From Thermodesulfobacteriota bacterium (GTDB lineage: Bacteria > Desulfobacterota > GWC2-55-46 > JADFVP01), in NCBI GenBank assembly GCA_046753945.1, contig JBHHUW010000002.1, positions 1 to 46,657 on the forward strand: DNA of 46,657 nucleotides, read 5' to 3'. The stretch's first letter is position 1. Every line of letters begins with the position of its first letter. The notes beneath the pieces are model-generated. The model was not told the DNA's origin and searched no databases. It worked only from the letters and a program-made list of their open reading frames with translations. Position numbers and translations under genes: made by a program. Positions 1-46,657 of this stretch are shown here, one piece after another.

Positions 1-17
1 AAATTCACAGACACCCC

Positions 18-180
18 GGCGTATTCGCACCCCGGCGTAATTGCACCTTGGCGTAATTGCACCTTGGCGTATTTGCACCTTGGCGTATTTGCGGCTACGG
101 CGTATTTGCACCCCGGTGTACTTGCACCCCGGCCTATTTGCGGCTATGGCGTATTTGAGGCCAGGGAGTATTTGAACTTC
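18..180. repeat. Degenerate 16-17 bp tandem repeat array, about 10 units, consensus GGCGTATTTGCACCYY
   Basis: Read directly. Units start at 18, 34, 50, 66, 82, 99, 115, 131, 148 and 165. Units at 34 and 50 are identical (GGCGTAATTGCACCTT) and the unit at 66 differs by 1 nt. Units degenerate toward the 3' side. There are no spacers between units. Confidence 0.9.
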
Positions 181-395
181 GGCCTTTTAGAGACAACGGC
201 AGGTTTCCTCATCGGTGTTTTTGCCAGTGGTACATCTGGAACGGCCTGCTTATTGTCTCGTACAGATATCATTGCAGTTATTACGGCATACTCTTTGTGG
301 TTTACTCATCCAGCGCACCCATCCCGGCAGATCACTCAATAGTTTCATCATGAAATACATCCTTGAAATCATATTCATATAAAAAGGAGATATGA

Positions 396-1796
<1,401 letters not shown>

Positions 1797-1928
1797 GGGT
1801 CACCTTTCCAACACATGCAGGGTGTCTCTCTTATGACGTCCTCTCTTCTTATACCCCTACCTTTATTGGAACGGCAAATCATAGCGCTGTAACTATCTGA
1901 ATTTAAAGAAGAAAATAGTCATAGATGT

Positions 1929-1962
1929 AAACATGCCGCGGGGCAAGCCCCGTGGCATGTTT
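1929..1962 (+). terminator. Strong hairpin after the first regulator gene (possible attenuator or terminator)
   Basis: AAACATGCCGCGGGG-CAAG-CCCCGTGGCATGTTT forms about a 15-bp stem with one G:U pair. The U-tract is only partial (TTTGTTG) and partly inside the stem, so terminator function is uncertain. Confidence 0.35.
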
Positions 1963-1994
1963 GTTGCGTCTCTTCATAGCAAGGAGGAGTCCTG

Positions 1995-4364
1995 GTGCAG
2001 AGGTTTATCTTATATATTCTTTTAGTGCCTGTCCTGATTTTTTCTTCTATCTTACCGGCTTATGGTGAAGTAGAAGGAGATATTGTGGCAGTGAGAGCAG
2101 GCAGGCACAGTGATTTTCACAGGCTTGTCATTGAGCTTCGAAACAAGGCGCGTTACAGCATAATAAGTTCCGGTACAACCCTTGAGGTACGAGTCACTGG
2201 TATTGATTCCCTTAATTTCAGCGGAGCTTATGCAGGAACGGATTTCTTCAGAGTTAAAAAGGTCACTACATCAAGAAAAGGCAAGGTCCCGGTGACGACC
2301 TTTCTCTTGAACCTCAAGAACAATGCCGCCAGGATAAGGTACAGGTCCATTAGAAATCCGGAGAGGATTATCGTGGACTTGTACCCGGGAAAAGAGAGGT
2401 CCCAGGAGGCGAAGAAGTCTCATGCCCTCATGCAGAAGAAAGTCCCCTCGGCATCAGCATCCCGTAGGGGTTACATAAGGCAGAAGGAAGGTCGTTTTGC
2501 CTTTAACAGGGGTTGGAGATGGATATATAGAAAGATGGCGGTAAAGATCATGAAGGACAGCTATTACGTAAATTTTCCTGACCCCTGGCTTGATAAACTC
2601 GGTGAGTATTTGCCCATGGAGAGCGGTCTTGACCTTAAACCTGGCATGGATGCCGAGTCTTATTTAAAGACCCTGACCTTAAGAGGCGAGACTCCACGCG
2701 CCAGGACACTTCAGCACATAATTTTACTCATAAGAAAAAAAGTGGCCATTGCTGATGTTGAGCTTGACCTTATAAGTACGCCTGAGAACGAGTTTACGCC
2801 TCTGGCGCATTTTCTCATTGCCTCGGCTTATGAGAGAGAGGGTTTGTACCCGGAGTCAATTGCTTACTACGGCATGGCATATGAGACGAAGAGTGCAAAA
2901 AAACTAAAGGCCATGGCTGCCCTTGGCAAGGGCAGGGTGCTCTTTGTCTCGGGCAAGGTGGGTGAGTCCGAAAAATGGTTCAAGAAGGCTCGCGGCGAGG
3001 GCTCCGTAGAAGCCGTGGGCTGGCATGCCAACTCGCTTCTCTTAAAGGAGGACTTCAACGCGGCGTGGTCAAAGTACGCCAACCTGGATAACATCAGAGA
3101 TCCAATAGTCCTTATGGGCTTTGGGGATATAAAGATGATACGTGGTGATTATGAGGGGGCAAGCCTCATCTTCAAGGGGCTAGAATCAAGGTTCAGAGAT
3201 AAGGCATTCCTTCAATCCTTCTTCGCACTGAGAGAGGCAGACAGTCTGCTGGTCCTGGGCGCCAAAGAGGAGGCCCTTAAGACCTACAATAATCTTAAAA
3301 AGACCGGGGCAGGCGAGGGTCTCTATATGGCCGGCCTTGCCCTTGCCGATTACTTTTCCTATGAGGGCAATAATCTCTTAAAGGCCAGAGACCTTTATAG
3401 AGAGGTGGCCATGGGCAGGCGTGCTGCTTCGGCAGAGGCCCTCCTGCGCCTTGCCGAAGTGCTTGAAAAATTAGCCCAGTATGGCGAGGCAATGAAGGTC
3501 CTTGACGAACTCTTTATTGAATACCCCAGAGCCACAGGAATAGATAAGGCCCGTTTCCTCCGTTCTAAGGTAGCATATAAATGGATTGCAGACCTATATG
3601 CCTCGAAGAAGTGGCACGATGTGGCCATTGTCAATTACCGTCATGGTAACTGGATATCCTTTGGGAAGAGGGCCGAGAATTTCTTGAGAGTGGGCGAGGC
3701 GCTCTTGAGAGTAGGGCTTACGCCTGACGCCGTAATGGCCCTTGGCAAGGCCGAGAAAATAGGCCGGGTGGATATAAGGCGCAAGGCGAGCTTTTTACTG
3801 ATTTCTCTTTATCTTGAGCAGAGGGACTTTAGCTCTGCCGAGAGGCTCCTTGAGGATATGAGGAGCGATTCGCCTGCAGTTGAAAGTTCCTCTCTCTGGA
3901 AGGATTACTACATGGAGGCGCAGTATCTGAAGGGCAACTACAGAGAGGTTATAAGGCTTGGCAAGAATAGAAAAGAGGGAAATTTTCTTCTGATGAGGGC
4001 CAAAGCCTACAAGGAACTGGGTATGTGGCAGGAGGCCCTGCGGCTTTATTCATTGGCCATGAAGAAGTATGAAAAAAAAGATGATAAGACGGGCCTCATT
4101 GAGGCTCGCACCGGGTATGCCGACAGCCTTTTTCTCTCAGGTGGCTTTGCCGGGGCCATTGCGGCATACGAGGAGGCAGCCTCGGCGGCAGAGAAAGTCT
4201 CAGGGCCTCATGATATGTGGGCAAGGTACCGCCTCTCACTGAGCTACGCTCGTACCGGCAGGGACGAAGAGGCCCTGACAATAGTTAAAGAACTTAAAAA
4301 GCGGGATAATTTATACGGCCAGTGGGCCGAGGCCATGACAATGGCAGAGAGCCGGGGACAATGA
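1995..4364 (+). CDS. Secreted AMIN-domain + multi-TPR repeat protein (789 aa)
   Basis: GTG start preceded by AAGGAGGAG. Signal peptide is MQRFILYILLVPVLIFSSILPAYG. The N-terminal VAVRAGRHSDFHRLVIEL...TLEVRV...RIIVDLYP pattern is typical of AMIN domains. The rest is Ala/Leu/Tyr-rich TPR-like repeats (e.g. AYKELGMWQEALRLYSLAMKKY). Confidence 0.75.
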   Translation: MQRFILYILLVPVLIFSSILPAYGEVEGDIVAVRAGRHSDFHRLVIELRNKARYSIISSGTTLEVRVTGIDSLNFSGAYAGTDFFRVKKVTTSRKGKVPVTTFLLNLKNNAARIRYRSIRNPERIIVDLYPGKERSQEAKKSHALMQKKVPSASASRRGYIRQKEGRFAFNRGWRWIYRKMAVKIMKDSYYVNFPDPWLDKLGEYLPMESGLDLKPGMDAESYLKTLTLRGETPRARTLQHIILLIRKKVAIADVELDLISTPENEFTPLAHFLIASAYEREGLYPESIAYYGMAYETKSAKKLKAMAALGKGRVLFVSGKVGESEKWFKKARGEGSVEAVGWHANSLLLKEDFNAAWSKYANLDNIRDPIVLMGFGDIKMIRGDYEGASLIFKGLESRFRDKAFLQSFFALREADSLLVLGAKEEALKTYNNLKKTGAGEGLYMAGLALADYFSYEGNNLLKARDLYREVAMGRRAASAEALLRLAEVLEKLAQYGEAMKVLDELFIEYPRATGIDKARFLRSKVAYKWIADLYASKKWHDVAIVNYRHGNWISFGKRAENFLRVGEALLRVGLTPDAVMALGKAEKIGRVDIRRKASFLLISLYLEQRDFSSAERLLEDMRSDSPAVESSSLWKDYYMEAQYLKGNYREVIRLGKNRKEGNFLLMRAKAYKELGMWQEALRLYSLAMKKYEKKDDKTGLIEARTGYADSLFLSGGFAGAIAAYEEAASAAEKVSGPHDMWARYRLSLSYARTGRDEEALTIVKELKKRDNLYGQWAEAMTMAESRGQ

Positions 4365-4365
4365 G

Positions 4366-5220
4366 ATGGAAATGAACATGAATATTGACAAGGATTTTCT
4401 AAACAGGGCTTTTAAGGACTTTGAGGAATCCTCGCGTAAACTTGAGCGCCAGTACGCCATGCTGGGTGATAAGTTCGGGGAGCTTGAGAGAGAGTTTTCA
4501 GGAAAGAACAAGGCCGCAGAGAGGACGGCACGCCTTGCGGCCATGGGAGAGATGGCCGCCAAGATAGCTCACGAGATAAGAAACCCGCTGGGCTCCATGC
4601 TGATATTTTCCACCATCCTCTGCCGTGAGCTCTCCGGGCAGGCAGAGAACCAGAAGCTCGCCGGACATATACTTGAGAGTGTAAGAAACCTCGACCGCAT
4701 ACTCTCGGACATGCTCGTCTTCTCCAACGGCCCCGAACCCTCATTGGAGCCCATAGATATACGTGATGTCATGGAAGATGCCATTGAGACATGCTCGGGG
4801 CGAAGCGCGGATAAGGACATTATGATAAACCGCTCTTACAGCGGGAGCACTCTGGTACGCGCAGATGCGGGCCTGCTGCGCCAGCTCGTACTGAACCTCC
4901 TCTTTAACGCCTTTGACGCCATCGGCGACGAGACCGGCTCCATTAATATCTCTACGGCCATCGTGGGGTCTCAGACCCTTGAGGTTACAGTGGAAGACAC
5001 GGGCTGCGGCATGGACGAGAGTGTAGAGGACAGGATATTCGATCCATTTTTTACCACAAGGCACAGCGGCACTGGTCTTGGCCTTGCCATAGTTGCCTCC
5101 ATAGCCAGGGCCCATGGCGGAGAGATAACGTGCTCAAGAAGGGCGGGGTCTGGCACGAGATTTACGCTGAGCCTGCCTTGGAGTGAAGATCACACGGAAC
5201 CGGTACAGCCCCTTACATAG
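4366..5220 (+). CDS. Soluble sensor histidine kinase (HisKA + HATPase_c, no TM segments), FlrB/FleS-like position
   Basis: H-box is AHEIRNPL. N-box is LLFNAFDA. G1 is EDTGCGM and G2 is GTGLGLAIV. Starts 1 nt after the stop of the TPR gene. Confidence 0.9.
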   Translation: MEMNMNIDKDFLNRAFKDFEESSRKLERQYAMLGDKFGELEREFSGKNKAAERTARLAAMGEMAAKIAHEIRNPLGSMLIFSTILCRELSGQAENQKLAGHILESVRNLDRILSDMLVFSNGPEPSLEPIDIRDVMEDAIETCSGRSADKDIMINRSYSGSTLVRADAGLLRQLVLNLLFNAFDAIGDETGSINISTAIVGSQTLEVTVEDTGCGMDESVEDRIFDPFFTTRHSGTGLGLAIVASIARAHGGEITCSRRAGSGTRFTLSLPWSEDHTEPVQPLT

Positions 5221-5236
5221 ATATTGGAGGTCTTAA

Positions 5237-6589
5237 ATGCAGGAGATGCAGGATATACTTGTTGTCGATGATGACCTTGGCATGATGACGGCGCTGAACG
5301 AGGCCCTCTGCCGCAAGGGTTACAGGGTCTCTACCGCCGCGTCGGGTAGAGAGGCCCTTGAGATGTTCCATGACATGAGGTACAGGCTGGTAATAAGCGA
5401 TATGAAGATGCCCGGTATGGACGGCGTGGAGCTCATGAGAGGAGTGAAGAAGATAGAGCCCACAACCCCCGTCCTTCTCATCACGGCATTTGGAACAGTG
5501 AAGAAGGCCGTGGAGGCCGTGAAAGAGGGGGCCGTTGATTTTATCCAAAAACCCTTTGACCTTGAGGTACTCGAAGGCCTCGTAGATCAGACGCTGTCCG
5601 GGACCAGAGGCAGCGAGGAGTTGAGAGAGGCCATGACTTTACCCACAAGGTCTCCTGTGATGAGCAAGACCCTTGCTTTTGCCAGGATAGCCGCCGGCAG
5701 TGATGCCACGGTAATGATAAGCGGCGAGTCCGGCACCGGTAAAGAGCTCCTCTCAAGGTTCATACACTGCCATAGCTCCCGTAGAGACGGCCCCTTTGTA
5801 GCCGTAAACTGCGCCTCCATACCGGACGGGCTTCTTGAGAGCGAGCTCTTTGGCTTTGAGAAAGGCGCCTTTACAGGGGCTAACACGGCGCGCGAGGGAA
5901 AATTCGAGCAGGCCCACAGAGGGACCATACTCCTTGATGAGGTGAGCGAGATGGACGTAAGGCTTCAGGCCAAGCTCCTGCGCGTTATTCAGGAAAGGGA
6001 GGTTGAGAGGCTCGGGGCAAAGCGTATAAAAAGCCTTGATATAAGGATTATTGCCACCACCAATAGAGACCTCAGGGAAGAGGTATCAAAAGGCCGTTTC
6101 AGAGAGGACCTCTTCTACCGTCTGAATATTTTTCCTCTTATTATTCCGCCCCTTCGGGACAGAAGAGAGGATATAACTTTTCTGGCAAGCGCCTTCATGA
6201 AGAGGTTCAGCACGAGGTATAAACGCCACCTCACCTCCATCTCCACGGAAGCAATCACCTATCTTGAAGAGCGCAAATGGCCCGGTAACATACGTGAGCT
6301 GGAAAATACCATTGAACGCTCTGTGCTCCTTAGCAGCGGCTCCGTACTTACCAGAGAGCATCTTCTTCTCTGTAACCTTCATGGAGGGGCTGCTGAGCCT
6401 GCCGGGGCCCCTCTTACCGCCGCCCCATCTATAAAGGGAATAACCATTAAGGATGTAGAGAGGGACCTTATATACAAGACACTTGGGGAGACTGGAGGCA
6501 ACAGGACAAAGGCGGCCTTGATGCTTGGAATCTCCATAAGGACACTTAGAAATAAGCTCAAGGAGTACGGAGCTGCTGCGTCGCCGTGA
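5237..6589 (+). CDS. Sigma-54-dependent response regulator, canonical NtrC/FlrC/FleR type
   Basis: Receiver has VVDDD, LVISDMKMPGMDG, LLITAFG and IQKPF. Walker A is GESGTGKE, followed by ELFGFEKGAFTGA. C-terminal HTH is TKAALMLGISIRTLRNKLKEYG. Confidence 0.92.
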   Translation: MQEMQDILVVDDDLGMMTALNEALCRKGYRVSTAASGREALEMFHDMRYRLVISDMKMPGMDGVELMRGVKKIEPTTPVLLITAFGTVKKAVEAVKEGAVDFIQKPFDLEVLEGLVDQTLSGTRGSEELREAMTLPTRSPVMSKTLAFARIAAGSDATVMISGESGTGKELLSRFIHCHSSRRDGPFVAVNCASIPDGLLESELFGFEKGAFTGANTAREGKFEQAHRGTILLDEVSEMDVRLQAKLLRVIQEREVERLGAKRIKSLDIRIIATTNRDLREEVSKGRFREDLFYRLNIFPLIIPPLRDRREDITFLASAFMKRFSTRYKRHLTSISTEAITYLEERKWPGNIRELENTIERSVLLSSGSVLTREHLLLCNLHGGAAEPAGAPLTAAPSIKGITIKDVERDLIYKTLGETGGNRTKAALMLGISIRTLRNKLKEYGAAASP

Positions 6590-6675
6590 GGCCCTTCTCG
6601 CCTGTTATAGGGAAAATTATACCCTCTTCTCATGAGGATTTATCGTAAATATTTGTAAATGCAGGCCCTTATTTA

Positions 6676-6691
6676 CGGTATGAATCTTGCA
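6676..6691 (+). promoter_or_regulatory. Sigma-54 promoter upstream of flgB (CGGTATGAATCTTGCA)
   Basis: GG at 6677-6678 and TTGCA at 6687-6691 give exact GG-N10-GC spacing. Lies about 185 nt upstream of the flgB ATG and directly downstream of a sigma-54 activator gene. Confidence 0.7.
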
Positions 6692-6720
6692 AATAATATT
6701 AAGAGGGCCACATCAAGAAG

Positions 6721-6820
6721 ATGTACGGGGGTGGAGTACATGGGGGTGGGTGTATAGGGGTTTGGGTCTGTTCGGGGTGGGTGTATCAGGGGTGTTGTGT
6801 CTCTGCCGGGGGTGTGGGGA
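6721..6820 (+). repeat. G-tract-rich, C-poor leader segment with duplicated GGGGTGGGTGTAT motif (G-quadruplex-type pattern)
   Basis: Hand count is about 52 G versus 9 C in 100 nt, with ten runs of G3 or longer. GGGGGTGGGTGTATAGGGGTTTGGG (6742-6766) fits G3+N1-7 x4. GGGGTGGGTGTAT occurs at 6743-6755 and 6774-6786. Confidence 0.85.
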
Positions 6821-6876
6821 AGTTTTCTGTAGTATGAAAAAAGGAAAACCTCTTAATGGGAGGATGGGAGGAAAAA

Positions 6877-7281
6877 ATGGACTTTATCTTCGGTCATACA
6901 ATAGGGGTACTCAGAAGGACCCTTGATGTGAGGGCCGCCCAGCAGAAGGCAATAGCCTCCAATATTGCCAATAACGAGACCCCGGGTTACAGGGCAAGGG
7001 ATGTGGACTTCAAGTCCGCACTGGGAGAGGCCTTTAATGATAAGGGAAGAGCGGTAAGCCTTACCGGTACGCACCCCTCCCATTTTGGCCACGTAAAGAG
7101 CGAGCCGGTTATCAAGATGGTGGATAGGCCCTATGAAGACAATGGTTTTGATGATAATAGCGTGGATATAGAGGACGAGATGGCGCGCCTCTCGGGCAAC
7201 TACATGATGTATAACGTCTCGTCAAAGATACTTAGAAAGAAGTTCCACCTCTTAATGACAGCCATAAAAGAAGGGAGGTAG
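6877..7281 (+). CDS. flgB: Flagellar basal-body rod protein FlgB
   Basis: The sequence AQQKAIASNIANNETPGYRARDV is the rod-protein N-terminal signature. I prefer the ATG at 6877 (GGGAGG RBS 5 nt upstream) over the ORF-track ATG at 6856. Confidence 0.9.
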   Translation: MDFIFGHTIGVLRRTLDVRAAQQKAIASNIANNETPGYRARDVDFKSALGEAFNDKGRAVSLTGTHPSHFGHVKSEPVIKMVDRPYEDNGFDDNSVDIEDEMARLSGNYMMYNVSSKILRKKFHLLMTAIKEGR

Positions 7282-7285
7282 CTCT

Positions 7286-7717
7286 ATGGATAATATCTTC
7301 TCTGTTATTGCCTCGGGCATGAAGGCACAGAGGGTGAGAATGAACGTTATATCAAGCAACCTTGCCAACGCCAACAGCACCGGCGGGCTCTCCGGCACCA
7401 CCTACAGGCGAAGGGACGTTGTCTTTACCTCGGTAAAGGAGAGACCGGATTTCTCTCATGTCCTGCGCACCGCAGGAGGCCCCTCACTTGAGGGCGTGCG
7501 CGTCTCCGCCATAGTAGAGGATAGCCGGCCTCTTAAAAAGGTCTATGAACCGGGCCATCCGGGCGCCGATTCAGACGGGTATGTAAAGTACCCCAATGTT
7601 AACTCCGCCGAGGAGATGGTGAACATGATAAGCGCTTCGAGGAGTTACGAGGCCAATGTAAACGCCTTTCGGGCTACTCGTGAGATGCTGATGCGGGCCA
7701 TGGAGATAATACAGTAG
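7286..7717 (+). CDS. flgC: Flagellar basal-body rod protein FlgC
   Basis: Contains MKAQRVRMNVISSNLANANST. The C-terminal EEMVNMISASRSYEANVNAF is typical of FlgC. Confidence 0.93.
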   Translation: MDNIFSVIASGMKAQRVRMNVISSNLANANSTGGLSGTTYRRRDVVFTSVKERPDFSHVLRTAGGPSLEGVRVSAIVEDSRPLKKVYEPGHPGADSDGYVKYPNVNSAEEMVNMISASRSYEANVNAFRATREMLMRAMEIIQ

Positions 7718-7749
7718 TTTATTGTTAATAGAAGCTCTGGGAGATAATC

Positions 7750-8049
7750 ATGGTGGATGCGATAAAAGGGGCCGGAAATATCCTGGCGGAGTCCGGCGCA
7801 ATTAAGGCAGGTAAAGGGGCCGGGGAGAAGGGTGATTTTGAGGGCATGCTCAAGGCAAGCCTGGAGAAGGTCAATACCCTTCAGGGCGAGGCCGATAAGA
7901 GCATCGAGGGCCTTGCCTCAGGCGAGGTCAAAGACCTTCATGAGACGATGATAGCTATAGAAAAAGCAGACCTCTCATTTAACCTCATGGTTCAGGTGAG
8001 GAACAAGCTCATAGCCGCCTATGAAGAGGTTATGAGGATGCAGGTATAA
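7750..8049 (+). CDS. fliE: Flagellar hook-basal body complex protein FliE
   Basis: About 100 aa. C-terminal MIAIEKADLSFNLMVQVRNKLIAAYEEVMRMQV is the FliE signature. Position between flgC and fliF fits. Confidence 0.9.
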   Translation: MVDAIKGAGNILAESGAIKAGKGAGEKGDFEGMLKASLEKVNTLQGEADKSIEGLASGEVKDLHETMIAIEKADLSFNLMVQVRNKLIAAYEEVMRMQV

Positions 8050-8053
8050 GACT

Positions 8054-9625
8054 ATGGCTCCAGTATCAAAACAGCTGAAGGGTATGAGCTCCATGAAACT
8101 GGGGGCACTCATGACTATTGCCGCGCTTACGGCCGGGGCCATAATCTATCTTGTCTCCTGGAGCCAGCGCGCGGAGTACGGGGTGCTATTTGCGGGACTG
8201 GACCCCGGGGACGCCGGTCAGATTATCGCCAAACTTGGCGATAAGAACATACCCTACAAGGTTGACGGCGGGATTATCTCCATCCCCGGCAATAAGGTTC
8301 ACCAGACAAGGATGGAGCTTGCCGGAGACGGCCTGCCAGGGGGCGGCGGTCTTGGTTTCGAGCTCTTTGACAAGGGAAATTTCGGCCTTACGGACTTTGT
8401 GCAGAAGATAAATTTTCGTCGTGCCATGCAGGGCGAGCTCTCAAGGAGCATCTCGCGCATTAAGGGCGTGCGCTCCGCCCGTGTTCATCTTGTTATGCCC
8501 GAAAAGGGTGTCTTTCTGGAGGAGGAAAAAAAGGCCAGCGCGTCTATTGTCCTTATGCTTAGTCCCGGCGTGGCCCTTGGCGCCGGCGATGTGAAGGCCA
8601 TAGTACACCTTGTTGCCGGAGGGCTGCAGAACCTCAGCCCAGGTGATGTGACAATAGTGGACACTGAGGGCAGGCTTCTCACTCCGGGCACGGACGAGGA
8701 AGAGAACAGTGGTTTCAGCGCCTCGCAGATGGATTATAAGAAGAGGATTGAGTCGGATATGGCCGCTCGTGTCCAGTCCATGATTGAGAGGGCTTTTGGA
8801 AGCGGCAATGCCGTGGCGCGTATCTCAGTGGAGCTTGAGAGGCGGCGCATTGACAGGACTGAAGAGATTTACGACCCCGATAGCCAGGTCGTTAGAAGCG
8901 AGCAGAGGACAAAGGAGAGCATGGGAGGCGCCGGCGCAACAGGAGGCGTACCCGGGGTGCTCTCAAATGTGCCGGGTAAAGACGGCAAGAGGAGCAGCGG
9001 GCAGGGCGCTTTTTCCAAGAAAGAGGACGAGGTGCTGAACTATGAGCTGAACAAGGTGGTAAAACGTGTTGTTGAACCCTTTGGTCAGGTAAAGAAACTA
9101 TCCGTCTCTGTCCTTGTTGACGGCAGTTACGCCGCCCTGCCTGCCGGGGCCGCCGAGGGCGCCAGGAGAAAATACATAGCCCGTACACCAGAGGAAATCA
9201 GCAAGATAACGGCTATGGTTAAGGGCGCCGTAGGATTTAATGAGGAGAGGGGCGATATAATCAGCGTGGTAAACATCCCCTTTGAGGAAAGGCTGCCTGC
9301 CATGACGGCCTCTATACCAGAGGAGGCACCACCCATGATGGAGCGGATTATGCCTATGGCCGTGAAATACGGCAGCGTGGGCCTTAGCGTGCTCTTCCTT
9401 ATATTTTTCGTGTTGAGGCCCATTATAAAGAGATTGACTCTGGAAAAAGACGCACTTGAGGCCATTCAGCAGAGCCTTCCAAATGTCTTTGAGGGCCCGG
9501 AACGGGCCGTCCTTGAGTCGGGAACAGAGGAAAGGATAGAGGCAACGGAGAAGCTAAAGCAATTGGTCATGGAGAATCCCAGGCAGGCCGCCATGGTCAT
9601 CAAGGGCTGGATGCAGGAACGATAA
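8054..9625 (+). CDS. fliF: Flagellar MS-ring protein FliF
   Basis: N-terminal TM segment. Contains FELFDKGNFGLTDFVQKINFRRAMQGELSRSI (YscJ/FliF family), a second TM near the C-terminus, and a FliG-binding tail. Confidence 0.93.
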   Translation: MAPVSKQLKGMSSMKLGALMTIAALTAGAIIYLVSWSQRAEYGVLFAGLDPGDAGQIIAKLGDKNIPYKVDGGIISIPGNKVHQTRMELAGDGLPGGGGLGFELFDKGNFGLTDFVQKINFRRAMQGELSRSISRIKGVRSARVHLVMPEKGVFLEEEKKASASIVLMLSPGVALGAGDVKAIVHLVAGGLQNLSPGDVTIVDTEGRLLTPGTDEEENSGFSASQMDYKKRIESDMAARVQSMIERAFGSGNAVARISVELERRRIDRTEEIYDPDSQVVRSEQRTKESMGGAGATGGVPGVLSNVPGKDGKRSSGQGAFSKKEDEVLNYELNKVVKRVVEPFGQVKKLSVSVLVDGSYAALPAGAAEGARRKYIARTPEEISKITAMVKGAVGFNEERGDIISVVNIPFEERLPAMTASIPEEAPPMMERIMPMAVKYGSVGLSVLFLIFFVLRPIIKRLTLEKDALEAIQQSLPNVFEGPERAVLESGTEERIEATEKLKQLVMENPRQAAMVIKGWMQER

Positions 9626-9637
9626 GAGAAGAGGTCT

Positions 9638-10633
9638 GTGGCAAATATAAAAGGTGTAGAAAAAGCGGCTGTTTTACTTATAAATGTCGGTGAGTCACTG
9701 GCCTCCGAGGTGATGCAGTACCTCAGCCACAGAGAGGTTAAGGACGTAAGCGAGAACATCGCCAAGATGGAGTCTATAACCGCGGACATTGGCGCTGATG
9801 TAGTGAGAGAATTCGTCTCAACCGCCGAAGAAGCCGGCCTTGCAGTGCAGGGGCTTGAGTTCGCCAGGAGCGTTATTGAAAAAACCCTTGGCCCGGAAAA
9901 GGCAAAACGTGTCCTTGACCAGATAGCCAAGGAGAACGAAGGTGACGGGATAAAGGCCCTTGCATACATGGACCCTACGGCTCTGGCCAATATGGTGAGA
10001 GGCGAGCACCCGCAGATAATAGCCATCATACTTGCCCTTATGCCGCCTGAGCGGGCCTCTCTTGTAGTGAAAGAGCTGCCGGAAATTCTCATGGGTGATG
10101 TCATGCAGAGGGTGGCCGTAATTGAGACAATACCTCAGGCCGCTCTTAATGAGATAGAGGCCGTTGTGAGAGAGCAGGTCCTTGATACCGATGATTCAGC
10201 TGGTGATCTGGTCGAGGGTGTTAAGCTCGCCGCCGAGATTCTTAATCAGATGGAGTCAGCCACGGAGTCCTCAATAATTGAGTTCATTGACAAATCGAGC
10301 CCCGAGCTGGCTACAAAGATTCAGGAAAAGATGTTTGTCTTTATTGATCTCCTTGAGATGGATGACAGGTCCATGCAGGCCATACTGAAAGAGGTGGAGA
10401 CAGAGTCCCTGAGTATTGCCTTGAAGGGCGCCGATGAGACCCTCAGTGAAAAATTCTTCAAGAATATGTCCGAGAGGGCCGCGGATATGCTGAGAGAAGA
10501 TATTGAGACAAGGGGCCCCGTAAGGGTCACTGATGTTGAGGCCGCGCAGATAGCCGTTGTAAGCGTTGCCAGAAAGCTCGAACAGGAAGGTAAGATTATG
10601 AGGGCCGGAAAACAGGGAGACGTTATAGAGTAA
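9638..10633 (+). CDS. fliG: Flagellar motor switch protein FliG
   Basis: GTG start with a purine-rich RBS. Contains KAAVLLINVGESLASEVMQYL, EHPQIIAIILALMPPERA and MFVFIDLLEMDDRSMQAILKEV. Confidence 0.93.
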   Translation: MANIKGVEKAAVLLINVGESLASEVMQYLSHREVKDVSENIAKMESITADIGADVVREFVSTAEEAGLAVQGLEFARSVIEKTLGPEKAKRVLDQIAKENEGDGIKALAYMDPTALANMVRGEHPQIIAIILALMPPERASLVVKELPEILMGDVMQRVAVIETIPQAALNEIEAVVREQVLDTDDSAGDLVEGVKLAAEILNQMESATESSIIEFIDKSSPELATKIQEKMFVFIDLLEMDDRSMQAILKEVETESLSIALKGADETLSEKFFKNMSERAADMLREDIETRGPVRVTDVEAAQIAVVSVARKLEQEGKIMRAGKQGDVIE

Positions 10634-10684
10634 CGCGGTTTTTTCCTTGAGGGTTATATTCTTAAAAAGTACAAAGGGGCTGAT

Positions 10685-11302
10685 GTGTCATCAAATGTAT
10701 TTAAGGCTACGGGAAAAACAGGTAAAGAGGCCTCCCCCCTGGTCTTTGAGAAGCTAAAAGAGAGAAGGGTCTCACAGCGAAGGGCAGCAGACAGGGATTT
10801 AGCTGCCGGAGGCGCTGAAAATGCCTATAAAGAGGCATTCCAGGAGGGAGAGAAGGCAGGTTTTGAGGCTGGCATGAGAGAGGCGGCCCGGCTCTGCGGC
10901 TCTCTTGAGGCTATCATAGCGGAGATAGGTGAGTTCAAGAAGAGGCTCTTTAATGATTGTGAGACTGAGGCCGTGCAGCTCACCATGAGTATTGCCGGCA
11001 AGGTAATTCAGAGAGAACTCTCCATGAAAGAGGATAGCGTGGTCTACGTTGTGAAGGCTGCATTGAAGGCAGCAGTTACCAACGGAAAGATCCTCATAAG
11101 GCTCAGCCCCGGAGATCTGGATACAATCAATGGTTTTGGTAAGGAACTTCAGCGGTATACAAAAGGTTTTTCAGCTGTAACCATTGAGGGCGATGAGAGC
11201 GTGAGTAGAGGCGGATGTATTATTGAGACTGCTTCCGGCGAGGTGGATGCCACCATAGAGGGGCTCCTTGATGAGGTTGCAGGTGTCTTGAAAGACAGCT
11301 GA
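10685..11302 (+). CDS. fliH: Flagellar assembly protein FliH
   Basis: 205 aa. Central EAFQEGEKAGFEAGMREA repeat-like region. C-terminal GGCIIETASGEVDATIEGLLDEV is typical of FliH and the V-ATPase E-like family. Synteny fits between fliG and fliI. Confidence 0.85.
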   Translation: MSSNVFKATGKTGKEASPLVFEKLKERRVSQRRAADRDLAAGGAENAYKEAFQEGEKAGFEAGMREAARLCGSLEAIIAEIGEFKKRLFNDCETEAVQLTMSIAGKVIQRELSMKEDSVVYVVKAALKAAVTNGKILIRLSPGDLDTINGFGKELQRYTKGFSAVTIEGDESVSRGGCIIETASGEVDATIEGLLDEVAGVLKDS

Positions 11303-11460
11303 GATAGGCAGGGGGCTCTTTGTGAGAGGTACGGCAGAGGGGGCCTGAGTAATGGGAGGCATGTGGTTGAGAAGGGGTTGAGATAGGGTAGAGGGGGGGC
11401 AAGGTAGAGGGGGGTGATGTGGGGTTGAGATAGGTAGGTATCCCTGATGCGGCGTTGAGG
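11303..11460 (+). repeat. G-rich, C-depleted intergenic spacer with duplicated GGGGTTGAGATAGG
   Basis: Only 2 C in 11351-11440 (90 nt). GGGGTTGAGATAGG occurs at 11374-11387 and 11421-11434. G-tract series is G4-N8-G3-N4-G7-N9-G6 (11374-11414). Confidence 0.85.
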
Positions 11461-11488
11461 GATTTTTGCAGTATTAAGCCGTAGCTGC

Positions 11489-12895
11489 ATGGATTATGGC
11501 CAGGGTTTTACGGAATTAAGAGCCGGAGGTGGCAGACTGAACTCAGAGGCACTTAAGAAAAGGCTTAGTAGCTATAACTTAGCTGTTAAGGCCATGCGCC
11601 CCGTAAGGGTTAACGGCATGGTGACGCGTGTAGTTGGGCTGGTTATGGAGGGCATAGGCTTTGGCGCTTCTGTTGGCGAGATATGCAGGGTCTACCCCAG
11701 AGACGGCATGAGTGGTCTTGACTGCGAGGTAGTGGGGTTTTCCGGTGACAGGATTCTTTTCATGCCACTTGGAGAGGTCTTTGGCGTTGGGCCGGGCAGT
11801 AAGATAGTGACAAAGAGAACCAGCGCCAGGGTTAAGGTGAGCCAGCGTCTCCTTGGCAGGACCCTTGACGGCCTGGGCCTTCCCATAGACGGACTTGGCG
11901 AAGTGGAGCCTGATATGGAGTACCCTCTCTATAGCCCGCCGGAAAACCCCCTTAGCAGAAGACGTATTGAAAAACCCCTTGATGTGGGCATTAAGGCCAT
12001 AAACGGCCTCCTTACCGTTGGTAGAGGCCAGAGGATAGGCATTTTTGCCGGAAGCGGTGTGGGCAAGAGCGTGCTTATGGGCATGATGGCCAGAAATACC
12101 TCCGCCGATGTCAATGTCATAGCCCTTGTTGGAGAGAGGGGCAGGGAGGTAAAGGAGTTTATCGAGAAAGACCTTGGCCCCCAGGGCCTCGCCCGCTCCG
12201 TAGTCGTTGTTGCAACCTCTGACCAGCCGCCCCTTATAAGGATGCGCGCCGCCTTTATGGCCACGGCCATAGCAGAGTATTTTAGGGACAGAGGCCGTGA
12301 TGTGCTTCTTATGATGGACTCGGTGACAAGGTTTGCCATGGCGCAGCGTGAGGTTGGACTTGCCGCCGGTGAACCTCCGGCAACTCGCGGTTATCCGCCC
12401 TCTGTCTTTACCATGCTCCCAAAACTCCTTGAACGCGTCGGCACATCAAGCGGGAGCGGAACTATAACGGGTTTCTATACTATCCTCGTCGAAGGAGACG
12501 ATATAAACGACCCTGTTGGCGATACTACAAGAAGCATACTTGACGGCCATATAGTCCTATCGCGTGCCATTGCCTCAGGCGGCCATTATCCGGCCATAGA
12601 CGTGCTTGAGAGCATAAGCCGCGTAATGATAGACGTGGTGCCGCCAGAGCACATGGATGCCGCGGGAAAGGTGCGGGCCTTGCTGGCCTCATACAGAAAG
12701 GCATATGATCTTATAAGTATAGGCGCATATAAGGATGGAAGCGACCCTGATGTTGACAGGGCTATATTGGCTATTGGAAAAATAAACAAATTTCTTCGCC
12801 AGGGTATAGGCGATCATATTACCTTTGATGAGACCCTTGCCATGCTCTTGTCTATTGCGGCAGAGTATGGAGGAGAGACCACTCTCTCCCTGTAA
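11489..12895 (+). CDS. fliI: Flagellum-specific ATPase FliI
   Basis: Walker A is GSGVGKS. Walker B is VLLMMDSVTRFA. Similar to the F1/T3SS ATPase fold throughout. Confidence 0.95.
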   Translation: MDYGQGFTELRAGGGRLNSEALKKRLSSYNLAVKAMRPVRVNGMVTRVVGLVMEGIGFGASVGEICRVYPRDGMSGLDCEVVGFSGDRILFMPLGEVFGVGPGSKIVTKRTSARVKVSQRLLGRTLDGLGLPIDGLGEVEPDMEYPLYSPPENPLSRRRIEKPLDVGIKAINGLLTVGRGQRIGIFAGSGVGKSVLMGMMARNTSADVNVIALVGERGREVKEFIEKDLGPQGLARSVVVVATSDQPPLIRMRAAFMATAIAEYFRDRGRDVLLMMDSVTRFAMAQREVGLAAGEPPATRGYPPSVFTMLPKLLERVGTSSGSGTITGFYTILVEGDDINDPVGDTTRSILDGHIVLSRAIASGGHYPAIDVLESISRVMIDVVPPEHMDAAGKVRALLASYRKAYDLISIGAYKDGSDPDVDRAILAIGKINKFLRQGIGDHITFDETLAMLLSIAAEYGGETTLSL

Positions 12896-12913
12896 TATAA
12901 GTAAGGCCATGGT

Positions 12914-13372
12914 ATGAAAAAGTTCAAATTCAATCTTGACTCACTCCACAGGTACAGAAGCAGTATCGAGGAGGTGAGCATGAAGGAATTTTCAAGCGAA
13001 CTCAGGAGCTTCCATGAGAAGCGCCAGGGAGTGCTGCGGCTGAGGGAGGAGAGAGAGAGGCTCGCAACGGAGATAGACCACATCAAGGAGAGCGGCGACA
13101 GCAGGCTTGAGCTCGCCCTCTATGCCACTTATATCGCCGACCTTAAGGAGTATATCAAGGAGAAAGAAGCCCTTCTGGAGGCCTGTAAAAAGGAGCTTGA
13201 GATAAAGCGTCTTGCCTTAATAGAGGTGATGAAGGAGAGAAAAGTCCTTGATGTGATGAAAGACAAGTCCTTTGAGGAGTTTAACCGGCAATCAAAGAGG
13301 ATCGAGCAGAAGATACTGGATGACATAGGCGGCGCGAGGTTTTTTTTCGGAGGTGATAAAGATGAAGAATAA
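12914..13372 (+). CDS. fliJ: Flagellar export chaperone FliJ
   Basis: 152-aa coiled-coil protein. The start MKKFKFNLDSLHRYR is typical of FliJ. Position after fliI fits. Confidence 0.85.
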   Translation: MKKFKFNLDSLHRYRSSIEEVSMKEFSSELRSFHEKRQGVLRLREERERLATEIDHIKESGDSRLELALYATYIADLKEYIKEKEALLEACKKELEIKRLALIEVMKERKVLDVMKDKSFEEFNRQSKRIEQKILDDIGGARFFFGGDKDEE

Positions 13373-13916
13373 GGTGCTGGCAGCCCTTCTTATACTAAAA
13401 TTGTCTATCCTTGCCACGTGGTTTATTACAACTCTGAACCCCTTTACCGCAAGCCTTGTATCGGCTGGCCTGCCGCCTGAATCTGCAGACCATGTAGTGG
13501 AGATAGAAGAAGAGAGGCCGCCTTCAACGGAGAAGGGGCTCATTCTGGCCATTGAGCGAAAGGACAAGGAACTGCGCCTCCGTGAAGACGAGCTCAATGA
13601 GAAGATGACCCGTCTTGCCGGGGTAAAGGGAGATATTCAGACCAGGATAGCGGAACTCAAGGACCTTGTTAAGGAATTAAAGACAGTGAAGGGGAAGATA
13701 GACGCCTTTAATAATGCAAAGGCCAGGCGTCTTGTAAAGATATATGAGAATATGGCCCCTCAGAGCGCCGCCGCCAGGATAGAGCGCCTTGATGATGCAA
13801 TGGCCGCCTCCATACTTGGGTCCATGAGAGAGAAGATTGCCGGAAAAATACTCGGCTTTATCAATGTGGATAAATCCGTAAAGATTAGCCGTGTCTTGAA
13901 GAAGGATATCAGGTGA
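13362..13916 (+). CDS. YlxF/MotE-like flagellar protein (MgtE_N-like domain)
   Basis: N-terminal TM, coiled coil, then RRLVKIYENMAPQSAAARIERLDDAMAASILGSMREKIAGKILG. Occupies the same slot as ylxF in fla/che operons. I prefer the ATG at 13362 (GGAGGTG RBS); the ORF-track GTG is at 13353. Confidence 0.7.
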   Translation: MKNKVLAALLILKLSILATWFITTLNPFTASLVSAGLPPESADHVVEIEEERPPSTEKGLILAIERKDKELRLREDELNEKMTRLAGVKGDIQTRIAELKDLVKELKTVKGKIDAFNNAKARRLVKIYENMAPQSAAARIERLDDAMAASILGSMREKIAGKILGFINVDKSVKISRVLKKDIR

Positions 13917-14203
13917 GGTTTTTTTGGCCTCTCTGATAGAGCCTTTATAGAAGACTGCAGGGTGATGAAACCTCTCTTGCGTAAGGCCCTTTGCATTAAG
14001 AGCCTCTCTTGAAGCTTTTCCGCGGCAGCCCCGCTTCTCTTTAAGATATTTCACAAAAAGACAACCTCCTCTTTCAGGCAGGCCTATTTGTTCTGAGGCC
14101 TATCCTTGGTAACCCCCCCCTTCCTCCTTAGCAGCAGAGATTGTAAACAGGTATGTCCTGCTATAGCACTTTCAGGCCTTCAAGGGCCTTCCTCCGTTCT
14201 ATT

Positions 14204-14248
14204 GGCCCTTTCATGGCAAGGGAAAAAATTGCCGGGGGCCTTTTTTTT
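14204..14248 (+). terminator. Rho-independent terminator ending the flgB...ylxF-like unit
   Basis: GGCCC-TTTCAT-GGCAA-GGGAAAAAA-TTGCC-G-GGGCC is a composite stem (14204-14240), followed by T8 (14241-14248). Confidence 0.75.
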
Positions 14249-14340
14249 GCCTCTTTTTTCGAGACCTTCAACTTGGAATTTTCAGGGGTTCTTTCGTGTA
14301 ACCTATTTAAAATGCAGGCTTTTTTGTAGAAGATAAACTC

Positions 14341-14356
14341 TGGCACGGCCGTTGCG
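14341..14356 (+). promoter_or_regulatory. Sigma-54 promoter upstream of fliK (TGGCACGGCCGTTGCG)
   Basis: Near-perfect TGGCAC-N5-TTGC. Sits 30-70 nt upstream of the candidate fliK start codons and just downstream of a terminator. Confidence 0.85.
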
Positions 14357-14384
14357 TTAGATACAGCTGAGCTCAGTGGATTGA

Positions 14385-16145
14385 GTGGAAACACAGGGTC
14401 AACTCAAGGACAAATGGAATAAAATGAGCAAGGCACTAATCCCCTTATCTATAAAAACCTCACCTGTAAAAGATGGCTCCCCGCCCGCTTCTCTGGCTAT
14501 GCGCGGAGGCCTCTCCAAAGCAGGCCGCGGAGTGCGGGAAAAGCATGAGTTTAAGATGAGACTTCATGAGCTTGGCAGGGGTAAGGCAGAGGAAAGCGGG
14601 AATAAAGACAAGGACCTTGCAGGTGCAGAGGGGGCACTTGAGGATAAGGCCGTAGCTGCGCAGGCAAAGCGAAAAAAAATGCCAAAATCACCTCATAAAG
14701 ATACCGGTAGCCTTGATGAGGCACAGGGAGGGTTCTCATCTTCCAAGAGCCTTGAGGCAGGCAAAGACCTGCGGACTCTCCTGAAGCAGGCCCTCTCCGG
14801 CCAGACATCAGGGCAGGGTCCCCATGAGAAAAACTCTGCAGGTCTTGAGGTGGATGGCTCTGGCGGTAAGGCACAGGGACTTGCAGGCCGTGAGGTTTTT
14901 TCTCCCGCTCCTTCTCCCTCTCCGTCTACTACTACTTCTTTAAGAGTTGGTCTTCAGGGCCACGGCCTCAATAAGGGCGCTCTATTTCATATGGCAGAGG
15001 GGCAGGTTGCCAGGAGAGCTGCCCTTGTGCCTAAAGGCGAAAAAAGCCCTGCCAGAGGCCGCAAGAAGATTTTTTCGGGAGGCGCCCCCAGGAAGGACGC
15101 TCTCAATATAAAGCGTGGCGAGGCTGGTAAGGTTTTGCAAGAAGGTCTAAAGAGGGCCCCCTCTAATGAAGTCCCGGTAGAGAAGGCCATGCCCCTGCAC
15201 TCTCATGGCGTTGTGAAGGATATTTTTTCAATGGCAGTCCTTAAGGGTGCTTCATCGTCCATGGAGGCCTCCTCTGGAAGACCCCTTGCAGGAGAGGTTG
15301 TTAAAGAGAAGGCAATGACCGGGAAAAGAGCAAAGAAGTCTGCCGCTCCCATCTTAAGGAGAGGCCGTCACCCGGTATCTGCAAGGAATCTTCCGGCCTT
15401 TGAGAGGCAGGCCCTCTCAGGCAAGGGCTCACAAAGGAAAGTCTCCGGCGCCTCTGCCGGCATGGAGAAGGGTGAGGGAGTTACTAAAATTAATGGAAGT
15501 AAGGATACAGGCACATTGTCCTTTGAGGGGGCGGCAGGGCAGGGTCTGAGCACACCCGGCCTTGCCGCGGCAGCAGCAGGGCCCCTGCAGGACTCATCTG
15601 CAGAGACTCTCCTGAACTCCGCCATGGGTGGAGCAGGGCTTACGGAGGCACGCGGCAAGTCCGCGGCTGCCGCAAACCTGCGCCAGGCCGTTATGGCGGG
15701 CAAAAGAGGCAGCGAGCTCATAAAGACCGCGGCCAAAGGCGTAGTCATGAGCCTCAACAATAGAGATAAAGAGATTGTCATCGCATTAAAACCAGAGGAG
15801 CTCGGCCAGATGGAGATAAAGGTGCGCATAGAGGACGGCCTTGTGGAGACGAGTATCCTTGTTGATAATCCCCACGTAATGGCCATGATAAACGCTGACA
15901 CGGTCTCCCTCAAGGAACTGCTGGCGCGCCAGGGTATTATGGCAGGAGGTCTTGATGTGGCACTTAATAATGGCAGTGATACTTTTTTCGGTCAAGACGA
16001 AGAGTTCCATGGCCACGGCAATAGCCCTCACCCTGCGGGTAGCGGTGTAATAAAAGAGGACAACGGCGCCGGGCAGGGGCGGGAAATCCACCACGGCTAC
16101 ATGGATGAGAGTTTTGAGGGTAGAAAGCTCGACCTTTTTATATAA
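14385..16145 (+). CDS. fliK: Flagellar hook-length control protein FliK
   Basis: C-terminal Flg_hook domain is IALKPEELGQMEIKVRIEDGLVETSILVDNPHVMAMINADTVSLKELLARQG. The long N-terminus is poorly conserved and K/G/A/S-rich. The start is uncertain: GTG 14385 or ATG 14424. Confidence 0.85.
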   Translation: METQGQLKDKWNKMSKALIPLSIKTSPVKDGSPPASLAMRGGLSKAGRGVREKHEFKMRLHELGRGKAEESGNKDKDLAGAEGALEDKAVAAQAKRKKMPKSPHKDTGSLDEAQGGFSSSKSLEAGKDLRTLLKQALSGQTSGQGPHEKNSAGLEVDGSGGKAQGLAGREVFSPAPSPSPSTTTSLRVGLQGHGLNKGALFHMAEGQVARRAALVPKGEKSPARGRKKIFSGGAPRKDALNIKRGEAGKVLQEGLKRAPSNEVPVEKAMPLHSHGVVKDIFSMAVLKGASSSMEASSGRPLAGEVVKEKAMTGKRAKKSAAPILRRGRHPVSARNLPAFERQALSGKGSQRKVSGASAGMEKGEGVTKINGSKDTGTLSFEGAAGQGLSTPGLAAAAAGPLQDSSAETLLNSAMGGAGLTEARGKSAAAANLRQAVMAGKRGSELIKTAAKGVVMSLNNRDKEIVIALKPEELGQMEIKVRIEDGLVETSILVDNPHVMAMINADTVSLKELLARQGIMAGGLDVALNNGSDTFFGQDEEFHGHGNSPHPAGSGVIKEDNGAGQGREIHHGYMDESFEGRKLDLFI

Positions 16146-16190
16146 GGGTCTGAGCCAATAAATACAGAGAAGAATAAGGGAGGAGTAAAT

Positions 16191-16841
16191 ATGCAGACAA
16201 ATCCAATAGGCCTTGCCGCGGCGGCAGGGGCCGCCGGACCCAAGGGCAATGAGACAGTATCATCGGATATGTTTCTGAAACTGCTGGTAACTCAGTTAAA
16301 GAATCAGGACCCCCTCTCTCCAACTGATAATACGGCCTTTGTGGCCCAGCTTGCCCAGTTCAGCTCTCTTGAGGGAATAAACAACCTTAATGAGAACTTT
16401 GTGGGTGTCTCCGAGTCCATGGACTCACTTGGCAACTTTGGTACGGCAAACCTCATTGGCAGGAACGTAACCGTAAAGGGTGATTCCTTCAGGTTTCAGG
16501 GCGCACCAACATCACTTGGCTATGAGCTCAAGAATGGGGCCGAGACCGTGAGACTAAAGGTCTTTGATAGCAGCGGGAGGCTCGTGGATACGAGTACCAC
16601 AAATAACCTTCCAGCCGGAACTCACGTCTTTGCATGGGACGGTCTTGATGATAACGGCAATCCCTTTCCAACGGGAGAGTACAGCTTTACCGTAACCACA
16701 GGTGACGGCCAGGGTAACGAGCTGCCCCTTGAGACCTATATCAGCGGCGCTGTAGAAGGAGTGGATTTCTTCGGCGACGAGGCAAAGATAAGCATAGACG
16801 GGGCCATGTTCTCGGCCAATGATATTAAGGAGATTTTTTAA
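16191..16841 (+). CDS. flgD: Flagellar hook capping/assembly protein FlgD
   Basis: Contains DMFLKLLVTQLKNQDPLSPTDN plus a FlgD Ig-like C-terminal domain (FAWDGLDDNGNPFPTGEYSF). Confidence 0.93.
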   Translation: MQTNPIGLAAAAGAAGPKGNETVSSDMFLKLLVTQLKNQDPLSPTDNTAFVAQLAQFSSLEGINNLNENFVGVSESMDSLGNFGTANLIGRNVTVKGDSFRFQGAPTSLGYELKNGAETVRLKVFDSSGRLVDTSTTNNLPAGTHVFAWDGLDDNGNPFPTGEYSFTVTTGDGQGNELPLETYISGAVEGVDFFGDEAKISIDGAMFSANDIKEIF

Positions 16842-16857
16842 CCAAGGAGGTTTTATT

Positions 16858-18507
16858 GTGCAGACATCACTCTTTACCGGCATCAGCGGTCTTAATGCCA
16901 ACCTGGCCGAACTCTCTGTAGTGGGCAACAACATAGCCAACGTGAACACCGTTGGTTTCAAGACAAGCAGGGCCATGTTCTCCGATCTTCTCAGCCAGAC
17001 ACTTAACGCCGGGGGGAGCCCGAAGCAGATAGGTCTTGGCGTGGATATGACAGGTGTAGAAAAACTCTTTAATCAGGGCGCCATGGAGACTACGGGCAAT
17101 GCCTTTGACCTTGCCATAAGCGGCGGCGGGTTCTTTGTCCTGCAGGACCCCGGCCTCAACAAACCCTCATACTCAAGGGCGGGCCAGTTCCATACTGATA
17201 AAGACAATTACCTTGTAAACCCCGACAACCTGCGTCTGCAGGGTTTTCTGGCAAACTCCTCAGGTGTGCTGGGCAATACTGTGCAGGATATTCAGCTCAC
17301 CACCAATAACGTGGCCCCAAACTCCACATCAAAGGTGGATATATCGGTGAACCTTGACTCCAATGCCCCTGTAACGGGTTATGTCTTTACCTCGGGCACA
17401 AATGATACCCTTGTCTTTGATGTTGGCGGCGCGCCCATTACTGCCAGCCTTGTTACAGATGGCGGTCTTGTCACAGGCACGGCCAATGACGGAGGAAGCG
17501 TGGCCGCGGCAATAAAGTCTGCCCTTGAGGCCAAGAACGGCACAACGGATACCTATAGCGTGGGCTATGACGGAAAGACGGGAAAATATACCGTAACCAA
17601 CGAGACCGGGAACGGCACGACCCTTACCCTTGACTGGTCTACAAGCACATCGGCCACGCTCCTCGGTTATAACGCCGTCTCATCAGGCCCCATTGCGGCC
17701 GGGGCATCTGATACCAGCGACCTTGCAGGCGGCGCATTTACTCTGGCCAAAGCCGGAGAGACCTCCAACTTCTCGGCCCCTGTGACTATCTATGATACTC
17801 TTGGAAATTCACATGTAATTACCACATACTTCAGAAAGAACACCGTTGGGACCTCGGGCAATACATGGGACTGGTACTCCGTAGTAGACGCCGCGGACAG
17901 CACCAGCGGGTCTTCGGAGGTTCAGGCCAATGGCAGCATGACCTTTGACACCACAGGGGCTCTATTTTCCGAGTCTGCCGTTACCTATCCAACGGGCGGT
18001 TTTGACTTTGCCGGCGGTGTAAATCAAAACCAGATAATAGCCTTTGACTTTGGAACGGGCATTACCGCAGGGGGCACGGGCACGGACGGGACCACGCAGT
18101 ACGGCGTGGGCTCATCGCTCCTTAGCCTCAAGCAGGACGGTTTTGCTCCGGGCACACTGCAGAGACTTGACGTTGGCACTGACGGGCTTATTACAGGCGT
18201 ATTTTCCAACGGCACAAACAGGTCTATCGCGCGCATCATGCTGGCGGATTTCCCCAACCTCACCGGCCTCTCAAGCGCGGGCAGCGGTCTTTTTTCCGAG
18301 ACATCGAGCTCCGGGCAGCGTCTTCTTAACGCCCCGGGCAGCGGCGGTGTGGGTATGCTTCGCGCCTCCACTCTGGAGCTCTCAACAGTGGATATAGCCC
18401 AGGAGTTCGTAAAGATGATTACGGCGCAGAGGGGTTTTCAGGCCAACTCGCGTATTATCACAACAACTGACGCCCTCCTTGCCGAGCTTGTCAACCTGAA
18501 GCGTTAA
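16858..18507 (+). CDS. flgE: Flagellar hook protein FlgE
   Basis: GTG start 7 nt after AAGGAGG. N-terminal SLFTGISGLNANLAELSVVGNNIANVNTVGFK. C-terminal VDIAQEFVKMITAQRGFQANSRIITTTDALLAELVNLKR. Confidence 0.93.
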   Translation: MQTSLFTGISGLNANLAELSVVGNNIANVNTVGFKTSRAMFSDLLSQTLNAGGSPKQIGLGVDMTGVEKLFNQGAMETTGNAFDLAISGGGFFVLQDPGLNKPSYSRAGQFHTDKDNYLVNPDNLRLQGFLANSSGVLGNTVQDIQLTTNNVAPNSTSKVDISVNLDSNAPVTGYVFTSGTNDTLVFDVGGAPITASLVTDGGLVTGTANDGGSVAAAIKSALEAKNGTTDTYSVGYDGKTGKYTVTNETGNGTTLTLDWSTSTSATLLGYNAVSSGPIAAGASDTSDLAGGAFTLAKAGETSNFSAPVTIYDTLGNSHVITTYFRKNTVGTSGNTWDWYSVVDAADSTSGSSEVQANGSMTFDTTGALFSESAVTYPTGGFDFAGGVNQNQIIAFDFGTGITAGGTGTDGTTQYGVGSSLLSLKQDGFAPGTLQRLDVGTDGLITGVFSNGTNRSIARIMLADFPNLTGLSSAGSGLFSETSSSGQRLLNAPGSGGVGMLRASTLELSTVDIAQEFVKMITAQRGFQANSRIITTTDALLAELVNLKR

Positions 18508-18581
18508 CAAGACCTTCCGTCGGCTCCCGGAGAGAAGTCCCTTGAGTTTTAAGATTAAGGGCTCTCCGGGTAGTGAGTTCA

Positions 18582-18616
18582 CGGGGTATGCCGCCTGGCA
18601 TACCCCGTTTTTTTTT
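18582..18616 (+). terminator. Rho-independent terminator after flgE
   Basis: CGGGGTATGCC-GCCT-GGCATACCCCG is an 11-bp perfect stem, followed by T9 (18608-18616). Confidence 0.9.
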
Positions 18617-18742
18617 ATAAGACCAACAAAATGACAGGTTACCTCACATGATTTTGACCAAGAGCCCGCTTCCATGCTCCGGCGCCAGCATATAAGAGGA
18701 TGATTGCCTTTACGCAGGCCCTCTTCTGCAGGGCCGCTACAG

Positions 18743-18758
18743 TGGCACAGAGCTTGCA
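18743..18758 (+). promoter_or_regulatory. Sigma-54 promoter upstream of fliL (TGGCACAGAGCTTGCA)
   Basis: Consensus TGGCAC-N5-TTGCA, 45 nt upstream of the fliL ATG and downstream of the flgE terminator. Confidence 0.88.
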
Positions 18759-18802
18759 CTATTCTATGCCGGTGAGGACTAATACGATACGAGGAGAGAA
18801 TT

Positions 18803-19381
18803 ATGGCCGACGAGAAAGAAGAGAGCACAGAGGGCGGTAAGGAGACAAAAAAAAAGAAGGGCAAGCTGATTCTCATTATCATACCGCTGGTTGTTATCCT
18901 GCTTGGAGGCGGCGGATTTTTTGCCTATAAGACCTTTCTCGCTCCTTCCGGCGGTGATGATGAGCATGCCGCAAGCGAGGATGACGGGCATGGGAAGCAT
19001 GGCGCCAAGAAACACGCCAAGAAAAAATCAAAGCACAAAGGCGGCCATGGCGGCGGGGATGAGGAATCTTCCGGTGAGGGCCCTGAATTTTTTAACCTCG
19101 CGCCCTTTGTCGTAAACCTTCAGGATAATATCGGAACACGCTACTTGAAGCTTACCGTTAAGCTCGAGCTTGCCGAGCCAGGCACCGATGGGGAGCTTAA
19201 GGGGCAGCTGCCGAGGATAAGGGACGCCCTGATCATACTGCTTAGCAGTAAGAACTACTCGGAGATAGGCACCGTGGAGGGTAAGTACAGGCTTCGCGAC
19301 GAGATAGTAAAGAGAATAAACAGGATCCTCAAAGAGGCCTCTGTGCGGGGCGCGTATTTTACTGATTTTGTAATTCAGTAA
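18803..19381 (+). CDS. fliL: Flagellar basal body-associated protein FliL (with a His/Lys/Gly-rich insert)
   Basis: Single TM (LILIIIPLVVILLGGGGFFAY). FliL core is FFNLAPFVVNLQD...YLKLTVKLEL...IRDALIILLSSK...LRDEIVKRINRIL. Confidence 0.88.
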   Translation: MADEKEESTEGGKETKKKKGKLILIIIPLVVILLGGGGFFAYKTFLAPSGGDDEHAASEDDGHGKHGAKKHAKKKSKHKGGHGGGDEESSGEGPEFFNLAPFVVNLQDNIGTRYLKLTVKLELAEPGTDGELKGQLPRIRDALIILLSSKNYSEIGTVEGKYRLRDEIVKRINRILKEASVRGAYFTDFVIQ

Positions 19382-19391
19382 GAGGAGAGCC

Positions 19392-20387
19392 ATGCAGGAC
19401 CAGATACTCGACCAGAACGAGGTAGACGCCCTCTTGCAGGGGCTCTCCGACGGCCAGGTAGAATCCAATCAGGGCGCTGCAGAGCCCCCTGACGGCGTGG
19501 TGGCCTATGACTTTACGAGTCAGGAAAAGACCGTGCGGGGTAGAATGCCCGCTCTTGAGATGGTTAATGAAAAATTCTGTAACAAGGTGCGCGGCCCGCT
19601 CACGAGTATTATCAGAAGCGGTGTGGATATAGAGGGCCAGGGTATTGATAGCGTGAAGTATGAGGAGTTTGTCAGAAACCTGACGCTTCCCTCAAGCATC
19701 AATATCTTTACCATGAGCCCCTTTAGAGGCCACGGCATCCTTGTCATGGACCCCAGCCTTGCGTACCTCATCATTGATAATTATTTTGGAGGTTCAGGCA
19801 GGTTTTACACGCGCATTGAGGGCAGGGAGTTTACCCCGGTGGAGCAGTCTGTAATAAAGAAGGTCGTGGACGTGCTGCTTGAGACCCTCTCCGAGGCATG
19901 GAAGAGCATCTGCGATGTTGATTTTGTATGTGAGAGAAGCGAGATGAACCCGCACTTTGTCAACGTCATTGAGGCCGTAGAGGTGATGATGGTCTCCACC
20001 TTTCAGATGGAGATAGAGTCAAGTACAAATACCGATAAGAACCTCTTTTATTTCTGCATACCCTATCTCAGCGTGGAGTCCGTAAAGGAGAAGCTTTACG
20101 GCATGGCGGGTCAATCCAAGATAGGCGCTGACGAGGGCTGGATAGCAAGGCTAAGGCAGCACATCGAGCACGTGCCCCTTCGCGTTGAGAGCGTAGTGGG
20201 AGGCACAAGGATAAAACTCTCCGAGCTTCTAAAGCTCAAAGAAGGCGATGTAATACTCCTTGATAAGAAGATATACGAACCCTTTGATTTTTCCATAGAG
20301 GGCGATGCCAAGTTCAGGGGCAGGCCCGGGGTCTCGTGCAGTAATTACGCCCTGGAGATTCAATCCGTAATAGATAAAGGGGGATGA
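19392..20387 (+). CDS. fliM: Flagellar motor switch protein FliM
   Basis: The N-terminal LDQNEVDALL is a CheY-P binding-type motif. Contains a middle FliM domain and a C-terminal SpoA-like domain (GDVILLDKKIYEPFDFSIEG). Confidence 0.92.
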   Translation: MQDQILDQNEVDALLQGLSDGQVESNQGAAEPPDGVVAYDFTSQEKTVRGRMPALEMVNEKFCNKVRGPLTSIIRSGVDIEGQGIDSVKYEEFVRNLTLPSSINIFTMSPFRGHGILVMDPSLAYLIIDNYFGGSGRFYTRIEGREFTPVEQSVIKKVVDVLLETLSEAWKSICDVDFVCERSEMNPHFVNVIEAVEVMMVSTFQMEIESSTNTDKNLFYFCIPYLSVESVKEKLYGMAGQSKIGADEGWIARLRQHIEHVPLRVESVVGGTRIKLSELLKLKEGDVILLDKKIYEPFDFSIEGDAKFRGRPGVSCSNYALEIQSVIDKGG

Positions 20388-20388
20388 G

Positions 20389-21051
20389 ATGTCAGATGCC
20401 AATGATAAGAGCGCTGCGGAAGATGAGAGACCCGAAAATGAAGAAAACACGGGTTCCGGCGCTGAAGAGACTCCCGTAGAGGGAGAAGGGGCCGTTGAAG
20501 ATGCCGGCGGGGGTGGAGAAGAGCCCGCTGGCGGCGATGAGGCAGGGGAGGCCCCTGAAGAGAGCGGGGCAGGTGGTGAGCCCCCGGGAGAAGCGCCCTC
20601 AGCCGAGACCGAAGATGGCAACGAGGCCGTAACCGATGACATCTGGGCCGAGGCCCTGAAGGAGGCCGGTGAGACAGAAGCCGGCGCCGAGCCGGAAGTA
20701 GCGGCCGAGCCCCCGGAGGAGGCCAGCGCCCTTGCCGACGCCGCAGAACCTGCTGACTTTAGAGAGCTTACGGGAAGCGGCACAGGCGCCCTTGCCAACA
20801 TGGACATGATTCTCGATATACCTGTGACCATCTCCGTGGAGCTTGGCCGCTCTGAGATGATGATAAAGGATATCCTTCAGCTCGGACAGGGCTCAGTGGT
20901 TGAGCTTGAAAAAATGGCCGGAGAGGCCATGGAGATACTGGTAAACGGAAGGCTCGTGGCAAGAGGCGAGGTGGTTATGGTTAATGAAAAATTCGGCGTA
21001 AGGCTTACGGATATCATAAGCCCCTCGGAGCGGGTGAAGAGGCTGGCATAA
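20389..21051 (+). CDS. fliN: Flagellar motor switch protein FliN with a roughly 135-aa acidic low-complexity N-terminal extension
   Basis: C-terminal SpoA domain is ILDIPVTISVELGRSEMMIKDILQLGQGSVVELEKMAGEAMEILVNGRLVARGEVVMVNEKFGVRLTDI. Confidence 0.9.
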   Translation: MSDANDKSAAEDERPENEENTGSGAEETPVEGEGAVEDAGGGGEEPAGGDEAGEAPEESGAGGEPPGEAPSAETEDGNEAVTDDIWAEALKEAGETEAGAEPEVAAEPPEEASALADAAEPADFRELTGSGTGALANMDMILDIPVTISVELGRSEMMIKDILQLGQGSVVELEKMAGEAMEILVNGRLVARGEVVMVNEKFGVRLTDIISPSERVKRLA

Positions 21052-21240
21052 AGGGGCCGGAGAGCGGGGCGAGGGGTGCGAAGGGTATGAAGGGGGCGAA
21101 GGGTGCGAGGTGGCGATGGTGACGGGTGGCAGAGTGGGTGATGGGGGAGAAGGGGCGAGGGGAGCGAGGGGGCGATGGTGACGAGGTCTCAGGTTTAGCG
21201 GGTAGTTGGGGGCTGAGACGGTGAGGCATGTATGAGAGAG
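21052..21240 (+). repeat. G-rich intergenic spacer with 9-nt periodic repeats and a roughly 59-nt duplication
   Basis: Nine-nt units from 21066: GGGGCGAGG/GGTGCGAAG/GGTATGAAG/GGGGCGAAG/GGTGCGAGG. GGGGCGAGGGG occurs at 21066 and 21152. GGCGATGGTGACG occurs at 21112 and 21171. G4-type pattern G4-N3-G4-N6-G3-N6-G5 lies at 21066-21096. Confidence 0.85.
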
Positions 21241-21315
21241 AGGTCTCATGGATATGGTTAACGAAAAAATAGGCCGGGCCATGAATAATCCTGCCACGCA
21301 GGTAAAGAGGCACAT

Positions 21316-21702
21316 ATGACAGGGGATTATCTATACATGCTCTTAAGGTCTGTCCTGGCCCTTGGACTTGTAGTGGCCCTTATTATCGGGGCCATGTATG
21401 CGCTTAGAAGGATTTCGCACAAGCGTGGCGCCTCTGCGGGAGCTCTGCCCATAAGCGTCATATCAAGGGCCTTTATGGGACAGAAAAGCAGCATAGCCAT
21501 TGTGGATGTAGCCGGAGAGGTACTGGTGCTGGGTGTATCGCAAAATGCCGTAAATCTTCTGCTGAGGCTCGAAGACCCCGAGGTCATAAGAGACCTCAGG
21601 GCCGCGCCGCATCGAGGCGGACTGGGCATTGGAAAACTCCTCGAGAGAGGTCTGCCGCGCCTTAAGGCCGCAGGTAAGAATAAGCAGGGTGGAGAGGTAT
21701 GA
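21316..21702 (+). CDS. fliO: Flagellar biosynthesis protein FliO
   Basis: Single TM (LALGLVVALIIGAMYAL), then ISVISRAFMGQKSSIAIVDVAGEVLVLGVSQNAVNLLLRL. Position immediately before fliP, overlapping it by 4 nt. Confidence 0.8.
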   Translation: MTGDYLYMLLRSVLALGLVVALIIGAMYALRRISHKRGASAGALPISVISRAFMGQKSSIAIVDVAGEVLVLGVSQNAVNLLLRLEDPEVIRDLRAAPHRGGLGIGKLLERGLPRLKAAGKNKQGGEV

Positions 21703-22487
21703 GGGGATTTTTTACAGGCCATAAGAGGTTTTGGGTCATCTTCAGCATGAGTATTCTGGTGGCCTTTACCGTTCTGCTCGCCCTTCCTGCGCTCAGCGCG
21801 GCCGCGCCTCTTGAGATGCCCTCTATCGGACTTACCATTAACGGCGAGTCAGGCGCCGGCGGCCTCAGCGCCGCCGTAAGGATAATCGTACTCCTTACGG
21901 CCCTTACAATGGCACCTGCCGTGCTTATCACCATGACCTCATTTACGAGGCTCGTAATAGTCTTATCGCTCCTTCGCCAGGCCCTTGGCGTTCAGCAGGT
22001 GCCGCCAAACCAGGTCATAATAGGCATGGCCCTCTTTCTGACCTTTTTCGTCATGCGCCCTACCTTCATGGAGATAAACACCACGGCTATCGTCCCCTAT
22101 AACGAGGGTGAGATTTCCCAGTCCAGCGCACTCTCAAGGACATTGCCGCCTCTACGCGCCTTTATGCTGAAAAATATAAGAGGAAAGGACCTCTCGCTTT
22201 TCTCAAAACTTGCCAGCGTGGACCCTGAGACCAAAAAAGAGGACCTGCCCCTCTTCGCCGTTATACCGGCCTTTATAACAAGCGAGCTCAAGACGGCCTT
22301 TCAGATAGGTTTTCTCATATACCTGCCCTTTCTTGTCATAGACATGGTGGTGGCAAGCATACTTATGAGCATGGGCATGATGATGCTGCCTCCGGTGATG
22401 ATCTCTCTGCCCTTTAAGCTCATACTCTTTGTCCTTGTTGACGGGTGGTACCTCCTTGTGGGGTCCCTTGTTCAGAGTTTCTCATGA
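21699..22487 (+). CDS. fliP: Flagellar export apparatus protein FliP
   Basis: Contains TMTSFTRLVIVLSLLRQALG and AFITSELKTAFQIGFLIYLPFLVIDMVVASILMSMGMMMLPP. Confidence 0.95.
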   Translation: MRGFFTGHKRFWVIFSMSILVAFTVLLALPALSAAAPLEMPSIGLTINGESGAGGLSAAVRIIVLLTALTMAPAVLITMTSFTRLVIVLSLLRQALGVQQVPPNQVIIGMALFLTFFVMRPTFMEINTTAIVPYNEGEISQSSALSRTLPPLRAFMLKNIRGKDLSLFSKLASVDPETKKEDLPLFAVIPAFITSELKTAFQIGFLIYLPFLVIDMVVASILMSMGMMMLPPVMISLPFKLILFVLVDGWYLLVGSLVQSFS

Positions 22488-22515
22488 GTTACGTCGAATA
22501 TCTCAGGAGGCCGCG

Positions 22516-22788
22516 ATGATAACAAGCGAGTTTGTATCCACTCTTGGCATGGAGGCCGTCAAGACGGTAATCCTCCTCTCGGCTCCTGTCTTTGTGGCAG
22601 GCATGGCCGTGGGGCTTGCCGTAAGTATCTTTCAGGCGCTTACGCAGATTCAGGAGATGACCCTTACCTTTGTCCCGAAAATAGTGGCCGTATTTATCGC
22701 GCTCCTCTTTTTCATGCCCTGGATGATGAGGATAATGCTGGACTTTACAAACAATATTTTTTCAAATATTCCCACTTATATAAGGTAG
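22516..22788 (+). CDS. fliQ: Flagellar export apparatus protein FliQ
   Basis: 90 aa with two TM segments. Contains VGLAVSIFQALTQIQEMTLTFVPKIVAVF. ATG at 22516 is preceded by AGGAGG; the longer ORF-track start overlaps the fliP 3' end. Confidence 0.92.
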   Translation: MITSEFVSTLGMEAVKTVILLSAPVFVAGMAVGLAVSIFQALTQIQEMTLTFVPKIVAVFIALLFFMPWMMRIMLDFTNNIFSNIPTYIR

Positions 22789-22792
22789 GTTC

Positions 22793-23563
22793 ATGGATTT
22801 TGTTGAGATGCTCCTTAAAAACGCCCCGGCCTTTATATTTGTCCTTGGACGGACGGCCTCAATACTCCTGCTATTTCCCTTTTACAGGTTTGTCTTTATC
22901 CCTGTAAGCGTAAAAATGGCCCTTGTGGGGATACTCTCTATTATCATGGTGCCCCTTGTGGGGAGCGTGCCCATGCCCGCGGGAGTGCTTGAGCTCGCCC
23001 TTGGGCTCGTAAGAGAGCTGCTTATTGGTTTTACCATAGGCCTTGCCACAAACTTTATCTTCACCGGTGTTGAGTTCGCAGGCCATATCATGGGGTATCA
23101 GATGGGCCTTGCCATGGCCAATGTCTTTGATCCTGCCAGCGCCTCGCAGATATCCATCCTTGGCAGGCTCACGGGGCTTATCGCCATGCTCGTCTTTCTA
23201 ATGGCAAACGGCCACCTCCTTATAATAATGACCATTAAAAAAAGTTTTGAGATTATCCCGCCCTACGGCTTTCACCTCTCCGAGCCCCTTGGTGACGGTG
23301 TCCTTACTCTCTCAAAAGAGATATTCATCATCGGCATAAAGCTCGCCGCCCCGGTGATGGCAGTAGTGTTTTTCCTGAACCTTACCCTTGGCATACTCTC
23401 AAAGGCAGTGCCCCAGCTTAATATGTTCGTCGTGGGCTTTGCCATTATTATAGCCGCGGGTTTTGTAGTGATGTTCCTTACGCTGCCTCTTATGCAGGGG
23501 GCCATGGAGAAGGCATTTGATGGTATGTGGCAGAGTGTCTTTGGGCTTGTAAGGGTGATGTGA
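22793..23563 (+). CDS. fliR: Flagellar export apparatus protein FliR
   Basis: Polytopic membrane protein with FIFVLGRTASILLLFP...GFTIGLATNFIFTGVEFAGHIMGYQMGLAMANVFDP. Confidence 0.93.
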   Translation: MDFVEMLLKNAPAFIFVLGRTASILLLFPFYRFVFIPVSVKMALVGILSIIMVPLVGSVPMPAGVLELALGLVRELLIGFTIGLATNFIFTGVEFAGHIMGYQMGLAMANVFDPASASQISILGRLTGLIAMLVFLMANGHLLIIMTIKKSFEIIPPYGFHLSEPLGDGVLTLSKEIFIIGIKLAAPVMAVVFFLNLTLGILSKAVPQLNMFVVGFAIIIAAGFVVMFLTLPLMQGAMEKAFDGMWQSVFGLVRVM

Positions 23564-23564
23564 G

Positions 23565-24632
23565 ATGCCTGATGACGGACAGGAAAGAACTGAACAACCT
23601 ACCTCGCGAAAACGCGAGGAGGCCAGAAAGGACGGCAACGTCCTTACGAGTAAAGAGGTAGCCACATTCTCGGTAATACTGGGGGGTTTTATAATGCTGA
23701 GCCTTTTCGGGCTCTTTATTATCAGAGGCCTCTCCGAGTTCATGATGGAGGCCATGAGGTCGCCTGAGATAGCAAGAAATGAGTTAAATGTCGAGGGGTT
23801 AATGCATATCTTTAAGGAAAGCGTTTATGTTTATTCAAGGGCCTTTTTGCCGGTATTGATACTGCCTGTATGTATCATTGTGGCAAATATCATTCTGCAC
23901 GGCCTTGTCTTTACCACCAAACCCCTCACCCTGGATATTTCAAAAATCAGCCCCATGAAGGGTCTTAAGAAGATTTTCTCACTGGACTCCGTCTCCGACC
24001 TTGTCCAATCCATCCTGAAGATCGGCGTCCTTACATGGGTGGCGGTCTCGGCCCTGCGGGGGAGCTGGGTTGATATAGCATCATACTCTGACGCCGGCAT
24101 AGGGGCCATTGCATCGCACTCGGCCTCTGTAGCCCTGAAAGTCTTTTCGCGCACCCTCTGGGTCTTTGCCATTGTGGCTGTTCTTGATTATGTCTATCAG
24201 AAGTGGAAGCACGAGAAAGGCCTGAGGATGACAAAGGAAGAGGTTAAGGAGGAGACAAAGTCCACAGAGGGCGACCCACTTGTGAAGTCACGTATAAGGA
24301 GCGTTCAGCGTGAGATGGCAAGGCGCCGCATGATGGCAGACGTGCCCACTGCAGATGTTGTTTTAACCAACCCCACGCATCTTGCCGTAGCGCTGAAATA
24401 TGATACGGCCAGGGCCGGCGCTCCCTATGTAGTGGCAAAGGGCGCTGGGCTCGTGGCAGAGAGGATAAAGGAGATAGCAGCAGAGCACGGCGTCCCCATT
24501 GTAGAGGATAAGCCCCTTGCCCGCAGTATATTCAGCGCCGTGGAGATTGGCCAGGAGATACCTGTTGACCTGTACAGGGCAGTTGCCGGAGTCCTGGCAT
24601 ACGTCTACAGGCTGAAAAACAGAGGGGCCTGA
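23565..24632 (+). CDS. flhB: Flagellar export switch protein FlhB
   Basis: N-terminal QERTEQPTSRKREEARKDGNV. NPTH autocleavage motif is present (VVLTNPTHLAVAL). Confidence 0.95.
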   Translation: MPDDGQERTEQPTSRKREEARKDGNVLTSKEVATFSVILGGFIMLSLFGLFIIRGLSEFMMEAMRSPEIARNELNVEGLMHIFKESVYVYSRAFLPVLILPVCIIVANIILHGLVFTTKPLTLDISKISPMKGLKKIFSLDSVSDLVQSILKIGVLTWVAVSALRGSWVDIASYSDAGIGAIASHSASVALKVFSRTLWVFAIVAVLDYVYQKWKHEKGLRMTKEEVKEETKSTEGDPLVKSRIRSVQREMARRRMMADVPTADVVLTNPTHLAVALKYDTARAGAPYVVAKGAGLVAERIKEIAAEHGVPIVEDKPLARSIFSAVEIGQEIPVDLYRAVAGVLAYVYRLKNRGA

Positions 24633-24800
24633 GCGGGCCGCGGTGGTGACTGAGGTCCATGGGGAAATTTGGTTATAGGGGCGAGTGAGATGCAATGAGG
24701 CCGGGGGATAAATGATGGGGGTGAATAGGGCAGGGGGGATGAGGCATGGTCTTGAAAAAAGGTTTTATGAGGGTAGTACGACGGTAGTGATGGTGCTTGG
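24633..24800 (+). repeat. G/A/T-rich, C-poor intergenic spacer with G-tract series
   Basis: About 8 C in 24661-24780 (120 nt). G5-N9-G5-N6-G3-N2-G6 lies at 24703-24738. Confidence 0.8.
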
Positions 24801-24840
24801 CAGGCGCTCTTGATTATGAGCAATTAAAAGGGGGTTTTAG

Positions 24841-26922
24841 ATGGCCTTATCCATGGAAAATCTGGCGAGATTCAGAAAGGGGACAGAGTACCTCCTGCCC
24901 CTTGGCGTTCTCGGTATCCTTGCCATGATGATACTGCCCATGCCGCCTCTCCTCCTTGATATCCTGCTCTCCTTTAATATTACGGCGGCCATTGTAATAC
25001 TCCTTGTGGGCATCTACGTAAGGCGGCCCCTTGATTTTTCCACCTTCCCCGTCATCCTCCTTATGACGACGCTCTCAAGGCTCTCCATGAACATAGCCTC
25101 CACGAGGCTCATACTCCTTGAGGGCAGCAACGGCCCCGGGGCCGCCGGCAATGTTATAAGGAGTTTCGGCCAGTTCGTAGTAGGCGGCAACTATGCCGTT
25201 GGTTTCATAGTCTTTATAATCCTCGTTATTATTAACTTTGTTGTCATTACAAAGGGCGCCGGGCGTATAGCCGAGGTATCGGCCAGGTTTACCCTTGACG
25301 CCATGCCCGGAAAACAGATGGCCATAGACGCCGACCTTAACGCAGGCTTAATTGACAACGACGAGGCGAGGCGGCGGCGCACGGACATAGCCCTTGAGGC
25401 GGATTTTTACGGCTCCATGGACGGTGCCAGCAAGTTTGTGCGCGGCGACGCCGTGGCCGGTATCCTGATAACGGTTATAAATATCTTTGGGGGCCTCTTT
25501 ATCGGTGTATTTCAGCACGGAATGGAGGCCGGAGAGGCCGCCAGGACCTACACCATACTTACCGTAGGCGACGGCCTCGTGGCTCAGATACCGGCCCTTA
25601 TCATATCAACGGCCGCAGGTGTTATCGTATCGCACGTCTCATCGAGCCATGACCTTGGCAAGACCATAGGCAGGCAGTTTACCTCTGATGCCAGGCCCGC
25701 AATGGTAGCCTCGGCCATACTCTTTCTCTTTGCCCTTGTGCCGGGCCTGCCGCACCTGGCCTTTTTTATCCTCTCTCTGCTCGCCGGAGGCCTTGCCTTT
25801 ATAATACACCGCTTTGGCGGCCTTGTAGAGGCCGAGGAGGACGATCTTGTAGAGGCCGAGGAGGTGGAGGAGGCATCATCTTCAGAGCCCCTTGAGTTTG
25901 TACCCCGTCTCGATACGCTCTCTCTTGAGGTGGGTTACCGCCTTATACCCCTTGTGGACTCATCAGGCGGCGGCGATCTTCTCGAACGCATAAGGGCCAT
26001 ACGAAGCCACATTGCCGAGGACCTGGGCCTTATTGTGCCCCCGGTGCATATAAAGGATAACCTTGATGTGAGGCCCTCGGAGTACGTCTTTCTCATAAAG
26101 GGCATTGAGGTGGCAAGGGCGGAGCTAATGCCCGGAAACTCACTTGCCATAGACCCGGGTAATGCCAGACCCGGCCTTGAGGGGGCCCCGGCCAAGGACC
26201 CCACCTTTGGTCTGCCCGCTGTCTGGGTCCCTGATGAGAGCACAGAAAAGGCTCAGGTCATGGGCTACACCGTAGTGCCCCACGCGGCCATTATCGCCAC
26301 TCACCTTACGGAACTGATTAAGGAGCATACAGGCGAGATACTGGGCCGTCAGGATGTGCAGGTCCTCCTTGACAGGTTTGCCGAGACAAGCCCCAAGGTG
26401 GTGGAAGAACTGGTGCCCGGGCTGCTAACTCTTGGAGGCGTGCACAAGGTGCTGCAGAACCTTCTTGGTGAACAGGTCTCTATTAGAGACCTGCAGACAA
26501 TACTTGAGACCCTGGCCGATTACGCCGCCGCAATAAAGGATACAGACCTCTTGACTGAGTACGTGAGAATGAGGCTTGCAAGGCAGATCTCAAGGACCTT
26601 TCAGGACGATGACGGCACACTGCGAGCCGTGGTCCTGGGTCACGAGGTGGAGGATGTCATGGAAAAATCTCTCCGTGAGACTCCCCAGGGCCTCTACCTT
26701 ACCATTGAGCCGGGAGTTGCCCGCTCCATCATGGAGAAGATAGAGGAGGGTGTCAGGGAAGTTACTGCCATGGGATACCGCCCTGTCATACTAACATCAA
26801 AAGATATAAGGAGATTTTTACGCAGGCTTACGGAGAGGTCTCTTGCGTCCATACCCGTATTGTCGCACAACGAGCTGGCAAGGGACTCACGGGTTCAGAC
26901 TTTAAAGGTAGTGAGGCTTTAA
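24841..26922 (+). CDS. flhA: Flagellar export gate protein FlhA
   Basis: FHIPEP-family motifs: RFTLDAMPGKQMAIDADLNAG and GASKFVRGDAVAGI. Large cytoplasmic C-terminal domain. Confidence 0.96.
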   Translation: MALSMENLARFRKGTEYLLPLGVLGILAMMILPMPPLLLDILLSFNITAAIVILLVGIYVRRPLDFSTFPVILLMTTLSRLSMNIASTRLILLEGSNGPGAAGNVIRSFGQFVVGGNYAVGFIVFIILVIINFVVITKGAGRIAEVSARFTLDAMPGKQMAIDADLNAGLIDNDEARRRRTDIALEADFYGSMDGASKFVRGDAVAGILITVINIFGGLFIGVFQHGMEAGEAARTYTILTVGDGLVAQIPALIISTAAGVIVSHVSSSHDLGKTIGRQFTSDARPAMVASAILFLFALVPGLPHLAFFILSLLAGGLAFIIHRFGGLVEAEEDDLVEAEEVEEASSSEPLEFVPRLDTLSLEVGYRLIPLVDSSGGGDLLERIRAIRSHIAEDLGLIVPPVHIKDNLDVRPSEYVFLIKGIEVARAELMPGNSLAIDPGNARPGLEGAPAKDPTFGLPAVWVPDESTEKAQVMGYTVVPHAAIIATHLTELIKEHTGEILGRQDVQVLLDRFAETSPKVVEELVPGLLTLGGVHKVLQNLLGEQVSIRDLQTILETLADYAAAIKDTDLLTEYVRMRLARQISRTFQDDDGTLRAVVLGHEVEDVMEKSLRETPQGLYLTIEPGVARSIMEKIEEGVREVTAMGYRPVILTSKDIRRFLRRLTERSLASIPVLSHNELARDSRVQTLKVVRL

Positions 26923-26923
26923 T

Positions 26924-27973
26924 ATGCAGATGAGACGATTCAGGGCGCCATCACCAAGGGAGGCCCTTGCAGCGGTAAAAAAGGAGCTCGGTCCTGAGGC
27001 CCTTATAGTGGAGACCAGGAAACTCGCTGACGGGGGCTCGGAGGTTGTGGCATGTGTGGATAACGAGATACCGGCCTCCGGTCCTGCGGCGCCCATGCCC
27101 TCCGAGGCCGTGGTGGGGCGCATTGAGGAGGAAATGAGGGAGATAAAGGAGCTTCTTATCTCCATCTCATTAAAGAACAAGGCCGAGGGAGAGGCCATTA
27201 CCGTACTTAAGAGGCAGATGCTGGCCAATGGCCTTGGAAACTCCCTTACTCTGGCCCTTCTCGCAAGCGCCGCTAAAAAGGACGAGGTAGTAAAAGGCCG
27301 CGCAACGGGCGCTAATGAGGTGAACCTCCTTCGCGAGGTGCTGAGGCGAGAGATAAGAGAGAAGATAATGGTAAAGGACCCCATGATGGGTGGAAGGGTA
27401 ATCTCTTTCATAGGCCCGGCCGGGGCGGGAAAGACAACGACCATAGCCAAACTGGCGGCCATGGAAGTGCTGAAGAAAAAAAAGAAGACCGCGCTTCTTA
27501 CAATGGACACACTGAGAATAGGCGCGCCGGAACAGCTGAGGACCTATGGAAAGATGATAGGGGCCCCTGTTGGGGTGGCCTCCACAACAGCGGAGCTTGC
27601 CGCCTTCATGAAGATACACAGTGATGCCGGGCTGATACTTATAGACACGCCGGGCAGGAATGTGAGGAACAGGGATTATATAAGAGAACTTCGTGAGATG
27701 GCGGACCTTACTCCGGAGCTGAAGTTTAACCTTGTGCTCAGCGTTCGCGAGAGAGATGAGTCCCTTAATGAGAGCGTCCGGGGCTTTTCATCCCTGCCCG
27801 TGGATGCCATTACCTTTACGAAACTTGACGAGTCCCGTTCATTTGGACAGATGCTCGGCGTATCCACTCTTGCAGACAGGCCTATTAGTTACCTCGGTAC
27901 AGGTCAGAAGGTGCCCGGTGACCTTATGGCGGCTACAAAGAAGGAGGTCTTAAAGTACCTCATGCCCGCATAG
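26924..27973 (+). CDS. flhF: Flagellar SRP-type GTPase FlhF
   Basis: N-terminal B-domain (FRAPSPREALAAVKKELGPEALIVETRK). G1 is GPAGAGKTTT and G3 is DTPGR. TKLDE is also present. Confidence 0.93.
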   Translation: MQMRRFRAPSPREALAAVKKELGPEALIVETRKLADGGSEVVACVDNEIPASGPAAPMPSEAVVGRIEEEMREIKELLISISLKNKAEGEAITVLKRQMLANGLGNSLTLALLASAAKKDEVVKGRATGANEVNLLREVLRREIREKIMVKDPMMGGRVISFIGPAGAGKTTTIAKLAAMEVLKKKKKTALLTMDTLRIGAPEQLRTYGKMIGAPVGVASTTAELAAFMKIHSDAGLILIDTPGRNVRNRDYIRELREMADLTPELKFNLVLSVRERDESLNESVRGFSSLPVDAITFTKLDESRSFGQMLGVSTLADRPISYLGTGQKVPGDLMAATKKEVLKYLMPA

Positions 27974-27990
27974 AGTAAATGCGGGCCATG
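27961..27990 (+). other. Hairpin spanning the flhF stop codon
   Basis: GCCCGCAT-AGAGTAA-ATGCGGGC is a perfect 8-bp stem, extendable with flanking CATG. The TAG stop (27971-27973) sits at the stem-loop junction: T and A are the last two stem bases and G is the first loop base. No U-tract follows. Confidence 0.6.
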
Positions 27991-28116
27991 GGTTGGGGCA
28001 TAAGGGGGCTATGGTTGTTACGAGAGGGGCGCTTGAGGCAGGCGAATGTGGAATAAGGGTATTAAACTACGGCGTGGTCAGTGAAAATCCGGTCCGTCCG
28101 TGAAAAGGGGTTTTTA

Positions 28117-29037
28117 ATGAAAGAAATTGTAGAAGAGAAAAAAACAGGCCCGCAAAAAGGAGCCGCGGGCAAGGGCGTGGCGGATAAAGGCGGGGCAGGC
28201 AAAGGCTCGCGTAGTGATGGCTCCGTTGTACGGGTTATCTCCGTAACAAGCGGCAAGGGCGGAGTGGGCAAGACAAACTGCGTTGTCAACCTGGCCATAT
28301 CCTTTGCCCGCAGGGGCAGGAGGGTGCTGGTCTTTGACGCGGACCTTGGCCTCTGCAACCTCGATGTAATGCTGGGTCTATCGCCGAAGTATAACATCAA
28401 CCACGTGCTCCGCGGTGAAAAGACAATAGAGGACGTAATGGTGAGGGGGCCCGAAGGCATCATGGTCATTCCCGCGGCATCGGGCATACAGGAGCTTACG
28501 AGCCTTGATACCGAGCAGAGACTTGCCCTTACCTCAAGCATGGAGTCCCTTGATAAGGACGTGGATATTATGATGATAGACACCGGGGCAGGGATATCGG
28601 GCAACGTGATGTTCTTTAATACCGCGGCCCACGAGATAATCGTAGTAGTAACTCCTGAGCCCACCTCTCTTACAGACGCCTACGCCCTTATGAAGGTGCT
28701 TATGAAAAAGCACGGGGAAAAGAGCTTTAAGCTCCTTGTCAATACGGCCCGCAGCGAGAAGGAGGGAAAGAATATCTACAGCATTATCAGCCTCGTTGCC
28801 AGCAGGTTTCTTAATGTCTCTCTTGAGTACCTGGGTTGCGTCGTTCAGGACGAGAAGGTCTCCAGGGCCGTTATAAACCAGAGGGCCGTAGTCGAGATGT
28901 TTCCCGATACTCCGGCAAGCCGGTGTATCAAGGGCATATCGGAAAAACTACTGAGCATGCCTGCTGAGACGGCCCCAAAGGGGGGAATGCAGCTATTCTG
29001 GAAAAACATGCTAAACATGCAGGTTGATTCGTTATGA
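28117..29037 (+). CDS. flhG: MinD/ParA-type ATPase FlhG (FleN/YlxH)
   Basis: Deviant Walker A is SGKGGVGKT. Contains DADLGLCNLD. Position after flhF fits. I prefer the ATG at 28117 (AAAGGGG RBS) over the ORF-track GTG at 28081. Confidence 0.9.
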   Translation: MKEIVEEKKTGPQKGAAGKGVADKGGAGKGSRSDGSVVRVISVTSGKGGVGKTNCVVNLAISFARRGRRVLVFDADLGLCNLDVMLGLSPKYNINHVLRGEKTIEDVMVRGPEGIMVIPAASGIQELTSLDTEQRLALTSSMESLDKDVDIMMIDTGAGISGNVMFFNTAAHEIIVVVTPEPTSLTDAYALMKVLMKKHGEKSFKLLVNTARSEKEGKNIYSIISLVASRFLNVSLEYLGCVVQDEKVSRAVINQRAVVEMFPDTPASRCIKGISEKLLSMPAETAPKGGMQLFWKNMLNMQVDSL

Positions 29038-29858
29038 AAGGACAACTCAATAAGAGCAAGGCGCCTGTAAGGGGCCCTCTGAGGTCAGGCAAGATGAAAA
29101 AGATGGCGAAAAAAAAGAGGAAACCTCTCATGGCAGAGCCGGAGAGGGAGAATCTCATGATGGAGAATATCAGGCTTGTGAAGATAATCGCACATCATAT
29201 AGCCGTTCACCTGCCGCCACATATAGATGTAAATGATCTTATGAGCGCCGGGACCATAGGTCTTCTTGAGTCTATTGACAAGTTTGACGCCACAAGGGGT
29301 ATAAAGTTTAAGACCTATGCGTCGATAAGGATACGAGGGGCTATCATGGATGAGCTTCGGGGCATGGACTGGATGACGCGCTCTATGCGGGAAAAATCCA
29401 ATATGCTCAAGAGGGCCTATGGCGAGATTGAGAAAAGAACAGGAGGTCCGGCCAGCGAGAAGGATGTGGCTGATTTTTTAGACCTCTCTGTGGAGGGCCT
29501 GAGAGGGCTTCTCGGCAAGGTGAGCGCCTATAGCCTCATACATATCGAGGACCTTGCCCCGGACAGCGAGTCCAAGATGGACATCCTTGAATGCATTGAA
29601 GACCCCAATGGCGCCGACCCCATGGCCTCTGCAAGGTTCAGCGAGCTGCAAAACACCCTGGCATCTCTTATTGAGGCGCTTCCCGAGAAAGAGAAACTCA
29701 TAGTCTCGCTCTATTATTTTAACGAACTTACGCTAAAGGAGATAGGCCGGGTCATGGAGATTACCGAGTCAAGGGTATGCCAGCTCCACAGCCAGGCCAT
29801 GCACAGGCTGAAGGCCAGAATGGTAAGGTCTGTTCAGGAAGATATTAAGCTTATATGA
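29034..29858 (+). CDS. fliA: Flagellar sigma factor FliA (sigma-28)
   Basis: ATGA overlap with the flhG stop codon. Region 2 is LVKIIAHHIA...LMSAGTIGLLESIDKFD...FKTYASIRIRGAIMDELR. Region 4 is LYYFNELTLKEIGRVMEITESRVCQLHSQAMHRLK. Lys-rich N-terminal tail. Confidence 0.92.
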   Translation: MKGQLNKSKAPVRGPLRSGKMKKMAKKKRKPLMAEPERENLMMENIRLVKIIAHHIAVHLPPHIDVNDLMSAGTIGLLESIDKFDATRGIKFKTYASIRIRGAIMDELRGMDWMTRSMREKSNMLKRAYGEIEKRTGGPASEKDVADFLDLSVEGLRGLLGKVSAYSLIHIEDLAPDSESKMDILECIEDPNGADPMASARFSELQNTLASLIEALPEKEKLIVSLYYFNELTLKEIGRVMEITESRVCQLHSQAMHRLKARMVRSVQEDIKLI

Positions 29859-29908
29859 ACCGCGGCGCCTGTACAGGGACGCCATAGATGACTGTAAGGT
29901 GACTTTTA

Positions 29909-31840
29909 ATGGCTAATACAGCTAATACAGAGCGTTTATTAGAGGAGCTTAAGGACGAGGACCCATTGGTTCGCAGGCTTGCCTGTGAAGAGATAGGCGA
30001 CTCAGGAGCCCTTGCCGCCTTTGTGGACCCCCTTACCGCGGCCCTTGGCGATCTGGACCACGGCGTCTCTGAAGCGGCTATGAACGCCCTTATGAGTATA
30101 GGTGGAACAGAGGTGGCCGAGGCTGTTGCGCCGCTGCTTCGAGCCAGCGAGGCCAGGCTCCGTAACAGGGCCATGGAGATACTGATAAGCACGGGAAGGG
30201 CCTCCACACCCATGGTCAGCGCCATGCTGGGCGATAAAGACGATGATGTAGTAAAGTTCGCCGTTGATATACTTGCCGCCACAGGTGAGGCCGCGTCTGT
30301 GGCAGAGGTGGCCGGGTTAACTGGCCACCCCAATGCCAATGTAAGGGGGGCTGTGGCCCTTTACATGGGTATGGCCAGGCCATACGGGGCTGCCCGCTAT
30401 ATTATGGAGGCCATAGGTGATGAGGAGCAGTGGGTGAGGTTCTCCGCCGTAGAGGCGCTGGGGCTTCTTGGAGACCTCAGGCAGCTTGAACCACTTCTGG
30501 AGATACTGAGAGAGGAGAACGGCGTGGTGAAGGACGCCGCTCTTGACGCCCTCTCAAGGATGGCCACTACGGCCAACTCATACGAGATACTCATGACCAT
30601 GAGAGACTTCATAAATGAGGACGATACTTTTCCTGTTGCCTCAATAGTGGAGATACTGGAAAAGGCCGCAGATGCCGCCTGGGATGTAAACAAGTGCGTT
30701 GATCTTAGAGAAAAATTATTTAAAATTTTTGATAGCGCCACTCTGGACCTGGATATTGAAAAGAGGAAGACGGCGATTCGAGGTCTTGTCCTTTTAAGAG
30801 ACCATAGAGGTATAAGCAGGGTTTTGGAGTTCATGGACTCTCAGGACGAACTTGATGAGGATACCGAGGAGTATGTAATAAGCGCCATGGCCGAATTATG
30901 CGCCGGAAGGGAGCTTCCTGCGGAGGTGCTGGAAGGGATAAGGAAGGGCGGCAAAAATACCATAACCCTTATCAGGCTTGTGGGAAGGTTGAGGGCAGTG
31001 GAGGCCCTGCCTGTGCTTGAGAACTGTCTGGCCAGAGGCGTAAGGGACGAAGCCAGGGCCATACTCTTTACAGTAGAAAGTATAGGCTCGGCTGAGTCAG
31101 TGGACATGCTCTATAAATCCATATACTCCTCTGATGGTCATGTAAGAAAGATAGCGGCAAGGACTCTTGCCAGAGTCGTTGGAGAGGAGGCATCTGATAA
31201 CCTCTTTGCCATGCTTATCAAGGAAAGGTACAGGGATGTCATTGAGGGAATAACCGACGCCCTTGCAGGAATGGGCAGAGAGAAGGTGAGGTCTGGTTTT
31301 ACTGAACTTCTCGCCTGCGAGCGTGAGGACCTTCGTGAGATGGGATGCAGGGGCCTTGGGGTTATGGGGGGAGAGGCTTCTACGGAGCCCCTTAAGAAGG
31401 CCATTGAAGATAAAGACCCCGCAGTAAGAAAGACGGCCTATGTCTCTCTGGCCATGCTTGGTGTGCCTGATGCGCTGGAGCCCGTTATACAGGGGCTGCG
31501 CCTCGGTGACGAGGAGATGTGCATAGCCATGATGGACTCCATGAACGCCGTCATCACCGATGAGCTCCGCGAGGCGCTTCGCGATAAGCTCAGTGACAGC
31601 AGCCTCTGGGTAAGGTATCACGCCGTCACCCTGCTTGGAGATATGCTGGACAGGGATGCCGAAGACACTTTCATAGATATGCTCCGTGATGATGAACCTC
31701 CGGTGCAGGCCGCCGTTGCCGGGGCGCTTGCCAGAATAGACTCAAAGAGGGCCCGTCCAATACTTAAGTCCATGTATGAGGATGCCGAGCCAAGTATGCG
31801 TGATGCAATAGTAAAAGCAATGGAGGTCATGGGGTGTTAG
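29909..31840 (+). CDS. HEAT/PBS-lyase-like repeat protein (643 aa), function unknown
   Basis: Reiterated 30-aa repeats of the type DPLVRRLACEEIGDSG, D..VSEAAMNALMSIG, ARLRNRAMEIL, NANVRGAVALYMG, DPAVRKTAYVSLAMLG, SLWVRYHAVTLLGDM and EPPVQAAVAGALARI. The 3' end overlaps the cheR start by 7 nt. Confidence 0.75.
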   Translation: MANTANTERLLEELKDEDPLVRRLACEEIGDSGALAAFVDPLTAALGDLDHGVSEAAMNALMSIGGTEVAEAVAPLLRASEARLRNRAMEILISTGRASTPMVSAMLGDKDDDVVKFAVDILAATGEAASVAEVAGLTGHPNANVRGAVALYMGMARPYGAARYIMEAIGDEEQWVRFSAVEALGLLGDLRQLEPLLEILREENGVVKDAALDALSRMATTANSYEILMTMRDFINEDDTFPVASIVEILEKAADAAWDVNKCVDLREKLFKIFDSATLDLDIEKRKTAIRGLVLLRDHRGISRVLEFMDSQDELDEDTEEYVISAMAELCAGRELPAEVLEGIRKGGKNTITLIRLVGRLRAVEALPVLENCLARGVRDEARAILFTVESIGSAESVDMLYKSIYSSDGHVRKIAARTLARVVGEEASDNLFAMLIKERYRDVIEGITDALAGMGREKVRSGFTELLACEREDLREMGCRGLGVMGGEASTEPLKKAIEDKDPAVRKTAYVSLAMLGVPDALEPVIQGLRLGDEEMCIAMMDSMNAVITDELREALRDKLSDSSLWVRYHAVTLLGDMLDRDAEDTFIDMLRDDEPPVQAAVAGALARIDSKRARPILKSMYEDAEPSMRDAIVKAMEVMGC

Positions 31841-32691
31841 TAGGCAGGGCTAAGACACGTCCAAGTGTTTCCGTGGAGACATTCGTGCTCTTCAGGGACC
31901 TCATCTACAAGAGGTGCGGCATCTCTTTATCAGAGTCCAAGCGCTATCTTATTGAGACGAGGCTCTCTGGTAGACTTGCGGCCATGAAGCTCAAGAGTTT
32001 CGAGGACTACTATTATTACCTCATATACGACAAGAATAAAGAAGCTGAGATGAACAGGCTCATAGGCTGCATGGTCACCAATGAGACGAGTTTTTACAGA
32101 GACCGGCCTCAGCTCGATGGTTTTATTAACGGTGTAATACCCGATGTCATCAAGAGAAGAGAGAGGGACGTTATTAAAGATCTGCGCGTCTGGAGCTCGG
32201 CCTCCTCAACAGGTGAGGAGCCCTATACCCTGGCCATGATGATGATGGAAAAGGGCCTCCATCTGAAGGGCTGGCGCATAAGTGTAATCGGCTCTGATAT
32301 AAGCGATGGCGTGCTTCACTCGGCCAGAAGGGCAACTTACGAGGGGTATGCCCTCAGGAATGTGCCCGATGTTGTAAAGAAGAAGTATTTTTTCAAGACC
32401 AACGAGAACTACTCCGTGGTGAAAAAGGTAAAGGATAGCGTAAGTTTTAAGAAGATAAATATGATGGACAGAAAGGCAATGGGCTCCATAAAGAGCGTGG
32501 ACGTGGTCTTTTGCAGGAATGTTCTTATTTATTTTGATGACCAATCAAGAAAGGCCGTTCTTACACATCTCTACGACAGCCTGCGGCCCGGTGGATATCT
32601 CTTTCTTGGTTTTTCAGAGTCCCTTAATAACCTGACGAGGCTTTTTACTCCTGTGAAGATGGGGCATACGCTTGTATATAAAAAGACGTAA
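31834..32691 (+). CDS. cheR: Chemotaxis methyltransferase CheR
   Basis: Contains ETSFYRD. SAM-binding motif is VWSSASSTGEEPYTLAMMM. Also FCRNVLIYFD. GTG start lies 8 nt after GGAGG. Confidence 0.92.
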   Translation: MLVGRAKTRPSVSVETFVLFRDLIYKRCGISLSESKRYLIETRLSGRLAAMKLKSFEDYYYYLIYDKNKEAEMNRLIGCMVTNETSFYRDRPQLDGFINGVIPDVIKRRERDVIKDLRVWSSASSTGEEPYTLAMMMMEKGLHLKGWRISVIGSDISDGVLHSARRATYEGYALRNVPDVVKKKYFFKTNENYSVVKKVKDSVSFKKINMMDRKAMGSIKSVDVVFCRNVLIYFDDQSRKAVLTHLYDSLRPGGYLFLGFSESLNNLTRLFTPVKMGHTLVYKKT

Positions 32692-32704
32692 CGCGGGGGT
32701 GACG

Positions 32705-33067
32705 ATGGAACAGATACTCGTAGTTGATGATTGCAGCGTAACAAGGAAGCTGCTCTCATTCATGATAGAGCACAAGGGGTACAGCATTCTTGGGGCCACT
32801 AACGGTGTTGAGGCCCTTGAAAAGCTTGCCGGCCCTGATGTTGACCTTATCATCACGGACCTGAACATGCCTCTTATGGACGGACTTGAGTTCGTAAAGA
32901 ACGTTAGGGACATTGTGGATTACAGGCATATCCCCATTATCATGCTTACCACGGAAGCAGGCGATGAGGACAGGCGTCTCGCAGCAGAGGCCGGAGTGAG
33001 CACCTATCTTGTAAAACCCGTTGAGGCCGAGGACCTTATTGGAGAGATAGAAAAACTTATACACTGA
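32705..33067 (+). CDS. Single-domain response regulator, CheY-like
   Basis: Contains ILVVDDCSVTRK, LIITDLNMPLMDG, IIMLTTE and YLVKP. ATG at 32705 gives a canonical 120-aa receiver. Confidence 0.88.
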   Translation: MEQILVVDDCSVTRKLLSFMIEHKGYSILGATNGVEALEKLAGPDVDLIITDLNMPLMDGLEFVKNVRDIVDYRHIPIIMLTTEAGDEDRRLAAEAGVSTYLVKPVEAEDLIGEIEKLIH

Positions 33068-33219
33068 GCCCTATGGCGGTCATATGCCGGACAGATATCG
33101 TTGCAGGAAAATATAAACTTTTCGCAGACTTTGCGGGCATTTAAGGTCTCTTCTGAGTGGATTGTTGCAATGAGCAGGAATTTAACCCTGGAGAGACCAA
33201 AAAAAAAGGAGAAGGAGAG

Positions 33220-33606
33220 ATGGCTGACGCGAATATGAAGATACTCGTAGTAGACGACTTCGCCACCATGAGGAAGATCATAAAGAATCTTTTAAGGGAG
33301 CTTGGTTACACCAATGTGGAGGAGGCCGAGGATGGCGCCATGGCTCTGGAAAAACTCAAGGAAGGCGGCTTTAACTTCATCATAACGGACTGGAATATGC
33401 CAAACATGCCTGGCATTGAGCTCCTGAAAGCCGTGAGGCAGACCGAGGGCATCAAGGACATGCCCGTACTTATGGTTACGGCAGAGGCAGAGAAGGAGAA
33501 GGTGGTGGCCGCGGTTCAGGCCAAGGTAAACAACTATGTTGTAAAACCCTTTACCGCCGCCGTCTTGAAAGAGAAGATAGACAGCATATTCGAGAAACTC
33601 GGTTAA
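33220..33606 (+). CDS. cheY: Chemotaxis response regulator CheY
   Basis: Contains [40 protein letters not shown] and YVVKPF. AGGAGAAGGAGAG RBS precedes the ATG at 33220. Confidence 0.92.
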
Positions 33607-33649
33607 GTAAGAGCAGCCCCACCCCCTGGCTGCAAAAGGAGATTGCTGT

Positions 33650-35362
33650 ATGAGCGAGCCTTCCAATGAGATGGATGAGATAATTGATGAGTTTATAGTT
33701 GAGTCCGAGGAATCCCTTGAGTCACTTGACCAGATGTTTGTTGCCCTGGAGAAGGACCCAGGCAATAAGGACCTCTTAAACGAGATATTCCGCTGCGCCC
33801 ATACCATAAAGGGCGCCGCCGGTTTTCTCGGCTTCCAGAAGCTTGTGGAGATAGCGCATGTCACTGAAGACGTGCTCAATAAGCTTAGAAAGGGCGAGCT
33901 CACTGTTACAGAAGATATAATGGACGCGGTCCTTAAAGCTATGGATATTATTAAAGAAATTCTCGCCAATATAAAGACCGGCCGCGTTGAAGGCATCTCA
34001 CCTTCCGTTGATTTCATGAAGGCCATACTTGAGGGAGGGGAGACTGCGGCTGCGGAGACGGTAACCGTTGAAAAAGAGACAAAGCAGGCAGGCGAAGCCT
34101 CCGGCAAAGCGCCGGAGCAGGCAGTAGAAAAAAAAGAGACACCCATCGTTCATAAGGAAAAAGAGCAGAATATCAGGGTGGAGATAGTCAAACTCGATGA
34201 GGTCCTTAACCTTGTCGGCGAGCTTGTCTTATCGCGCAACAGGCTCATGCGTCTTGGTTCGCAGCTATGTGACTCGAGGATGGAAGAAGATATACTAAAC
34301 CATACGGATGAGGCCATAGCCCAGCTCGACCTTGTTACATCAGACCTTCAGCTCGCTGTAATGAAGATGAGGATGCAGCCAATAGCAAGGGTCTTTAATA
34401 AGTTTCCGCGTATGGTGCGAGATCTGGCGCGGTCCGGCGAGAAGGAAATTGAGCTCAAGGTCTCAGGTGAGGATACAGAGCTTGACAAGACCGTTATCGA
34501 GGAAATCGGTGATCCCCTTATACATCTTATAAGAAACTCCGTGGACCACGGCGTAGAGTCCCCGGCTGAGCGCCAGGCCGCGGGCAAACCCGCCTGTGGT
34601 ACCATCTCACTCTCGGCCAGCCAGGAAGGGCAGAATATCGTTGTCTGCGTAGAGGATGACGGAAAGGGTATGGACCCTGAGGCCATTAAGGAATCCGCCA
34701 TTGGCAAGGGAGTTATTACCCCTGAAGAGGCCTCTAAACTCTCTTCAAAGGACGCACTGGAGCTGATCTTCAGGCCCGGGTTCTCCACCGTGAAGAAGGT
34801 AAGCGATATCTCCGGGCGCGGCGTGGGCATGGATGTGGTAAAGACAGGCATAACCAACATCAACGGCCTTATCAATATAGAGTCCGAGGTGGGGGTTGGT
34901 ACGAAGATAATCTTCCGCCTCCCGCTGACGCTGGCCATCATACAGATACTTATCGTGAAATCCGGTGATGAAATATACGGAATACCGCTGGCCAATGTTG
35001 TTGAGAATATCAGGCTTCGCCCTCAGGACGTAAAGACCATTGAGGGCCGCGAGGTTGTGCGCATCAGGGATAGTGTCCTGCCGGTGGCAAGGCTTCAGTC
35101 CATTGTAAGGCCCGGCGCTGTTTCGCAGGTTGCTGATAACGGTAAAATTTATCTGGTTGTTATTGGTGTCGGCGAAAAACGCTTTGGTCTTCTCGTTGAT
35201 GAGCTGTACGGTCAGGAGGAGATTGTAATGAAGTCCATGGGTGAGTATATGAAGGGCACCGAGGGCGTGGCCGGAGCGAGCATTACCGGCGACGGCAAGG
35301 TGGTGCTTATCCTCGACGTGGCATCGGTCTTAACGGTACGAAAACTGGCCCTTGCCTCCTGA
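33650..35362 (+). CDS. cheA: Chemotaxis histidine kinase CheA
   Basis: Hpt domain has FRCAHTIKGAAGFLGF. Dimerisation region is IRVEIVKLDEVLNLVGELV. N-box is LIHLIRNSVDHG. G1 is DDGKGMD and G2 is GRGVGMDVV. C-terminal CheW-like domain. Confidence 0.95.
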   Translation: MSEPSNEMDEIIDEFIVESEESLESLDQMFVALEKDPGNKDLLNEIFRCAHTIKGAAGFLGFQKLVEIAHVTEDVLNKLRKGELTVTEDIMDAVLKAMDIIKEILANIKTGRVEGISPSVDFMKAILEGGETAAAETVTVEKETKQAGEASGKAPEQAVEKKETPIVHKEKEQNIRVEIVKLDEVLNLVGELVLSRNRLMRLGSQLCDSRMEEDILNHTDEAIAQLDLVTSDLQLAVMKMRMQPIARVFNKFPRMVRDLARSGEKEIELKVSGEDTELDKTVIEEIGDPLIHLIRNSVDHGVESPAERQAAGKPACGTISLSASQEGQNIVVCVEDDGKGMDPEAIKESAIGKGVITPEEASKLSSKDALELIFRPGFSTVKKVSDISGRGVGMDVVKTGITNINGLINIESEVGVGTKIIFRLPLTLAIIQILIVKSGDEIYGIPLANVVENIRLRPQDVKTIEGREVVRIRDSVLPVARLQSIVRPGAVSQVADNGKIYLVVIGVGEKRFGLLVDELYGQEEIVMKSMGEYMKGTEGVAGASITGDGKVVLILDVASVLTVRKLALAS

Positions 35363-35423
35363 GGCGGGTAAGGACGGATAGCGAAAAGTTTAACCTCAAT
35401 GGTGTGCGGGGAGAGCTTAAGTA

Positions 35424-36500
35424 ATGGCTAAGATAAGGCTTCTTATAGTAGATGATTCCTCTTTTATGCGGAGCATGCTGAAGAGGATGTTAAAGGCTTA
35501 TGATGATATTGTGATTGTCGGCATGGCCAGGGACGGAGTAGAGGGTCTTGAAAAGGCCCTGGAACTCAGGCCCGACGTGGTGACCATGGATATTGAGATG
35601 CCCCGGATGAACGGCATAGACGCTACGGCTGAGATTATGCGCAGCGCCCCTGTGCCTATCATAATGGTGAGCTCCATCTCTCAAGACGGCGCAAAGGCCA
35701 CCCTTGACGCCCTTGATAAAGGCGCTGTTGATTATATCTCCAAAAATATCGACAACTCGGCTCTTGATGTAATGCAGATAGAGAAAGACCTTGTGGCTAA
35801 GATAAGGACCTTTGGCAGGTCCGGGCCGAAATCGCGCGTGGCCGCTGCCAGGCCTGCTCTGGCACGGGAGCGCACTCCGGCGGCAAGGCCGGCTGTTGCG
35901 GCCGGAAAACCAAGGAGTTTTGCTACGCAGGCCATAAAGACCGTGGTAATAGGCGCCTCAACAGGGGGCCCCAAGGCAATACAGAATGTTCTCTCCGGGC
36001 TCCCCCCGGGGCTTAAGGTATCAGTGCTCGTCGTAGTGCATATGCCCGGGCAATTTACCATGGCTTTTGCCGAGAGGCTTAACGGCGTATGCAGTATGCC
36101 CGTAGCCGAGGCCGTTAATGATGAAGAGGTAAAGGTGGGCCGTGTCCTTGTCTGCCCCGGCGGAGCGCAGACAAGGTACGTAAGAAAAGGAGCCGCCGAG
36201 GTACGCATTGAGATTAACCATGAGCCCCCTGATGCCCTCTATAAGCCTTCTGTTGATATTGCCGTAGCCTCGGTGGCAGCGTGTTTTAACGGCAGGACCC
36301 TTGGCGTGATTCTCACCGGAATGGGCTATGACGGCAGGCTCGGTATGCGCGAGGTGAAGAGTCAGGGAGGCAAGACCCTTGTACAGAGCGAGGAGACATG
36401 CACAGTCTACGGTATGCCGAGGGCTGTTATTGATGACGGCAGGGCCGACAAGGTGGTATCCCTTGATAAGATAGCTGCTGAGATTGTTAACATGATATGA
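35424..36500 (+). CDS. cheB: Chemotaxis methylesterase CheB (receiver + esterase)
   Basis: Receiver has LLIVDDSSFMR and VVTMDIEMPRMNG. Esterase has IGASTGGP, VVVHMP and LTGMGYDG. Confidence 0.94.
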   Translation: MAKIRLLIVDDSSFMRSMLKRMLKAYDDIVIVGMARDGVEGLEKALELRPDVVTMDIEMPRMNGIDATAEIMRSAPVPIIMVSSISQDGAKATLDALDKGAVDYISKNIDNSALDVMQIEKDLVAKIRTFGRSGPKSRVAAARPALARERTPAARPAVAAGKPRSFATQAIKTVVIGASTGGPKAIQNVLSGLPPGLKVSVLVVVHMPGQFTMAFAERLNGVCSMPVAEAVNDEEVKVGRVLVCPGGAQTRYVRKGAAEVRIEINHEPPDALYKPSVDIAVASVAACFNGRTLGVILTGMGYDGRLGMREVKSQGGKTLVQSEETCTVYGMPRAVIDDGRADKVVSLDKIAAEIVNMI

Positions 36501-36541
36501 GATGCCGGCGTTGGTCTTAAAAAAGGAGATACACGTCCCTC

Positions 36542-37312
36542 ATGGATATTCTTACTATTGCCGGCATATTACTGGGGCTATCGGCCCTGATAGGCGGCCA
36601 GATACTTGACGGCGGCTCTCTTGAATCCGTGCTTCAGCCCACGGCGGCCCTCATAGTCTTTGGCGGCACCATAGGGGCCGTATTTATATCCAGCCCTCTT
36701 GGCACATTTGTACAGGCCATTAAAGACCTTAGAAAGGCTTTTTTCACGGGGGCCATGAGACCCGCCTCGGTGATTACGTATATAGACGGCCTTGCAGTCT
36801 ATTCCAAGACCAATGGTCTGCTGGCCCTGGAGCAGGAGCTTGACGAGGTTGAGTATCCATTTTTAAAAAAAGGCCTTCAGCTTGTTATAGACGGCATGGA
36901 GCCCGAGCGAATCAGGGAGATACTTGAGATAGAGCTTGAGTACTCCGAGGAATATTCCGAGGCCTCGGCCACTGTATTTGAGAGCGCCGGAGGATACGCT
37001 CCCACCATAGGTATCCTCGGGGCTGTATTGGGTCTTATTCATGTCATGGAAAACCTGGCAGAGCCAGATATGCTTGGCGCAGGCATAGCCGTGGCCTTTG
37101 TGGCCACGGTCTACGGCGTGGGCTCGGCCAACCTCTTCTGGTTGCCCATAGCGGAGAAGTTAAAGAAGAGGGTGCGTGAGGAATCCATTGTAAAGGAGCT
37201 GATTATAGAGGGTCTCATTGGATTATCAACAGGTGAAAATCCAAGAAGCCTCAAGGAAAAGCTCCAGGGTTTTCTTAAGAGCCCCGAAAAACTCTTTTCA
37301 GATATGGGTTAA
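36542..37312 (+). CDS. motA: Flagellar stator protein MotA
   Basis: Four TM segments. Contains GGYAPTIGILGAVLGLIHVM and AVAFVATVYGVGSANLFWLPIAEKL. Confidence 0.93.
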   Translation: MDILTIAGILLGLSALIGGQILDGGSLESVLQPTAALIVFGGTIGAVFISSPLGTFVQAIKDLRKAFFTGAMRPASVITYIDGLAVYSKTNGLLALEQELDEVEYPFLKKGLQLVIDGMEPERIREILEIELEYSEEYSEASATVFESAGGYAPTIGILGAVLGLIHVMENLAEPDMLGAGIAVAFVATVYGVGSANLFWLPIAEKLKKRVREESIVKELIIEGLIGLSTGENPRSLKEKLQGFLKSPEKLFSDMG

Positions 37313-37314
37313 TT

Positions 37315-38013
37315 ATGCGCTCCCGCAGAAAGAGAAAGAGACATTCAGGCGGTAATCACGAGAGGTGGCTTGTATCCTATGCGGATTTCATAACCCTTCT
37401 CTTTGCTTTTTTTACGAGCATGTACGCCATATCCTCCCTTAATGAGGCCAAGTTCCAGAGGTTCAGCGGCGCCCTCTCTTCGGCATTTAAGCAGTCTGTC
37501 TTTGACCCTGCCAGGCCTTTTCCCCTGGCCGCAGGTGATGCCTCCTCCTTAAGCCTTGATTTCCAGAGAAGATTTTCTGGCAAGTACCGCGGATTGGTGG
37601 AATCAGTAAAGGGACTCTCCAGGGACGGCAAGCTCAAGGTTCTTATGGCAGAAAAGGGTATTATTATCAGGGTCCCCGGTGGTACGCTCTTCAAGTCCGG
37701 CAGCGCCGATCTTAGCGCCGGCGCTGATGAAGTGCTCTCGGAGCTTGCCTTGACCTTAAAAGGCCTTCAGGGCGATATAAAGATAGAGGGGCATACGGAT
37801 AACGTGCCTACGAGGAATAAGACCTACTCCTCTAACTGGGACCTCTCAAGCGCCAGGGCACTTACTGTGCTCAAATTTTTCGTAGACCGTTATGCCTTTG
37901 ATCCCATCAGGATATCGGCTACGGGCTATGGCGAGTACAGGCCTCTTGTTCCAAACGCCACCTCTGTTGGGAGAGGCCGGAACAGGCGTGTTGATATAGT
38001 CCTGGCGCGCTGA
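37315..38013 (+). CDS. motB: Flagellar stator protein MotB (OmpA-like C-terminus)
   Basis: Plug/TM region WLVSYADFITLLFAFF carries the conserved Asp. C-terminal OmpA-like region is GHTDNVP...NWDLSSARALTV...GRGRNRRVDIVL. Confidence 0.93.
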   Translation: MRSRRKRKRHSGGNHERWLVSYADFITLLFAFFTSMYAISSLNEAKFQRFSGALSSAFKQSVFDPARPFPLAAGDASSLSLDFQRRFSGKYRGLVESVKGLSRDGKLKVLMAEKGIIIRVPGGTLFKSGSADLSAGADEVLSELALTLKGLQGDIKIEGHTDNVPTRNKTYSSNWDLSSARALTVLKFFVDRYAFDPIRISATGYGEYRPLVPNATSVGRGRNRRVDIVLAR

Positions 38014-38165
38014 GGCGGCAAGTGGGCAGGCGGGCAAGTGGGCAGGCGGGCAAGAGGGGGAGGTGTATAGGTGGTTTTGGGGACTGGGATTGGCAGGGTC
38101 TGCAATCTCCGGGCAGGTGGTCAAGTGTGCAGGTGGCAGGGGGCAGGGGTAAGAGGGCTGGGGTT
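38014..38165 (+). repeat. G-rich spacer beginning with a 16-nt tandem repeat (GGCGGGCAAGTGGGCA, about 2.7 copies)
   Basis: Copies at 38014-38028, 38029-38044 and 38045-38060 (partial). G3-N5-G3-N5-G3-N5-G3-N5-G5 lies at 38024-38060. G is roughly half of all bases across the segment. Confidence 0.85.
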
Positions 38166-38220
38166 TACTCTTTTCTCTGCCTTAAGACCTGCATAGCATT
38201 GCGGCCTCTACCGCCTCTCA

Positions 38221-39078
38221 TTATGAGCACTCCTGTAATCTCAGCTCTTCCACGCGTTCTTTTACCTCTTCGAGTATTTCCAGTATCTTGTTTTCCATAC
38301 CAATTGATTGAAGGACCCAGGCGTGGTTCTGTGATACCTCGCAGTCGCTGTCAAGGCCTCTGCCCGTGTCCGAGACAATAAAATCCGCCAGATACACTAC
38401 ATGGGGCAGGTACTCAAGGGCCGGGTCTTCCTTGTCCACGGGGCATTCCGAGGGGTTGTGGTGGAATGTTATAGACCTTACACAGCCCTCGGGCAGGTTT
38501 ATCCTCTCGGCGAGCCATCCGCCCACCTCTGGGTGTGAGGCCCCAAAAACCTTTTCCTCACGCTGCAGAAGCCCCTCACGTGTATCACCTGATACCTTGA
38601 GGTACTCCTCTCCAAAAATCTGGAACATGACTACCCTGCCGATGTCGTGGAGGAGCCCCGTGATAAAGGCCGAGTCGCTGTCCACGGCCATACTCTCCTT
38701 GGCTATGAGCCCAGAGGCTACTCCCACTATGAAGGAGTGGGACCAGAGCATGTTGACGGCCCGCATATTTCCGGCAGAGAGCCCTGAAAAGATGGATGTG
38801 GATACGGCAAGTGTCTTTACCATGTTGAATCCCAGTACGAGTATGGCCTGGCTCACGCTGCTTATCTTTCTTGGAAACCAGAAGTACGCCCCGTTGGCCA
38901 TGCTGAGAACCTTGGTTACAATTACGGGGTCGTGTTCAATAATGGTCTTCAGGTCGTTTACCGAGGCATTCTCGTCCTCGGCTACTGCCATGACCTTTTT
39001 GAAGACATCGGGCGTGGTGGAGCCCTGCATTATGGTATCTACCTTTTTCTTTAGTTCCGCCTTTTTCTCTTTGCTCAT
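38221..39078 (-). CDS. HDOD-domain signalling protein
   Basis: Contains ASVNDLKTIIEHDPVIVTKVLSMANGAYF, VSQAILVLGFNMVKTLAVS and GLLHDIGRVVMFQIF, which is typical of HDOD domains. Confidence 0.85.
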   Translation of the reverse strand: MSKEKKAELKKKVDTIMQGSTTPDVFKKVMAVAEDENASVNDLKTIIEHDPVIVTKVLSMANGAYFWFPRKISSVSQAILVLGFNMVKTLAVSTSIFSGLSAGNMRAVNMLWSHSFIVGVASGLIAKESMAVDSDSAFITGLLHDIGRVVMFQIFGEEYLKVSGDTREGLLQREEKVFGASHPEVGGWLAERINLPEGCVRSITFHHNPSECPVDKEDPALEYLPHVVYLADFIVSDTGRGLDSDCEVSQNHAWVLQSIGMENKILEILEEVKERVEELRLQECS

Positions 39079-39288
39079 GAGTTACCGCCTTTTTCTCTTT
39101 AGGGGTAGATTAATGTCTCAATATAATCTTAAGACTGATGCCGTGTAGAGGGCCCCGCTGCCGGCCCTGGTGCCTGGGCGCACTCTCACTTATTGACTGA
39201 GTAGATTAGCTTTAAGCCGCCTCAGTACTTATTATATATAACGGTAAAAGGGCTCTTAAAGTTAAGTCCTGTTCTGAGTATAATGCAC

Positions 39289-42200
39289 TTATCTTATGGT
39301 GGATAAAAAGGCCTCTACCACCTCGGGGTCGAACTGTGTGCCCGAGCACCTTCTGAGCTCGGCTACCACCTCGTCTATGGACCTGCCTTTTCTGTAGGGA
39401 CGGTCCGCGCTCATGGCGTCTATGGTATCGGCAACAGAGAGTATGCGCGCAAAGGGATGAATATCCTTGCCGCTGATGCCCGCATCAGGATACCCTCTGC
39501 CGTCGTACCAGACGTGGTGGTACTCTATGCCGGGTATGATGTCCTTGAGCTGTTTTAGAGGTGAGAGTATCTCGGCGCCCTTTACAGGGTGTTTTTTTAT
39601 CTGTTCATACTCGGTATCAGAGAGCTTTCCAGCCTTATCCAGTATGGCCTCATAGGTAGCTATCTTTCCTATGTCATGGAGCAGCCCTGCCAGCTCAAGG
39701 TCCCTTAATTTATCTTTTTTGAACTTCATTCTTCTGCCAATGCGTATGGCTATCTCCGTTACCCTCTCGGAGTGGCCGCGGGTCCAGGGGCTCTTGGCGT
39801 CTATGGTCTTGGAGAGGGTCCGCACGGTGCCGAGGAAGAGCCCCTCAAGATCGCTTATGAGGCGCGTGTTCTCAAGAGCTACGCCTATGTGTGATGTGAA
39901 TTTCTCAAGCGTTGAGAGATCCTCGGAGCCAAAGGCCGAGAGACGGCGCGAGCAGACGTTCAGCAGACCCTTAATCTCGTACTTTACAGTAATGGGTATT
40001 ATGATGATGGAGTGAAGATCCTGAGTTATAAAGTTTTTTTCAATACTTGCAGGTTCTTTGATCTCCGCGAGATCTCCTCTCGAGAATGGCATGGCGTCCT
40101 TCATAACTTCACTGAAGACAGTGCCGGAGGGATCAAAGGAAAAGCCTTTTTTTGCCAGCGTAAGGCCGTGGCCCGCAGTGTATACAAGGCGGCTCTCTCT
40201 TACGGTCCATACATCGGCCCCATCGCACTGAACGAGGCGGGATATCATCTGCGCCGAGGTCTCCAGTATCTCGTCGGTGTTTGAGGCCGAGAGTATGGAA
40301 CGGTCTATCTCGCCCAGCATCCTGATGGTTATTATCTTTCTCGATAGATCCATTGTCTTGTTTATTGAGTCCTTGTAGAGACGGGTCTCGTCTATGGCCA
40401 CGGAGGCGTGGCTTGCAACCCCGCTCATTAGGCTGAGTTCCCTCCGGCCTATCTCGCGTGGCGCCCCGTTGGTACTATTGTAAGCCGCTACGATGAGCCC
40501 CAGGTAGGCATCCCTGTAGGTTATGGGTATTACGGCTATGGTGGCGTTACCATCAAGGCATCTGACAAACCTGTTGTCACCGAAGACGTTGTTCATATCC
40601 ACCTGGTCGGCGGCGGAGAGGACACATATCTCCCCTGTCTCAAGGGCCTTTATGATTGCGTGGCTCCTGCCGTCAACAGGTTCGCTATTGAAGATAGGCG
40701 CGTGCATTTTCTCAATACCCGCGCCGTGACAGGGGATAAAGGACCGGGTCTCATCATCGCCCAGGTATGCGGCAACCATATCGGCCGAGAGTATATCCAT
40801 GACGCAAGAGACTATCTCCTTTAGAAGGAGGTCAAGGTTGGTGGTCTTGGCCGTTGCCTCGGCTATTCTGAGAAGCCGGCTGTTAAGGGAGACCTCCTGC
40901 TCAATGCGCATGAGGTTCTTTTTCTCCTCGCTGATATCCTCCATGAGGTGGAGCGAGTATGTGAATTTACCCTCTCTGTCCCGAAGCGGTATATATCTGA
41001 TTCTGTAGAAAGTATCCCTGCCAAGGCTTATCTCCTGCTCTTCAATTCTGCAAAAACTCTCTTTTTCTCTGGCGCATATGGAGAAAGGTCCTTCCATAAC
41101 GGGATAGACCTCATAGTAGGGCCTCTCTACTATTTCATTGAATGGCATGGCCGCCAGCCTCTGATAGGCCATGTTGCATTTAACAACCCTGAAGCTGCTG
41201 TCATGGATAAAGATGGGGTCAGGTATGCTGTCAAAGGTATCTTCCCACTCCTTCTTGCTGCTCTTTACGGTCTCAAGGAGGTCCATAACGGACTTTTTTG
41301 AGGATTCAAGTTCTCTGACGGAGTTTTCAAGGCTGGCTGTACGCTCTTTTACCTCGAGTTCAAGTTGAACGGTATATTCCTCACGGACCTTTTCCAGGGC
41401 GACCCGCTCAGTAACGTCGCGGAGAAAGCATAGCTCCAGCTCGCCTTCGTCTATATTCACGCGCGAGGCCGTTATGACCACGGGAACCTTTACCCCGTCT
41501 TTTCTTATTATGAAGGAGTTCTCACACTCACCGCGGCTTCCTGGAGTGGCCAGTGTGAGCACACCGGCGCAGCCGGCCTTCTCGCATAGGGGGTGCACAG
41601 TATCAATGGATAACCCGGCAAGCTCTTCAGCTCCGTATCCCGTGAGCAGAGCCGCCGCGCCGTTGGCCTCCACTATCCTCCTGCCCCGTGGGTCCAGAAG
41701 AAAAACGGCGTCAGGAGCCGTCTGGATAAGACTTCTGTAGCGTTTTGCCGAGCGTTCCAGTCTGCTGCGGGTCTCGTCCACAGTGACCTTCATGGCGTTA
41801 AAGGCTAATATGAGGCCCTCAAGGTCGTAGCCGGGTTTAACCTTCATTGCGTTGATCTCGCGGCCCGAGGTCATATCATCTACCATGCCTCTTATGGCCT
41901 TCATAGAGGCAGTGAGACGTCTGGAGAGAAGGCAGCTCATATAGAGGCCCATGGATAAGAGGAATATGGCCGCCGCGGTCATTACCTTCCACGAGCCGCT
42001 CCAGGCCCTTTTCAGCGACTCCGAGTTGGCGGTAAGCTCCTGCAACTCAATATCGCGCCACCCCATGAGGGAGCTCAACAGGGAGGGCCCCCATTTTCCC
42101 TCTATCTCCGCGGCCATCTCTGCGGCCCTCTTATCCTGCCCCGGGTCCTTTATGGAAAAAATCTTCTCGGAGATATCCTTTACCGCGGTCCAGGCCGTAG

Positions 42201-42558
42201 AGATGTCTCCTAAAAACTTCTCTTCTGCGCGGACCATCTCCGCGTCAGGCTCTCTGCCCGGGGAGTAATGGGCCCGTGACATACTTATGATAAGGCCTTC
42301 AACCAGAGGGGAAATCCCCTTGAACTCCTCATGGTAACGCGCATATCCAGTTCGGGAGTAATGCCCAGCTGATTTAAGAAAGACCTCGGTGAGGGCGCTT
42401 AGCTCTGTGACTGCCCCTACCTCCTCACGTATGGTCTCTGTCCTCTCAATGCTCCTGTAGAGAAGGTTCTGGTTGTAGACGGCCACCACGGCGGCCACGG
42501 CGAGGAAGAAGAGAACAATGGAAAAAAAGGCCAGAAAAATTCTTCTGCGTATCTTCAA
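39289..42558 (-). CDS. Multi-sensor HD-GYP protein (TM sensor - HAMP - 2x PAS - 2x GAF - HD-GYP), presumptive c-di-GMP phosphodiesterase
   Basis: N-terminal TM (IFLAFFSIVLFFLAVAAVVAV) and a second TM (AAAIFLLSMGLYMSCLL). PAS-like blocks are present (SLIQTAPDAVFLLDPRGRRIVEANGAA; DSIPDPIFIHDSSFRVVKCN). C-terminal region is GHSERV...LAGLLHDIGKI...HHVWYDGRGYPD...ILSVADTIDAMSADRPYR. Confidence 0.88.
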   Translation of the reverse strand: MKIRRRIFLAFFSIVLFFLAVAAVVAVYNQNLLYRSIERTETIREEVGAVTELSALTEVFLKSAGHYSRTGYARYHEEFKGISPLVEGLIISMSRAHYSPGREPDAEMVRAEEKFLGDISTAWTAVKDISEKIFSIKDPGQDKRAAEMAAEIEGKWGPSLLSSLMGWRDIELQELTANSESLKRAWSGSWKVMTAAAIFLLSMGLYMSCLLSRRLTASMKAIRGMVDDMTSGREINAMKVKPGYDLEGLILAFNAMKVTVDETRSRLERSAKRYRSLIQTAPDAVFLLDPRGRRIVEANGAAALLTGYGAEELAGLSIDTVHPLCEKAGCAGVLTLATPGSRGECENSFIIRKDGVKVPVVITASRVNIDEGELELCFLRDVTERVALEKVREEYTVQLELEVKERTASLENSVRELESSKKSVMDLLETVKSSKKEWEDTFDSIPDPIFIHDSSFRVVKCNMAYQRLAAMPFNEIVERPYYEVYPVMEGPFSICAREKESFCRIEEQEISLGRDTFYRIRYIPLRDREGKFTYSLHLMEDISEEKKNLMRIEQEVSLNSRLLRIAEATAKTTNLDLLLKEIVSCVMDILSADMVAAYLGDDETRSFIPCHGAGIEKMHAPIFNSEPVDGRSHAIIKALETGEICVLSAADQVDMNNVFGDNRFVRCLDGNATIAVIPITYRDAYLGLIVAAYNSTNGAPREIGRRELSLMSGVASHASVAIDETRLYKDSINKTMDLSRKIITIRMLGEIDRSILSASNTDEILETSAQMISRLVQCDGADVWTVRESRLVYTAGHGLTLAKKGFSFDPSGTVFSEVMKDAMPFSRGDLAEIKEPASIEKNFITQDLHSIIIIPITVKYEIKGLLNVCSRRLSAFGSEDLSTLEKFTSHIGVALENTRLISDLEGLFLGTVRTLSKTIDAKSPWTRGHSERVTEIAIRIGRRMKFKKDKLRDLELAGLLHDIGKIATYEAILDKAGKLSDTEYEQIKKHPVKGAEILSPLKQLKDIIPGIEYHHVWYDGRGYPDAGISGKDIHPFARILSVADTIDAMSADRPYRKGRSIDEVVAELRRCSGTQFDPEVVEAFLSTIR

Positions 42559-42654
42559 TAAAGGAGTCCTTCGTTATATATATGCGGCGCTGTAGAGGGG
42601 CGCCTCTGCCTGTATTCTCTATGGATGTTTCTCCCTGATGGCTAACGTCCTATT

Positions 42655-42682
42655 GTTTCGACGCAAAAACAGCAAAACTTTA
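42655..42682 (-). promoter_or_regulatory. Sigma-28-like promoter for the HD-GYP gene (TAAAGTTT-N12-GTCGAAAC on the - strand)
   Basis: The reverse complement of 42655-42682 reads TAAAGTTTTGCTGTTTTTGCGTCGAAAC. It has the same -35 octamer and the same 12-nt spacer as the divergent cheW promoter candidate. Confidence 0.5.
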
Positions 42683-42732
42683 ATCTCAGAGGCCGCAATG
42701 AAAAGAGGGGCATCTGTTCTTACTCTCTGGAT

Positions 42733-42760
42733 TAAAGTTTAAAGGCGCCTCTGCCGAATA
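42733..42760 (+). promoter_or_regulatory. Sigma-28-like promoter for cheW-mcp (TAAAGTTT-N12-GCCGAATA)
   Basis: TAAAGTTT at 42733-42740 and GCCGAATA at 42753-42760. The enterobacterial consensus is TAAAGTTT-N11-GCCGATAA. Lies about 70 nt upstream of the cheW ATG. Confidence 0.6.
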
Positions 42761-42828
42761 GGATAAAACCACGCGTACTGCGCGGATGCTGTTCCTATGT
42801 TTTGAGTAAAGTAATAAGGAGGAGGGTT

Positions 42829-43323
42829 ATGGCAGTTAAGGTAGAAGGCGATACCAGTGATGTTCTGCAGCTTGTTACTTTCAGGCTTGGAAACGAGGAG
42901 TTTTCAGTAGACATACTGAAGGTGCAGGAGATTATACGTGATATGGACCTGACCAGGGTTCCAAGGGCCCCGGACTTTGTGGAAGGTGTCATAAACCTGC
43001 GTGGAAAGGTCATACCCGTAATTGATCTCAGAAAGAGGTTTGGGTTCGAGGCAGGAGAAAAGACCTCTGAGACGCGCATAATCGTCATTGACGTCAACGA
43101 CAGGACCGTGGGTCTCCGTGTTGACGGCGTCTCTGAGGTTCTGAGGCTTCCCGCCGATACTGTGGAGCCGGCGCCGTCCCTGGTCTCAGGGTCGGGCTCC
43201 GATTATATAAGCGGTGTTGGAAAGGTTGACGAGAGGCTTATCATACTCCTTGATGTGGGAAAACTCCTCACAGAGAGCGAGCGTGACGCCCTTGGAGATG
43301 CACTTAACGGAGCAGCCGCGTAA
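42829..43323 (+). CDS. cheW: Chemotaxis coupling protein CheW
   Basis: Contains LQLVTFRLGNEEFSVDILKVQEIIR...VEGVINLRGKVIPVIDLRKRFG. ATG at 42829 lies after AAGGAGGAGGG. Confidence 0.93.
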   Translation: MAVKVEGDTSDVLQLVTFRLGNEEFSVDILKVQEIIRDMDLTRVPRAPDFVEGVINLRGKVIPVIDLRKRFGFEAGEKTSETRIIVIDVNDRTVGLRVDGVSEVLRLPADTVEPAPSLVSGSGSDYISGVGKVDERLIILLDVGKLLTESERDALGDALNGAAA

Positions 43324-43380
43324 TCTGCTCCGCTTCATGGGGCGTTATTTTAAAACCTATATTGTCCAGGGAGGGTAACA

Positions 43381-45474
43381 ATGAACTTCAGTTCGTTAAA
43401 GACAAGATTTTCCATTAGTTTTCTCGTTCTTCTGCTTTTTTTCCTTGTGCAGATACCAATAGTGTATTCGCTCGTGGGCTCCATGGGTAGGAATCTTCAG
43501 CAGATAGATGTAGCCGGGGGCCTCAGAAAGAGGGTAGTGGAGATAAGCTACGTGCTTACGCGTCACATCCTTACAAATGATGAGTCCCTTGACCCGGTCT
43601 TTTACTCCAAGAAGAAGGATTTTGAGGCCACTCTCACAGGTCTCAGGGAGGGCGCCGAGGGCATACCTGCCGTAACAGACCCATCGGCCCTTATTCAGCT
43701 TAAAGAGGTGGAGAAAAAATGGAAGACCATGAACGCCTCCTTTAATAAGAACATGGAGTACGGTGACGGCCTGACAGCCAATCTAACCGAGTTGAACGCC
43801 GAGGTGCCTGTAATGATAGGCAAACTCAACAAGGCCATAAAGGCCTTTGTTAAACTCAACGACTCCTCATATGGCCGGAGCATCAACCTCGCCGGCCTTC
43901 AGCGTATGAGGACGGTAAAGCTGGGATATCTTACACAGCGTTACTTCTCTTCCTTTGATGAGGCCCAGAAGGCCGAGCTCGAAGGGGCCATAAATAAAAC
44001 TATCAACAACTTCGAGGAGACCCTTATGGGGCTGGAATTCGGCTCAGTTGCGCTGGGGCTGAAAAAACCGGTTCCCGGAGAAGTAATAGCCGCTATCGGG
44101 CCTGTGAAGGAGCTATGGAAGGTAAGAAAGGCTACCATACACGAGACCTTAAGCCTGAAAGACCACTTTGATAATGATATGCGCTCTATTGCCAATGAGC
44201 ATACCCCTTCTGTGGTTCAGGCCGCCACTCTCCTTAATGAAAAGATATATAGCTCAGCCACGGCCAGGGCAAGACAGGTGCTTTATCTCATGATAGCCAT
44301 GGTCTGCGTATCGGCGGGACTTGTAGTCTTCTTCCTCTACAGGACGAGCCGCAAGGTAATAGCTCCCATACAGAGGGTAGAGGAGATGGTTAAAAAGTTC
44401 GCCAAGGGCGACCTTACGGGCAGGGTCTCAGTGAATTCAGGCGCCACGGAGAGTTATTCCGGTGATGAGGTGACGAGCCTCAGTATAAGCATAAACGCCA
44501 TGGCTGATTCCATGTCCGATATAGTGGGCAGAATAGGCAGCTCTTCGTCAAGCCTTGGCACCTCATCAAGCGAGCTCGACTCGTCGTCATCCAATATGAG
44601 CGACGGCGTAAACGCCCAGTCCGCACAGGCAGCGCAGGTAGCCACGGCCATGGAGGAGATGAACGCCGCTGTAATAGAGGTGGCGAGAAACTCTCACAGC
44701 GCCACGGAAGCCGCCCGCGGGGCGCGCGACATCGCCTCAAAGGGAGGCGACGTCGTAGGTCAGGCCATAAATGCCATGAAAGAGGTGGCTGAATCCACTG
44801 GCGTTACGGGAACTACAATCAAGAACCTTGGGAAGAGCTCCGAGGAGATAGGCACCATCATATCCGTAATCAACGACATAGCGGACCAGACAAACCTCTT
44901 GGCCCTTAACGCGGCCATTGAGGCGGCAAGGGCCGGGGAGCAGGGCAGGGGCTTTGCCGTGGTGGCCGATGAGGTAAGAAAACTCGCCGAGCGCACTACA
45001 AAGGCCACTAAAGAGATAGGCGAGATGATTAATACCATTCAGGACGAGACCACCCGCGCCGTTGACGCCATGGACGAGGGCACCAACAAGGTGGAGAACG
45101 GCGTAAAACTGGCCAATGAGGCCGGTGACGCCCTCTCACAGATAGTCACGGGCGTTGAGGACGTAAACGATATGATAAGCCAGATTGCCACGGCCGCCGA
45201 GGAGCAGAGCGCCACGGCCGAGGAGATTGCCCGCAGCATGGAGAATATCACCGAGGCCTCTCAGACCAATGTGGACGCCATAACGGATGTATCCGGAGCG
45301 GCAGGGAGGGTCTCCGAGATAGCCACTGAGCTCCATGTGCTTGTAGACAGGTTCGTCTTGACGGGCCGGAACCTGGAGGACACCCCCGAGCTCAAGCTCA
45401 TTCAGGGCAAGGGCGGCAAGACAGAGGAGCAGGCTGATTCGGGCGAGGACTTTATCCACGCAGCCGAGGGCTGA
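43381..45474 (+). CDS. Methyl-accepting chemotaxis protein (two TM segments, roughly 270-aa periplasmic sensor, HAMP, signalling domain)
   Basis: TM1 is [20 protein letters not shown] and TM2 is [20 protein letters not shown]. Conserved hairpin tip is [40 protein letters not shown]. Confidence 0.94.
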
Positions 45475-45533
45475 TGAGGCGCTGGTGAGCGCGGCGTCAA
45501 TCATAGCTCAGTACATATACCAGTAGTGATGCA

Positions 45534-45574
45534 GGGGGTGTCCTTTAAGAGAGGGACGCCTCCTGTTTTTTTTT
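45534..45574 (+). terminator. Rho-independent terminator after the MCP gene
   Basis: GGGGGTGTCC-loop-GGGACGCCTCC stem including 2 G:U pairs (45534-45563), then TG and T9 (45566-45574). Confidence 0.8.
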
Positions 45575-45633
45575 GAAGGTGCAGAAGGCCTTATCTTGAT
45601 TATGCCTCTGGGTCTGAAATTTACTGAAAAAAG

Positions 45634-45649
45634 AGGCATGGTTCTTGCA
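45634..45649 (+). promoter_or_regulatory. Sigma-54 promoter (AGGCATGGTTCTTGCA)
   Basis: GG at 45635-45636 and TTGCA at 45645-45649 give exact GG-N10-GC spacing. Sits 26 nt upstream of an RBS-preceded ATG at 45675 and directly after a terminator. Confidence 0.75.
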
Positions 45650-45674
45650 GTCTAAATACAGTGAGGGAAGTCTT

Positions 45675-45863
45675 ATGGCCGATGATAATGGAATTCGTAT
45701 CCCTGGTACGGCCCCTCCTCTGGTGCCGGTAAGGCCGCTTCGGCCAGTGGACAAAAAACGTCCCGCTAATGAGAATAAAAAAAAGAAAGACGAGAAAAAA
45801 AAGGGCTCCAATAAAGACGGCAAAGGCGGGAAGGATGATAACAGACTCGATATCATGGCATGA
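45675..45863 (+). CDS. Small (62 aa) Pro- and Lys-rich hypothetical protein
   Basis: ATG at 45675 is preceded by GAGGGAAG. Sequence is MADDNGIRIPGTAPPLVPVRPLRPVDKKRPANENKKKKDEKKKGSNKDGKGGKDDNRLDIMA. The ORF-track TTG start at 45645 lies inside the promoter element, so I reject it. Low-complexity sequence, so coding status is uncertain. Confidence 0.45.
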   Translation: MADDNGIRIPGTAPPLVPVRPLRPVDKKRPANENKKKKDEKKKGSNKDGKGGKDDNRLDIMA

Positions 45864-45896
45864 GGCGGGCATGAGGCCGCCCTTGAAGGAGACGGC

Positions 45897-46298
45897 ATGG
45901 ACAGCTCTATACTGCTGGCAGTAGACGTTCTTTTAACAGCCTCCATACTCTATCTTCTCTTTCTTATTAAGGGGCAGAGCCGCGCAGCCGCTCCTGTAGA
46001 CAAGAAGGCCCTCCATGAGGCGGAGATGACCCTTCGAAGCAGTATCGAGGGCCTTAATGGAAGAGAAAAGGACCTGTCTTTAAGACAGGAGAGGCTTAAA
46101 GATATTATCGCGAGGCTGGACGAGGCCCTTGCTGATATACAGACTGCCCCGTCTTCTGATGCAGACGACGAAGGCGCCTACAGCGCGGCGCGTAATCTCC
46201 TCAAAACCGGTGAGCCAATTGAGAATGTCGTTAAGATATGCAACCTTACAAAGGGCGAGGCCGATGTGCTTAGCTCTATAACCGCCATGGCTTCGTAA
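45897..46298 (+). CDS. Membrane-anchored coiled-coil protein with a DUF2802-like C-terminal helix-turn-helix (flagellar-cluster associated)
   Basis: N-terminal TM is LLAVDVLLTASILYLLFLI. The coiled-coil middle is followed by C-terminal YSAARNLLKTGEPIENVVKICNLTKGEADVLSSI. This resembles the DUF2802 motif found next to cheW in other flagellar loci, recalled from memory and not searched. Confidence 0.55.
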   Translation: MDSSILLAVDVLLTASILYLLFLIKGQSRAAAPVDKKALHEAEMTLRSSIEGLNGREKDLSLRQERLKDIIARLDEALADIQTAPSSDADDEGAYSAARNLLKTGEPIENVVKICNLTKGEADVLSSITAMAS

Positions 46299-46394
46299 GT
46301 TTCTTTAAGTCTTTTCCCTTATTACCTCATGAGATAGTGATACATATCAGCTTGATCCCGCCCCCCCCTGCCGCCTCAAAACCACTTCATAACA

Positions 46395-46423
46395 GGGCCG
46401 TCCCGTTTTTTCAGGGACGGCCC
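46395..46423. other. Perfect 10-bp hairpin with a T-rich loop
   Basis: GGGCCGTCCC-GTTTTTTCA-GGGACGGCCC. There is no flanking U-tract on either strand, so terminator function is unproven. Confidence 0.4.
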
Positions 46424-46657
46424 TCCCGCGTTAAAGGCATGCACAGTTTTTTGTGACCTTGTCAATATTCTGGCACAGCTTCTTGTGCGCAGTTGTCTAC
46501 CTGCTCGCCGGGGTCTGTGGAGGAGGGCTGCCATAAAAAACGTAAGTAAGAAGGTAAAAAAAGGCCTAAAGGGCAAAAAATGCCCTCTATAAAGCCAGGG
46601 AGCAGGTACTTCAGCACTGTGTTTACAGTATGTAAGACTTAAGAATCCTGCCTTATC

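Follow-up and report, generated by a model that had tools for sequence, protein, structure and literature searches.

Six untranslated gaps among the flagellar genes are G-rich and C-poor on the mRNA strand, and they may represent a class of untranslated linkers, peculiar to one lineage, within operons driven by sigma-54. In the explanation that we tentatively favour, these linkers are minisatellite-like, and a constraint on their composition keeps Rho from loading on long untranslated RNA; their antisense strands would be ideal Rho substrates. The original prediction, which had described the gaps and proposed roles for them, is partly supported as a whole. The gaps and the promoter candidates around them are as follows.

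6676..6691, plus strand: candidate promoter (sigma-54 type, GG-N10-GC) for the flgB operon; sequence CGGTATGAATCTTGCA
6705..6855, plus strand: gap 1, leader of flgB, rich in G and poor in C; core 6721-6820; 15/31-nt repeat GGGGGTGGGTGTATA
11303..11488, plus strand: gap 2, fliH-fliI spacer; 46% G, 10% C; 11-nt repeat GGTTGAGATAGG
14341..14356, plus strand: sigma-54 promoter match with one mismatch; lies in the gap preceding fliK, which is without the bias
18743..18758, plus strand: perfect sigma-54 promoter match, TGGCACAGAGCTTGCA, in the unbiased flgE-fliL gap
21052..21235, plus strand: gap 3 core, fliN-fliO spacer; ~56% G; 9-nt repeats GCGAAGGGT / GCGAGGTG
21236..21315, plus strand: gap 3, 3' part; by alignment, a degraded copy of the fliN 3' end (~75 nt)
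24633..24840, plus strand: gap 4, flhB-flhA spacer with its G-rich core at 24633-24760; 42% G, 11% C
27974..28117, plus strand: gap 5, flhF-flhG region; 5' half G-rich, 3' half partly conserved among relatives
38014..38220, plus strand: gap 6, 3' UTR downstream of motB, towards which an HDOD gene converges; G-rich part 38014-38170

Both strands of the window, that is, the whole 46.6-kb stretch of DNA analysed, were scanned for 100-nt windows with G of at least 40 and C of at most 12. On the plus strand these are confined to the six gaps and one coding spot (23493-23593), and the minus strand contains none. G-quadruplex (G4) motifs with loops of up to 9 nt number 11 on the plus strand and 0 on the minus strand, and six further gaps of the window have about as much G as C. 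The predicted bias is thus local, strand-specific and distinct from general intergenic composition, and the base counts given for it were exact (52 G and 9 C in 6721-6820, 2 C in 90 nt at 11351-11440, 8 C in 120 nt at 24661-24780). Pfam confirmed the identities of the genes bordering every gap. No plus-strand open reading frame spans gaps 2-5 in any frame, and the 1-7 stops per frame rule out a coding sequence or C-terminal extension there. Neither gathering thresholds nor a cut-off of E<=1 gave the spacers a match to any Rfam covariance model, so riboswitches, EAR and the other known families of structured RNA were rejected. Gap 4 is base-for-base identical in two independent Logan assemblies, and the spacers of a relative agree between its NCBI MAG and its Logan assembly; such agreement between independent assemblies shows that the spacers did not arise by misassembly. 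The host belongs to an uncultured, sulfate-reducer-type lineage of Thermodesulfobacteriota, and the spacers measure 140-260 bases or more.

The spacers have a positive GC skew of 0.42-0.57 per 200 nt. Strong positive skew on the non-template strand is the classic arrangement favouring R-loops, which could point to an element acting at the DNA level, where R-loops or G4 DNA would pause or modulate transcription or recombination. That R-loops from untranslated RNA are normally suppressed by Rho (PMC11551753) was counted in its favour. We consider such an element very improbable: R-loops in essential operons would be expected to be costly, and the comparative data do not distinguish DNA-level from RNA-level readings.

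The candidate promoter at 6676..6691 would place the G-rich tract of gap 1 in a 5' UTR; its 16-mer is kept upstream of flgB in the relatives L171 and L172, and two sigma-54 activators lie upstream of it. Since the unbiased gaps before fliK and between flgE and fliL contain sigma-54 promoter matches, they are read as operon boundaries. A terminator-like hairpin is found 3' of flgE in L171, and promoter-bearing gaps at the same loci of the relatives retain roughly equal G and C. In the predicted transcription units, five window spacers are internal and one lies in a 3' UTR. The sequence thus places the spacers inside putative sigma-54-driven flagellar operons, with the unbiased gaps as their predicted promoter-bearing boundaries.

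G-rich, C-poor spacers recur at matching junctions of relatives with 74-89% protein identity, chiefly fliH-fliI and flhB-flhA, where they span two sub-clades and hold 8-14% C and 36-56% G; the exception is a weak flhB-flhA spacer in L168 with 21% C. Over 20 clade spacers, C ranges from 8 to 21%, and from 8 to 15% in 18 of them. The fliH-fliI spacer measures 303 nt in L172 and 137-155 nt in L171; in the window, alignment of the FliI N-terminus suggests that fliI proper may start slightly downstream of the end of gap 2. At flhB-flhA, G-rich spacers are present in L165, L167, L163 (>580 nt) and L169 (295 nt) and absent from L170 and L001. The fliN-fliO spacer is found in L165 and L167; in L163, L168, L169, L170, L171 and L001 the two genes overlap or abut. 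A longer G-rich leader stands in place of gap 1 in L172 and is missing in L171, and gap 6 is not conserved, its counterpart being weak in L175 and T-rich in L174. Gap 5 is an ordinary intergenic region, conserved in part; its 5' half is G-rich, and its 3' half may have a regulatory role. Gain and loss of spacers between lineages at the remaining junctions suggests that they may be dispensable. The composition is also not obligatory, because the untranslated stretches at the L171 flgB leader and the L170 flhB-flhA junction are not G-rich.

The bias had been thought peculiar to one lineage, and the wider comparison bears this out: relatives at <=70% identity have no such spacers, and none of 142 distant flhB-flhA junctions carries a G-rich, C-poor one. 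The accompanying idea that these genes are normally tightly packed was partly right, as 31 of the 142 distant flhB-flhA loci have gaps of at least 100 nt. Long flhB-flhA gaps are in general not rare; composition, not length, is unique.

Spacers at matching junctions of the relatives cannot be aligned and yield no consensus element. They are locus-specific tandem arrays with their own units of 7-31 nt, detected by TRF in window gaps 1, 2, 3 and 6 and in relatives L172, L163, L169 and L174. The repeats first reported were largely recovered (GGGGTGGGTGTAT twice, GGGGTTGAGATAGG twice and six GGNGCGARG units in gap 3), but the 16-nt unit of gap 6, AGGCGGGCAAGTGGGC, is not an exact duplicate: it occurs in 2.9 copies at 93% matches, and GCAGGGG is present there three times. 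What survives of a suggested dispersed repeat family is local arrays and recurring short words, not an alignable element. The 3' part of gap 3 aligns with the end of fliN as found in the window, in L163 and in L168 (local alignment score 32 against 14.5 +/- 2.2 in shuffles, z=7.9) and contains the ribosome-binding region and start of fliO. This linker would have begun as a duplication of the gene junction itself, and linkers generally would arise and turn over through local duplication and slippage of 7-31-nt units. Same-strain assemblies are identical in the spacers; between species turnover is complete. Fast-changing short repeats build the spacers, yet the mRNA strand stays G-rich, C-poor and GGA-poor.

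Such turnover could mean that the spacers are a non-functional by-product, in which slippage-prone G-rich minisatellites expand at junctions and repeat turnover, strand-biased mutation or both keep them rich in G. The locus-specific arrays, the duplication origin of gap 3, the differing presence between close lineages and an L163 array long and uniform enough to break assembly are all in keeping with this. However, the L165 spacers, decayed and with no detectable repeats, still have 12-15% C; T, at 20%, is not enriched, contrary to what cytosine deamination predicts for the non-template strand; and all 21 cases have the sense orientation, even the one that lies on the minus strand (L174). GGA is also scarce, at 91 occurrences against 184 expected (z=-9; 0.54 of a Markov-1 expectation), and falls below expectation in 20/20 spacers. 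The depletion is not seen in 29 control gaps and therefore argues for selection on sequence. We accordingly rate a by-product as unlikely. A CsrA-binding, CsrB-like array was rejected, GGA being depleted about two-fold rather than dense.

Short words recurring among the spacers include AGGGGC (29 against 4 expected, in 15/20 spacers) and GGGGCGAGG; over the 20 spacers, AAGGGGC occurs 15 times against 1.1 expected and GGGCGAGG 13 times against 0.7. Words of the form A-GGGG-C(G) could serve as a platform for an RNA-binding protein, the 30S subunit (a STAB-SD-like stabiliser) or a small RNA, and anti-SD-complementary sites are 4.7x denser in the spacers than in the window overall, with genuine SDs in this DNA resembling AAAGGGG. 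Yet sites at <=-8 kcal/mol number 98 against 103 +/- 7 in composition-matched shuffles, with neither excess nor deficit at any threshold from -8 to -13 kcal/mol, and a STAB-SD or ribosome standby array was rejected because the complementarity equals the composition expectation. Control gaps are likewise enriched in GGC and AGG, the CsrA core GGA is depleted, no shared spacing or structure was found, and the spacers match no Rfam family. A trans-factor platform is quite unlikely in our estimate.

RNA G-quadruplexes (rG4s) that block exoribonucleases or ribosomes could in principle give mRNA segments their own stability and set the stoichiometry of flagellar export components. The G3+ x4 motif had been claimed for five of the six gaps; it occurs in all six with loops of up to 9 nt, never on the minus strand, and in just four with loops of up to 7 nt. 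G4Hunter 25-nt maxima reach 1.9-2.4 in the window spacers and 2.8 in L169. Guo and Bartel reportedly found in 2016 that bacterial mRNAs are generally poor in sequence prone to form rG4s and that such sequence is deleterious in them, which counts against this role. Translation-inhibiting rG4s are documented in PE/PPE transcripts of M. tuberculosis (PMC10801317). Across the clade, though, the motif with loops of up to 7 nt is present in only ~11/20 spacers, and its position varies among relatives. All three L165 spacers lack a G4 motif, with G4Hunter maxima of at most 1.24, and are still C-poor. Numbers of G3+ runs and motifs are close to or barely above those of composition-matched shuffles. 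These results weaken the proposal of G4 punctuation, which we think improbable; the conserved property is C depletion, not the G4 pattern.

Depletion of C is what an RNA refractory to Rho would require. Rho termination has been described in terms of a 78-nt C>G bubble and YC motifs; it was absent on 28/32 C>G-free templates, and %G, %GG and %GGG load negatively for it (Nadiras et al. 2018, PMC6144790). In gaps 1-5, C>G holds in 0% of 78-nt sense windows and 100% of antisense windows, and (YC-N9-13)x4 motifs, absent in the sense direction, number 6-59 in the antisense direction. On the antisense side of these five gaps, C>G bubbles run unbroken for 240-730 windows. About 50% of windows in control gaps show C>G, as do 19% in gap 6, at its 3' edge. 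No rho gene lies within the 46.6-kb window.

In the proposed mechanism, long, operon-internal, ribosome-free RNA would normally load Rho and cause polarity. RNA with neither a C>G stretch nor spaced YC dimers should be unable to load it, and the mRNA strand of the spacers would be held at very low C, high G and few GGA. Because C is lacking, spacer RNA should also be unable to fold into terminator hairpins; neither loading Rho nor forming terminators, the spacers would therefore be read through by transcription. Translation of neighbouring genes would be uncoupled at fliH/fliI, fliN/fliO, flhB/flhA and flhF/flhG. On the complementary strand, the long C>G bubble should let Rho terminate antisense or convergent transcripts entering a spacer.

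The Rho-resistant spacer, one of the roles first suggested, fits the conserved feature best (C 8-21%), but the Rho test restates base composition and is neither an independent observation nor proof. The G content of 42-56% exceeds what C avoidance alone needs, YC dimers are avoided no further than overall C depletion, and the strong GGA depletion has no Rho-based explanation. The arrays of gap 6 and L174 lie at 3' ends or in 3' UTRs, where protection from polarity is unneeded, and the L171 flgB leader and L170 flhB-flhA junction do without the composition. The linkers may be no more than tolerated in this one orientation and composition, or they may serve to set the relative expression of export-apparatus genes.

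It is also conceivable, if rather doubtful, that the spacers form an undescribed, selected class of operon-internal RNA element, free in sequence and fixed in a G-rich, C-free, GGA-poor composition. Such elements would insulate cistrons from translational coupling, Rho loading and CsrA capture, allow mRNA segments to differ in stability, in part through rG4s or G-rich exonuclease barriers, and serve as firewalls at which Rho stops antisense transcription. The combined outcome would be a defined stoichiometry for the flagellar export apparatus.

Several known systems resemble the spacers in part. REP/BIME elements of enterobacteria, which stabilise mRNA, are likewise lineage-specific repetitive DNA between cistrons and in operon 3' UTRs; their copies and positions also vary between relatives, and they can create segmental expression differences. 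REPs, however, are conserved imperfect palindromes forming hairpins, whereas the spacers are almost devoid of C and no more structured than shuffles. REP/BIME-like palindromes were rejected on MFE per nt (equal to mono-shuffles and weaker than in control gaps), the 8-21% C and the unalignable consensus. CsrB/RsmZ GGA arrays and STAB-SD stabilisers are, like the spacers, purine-rich, repeat-built untranslated RNA with many RBS-like words; here, with GGA at about half its expected level, the spacers are the reverse of a CsrA sponge, and their SD complementarity does not exceed what composition gives. The rG4s of M. tuberculosis PE/PPE transcripts (PMC10801317) share sense-strand G tracts of G4 pattern in the mRNAs of a specific gene class, but in this clade the tracts lie in untranslated linkers rather than coding sequence, and C depletion is conserved while the G4 pattern is not. 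The sense strand of gaps 1-5, with no C>G window and no spaced YC motif, resembles the C>G-free, Rho-refractory transcribed regions of E. coli and Salmonella (PMC6144790); those regions are a statistical, mostly coding class, in contrast to the spacers, which are discrete, made of repeats, placed between cistrons and retained in composition from species to species. The spacers match G-rich minisatellites and VNTRs in their head-to-tail units of 7-31 nt with a locus-specific consensus, in strand-asymmetric G and in fast turnover, and the longest array breaks its assembly. They differ in being sense-oriented within bacterial operons and in keeping their composition across species even after the repeats have decayed.

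Pfam scans bore out the gene map of the original prediction: two sigma-54 activators and a histidine kinase in the upstream part of the window, a plus-strand flagellar and chemotaxis cluster from flgB (6856) to motB (end 38013), and a convergent HDOD gene 3' of the motB cluster. TRF found locus-specific tandem units in nearly every spacer. The six G-rich, C-poor gaps and the repeat units of four of them are as follows.

6692-6876, plus strand: gap 1, flgB leader; repeat unit GGGGGTGGGTGTATA
11303-11488, plus strand: gap 2, fliH-fliI; repeat unit GGTTGAGATAGG
21052-21315, plus strand: gap 3, fliN-fliO; repeat unit GCGAAGGGT
24633-24840, plus strand: gap 4, flhB-flhA
27974-28117, plus strand: gap 5, flhF-flhG
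38014-38220, plus strand: gap 6, after motB; repeat unit AGGCGGGCAAGTGGGC

The base counts claimed for these gaps were exact (52 G and 9 C in 6721-6820, 2 C in 11351-11440, 8 C in 24661-24780). Within the 46.6-kb window, 100-nt segments with G≥40 and C≤12 are confined to the six gaps and one coding spot, and none occurs on the minus strand; six further gaps have G close to C, as had been proposed. Matches to the G-quadruplex (G4) pattern number 11 on the plus strand and 0 on the minus strand. Independent assemblies give identical spacers, ruling out an assembly artefact. In gaps 2-5 each plus-strand frame is interrupted by stops, so protein-coding spacers are ruled out as well. Two antisense ORFs, 11149-11490 (minus strand, 113 aa) and 20893-21315 (minus strand, 140 aa), span gaps 2 and 3; they stay open because the complement is C-rich and lacks stop codons, and are very likely spurious but could mislead gene callers. 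In the relative L172, genes of 29-45 aa are called within the spacers. No spacer matched Rfam at gathering thresholds or at E≤1. The annotated fliI ORF (468 aa) carries an N-terminal extension missing from its closest homologues (428-464 aa), with no Shine-Dalgarno (SD) sequence before 11489 (region 11489-11560); the true start may lie a few codons downstream of 11489, which would make gap 2 slightly longer.

To place the gaps within transcription units, we considered the following sigma-54 consensus matches.

1953-1968: match with two mismatches, before a TPR gene
6676-6691: weaker match, before flgB; the same 16-mer is kept in two relatives
14341-14356: promoter with one mismatch, in the unbiased gap before fliK
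18743-18758: promoter with a perfect match (TGGCACAGAGCTTGCA), in the unbiased flgE-fliL gap before fliL

The matches at 1953-1968, 14341-14356 and 18743-18758, all in unbiased gaps, suggest that the window has at least three sigma-54 transcription units. The match at 6676-6691 would place the G-rich tract of gap 1 within a 5' UTR. Gaps 2-5 contain no sigma-54 consensus match and gaps 3-6 no plus-strand sigma-70-like match, which disfavours internal promoters in the G-rich gaps without being decisive. Since promoter matches are missing from the G-rich gaps and sigma-54 matches lie in unbiased ones, we infer that the former are internal to transcription units, with gap 6 as a 3' UTR, and that the latter are operon boundaries. 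L171, one of the relatives, has a terminator-like hairpin after flgE. At 29302-29328, a sequence one mismatch away from a sigma-28-type promoter (TAAAGTTTAAGACCTATGCGTCGATAA) lies inside gene 29034-29858, which by synteny with relatives encodes the FliA sigma factor.

The contig comes from an uncultured lineage of Thermodesulfobacteriota. Among 80 flagellar loci of reference genomes, only 12 scattered windows have G≥40 and C≤12, apart from G/A-rich coding sequence in L001, the nearest reference genome (70% FlhA identity). The latter, a hydrothermal MAG, is strongly G/A-rich and C-poor at 560-1720 and in other coding parts (FliK, the FlhF N-terminus), which pass the same filter. L001 has no fliN-fliO gap, its flhB-flhA gap measures 16 nt, and the spacers are missing. 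No G-rich, C-poor flhB-flhA gap was found in 80 metagenome loci (best match 56%), and a scan of metagenome contigs gave no relative above 56% identity; among genome contigs, the scan yielded one relative at 70%, which is without the spacers. Distant flhB-flhA junctions (n=142) have a median gap of 18.5 nt; 31 of them reach at least 100 nt, and none is both G-rich and C-poor.

A clade at 67-91% identity was recovered through protein searches, and its contigs were then compared with the window; coverage comprised the contig itself and, for relatives, flanks of 10 kb. MAGs of this clade include GCA_046753845.1, GCA_024275045.1, GCA_964510775.1 and GCA_964567185.1. In a tree built from FliM, FliP, FliR and FlhB, the window groups with L165, L167 and L163 at 82-89% identity (group A), L168 and L169 form group B, and L170 and then L001 branch next. 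From FliI clustering and FliN layout rather than from the tree, L171 is probably a member of group B.

Occurrence of G-rich, C-poor spacers by junction
flgB leader: window, L172; absent in L171
fliG-fliH: L172 only
fliH-fliI: window, L172, L171
fliN-fliO: window, L165, L167; absent in other relatives
flhB-flhA: window, L165, L167, L163 (>580 nt), L169 (295 nt); weak in L168; T-rich in L170
after motB: window; weak in L175; absent in L174

Spacers at the same junction cannot be aligned between species. Since their composition is nevertheless shared, two junctions have retained it despite a complete replacement of sequence, across a protein divergence of about 25%. At the other junctions, spacers have been gained or lost recently. 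The variable presence of most spacers suggests that they are not indispensable. Promoter-bearing gaps at the same loci of relatives have normal composition. The claim that the bias is not simply general intergenic composition held in neighbouring non-flagellar DNA, where about 30 gaps across 35 kb are normal. The one exception comes from L174, where 10 copies of a 10-nt tandem unit (GGGGCAAGTT-like) at 14364-14462 on the minus strand begin immediately 3' of the stop codon of a zinc-ribbon gene that is not flagellar. This gene lies on the minus strand and the array is G-rich along its sense strand; no other case allows the sense strand to be told apart from the plus strand, and this one favours the former. 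The unit of the array resembles repeats in window gap 2 (GTTGAGATAGG) and gap 6 (GGGCAAGTGGG). In general, mRNAs of the clade are purine-loaded; the plus-strand GC skew across the whole window is about +0.1. In the outgroup relative L170 (gaps 11069-11238 and 5204-5518), the flhB-flhA gap is T-rich with a terminator-like hairpin and the plus strand of the flgE-fliL gap is rich in C, a composition opposite at corresponding sites.

The relatives' spacers, too, are built from tandem units (TGAAGGGGCGAGGGCGGCT in L163, GGGGCGTATGGGTCAAA in L169, 27 nt in L172). The flhB-flhA spacer of L163 (GCA_964510775.1) contains Ns at 11291-11391 with copies of a 19-nt repeat on both sides, so the array exceeds what the assembler could resolve. 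The 3' 80 nt of gap 3 repeat the 3' end of fliN in decayed form, together with the junction that carries the fliO start (z=7.9), indicating that gap 3 arose by duplication of an overlapping gene junction, with G-rich repeats between the copies. No significant relic of an upstream gene end was found in the other spacers; gap 2 of L171 is marginal (p ~ 0.03). The contig start (12-175) also carries about 8 copies, with 83% matches, of a 16-nt tandem unit (CACCCCGGCGTATTTG). This array, located upstream of 396-1796, a sigma-54 activator gene, is C-rich, not G-rich, on the plus strand and has GGCGTAT in common with the L169 flhB-flhA repeat. The spacers fit the tandem-repeat definition of a minisatellite; that they are a functionless minisatellite by-product is an explanation we regard as unlikely.

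We asked which property the spacers share in a set of 20 clade spacers (4,066 nt; G 43%, C 12%, A 25%, T 20%). C depletion is common to all 20 (C 8-21%, and 8-15% in 18). Cytosine deamination of the non-template strand is ruled out as its source, as T is not enriched. Each spacer holds 2-11 YC dimers on the sense strand versus 25-101 on the antisense strand; avoidance of YC beyond C depletion was not seen (z=-1.8). The G4 pattern, which had been proposed as RNA G-quadruplex punctuation, is present in the window gaps but is not conserved: about 11 of the 20 carry motifs with loops ≤7 nt, the three spacers of L165 contain none (G4Hunter maxima ≤1.24), and counts of G3+ runs and G4 motifs are close to those of composition-matched shuffles. 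We regard such punctuation as about as improbable as a functionless by-product. Special secondary structure was not detected, the minimum free energy per nucleotide equalling that of shuffles and being weaker than in control gaps. Sites complementary to the anti-SD are 4.7 times denser in spacers than in the window overall, but they equal shuffles at all thresholds from -8 to -13 kcal/mol; composition accounts for their density in full, and the idea of an SD array or standby site was rejected. Near-matches to the ops/RfaH-like motif (GGCGGTAG), seen by eye in gap 4 and in gap 4 of L165, were taken as chance.

Several short words exceed expectation in the spacers: AGGGGC (29 versus 4 expected, in 15 of 20), GGGGCG (35 versus 8) and GGGCGAGG (13 versus 0.7). 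GGC and AGG are enriched in control gaps too. A binding platform for a trans-acting factor could draw on such words, a reading we consider improbable. GGA is depleted (91 versus 184 expected, z=-9), lies below expectation in all 20 spacers and reaches 0.54 of its first-order Markov expectation. After G3+ runs, A follows 47 times versus 96 expected and C 105 times versus 46. In 29 control gaps (112 versus 113) and in coding sequence (676 versus 671), GGA is as frequent as expected, and its depletion is thus specific to spacers. Its density there, 22 per kb, equals the coding background. The pattern as a whole is real, lineage-wide and statistically sharp.

For Rho loading, a 78-nt C>G bubble criterion has been validated in vitro: 28 of 32 templates free of C>G bubbles showed no termination by Rho, termination occurred with every bubble >78 bp, and %G, %GG and %GGG load against termination (Nadiras et al., PMC6144790). 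On the sense strand, gaps 1-5 have 0 windows with C>G and 0 (YC-N9-13)x4 motifs; on the antisense strand, every window has C>G and 6-59 such motifs occur. In control gaps, about half of the windows have C>G. From these contrasts, the best-supported reading, which we hold tentatively, is that the spacers are Rho-refractory, repeat-built, untranslated linkers. The composition of the mRNA strand would be constrained such that ribosome-free operon RNA neither loads Rho nor forms terminator hairpins. An antisense transcript would make an excellent substrate for Rho, and at gap 6 the C-rich complement could serve as terminator for the convergent HDOD gene. The strand asymmetry could also belong to a DNA or R-loop element, which we consider very improbable. 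The GGA deficit is explained neither by Rho nor by SD avoidance. CsrA controls flagellar mRNAs in many non-enteric bacteria, and a candidate reason for the deficit would be pressure on flagellar mRNAs not to titrate a protein that reads GGA, such as CsrA.

If the Rho-refractory reading is correct, the spacers represent a natural untranslated operon linker set by composition rather than by sequence or structure. They would illustrate how flagellar genes that overlap and are coupled in translation can be separated without polarity, and would allow the C>G rule for Rho loading to be tested directly in vivo in a bacterium other than an enterobacterium. Should they prove inert, they are still the trace of an unusual minisatellite dynamic, filtered by orientation, in a bacterial genome. 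The pattern lends itself to clean experiments on the rules of Rho loading and on flagellar gene uncoupling, and the spacers' sense-strand G4-prone tracts run counter to the reported general depletion of RNA G-quadruplexes in bacterial mRNAs.

In agreement with the original prediction, full-text searches on G-quadruplexes, flagellar operons and G-rich intercistronic spacers yielded no description of such a flagellar arrangement; the nearest bacterial RNA G-quadruplex case is in M. tuberculosis PE/PPE coding sequences. The spacers fit no Rfam family. GGA depletion separates them from CsrB-like arrays and rules out a CsrA sponge, and they differ from STAB-SD arrays in that complementarity is not in excess. 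They occupy positions like those of REP/BIME elements in enterobacterial operons, differing from REP elements in having neither palindrome nor consensus, and in their working they may resemble C>G-free, Rho-refractory regions.
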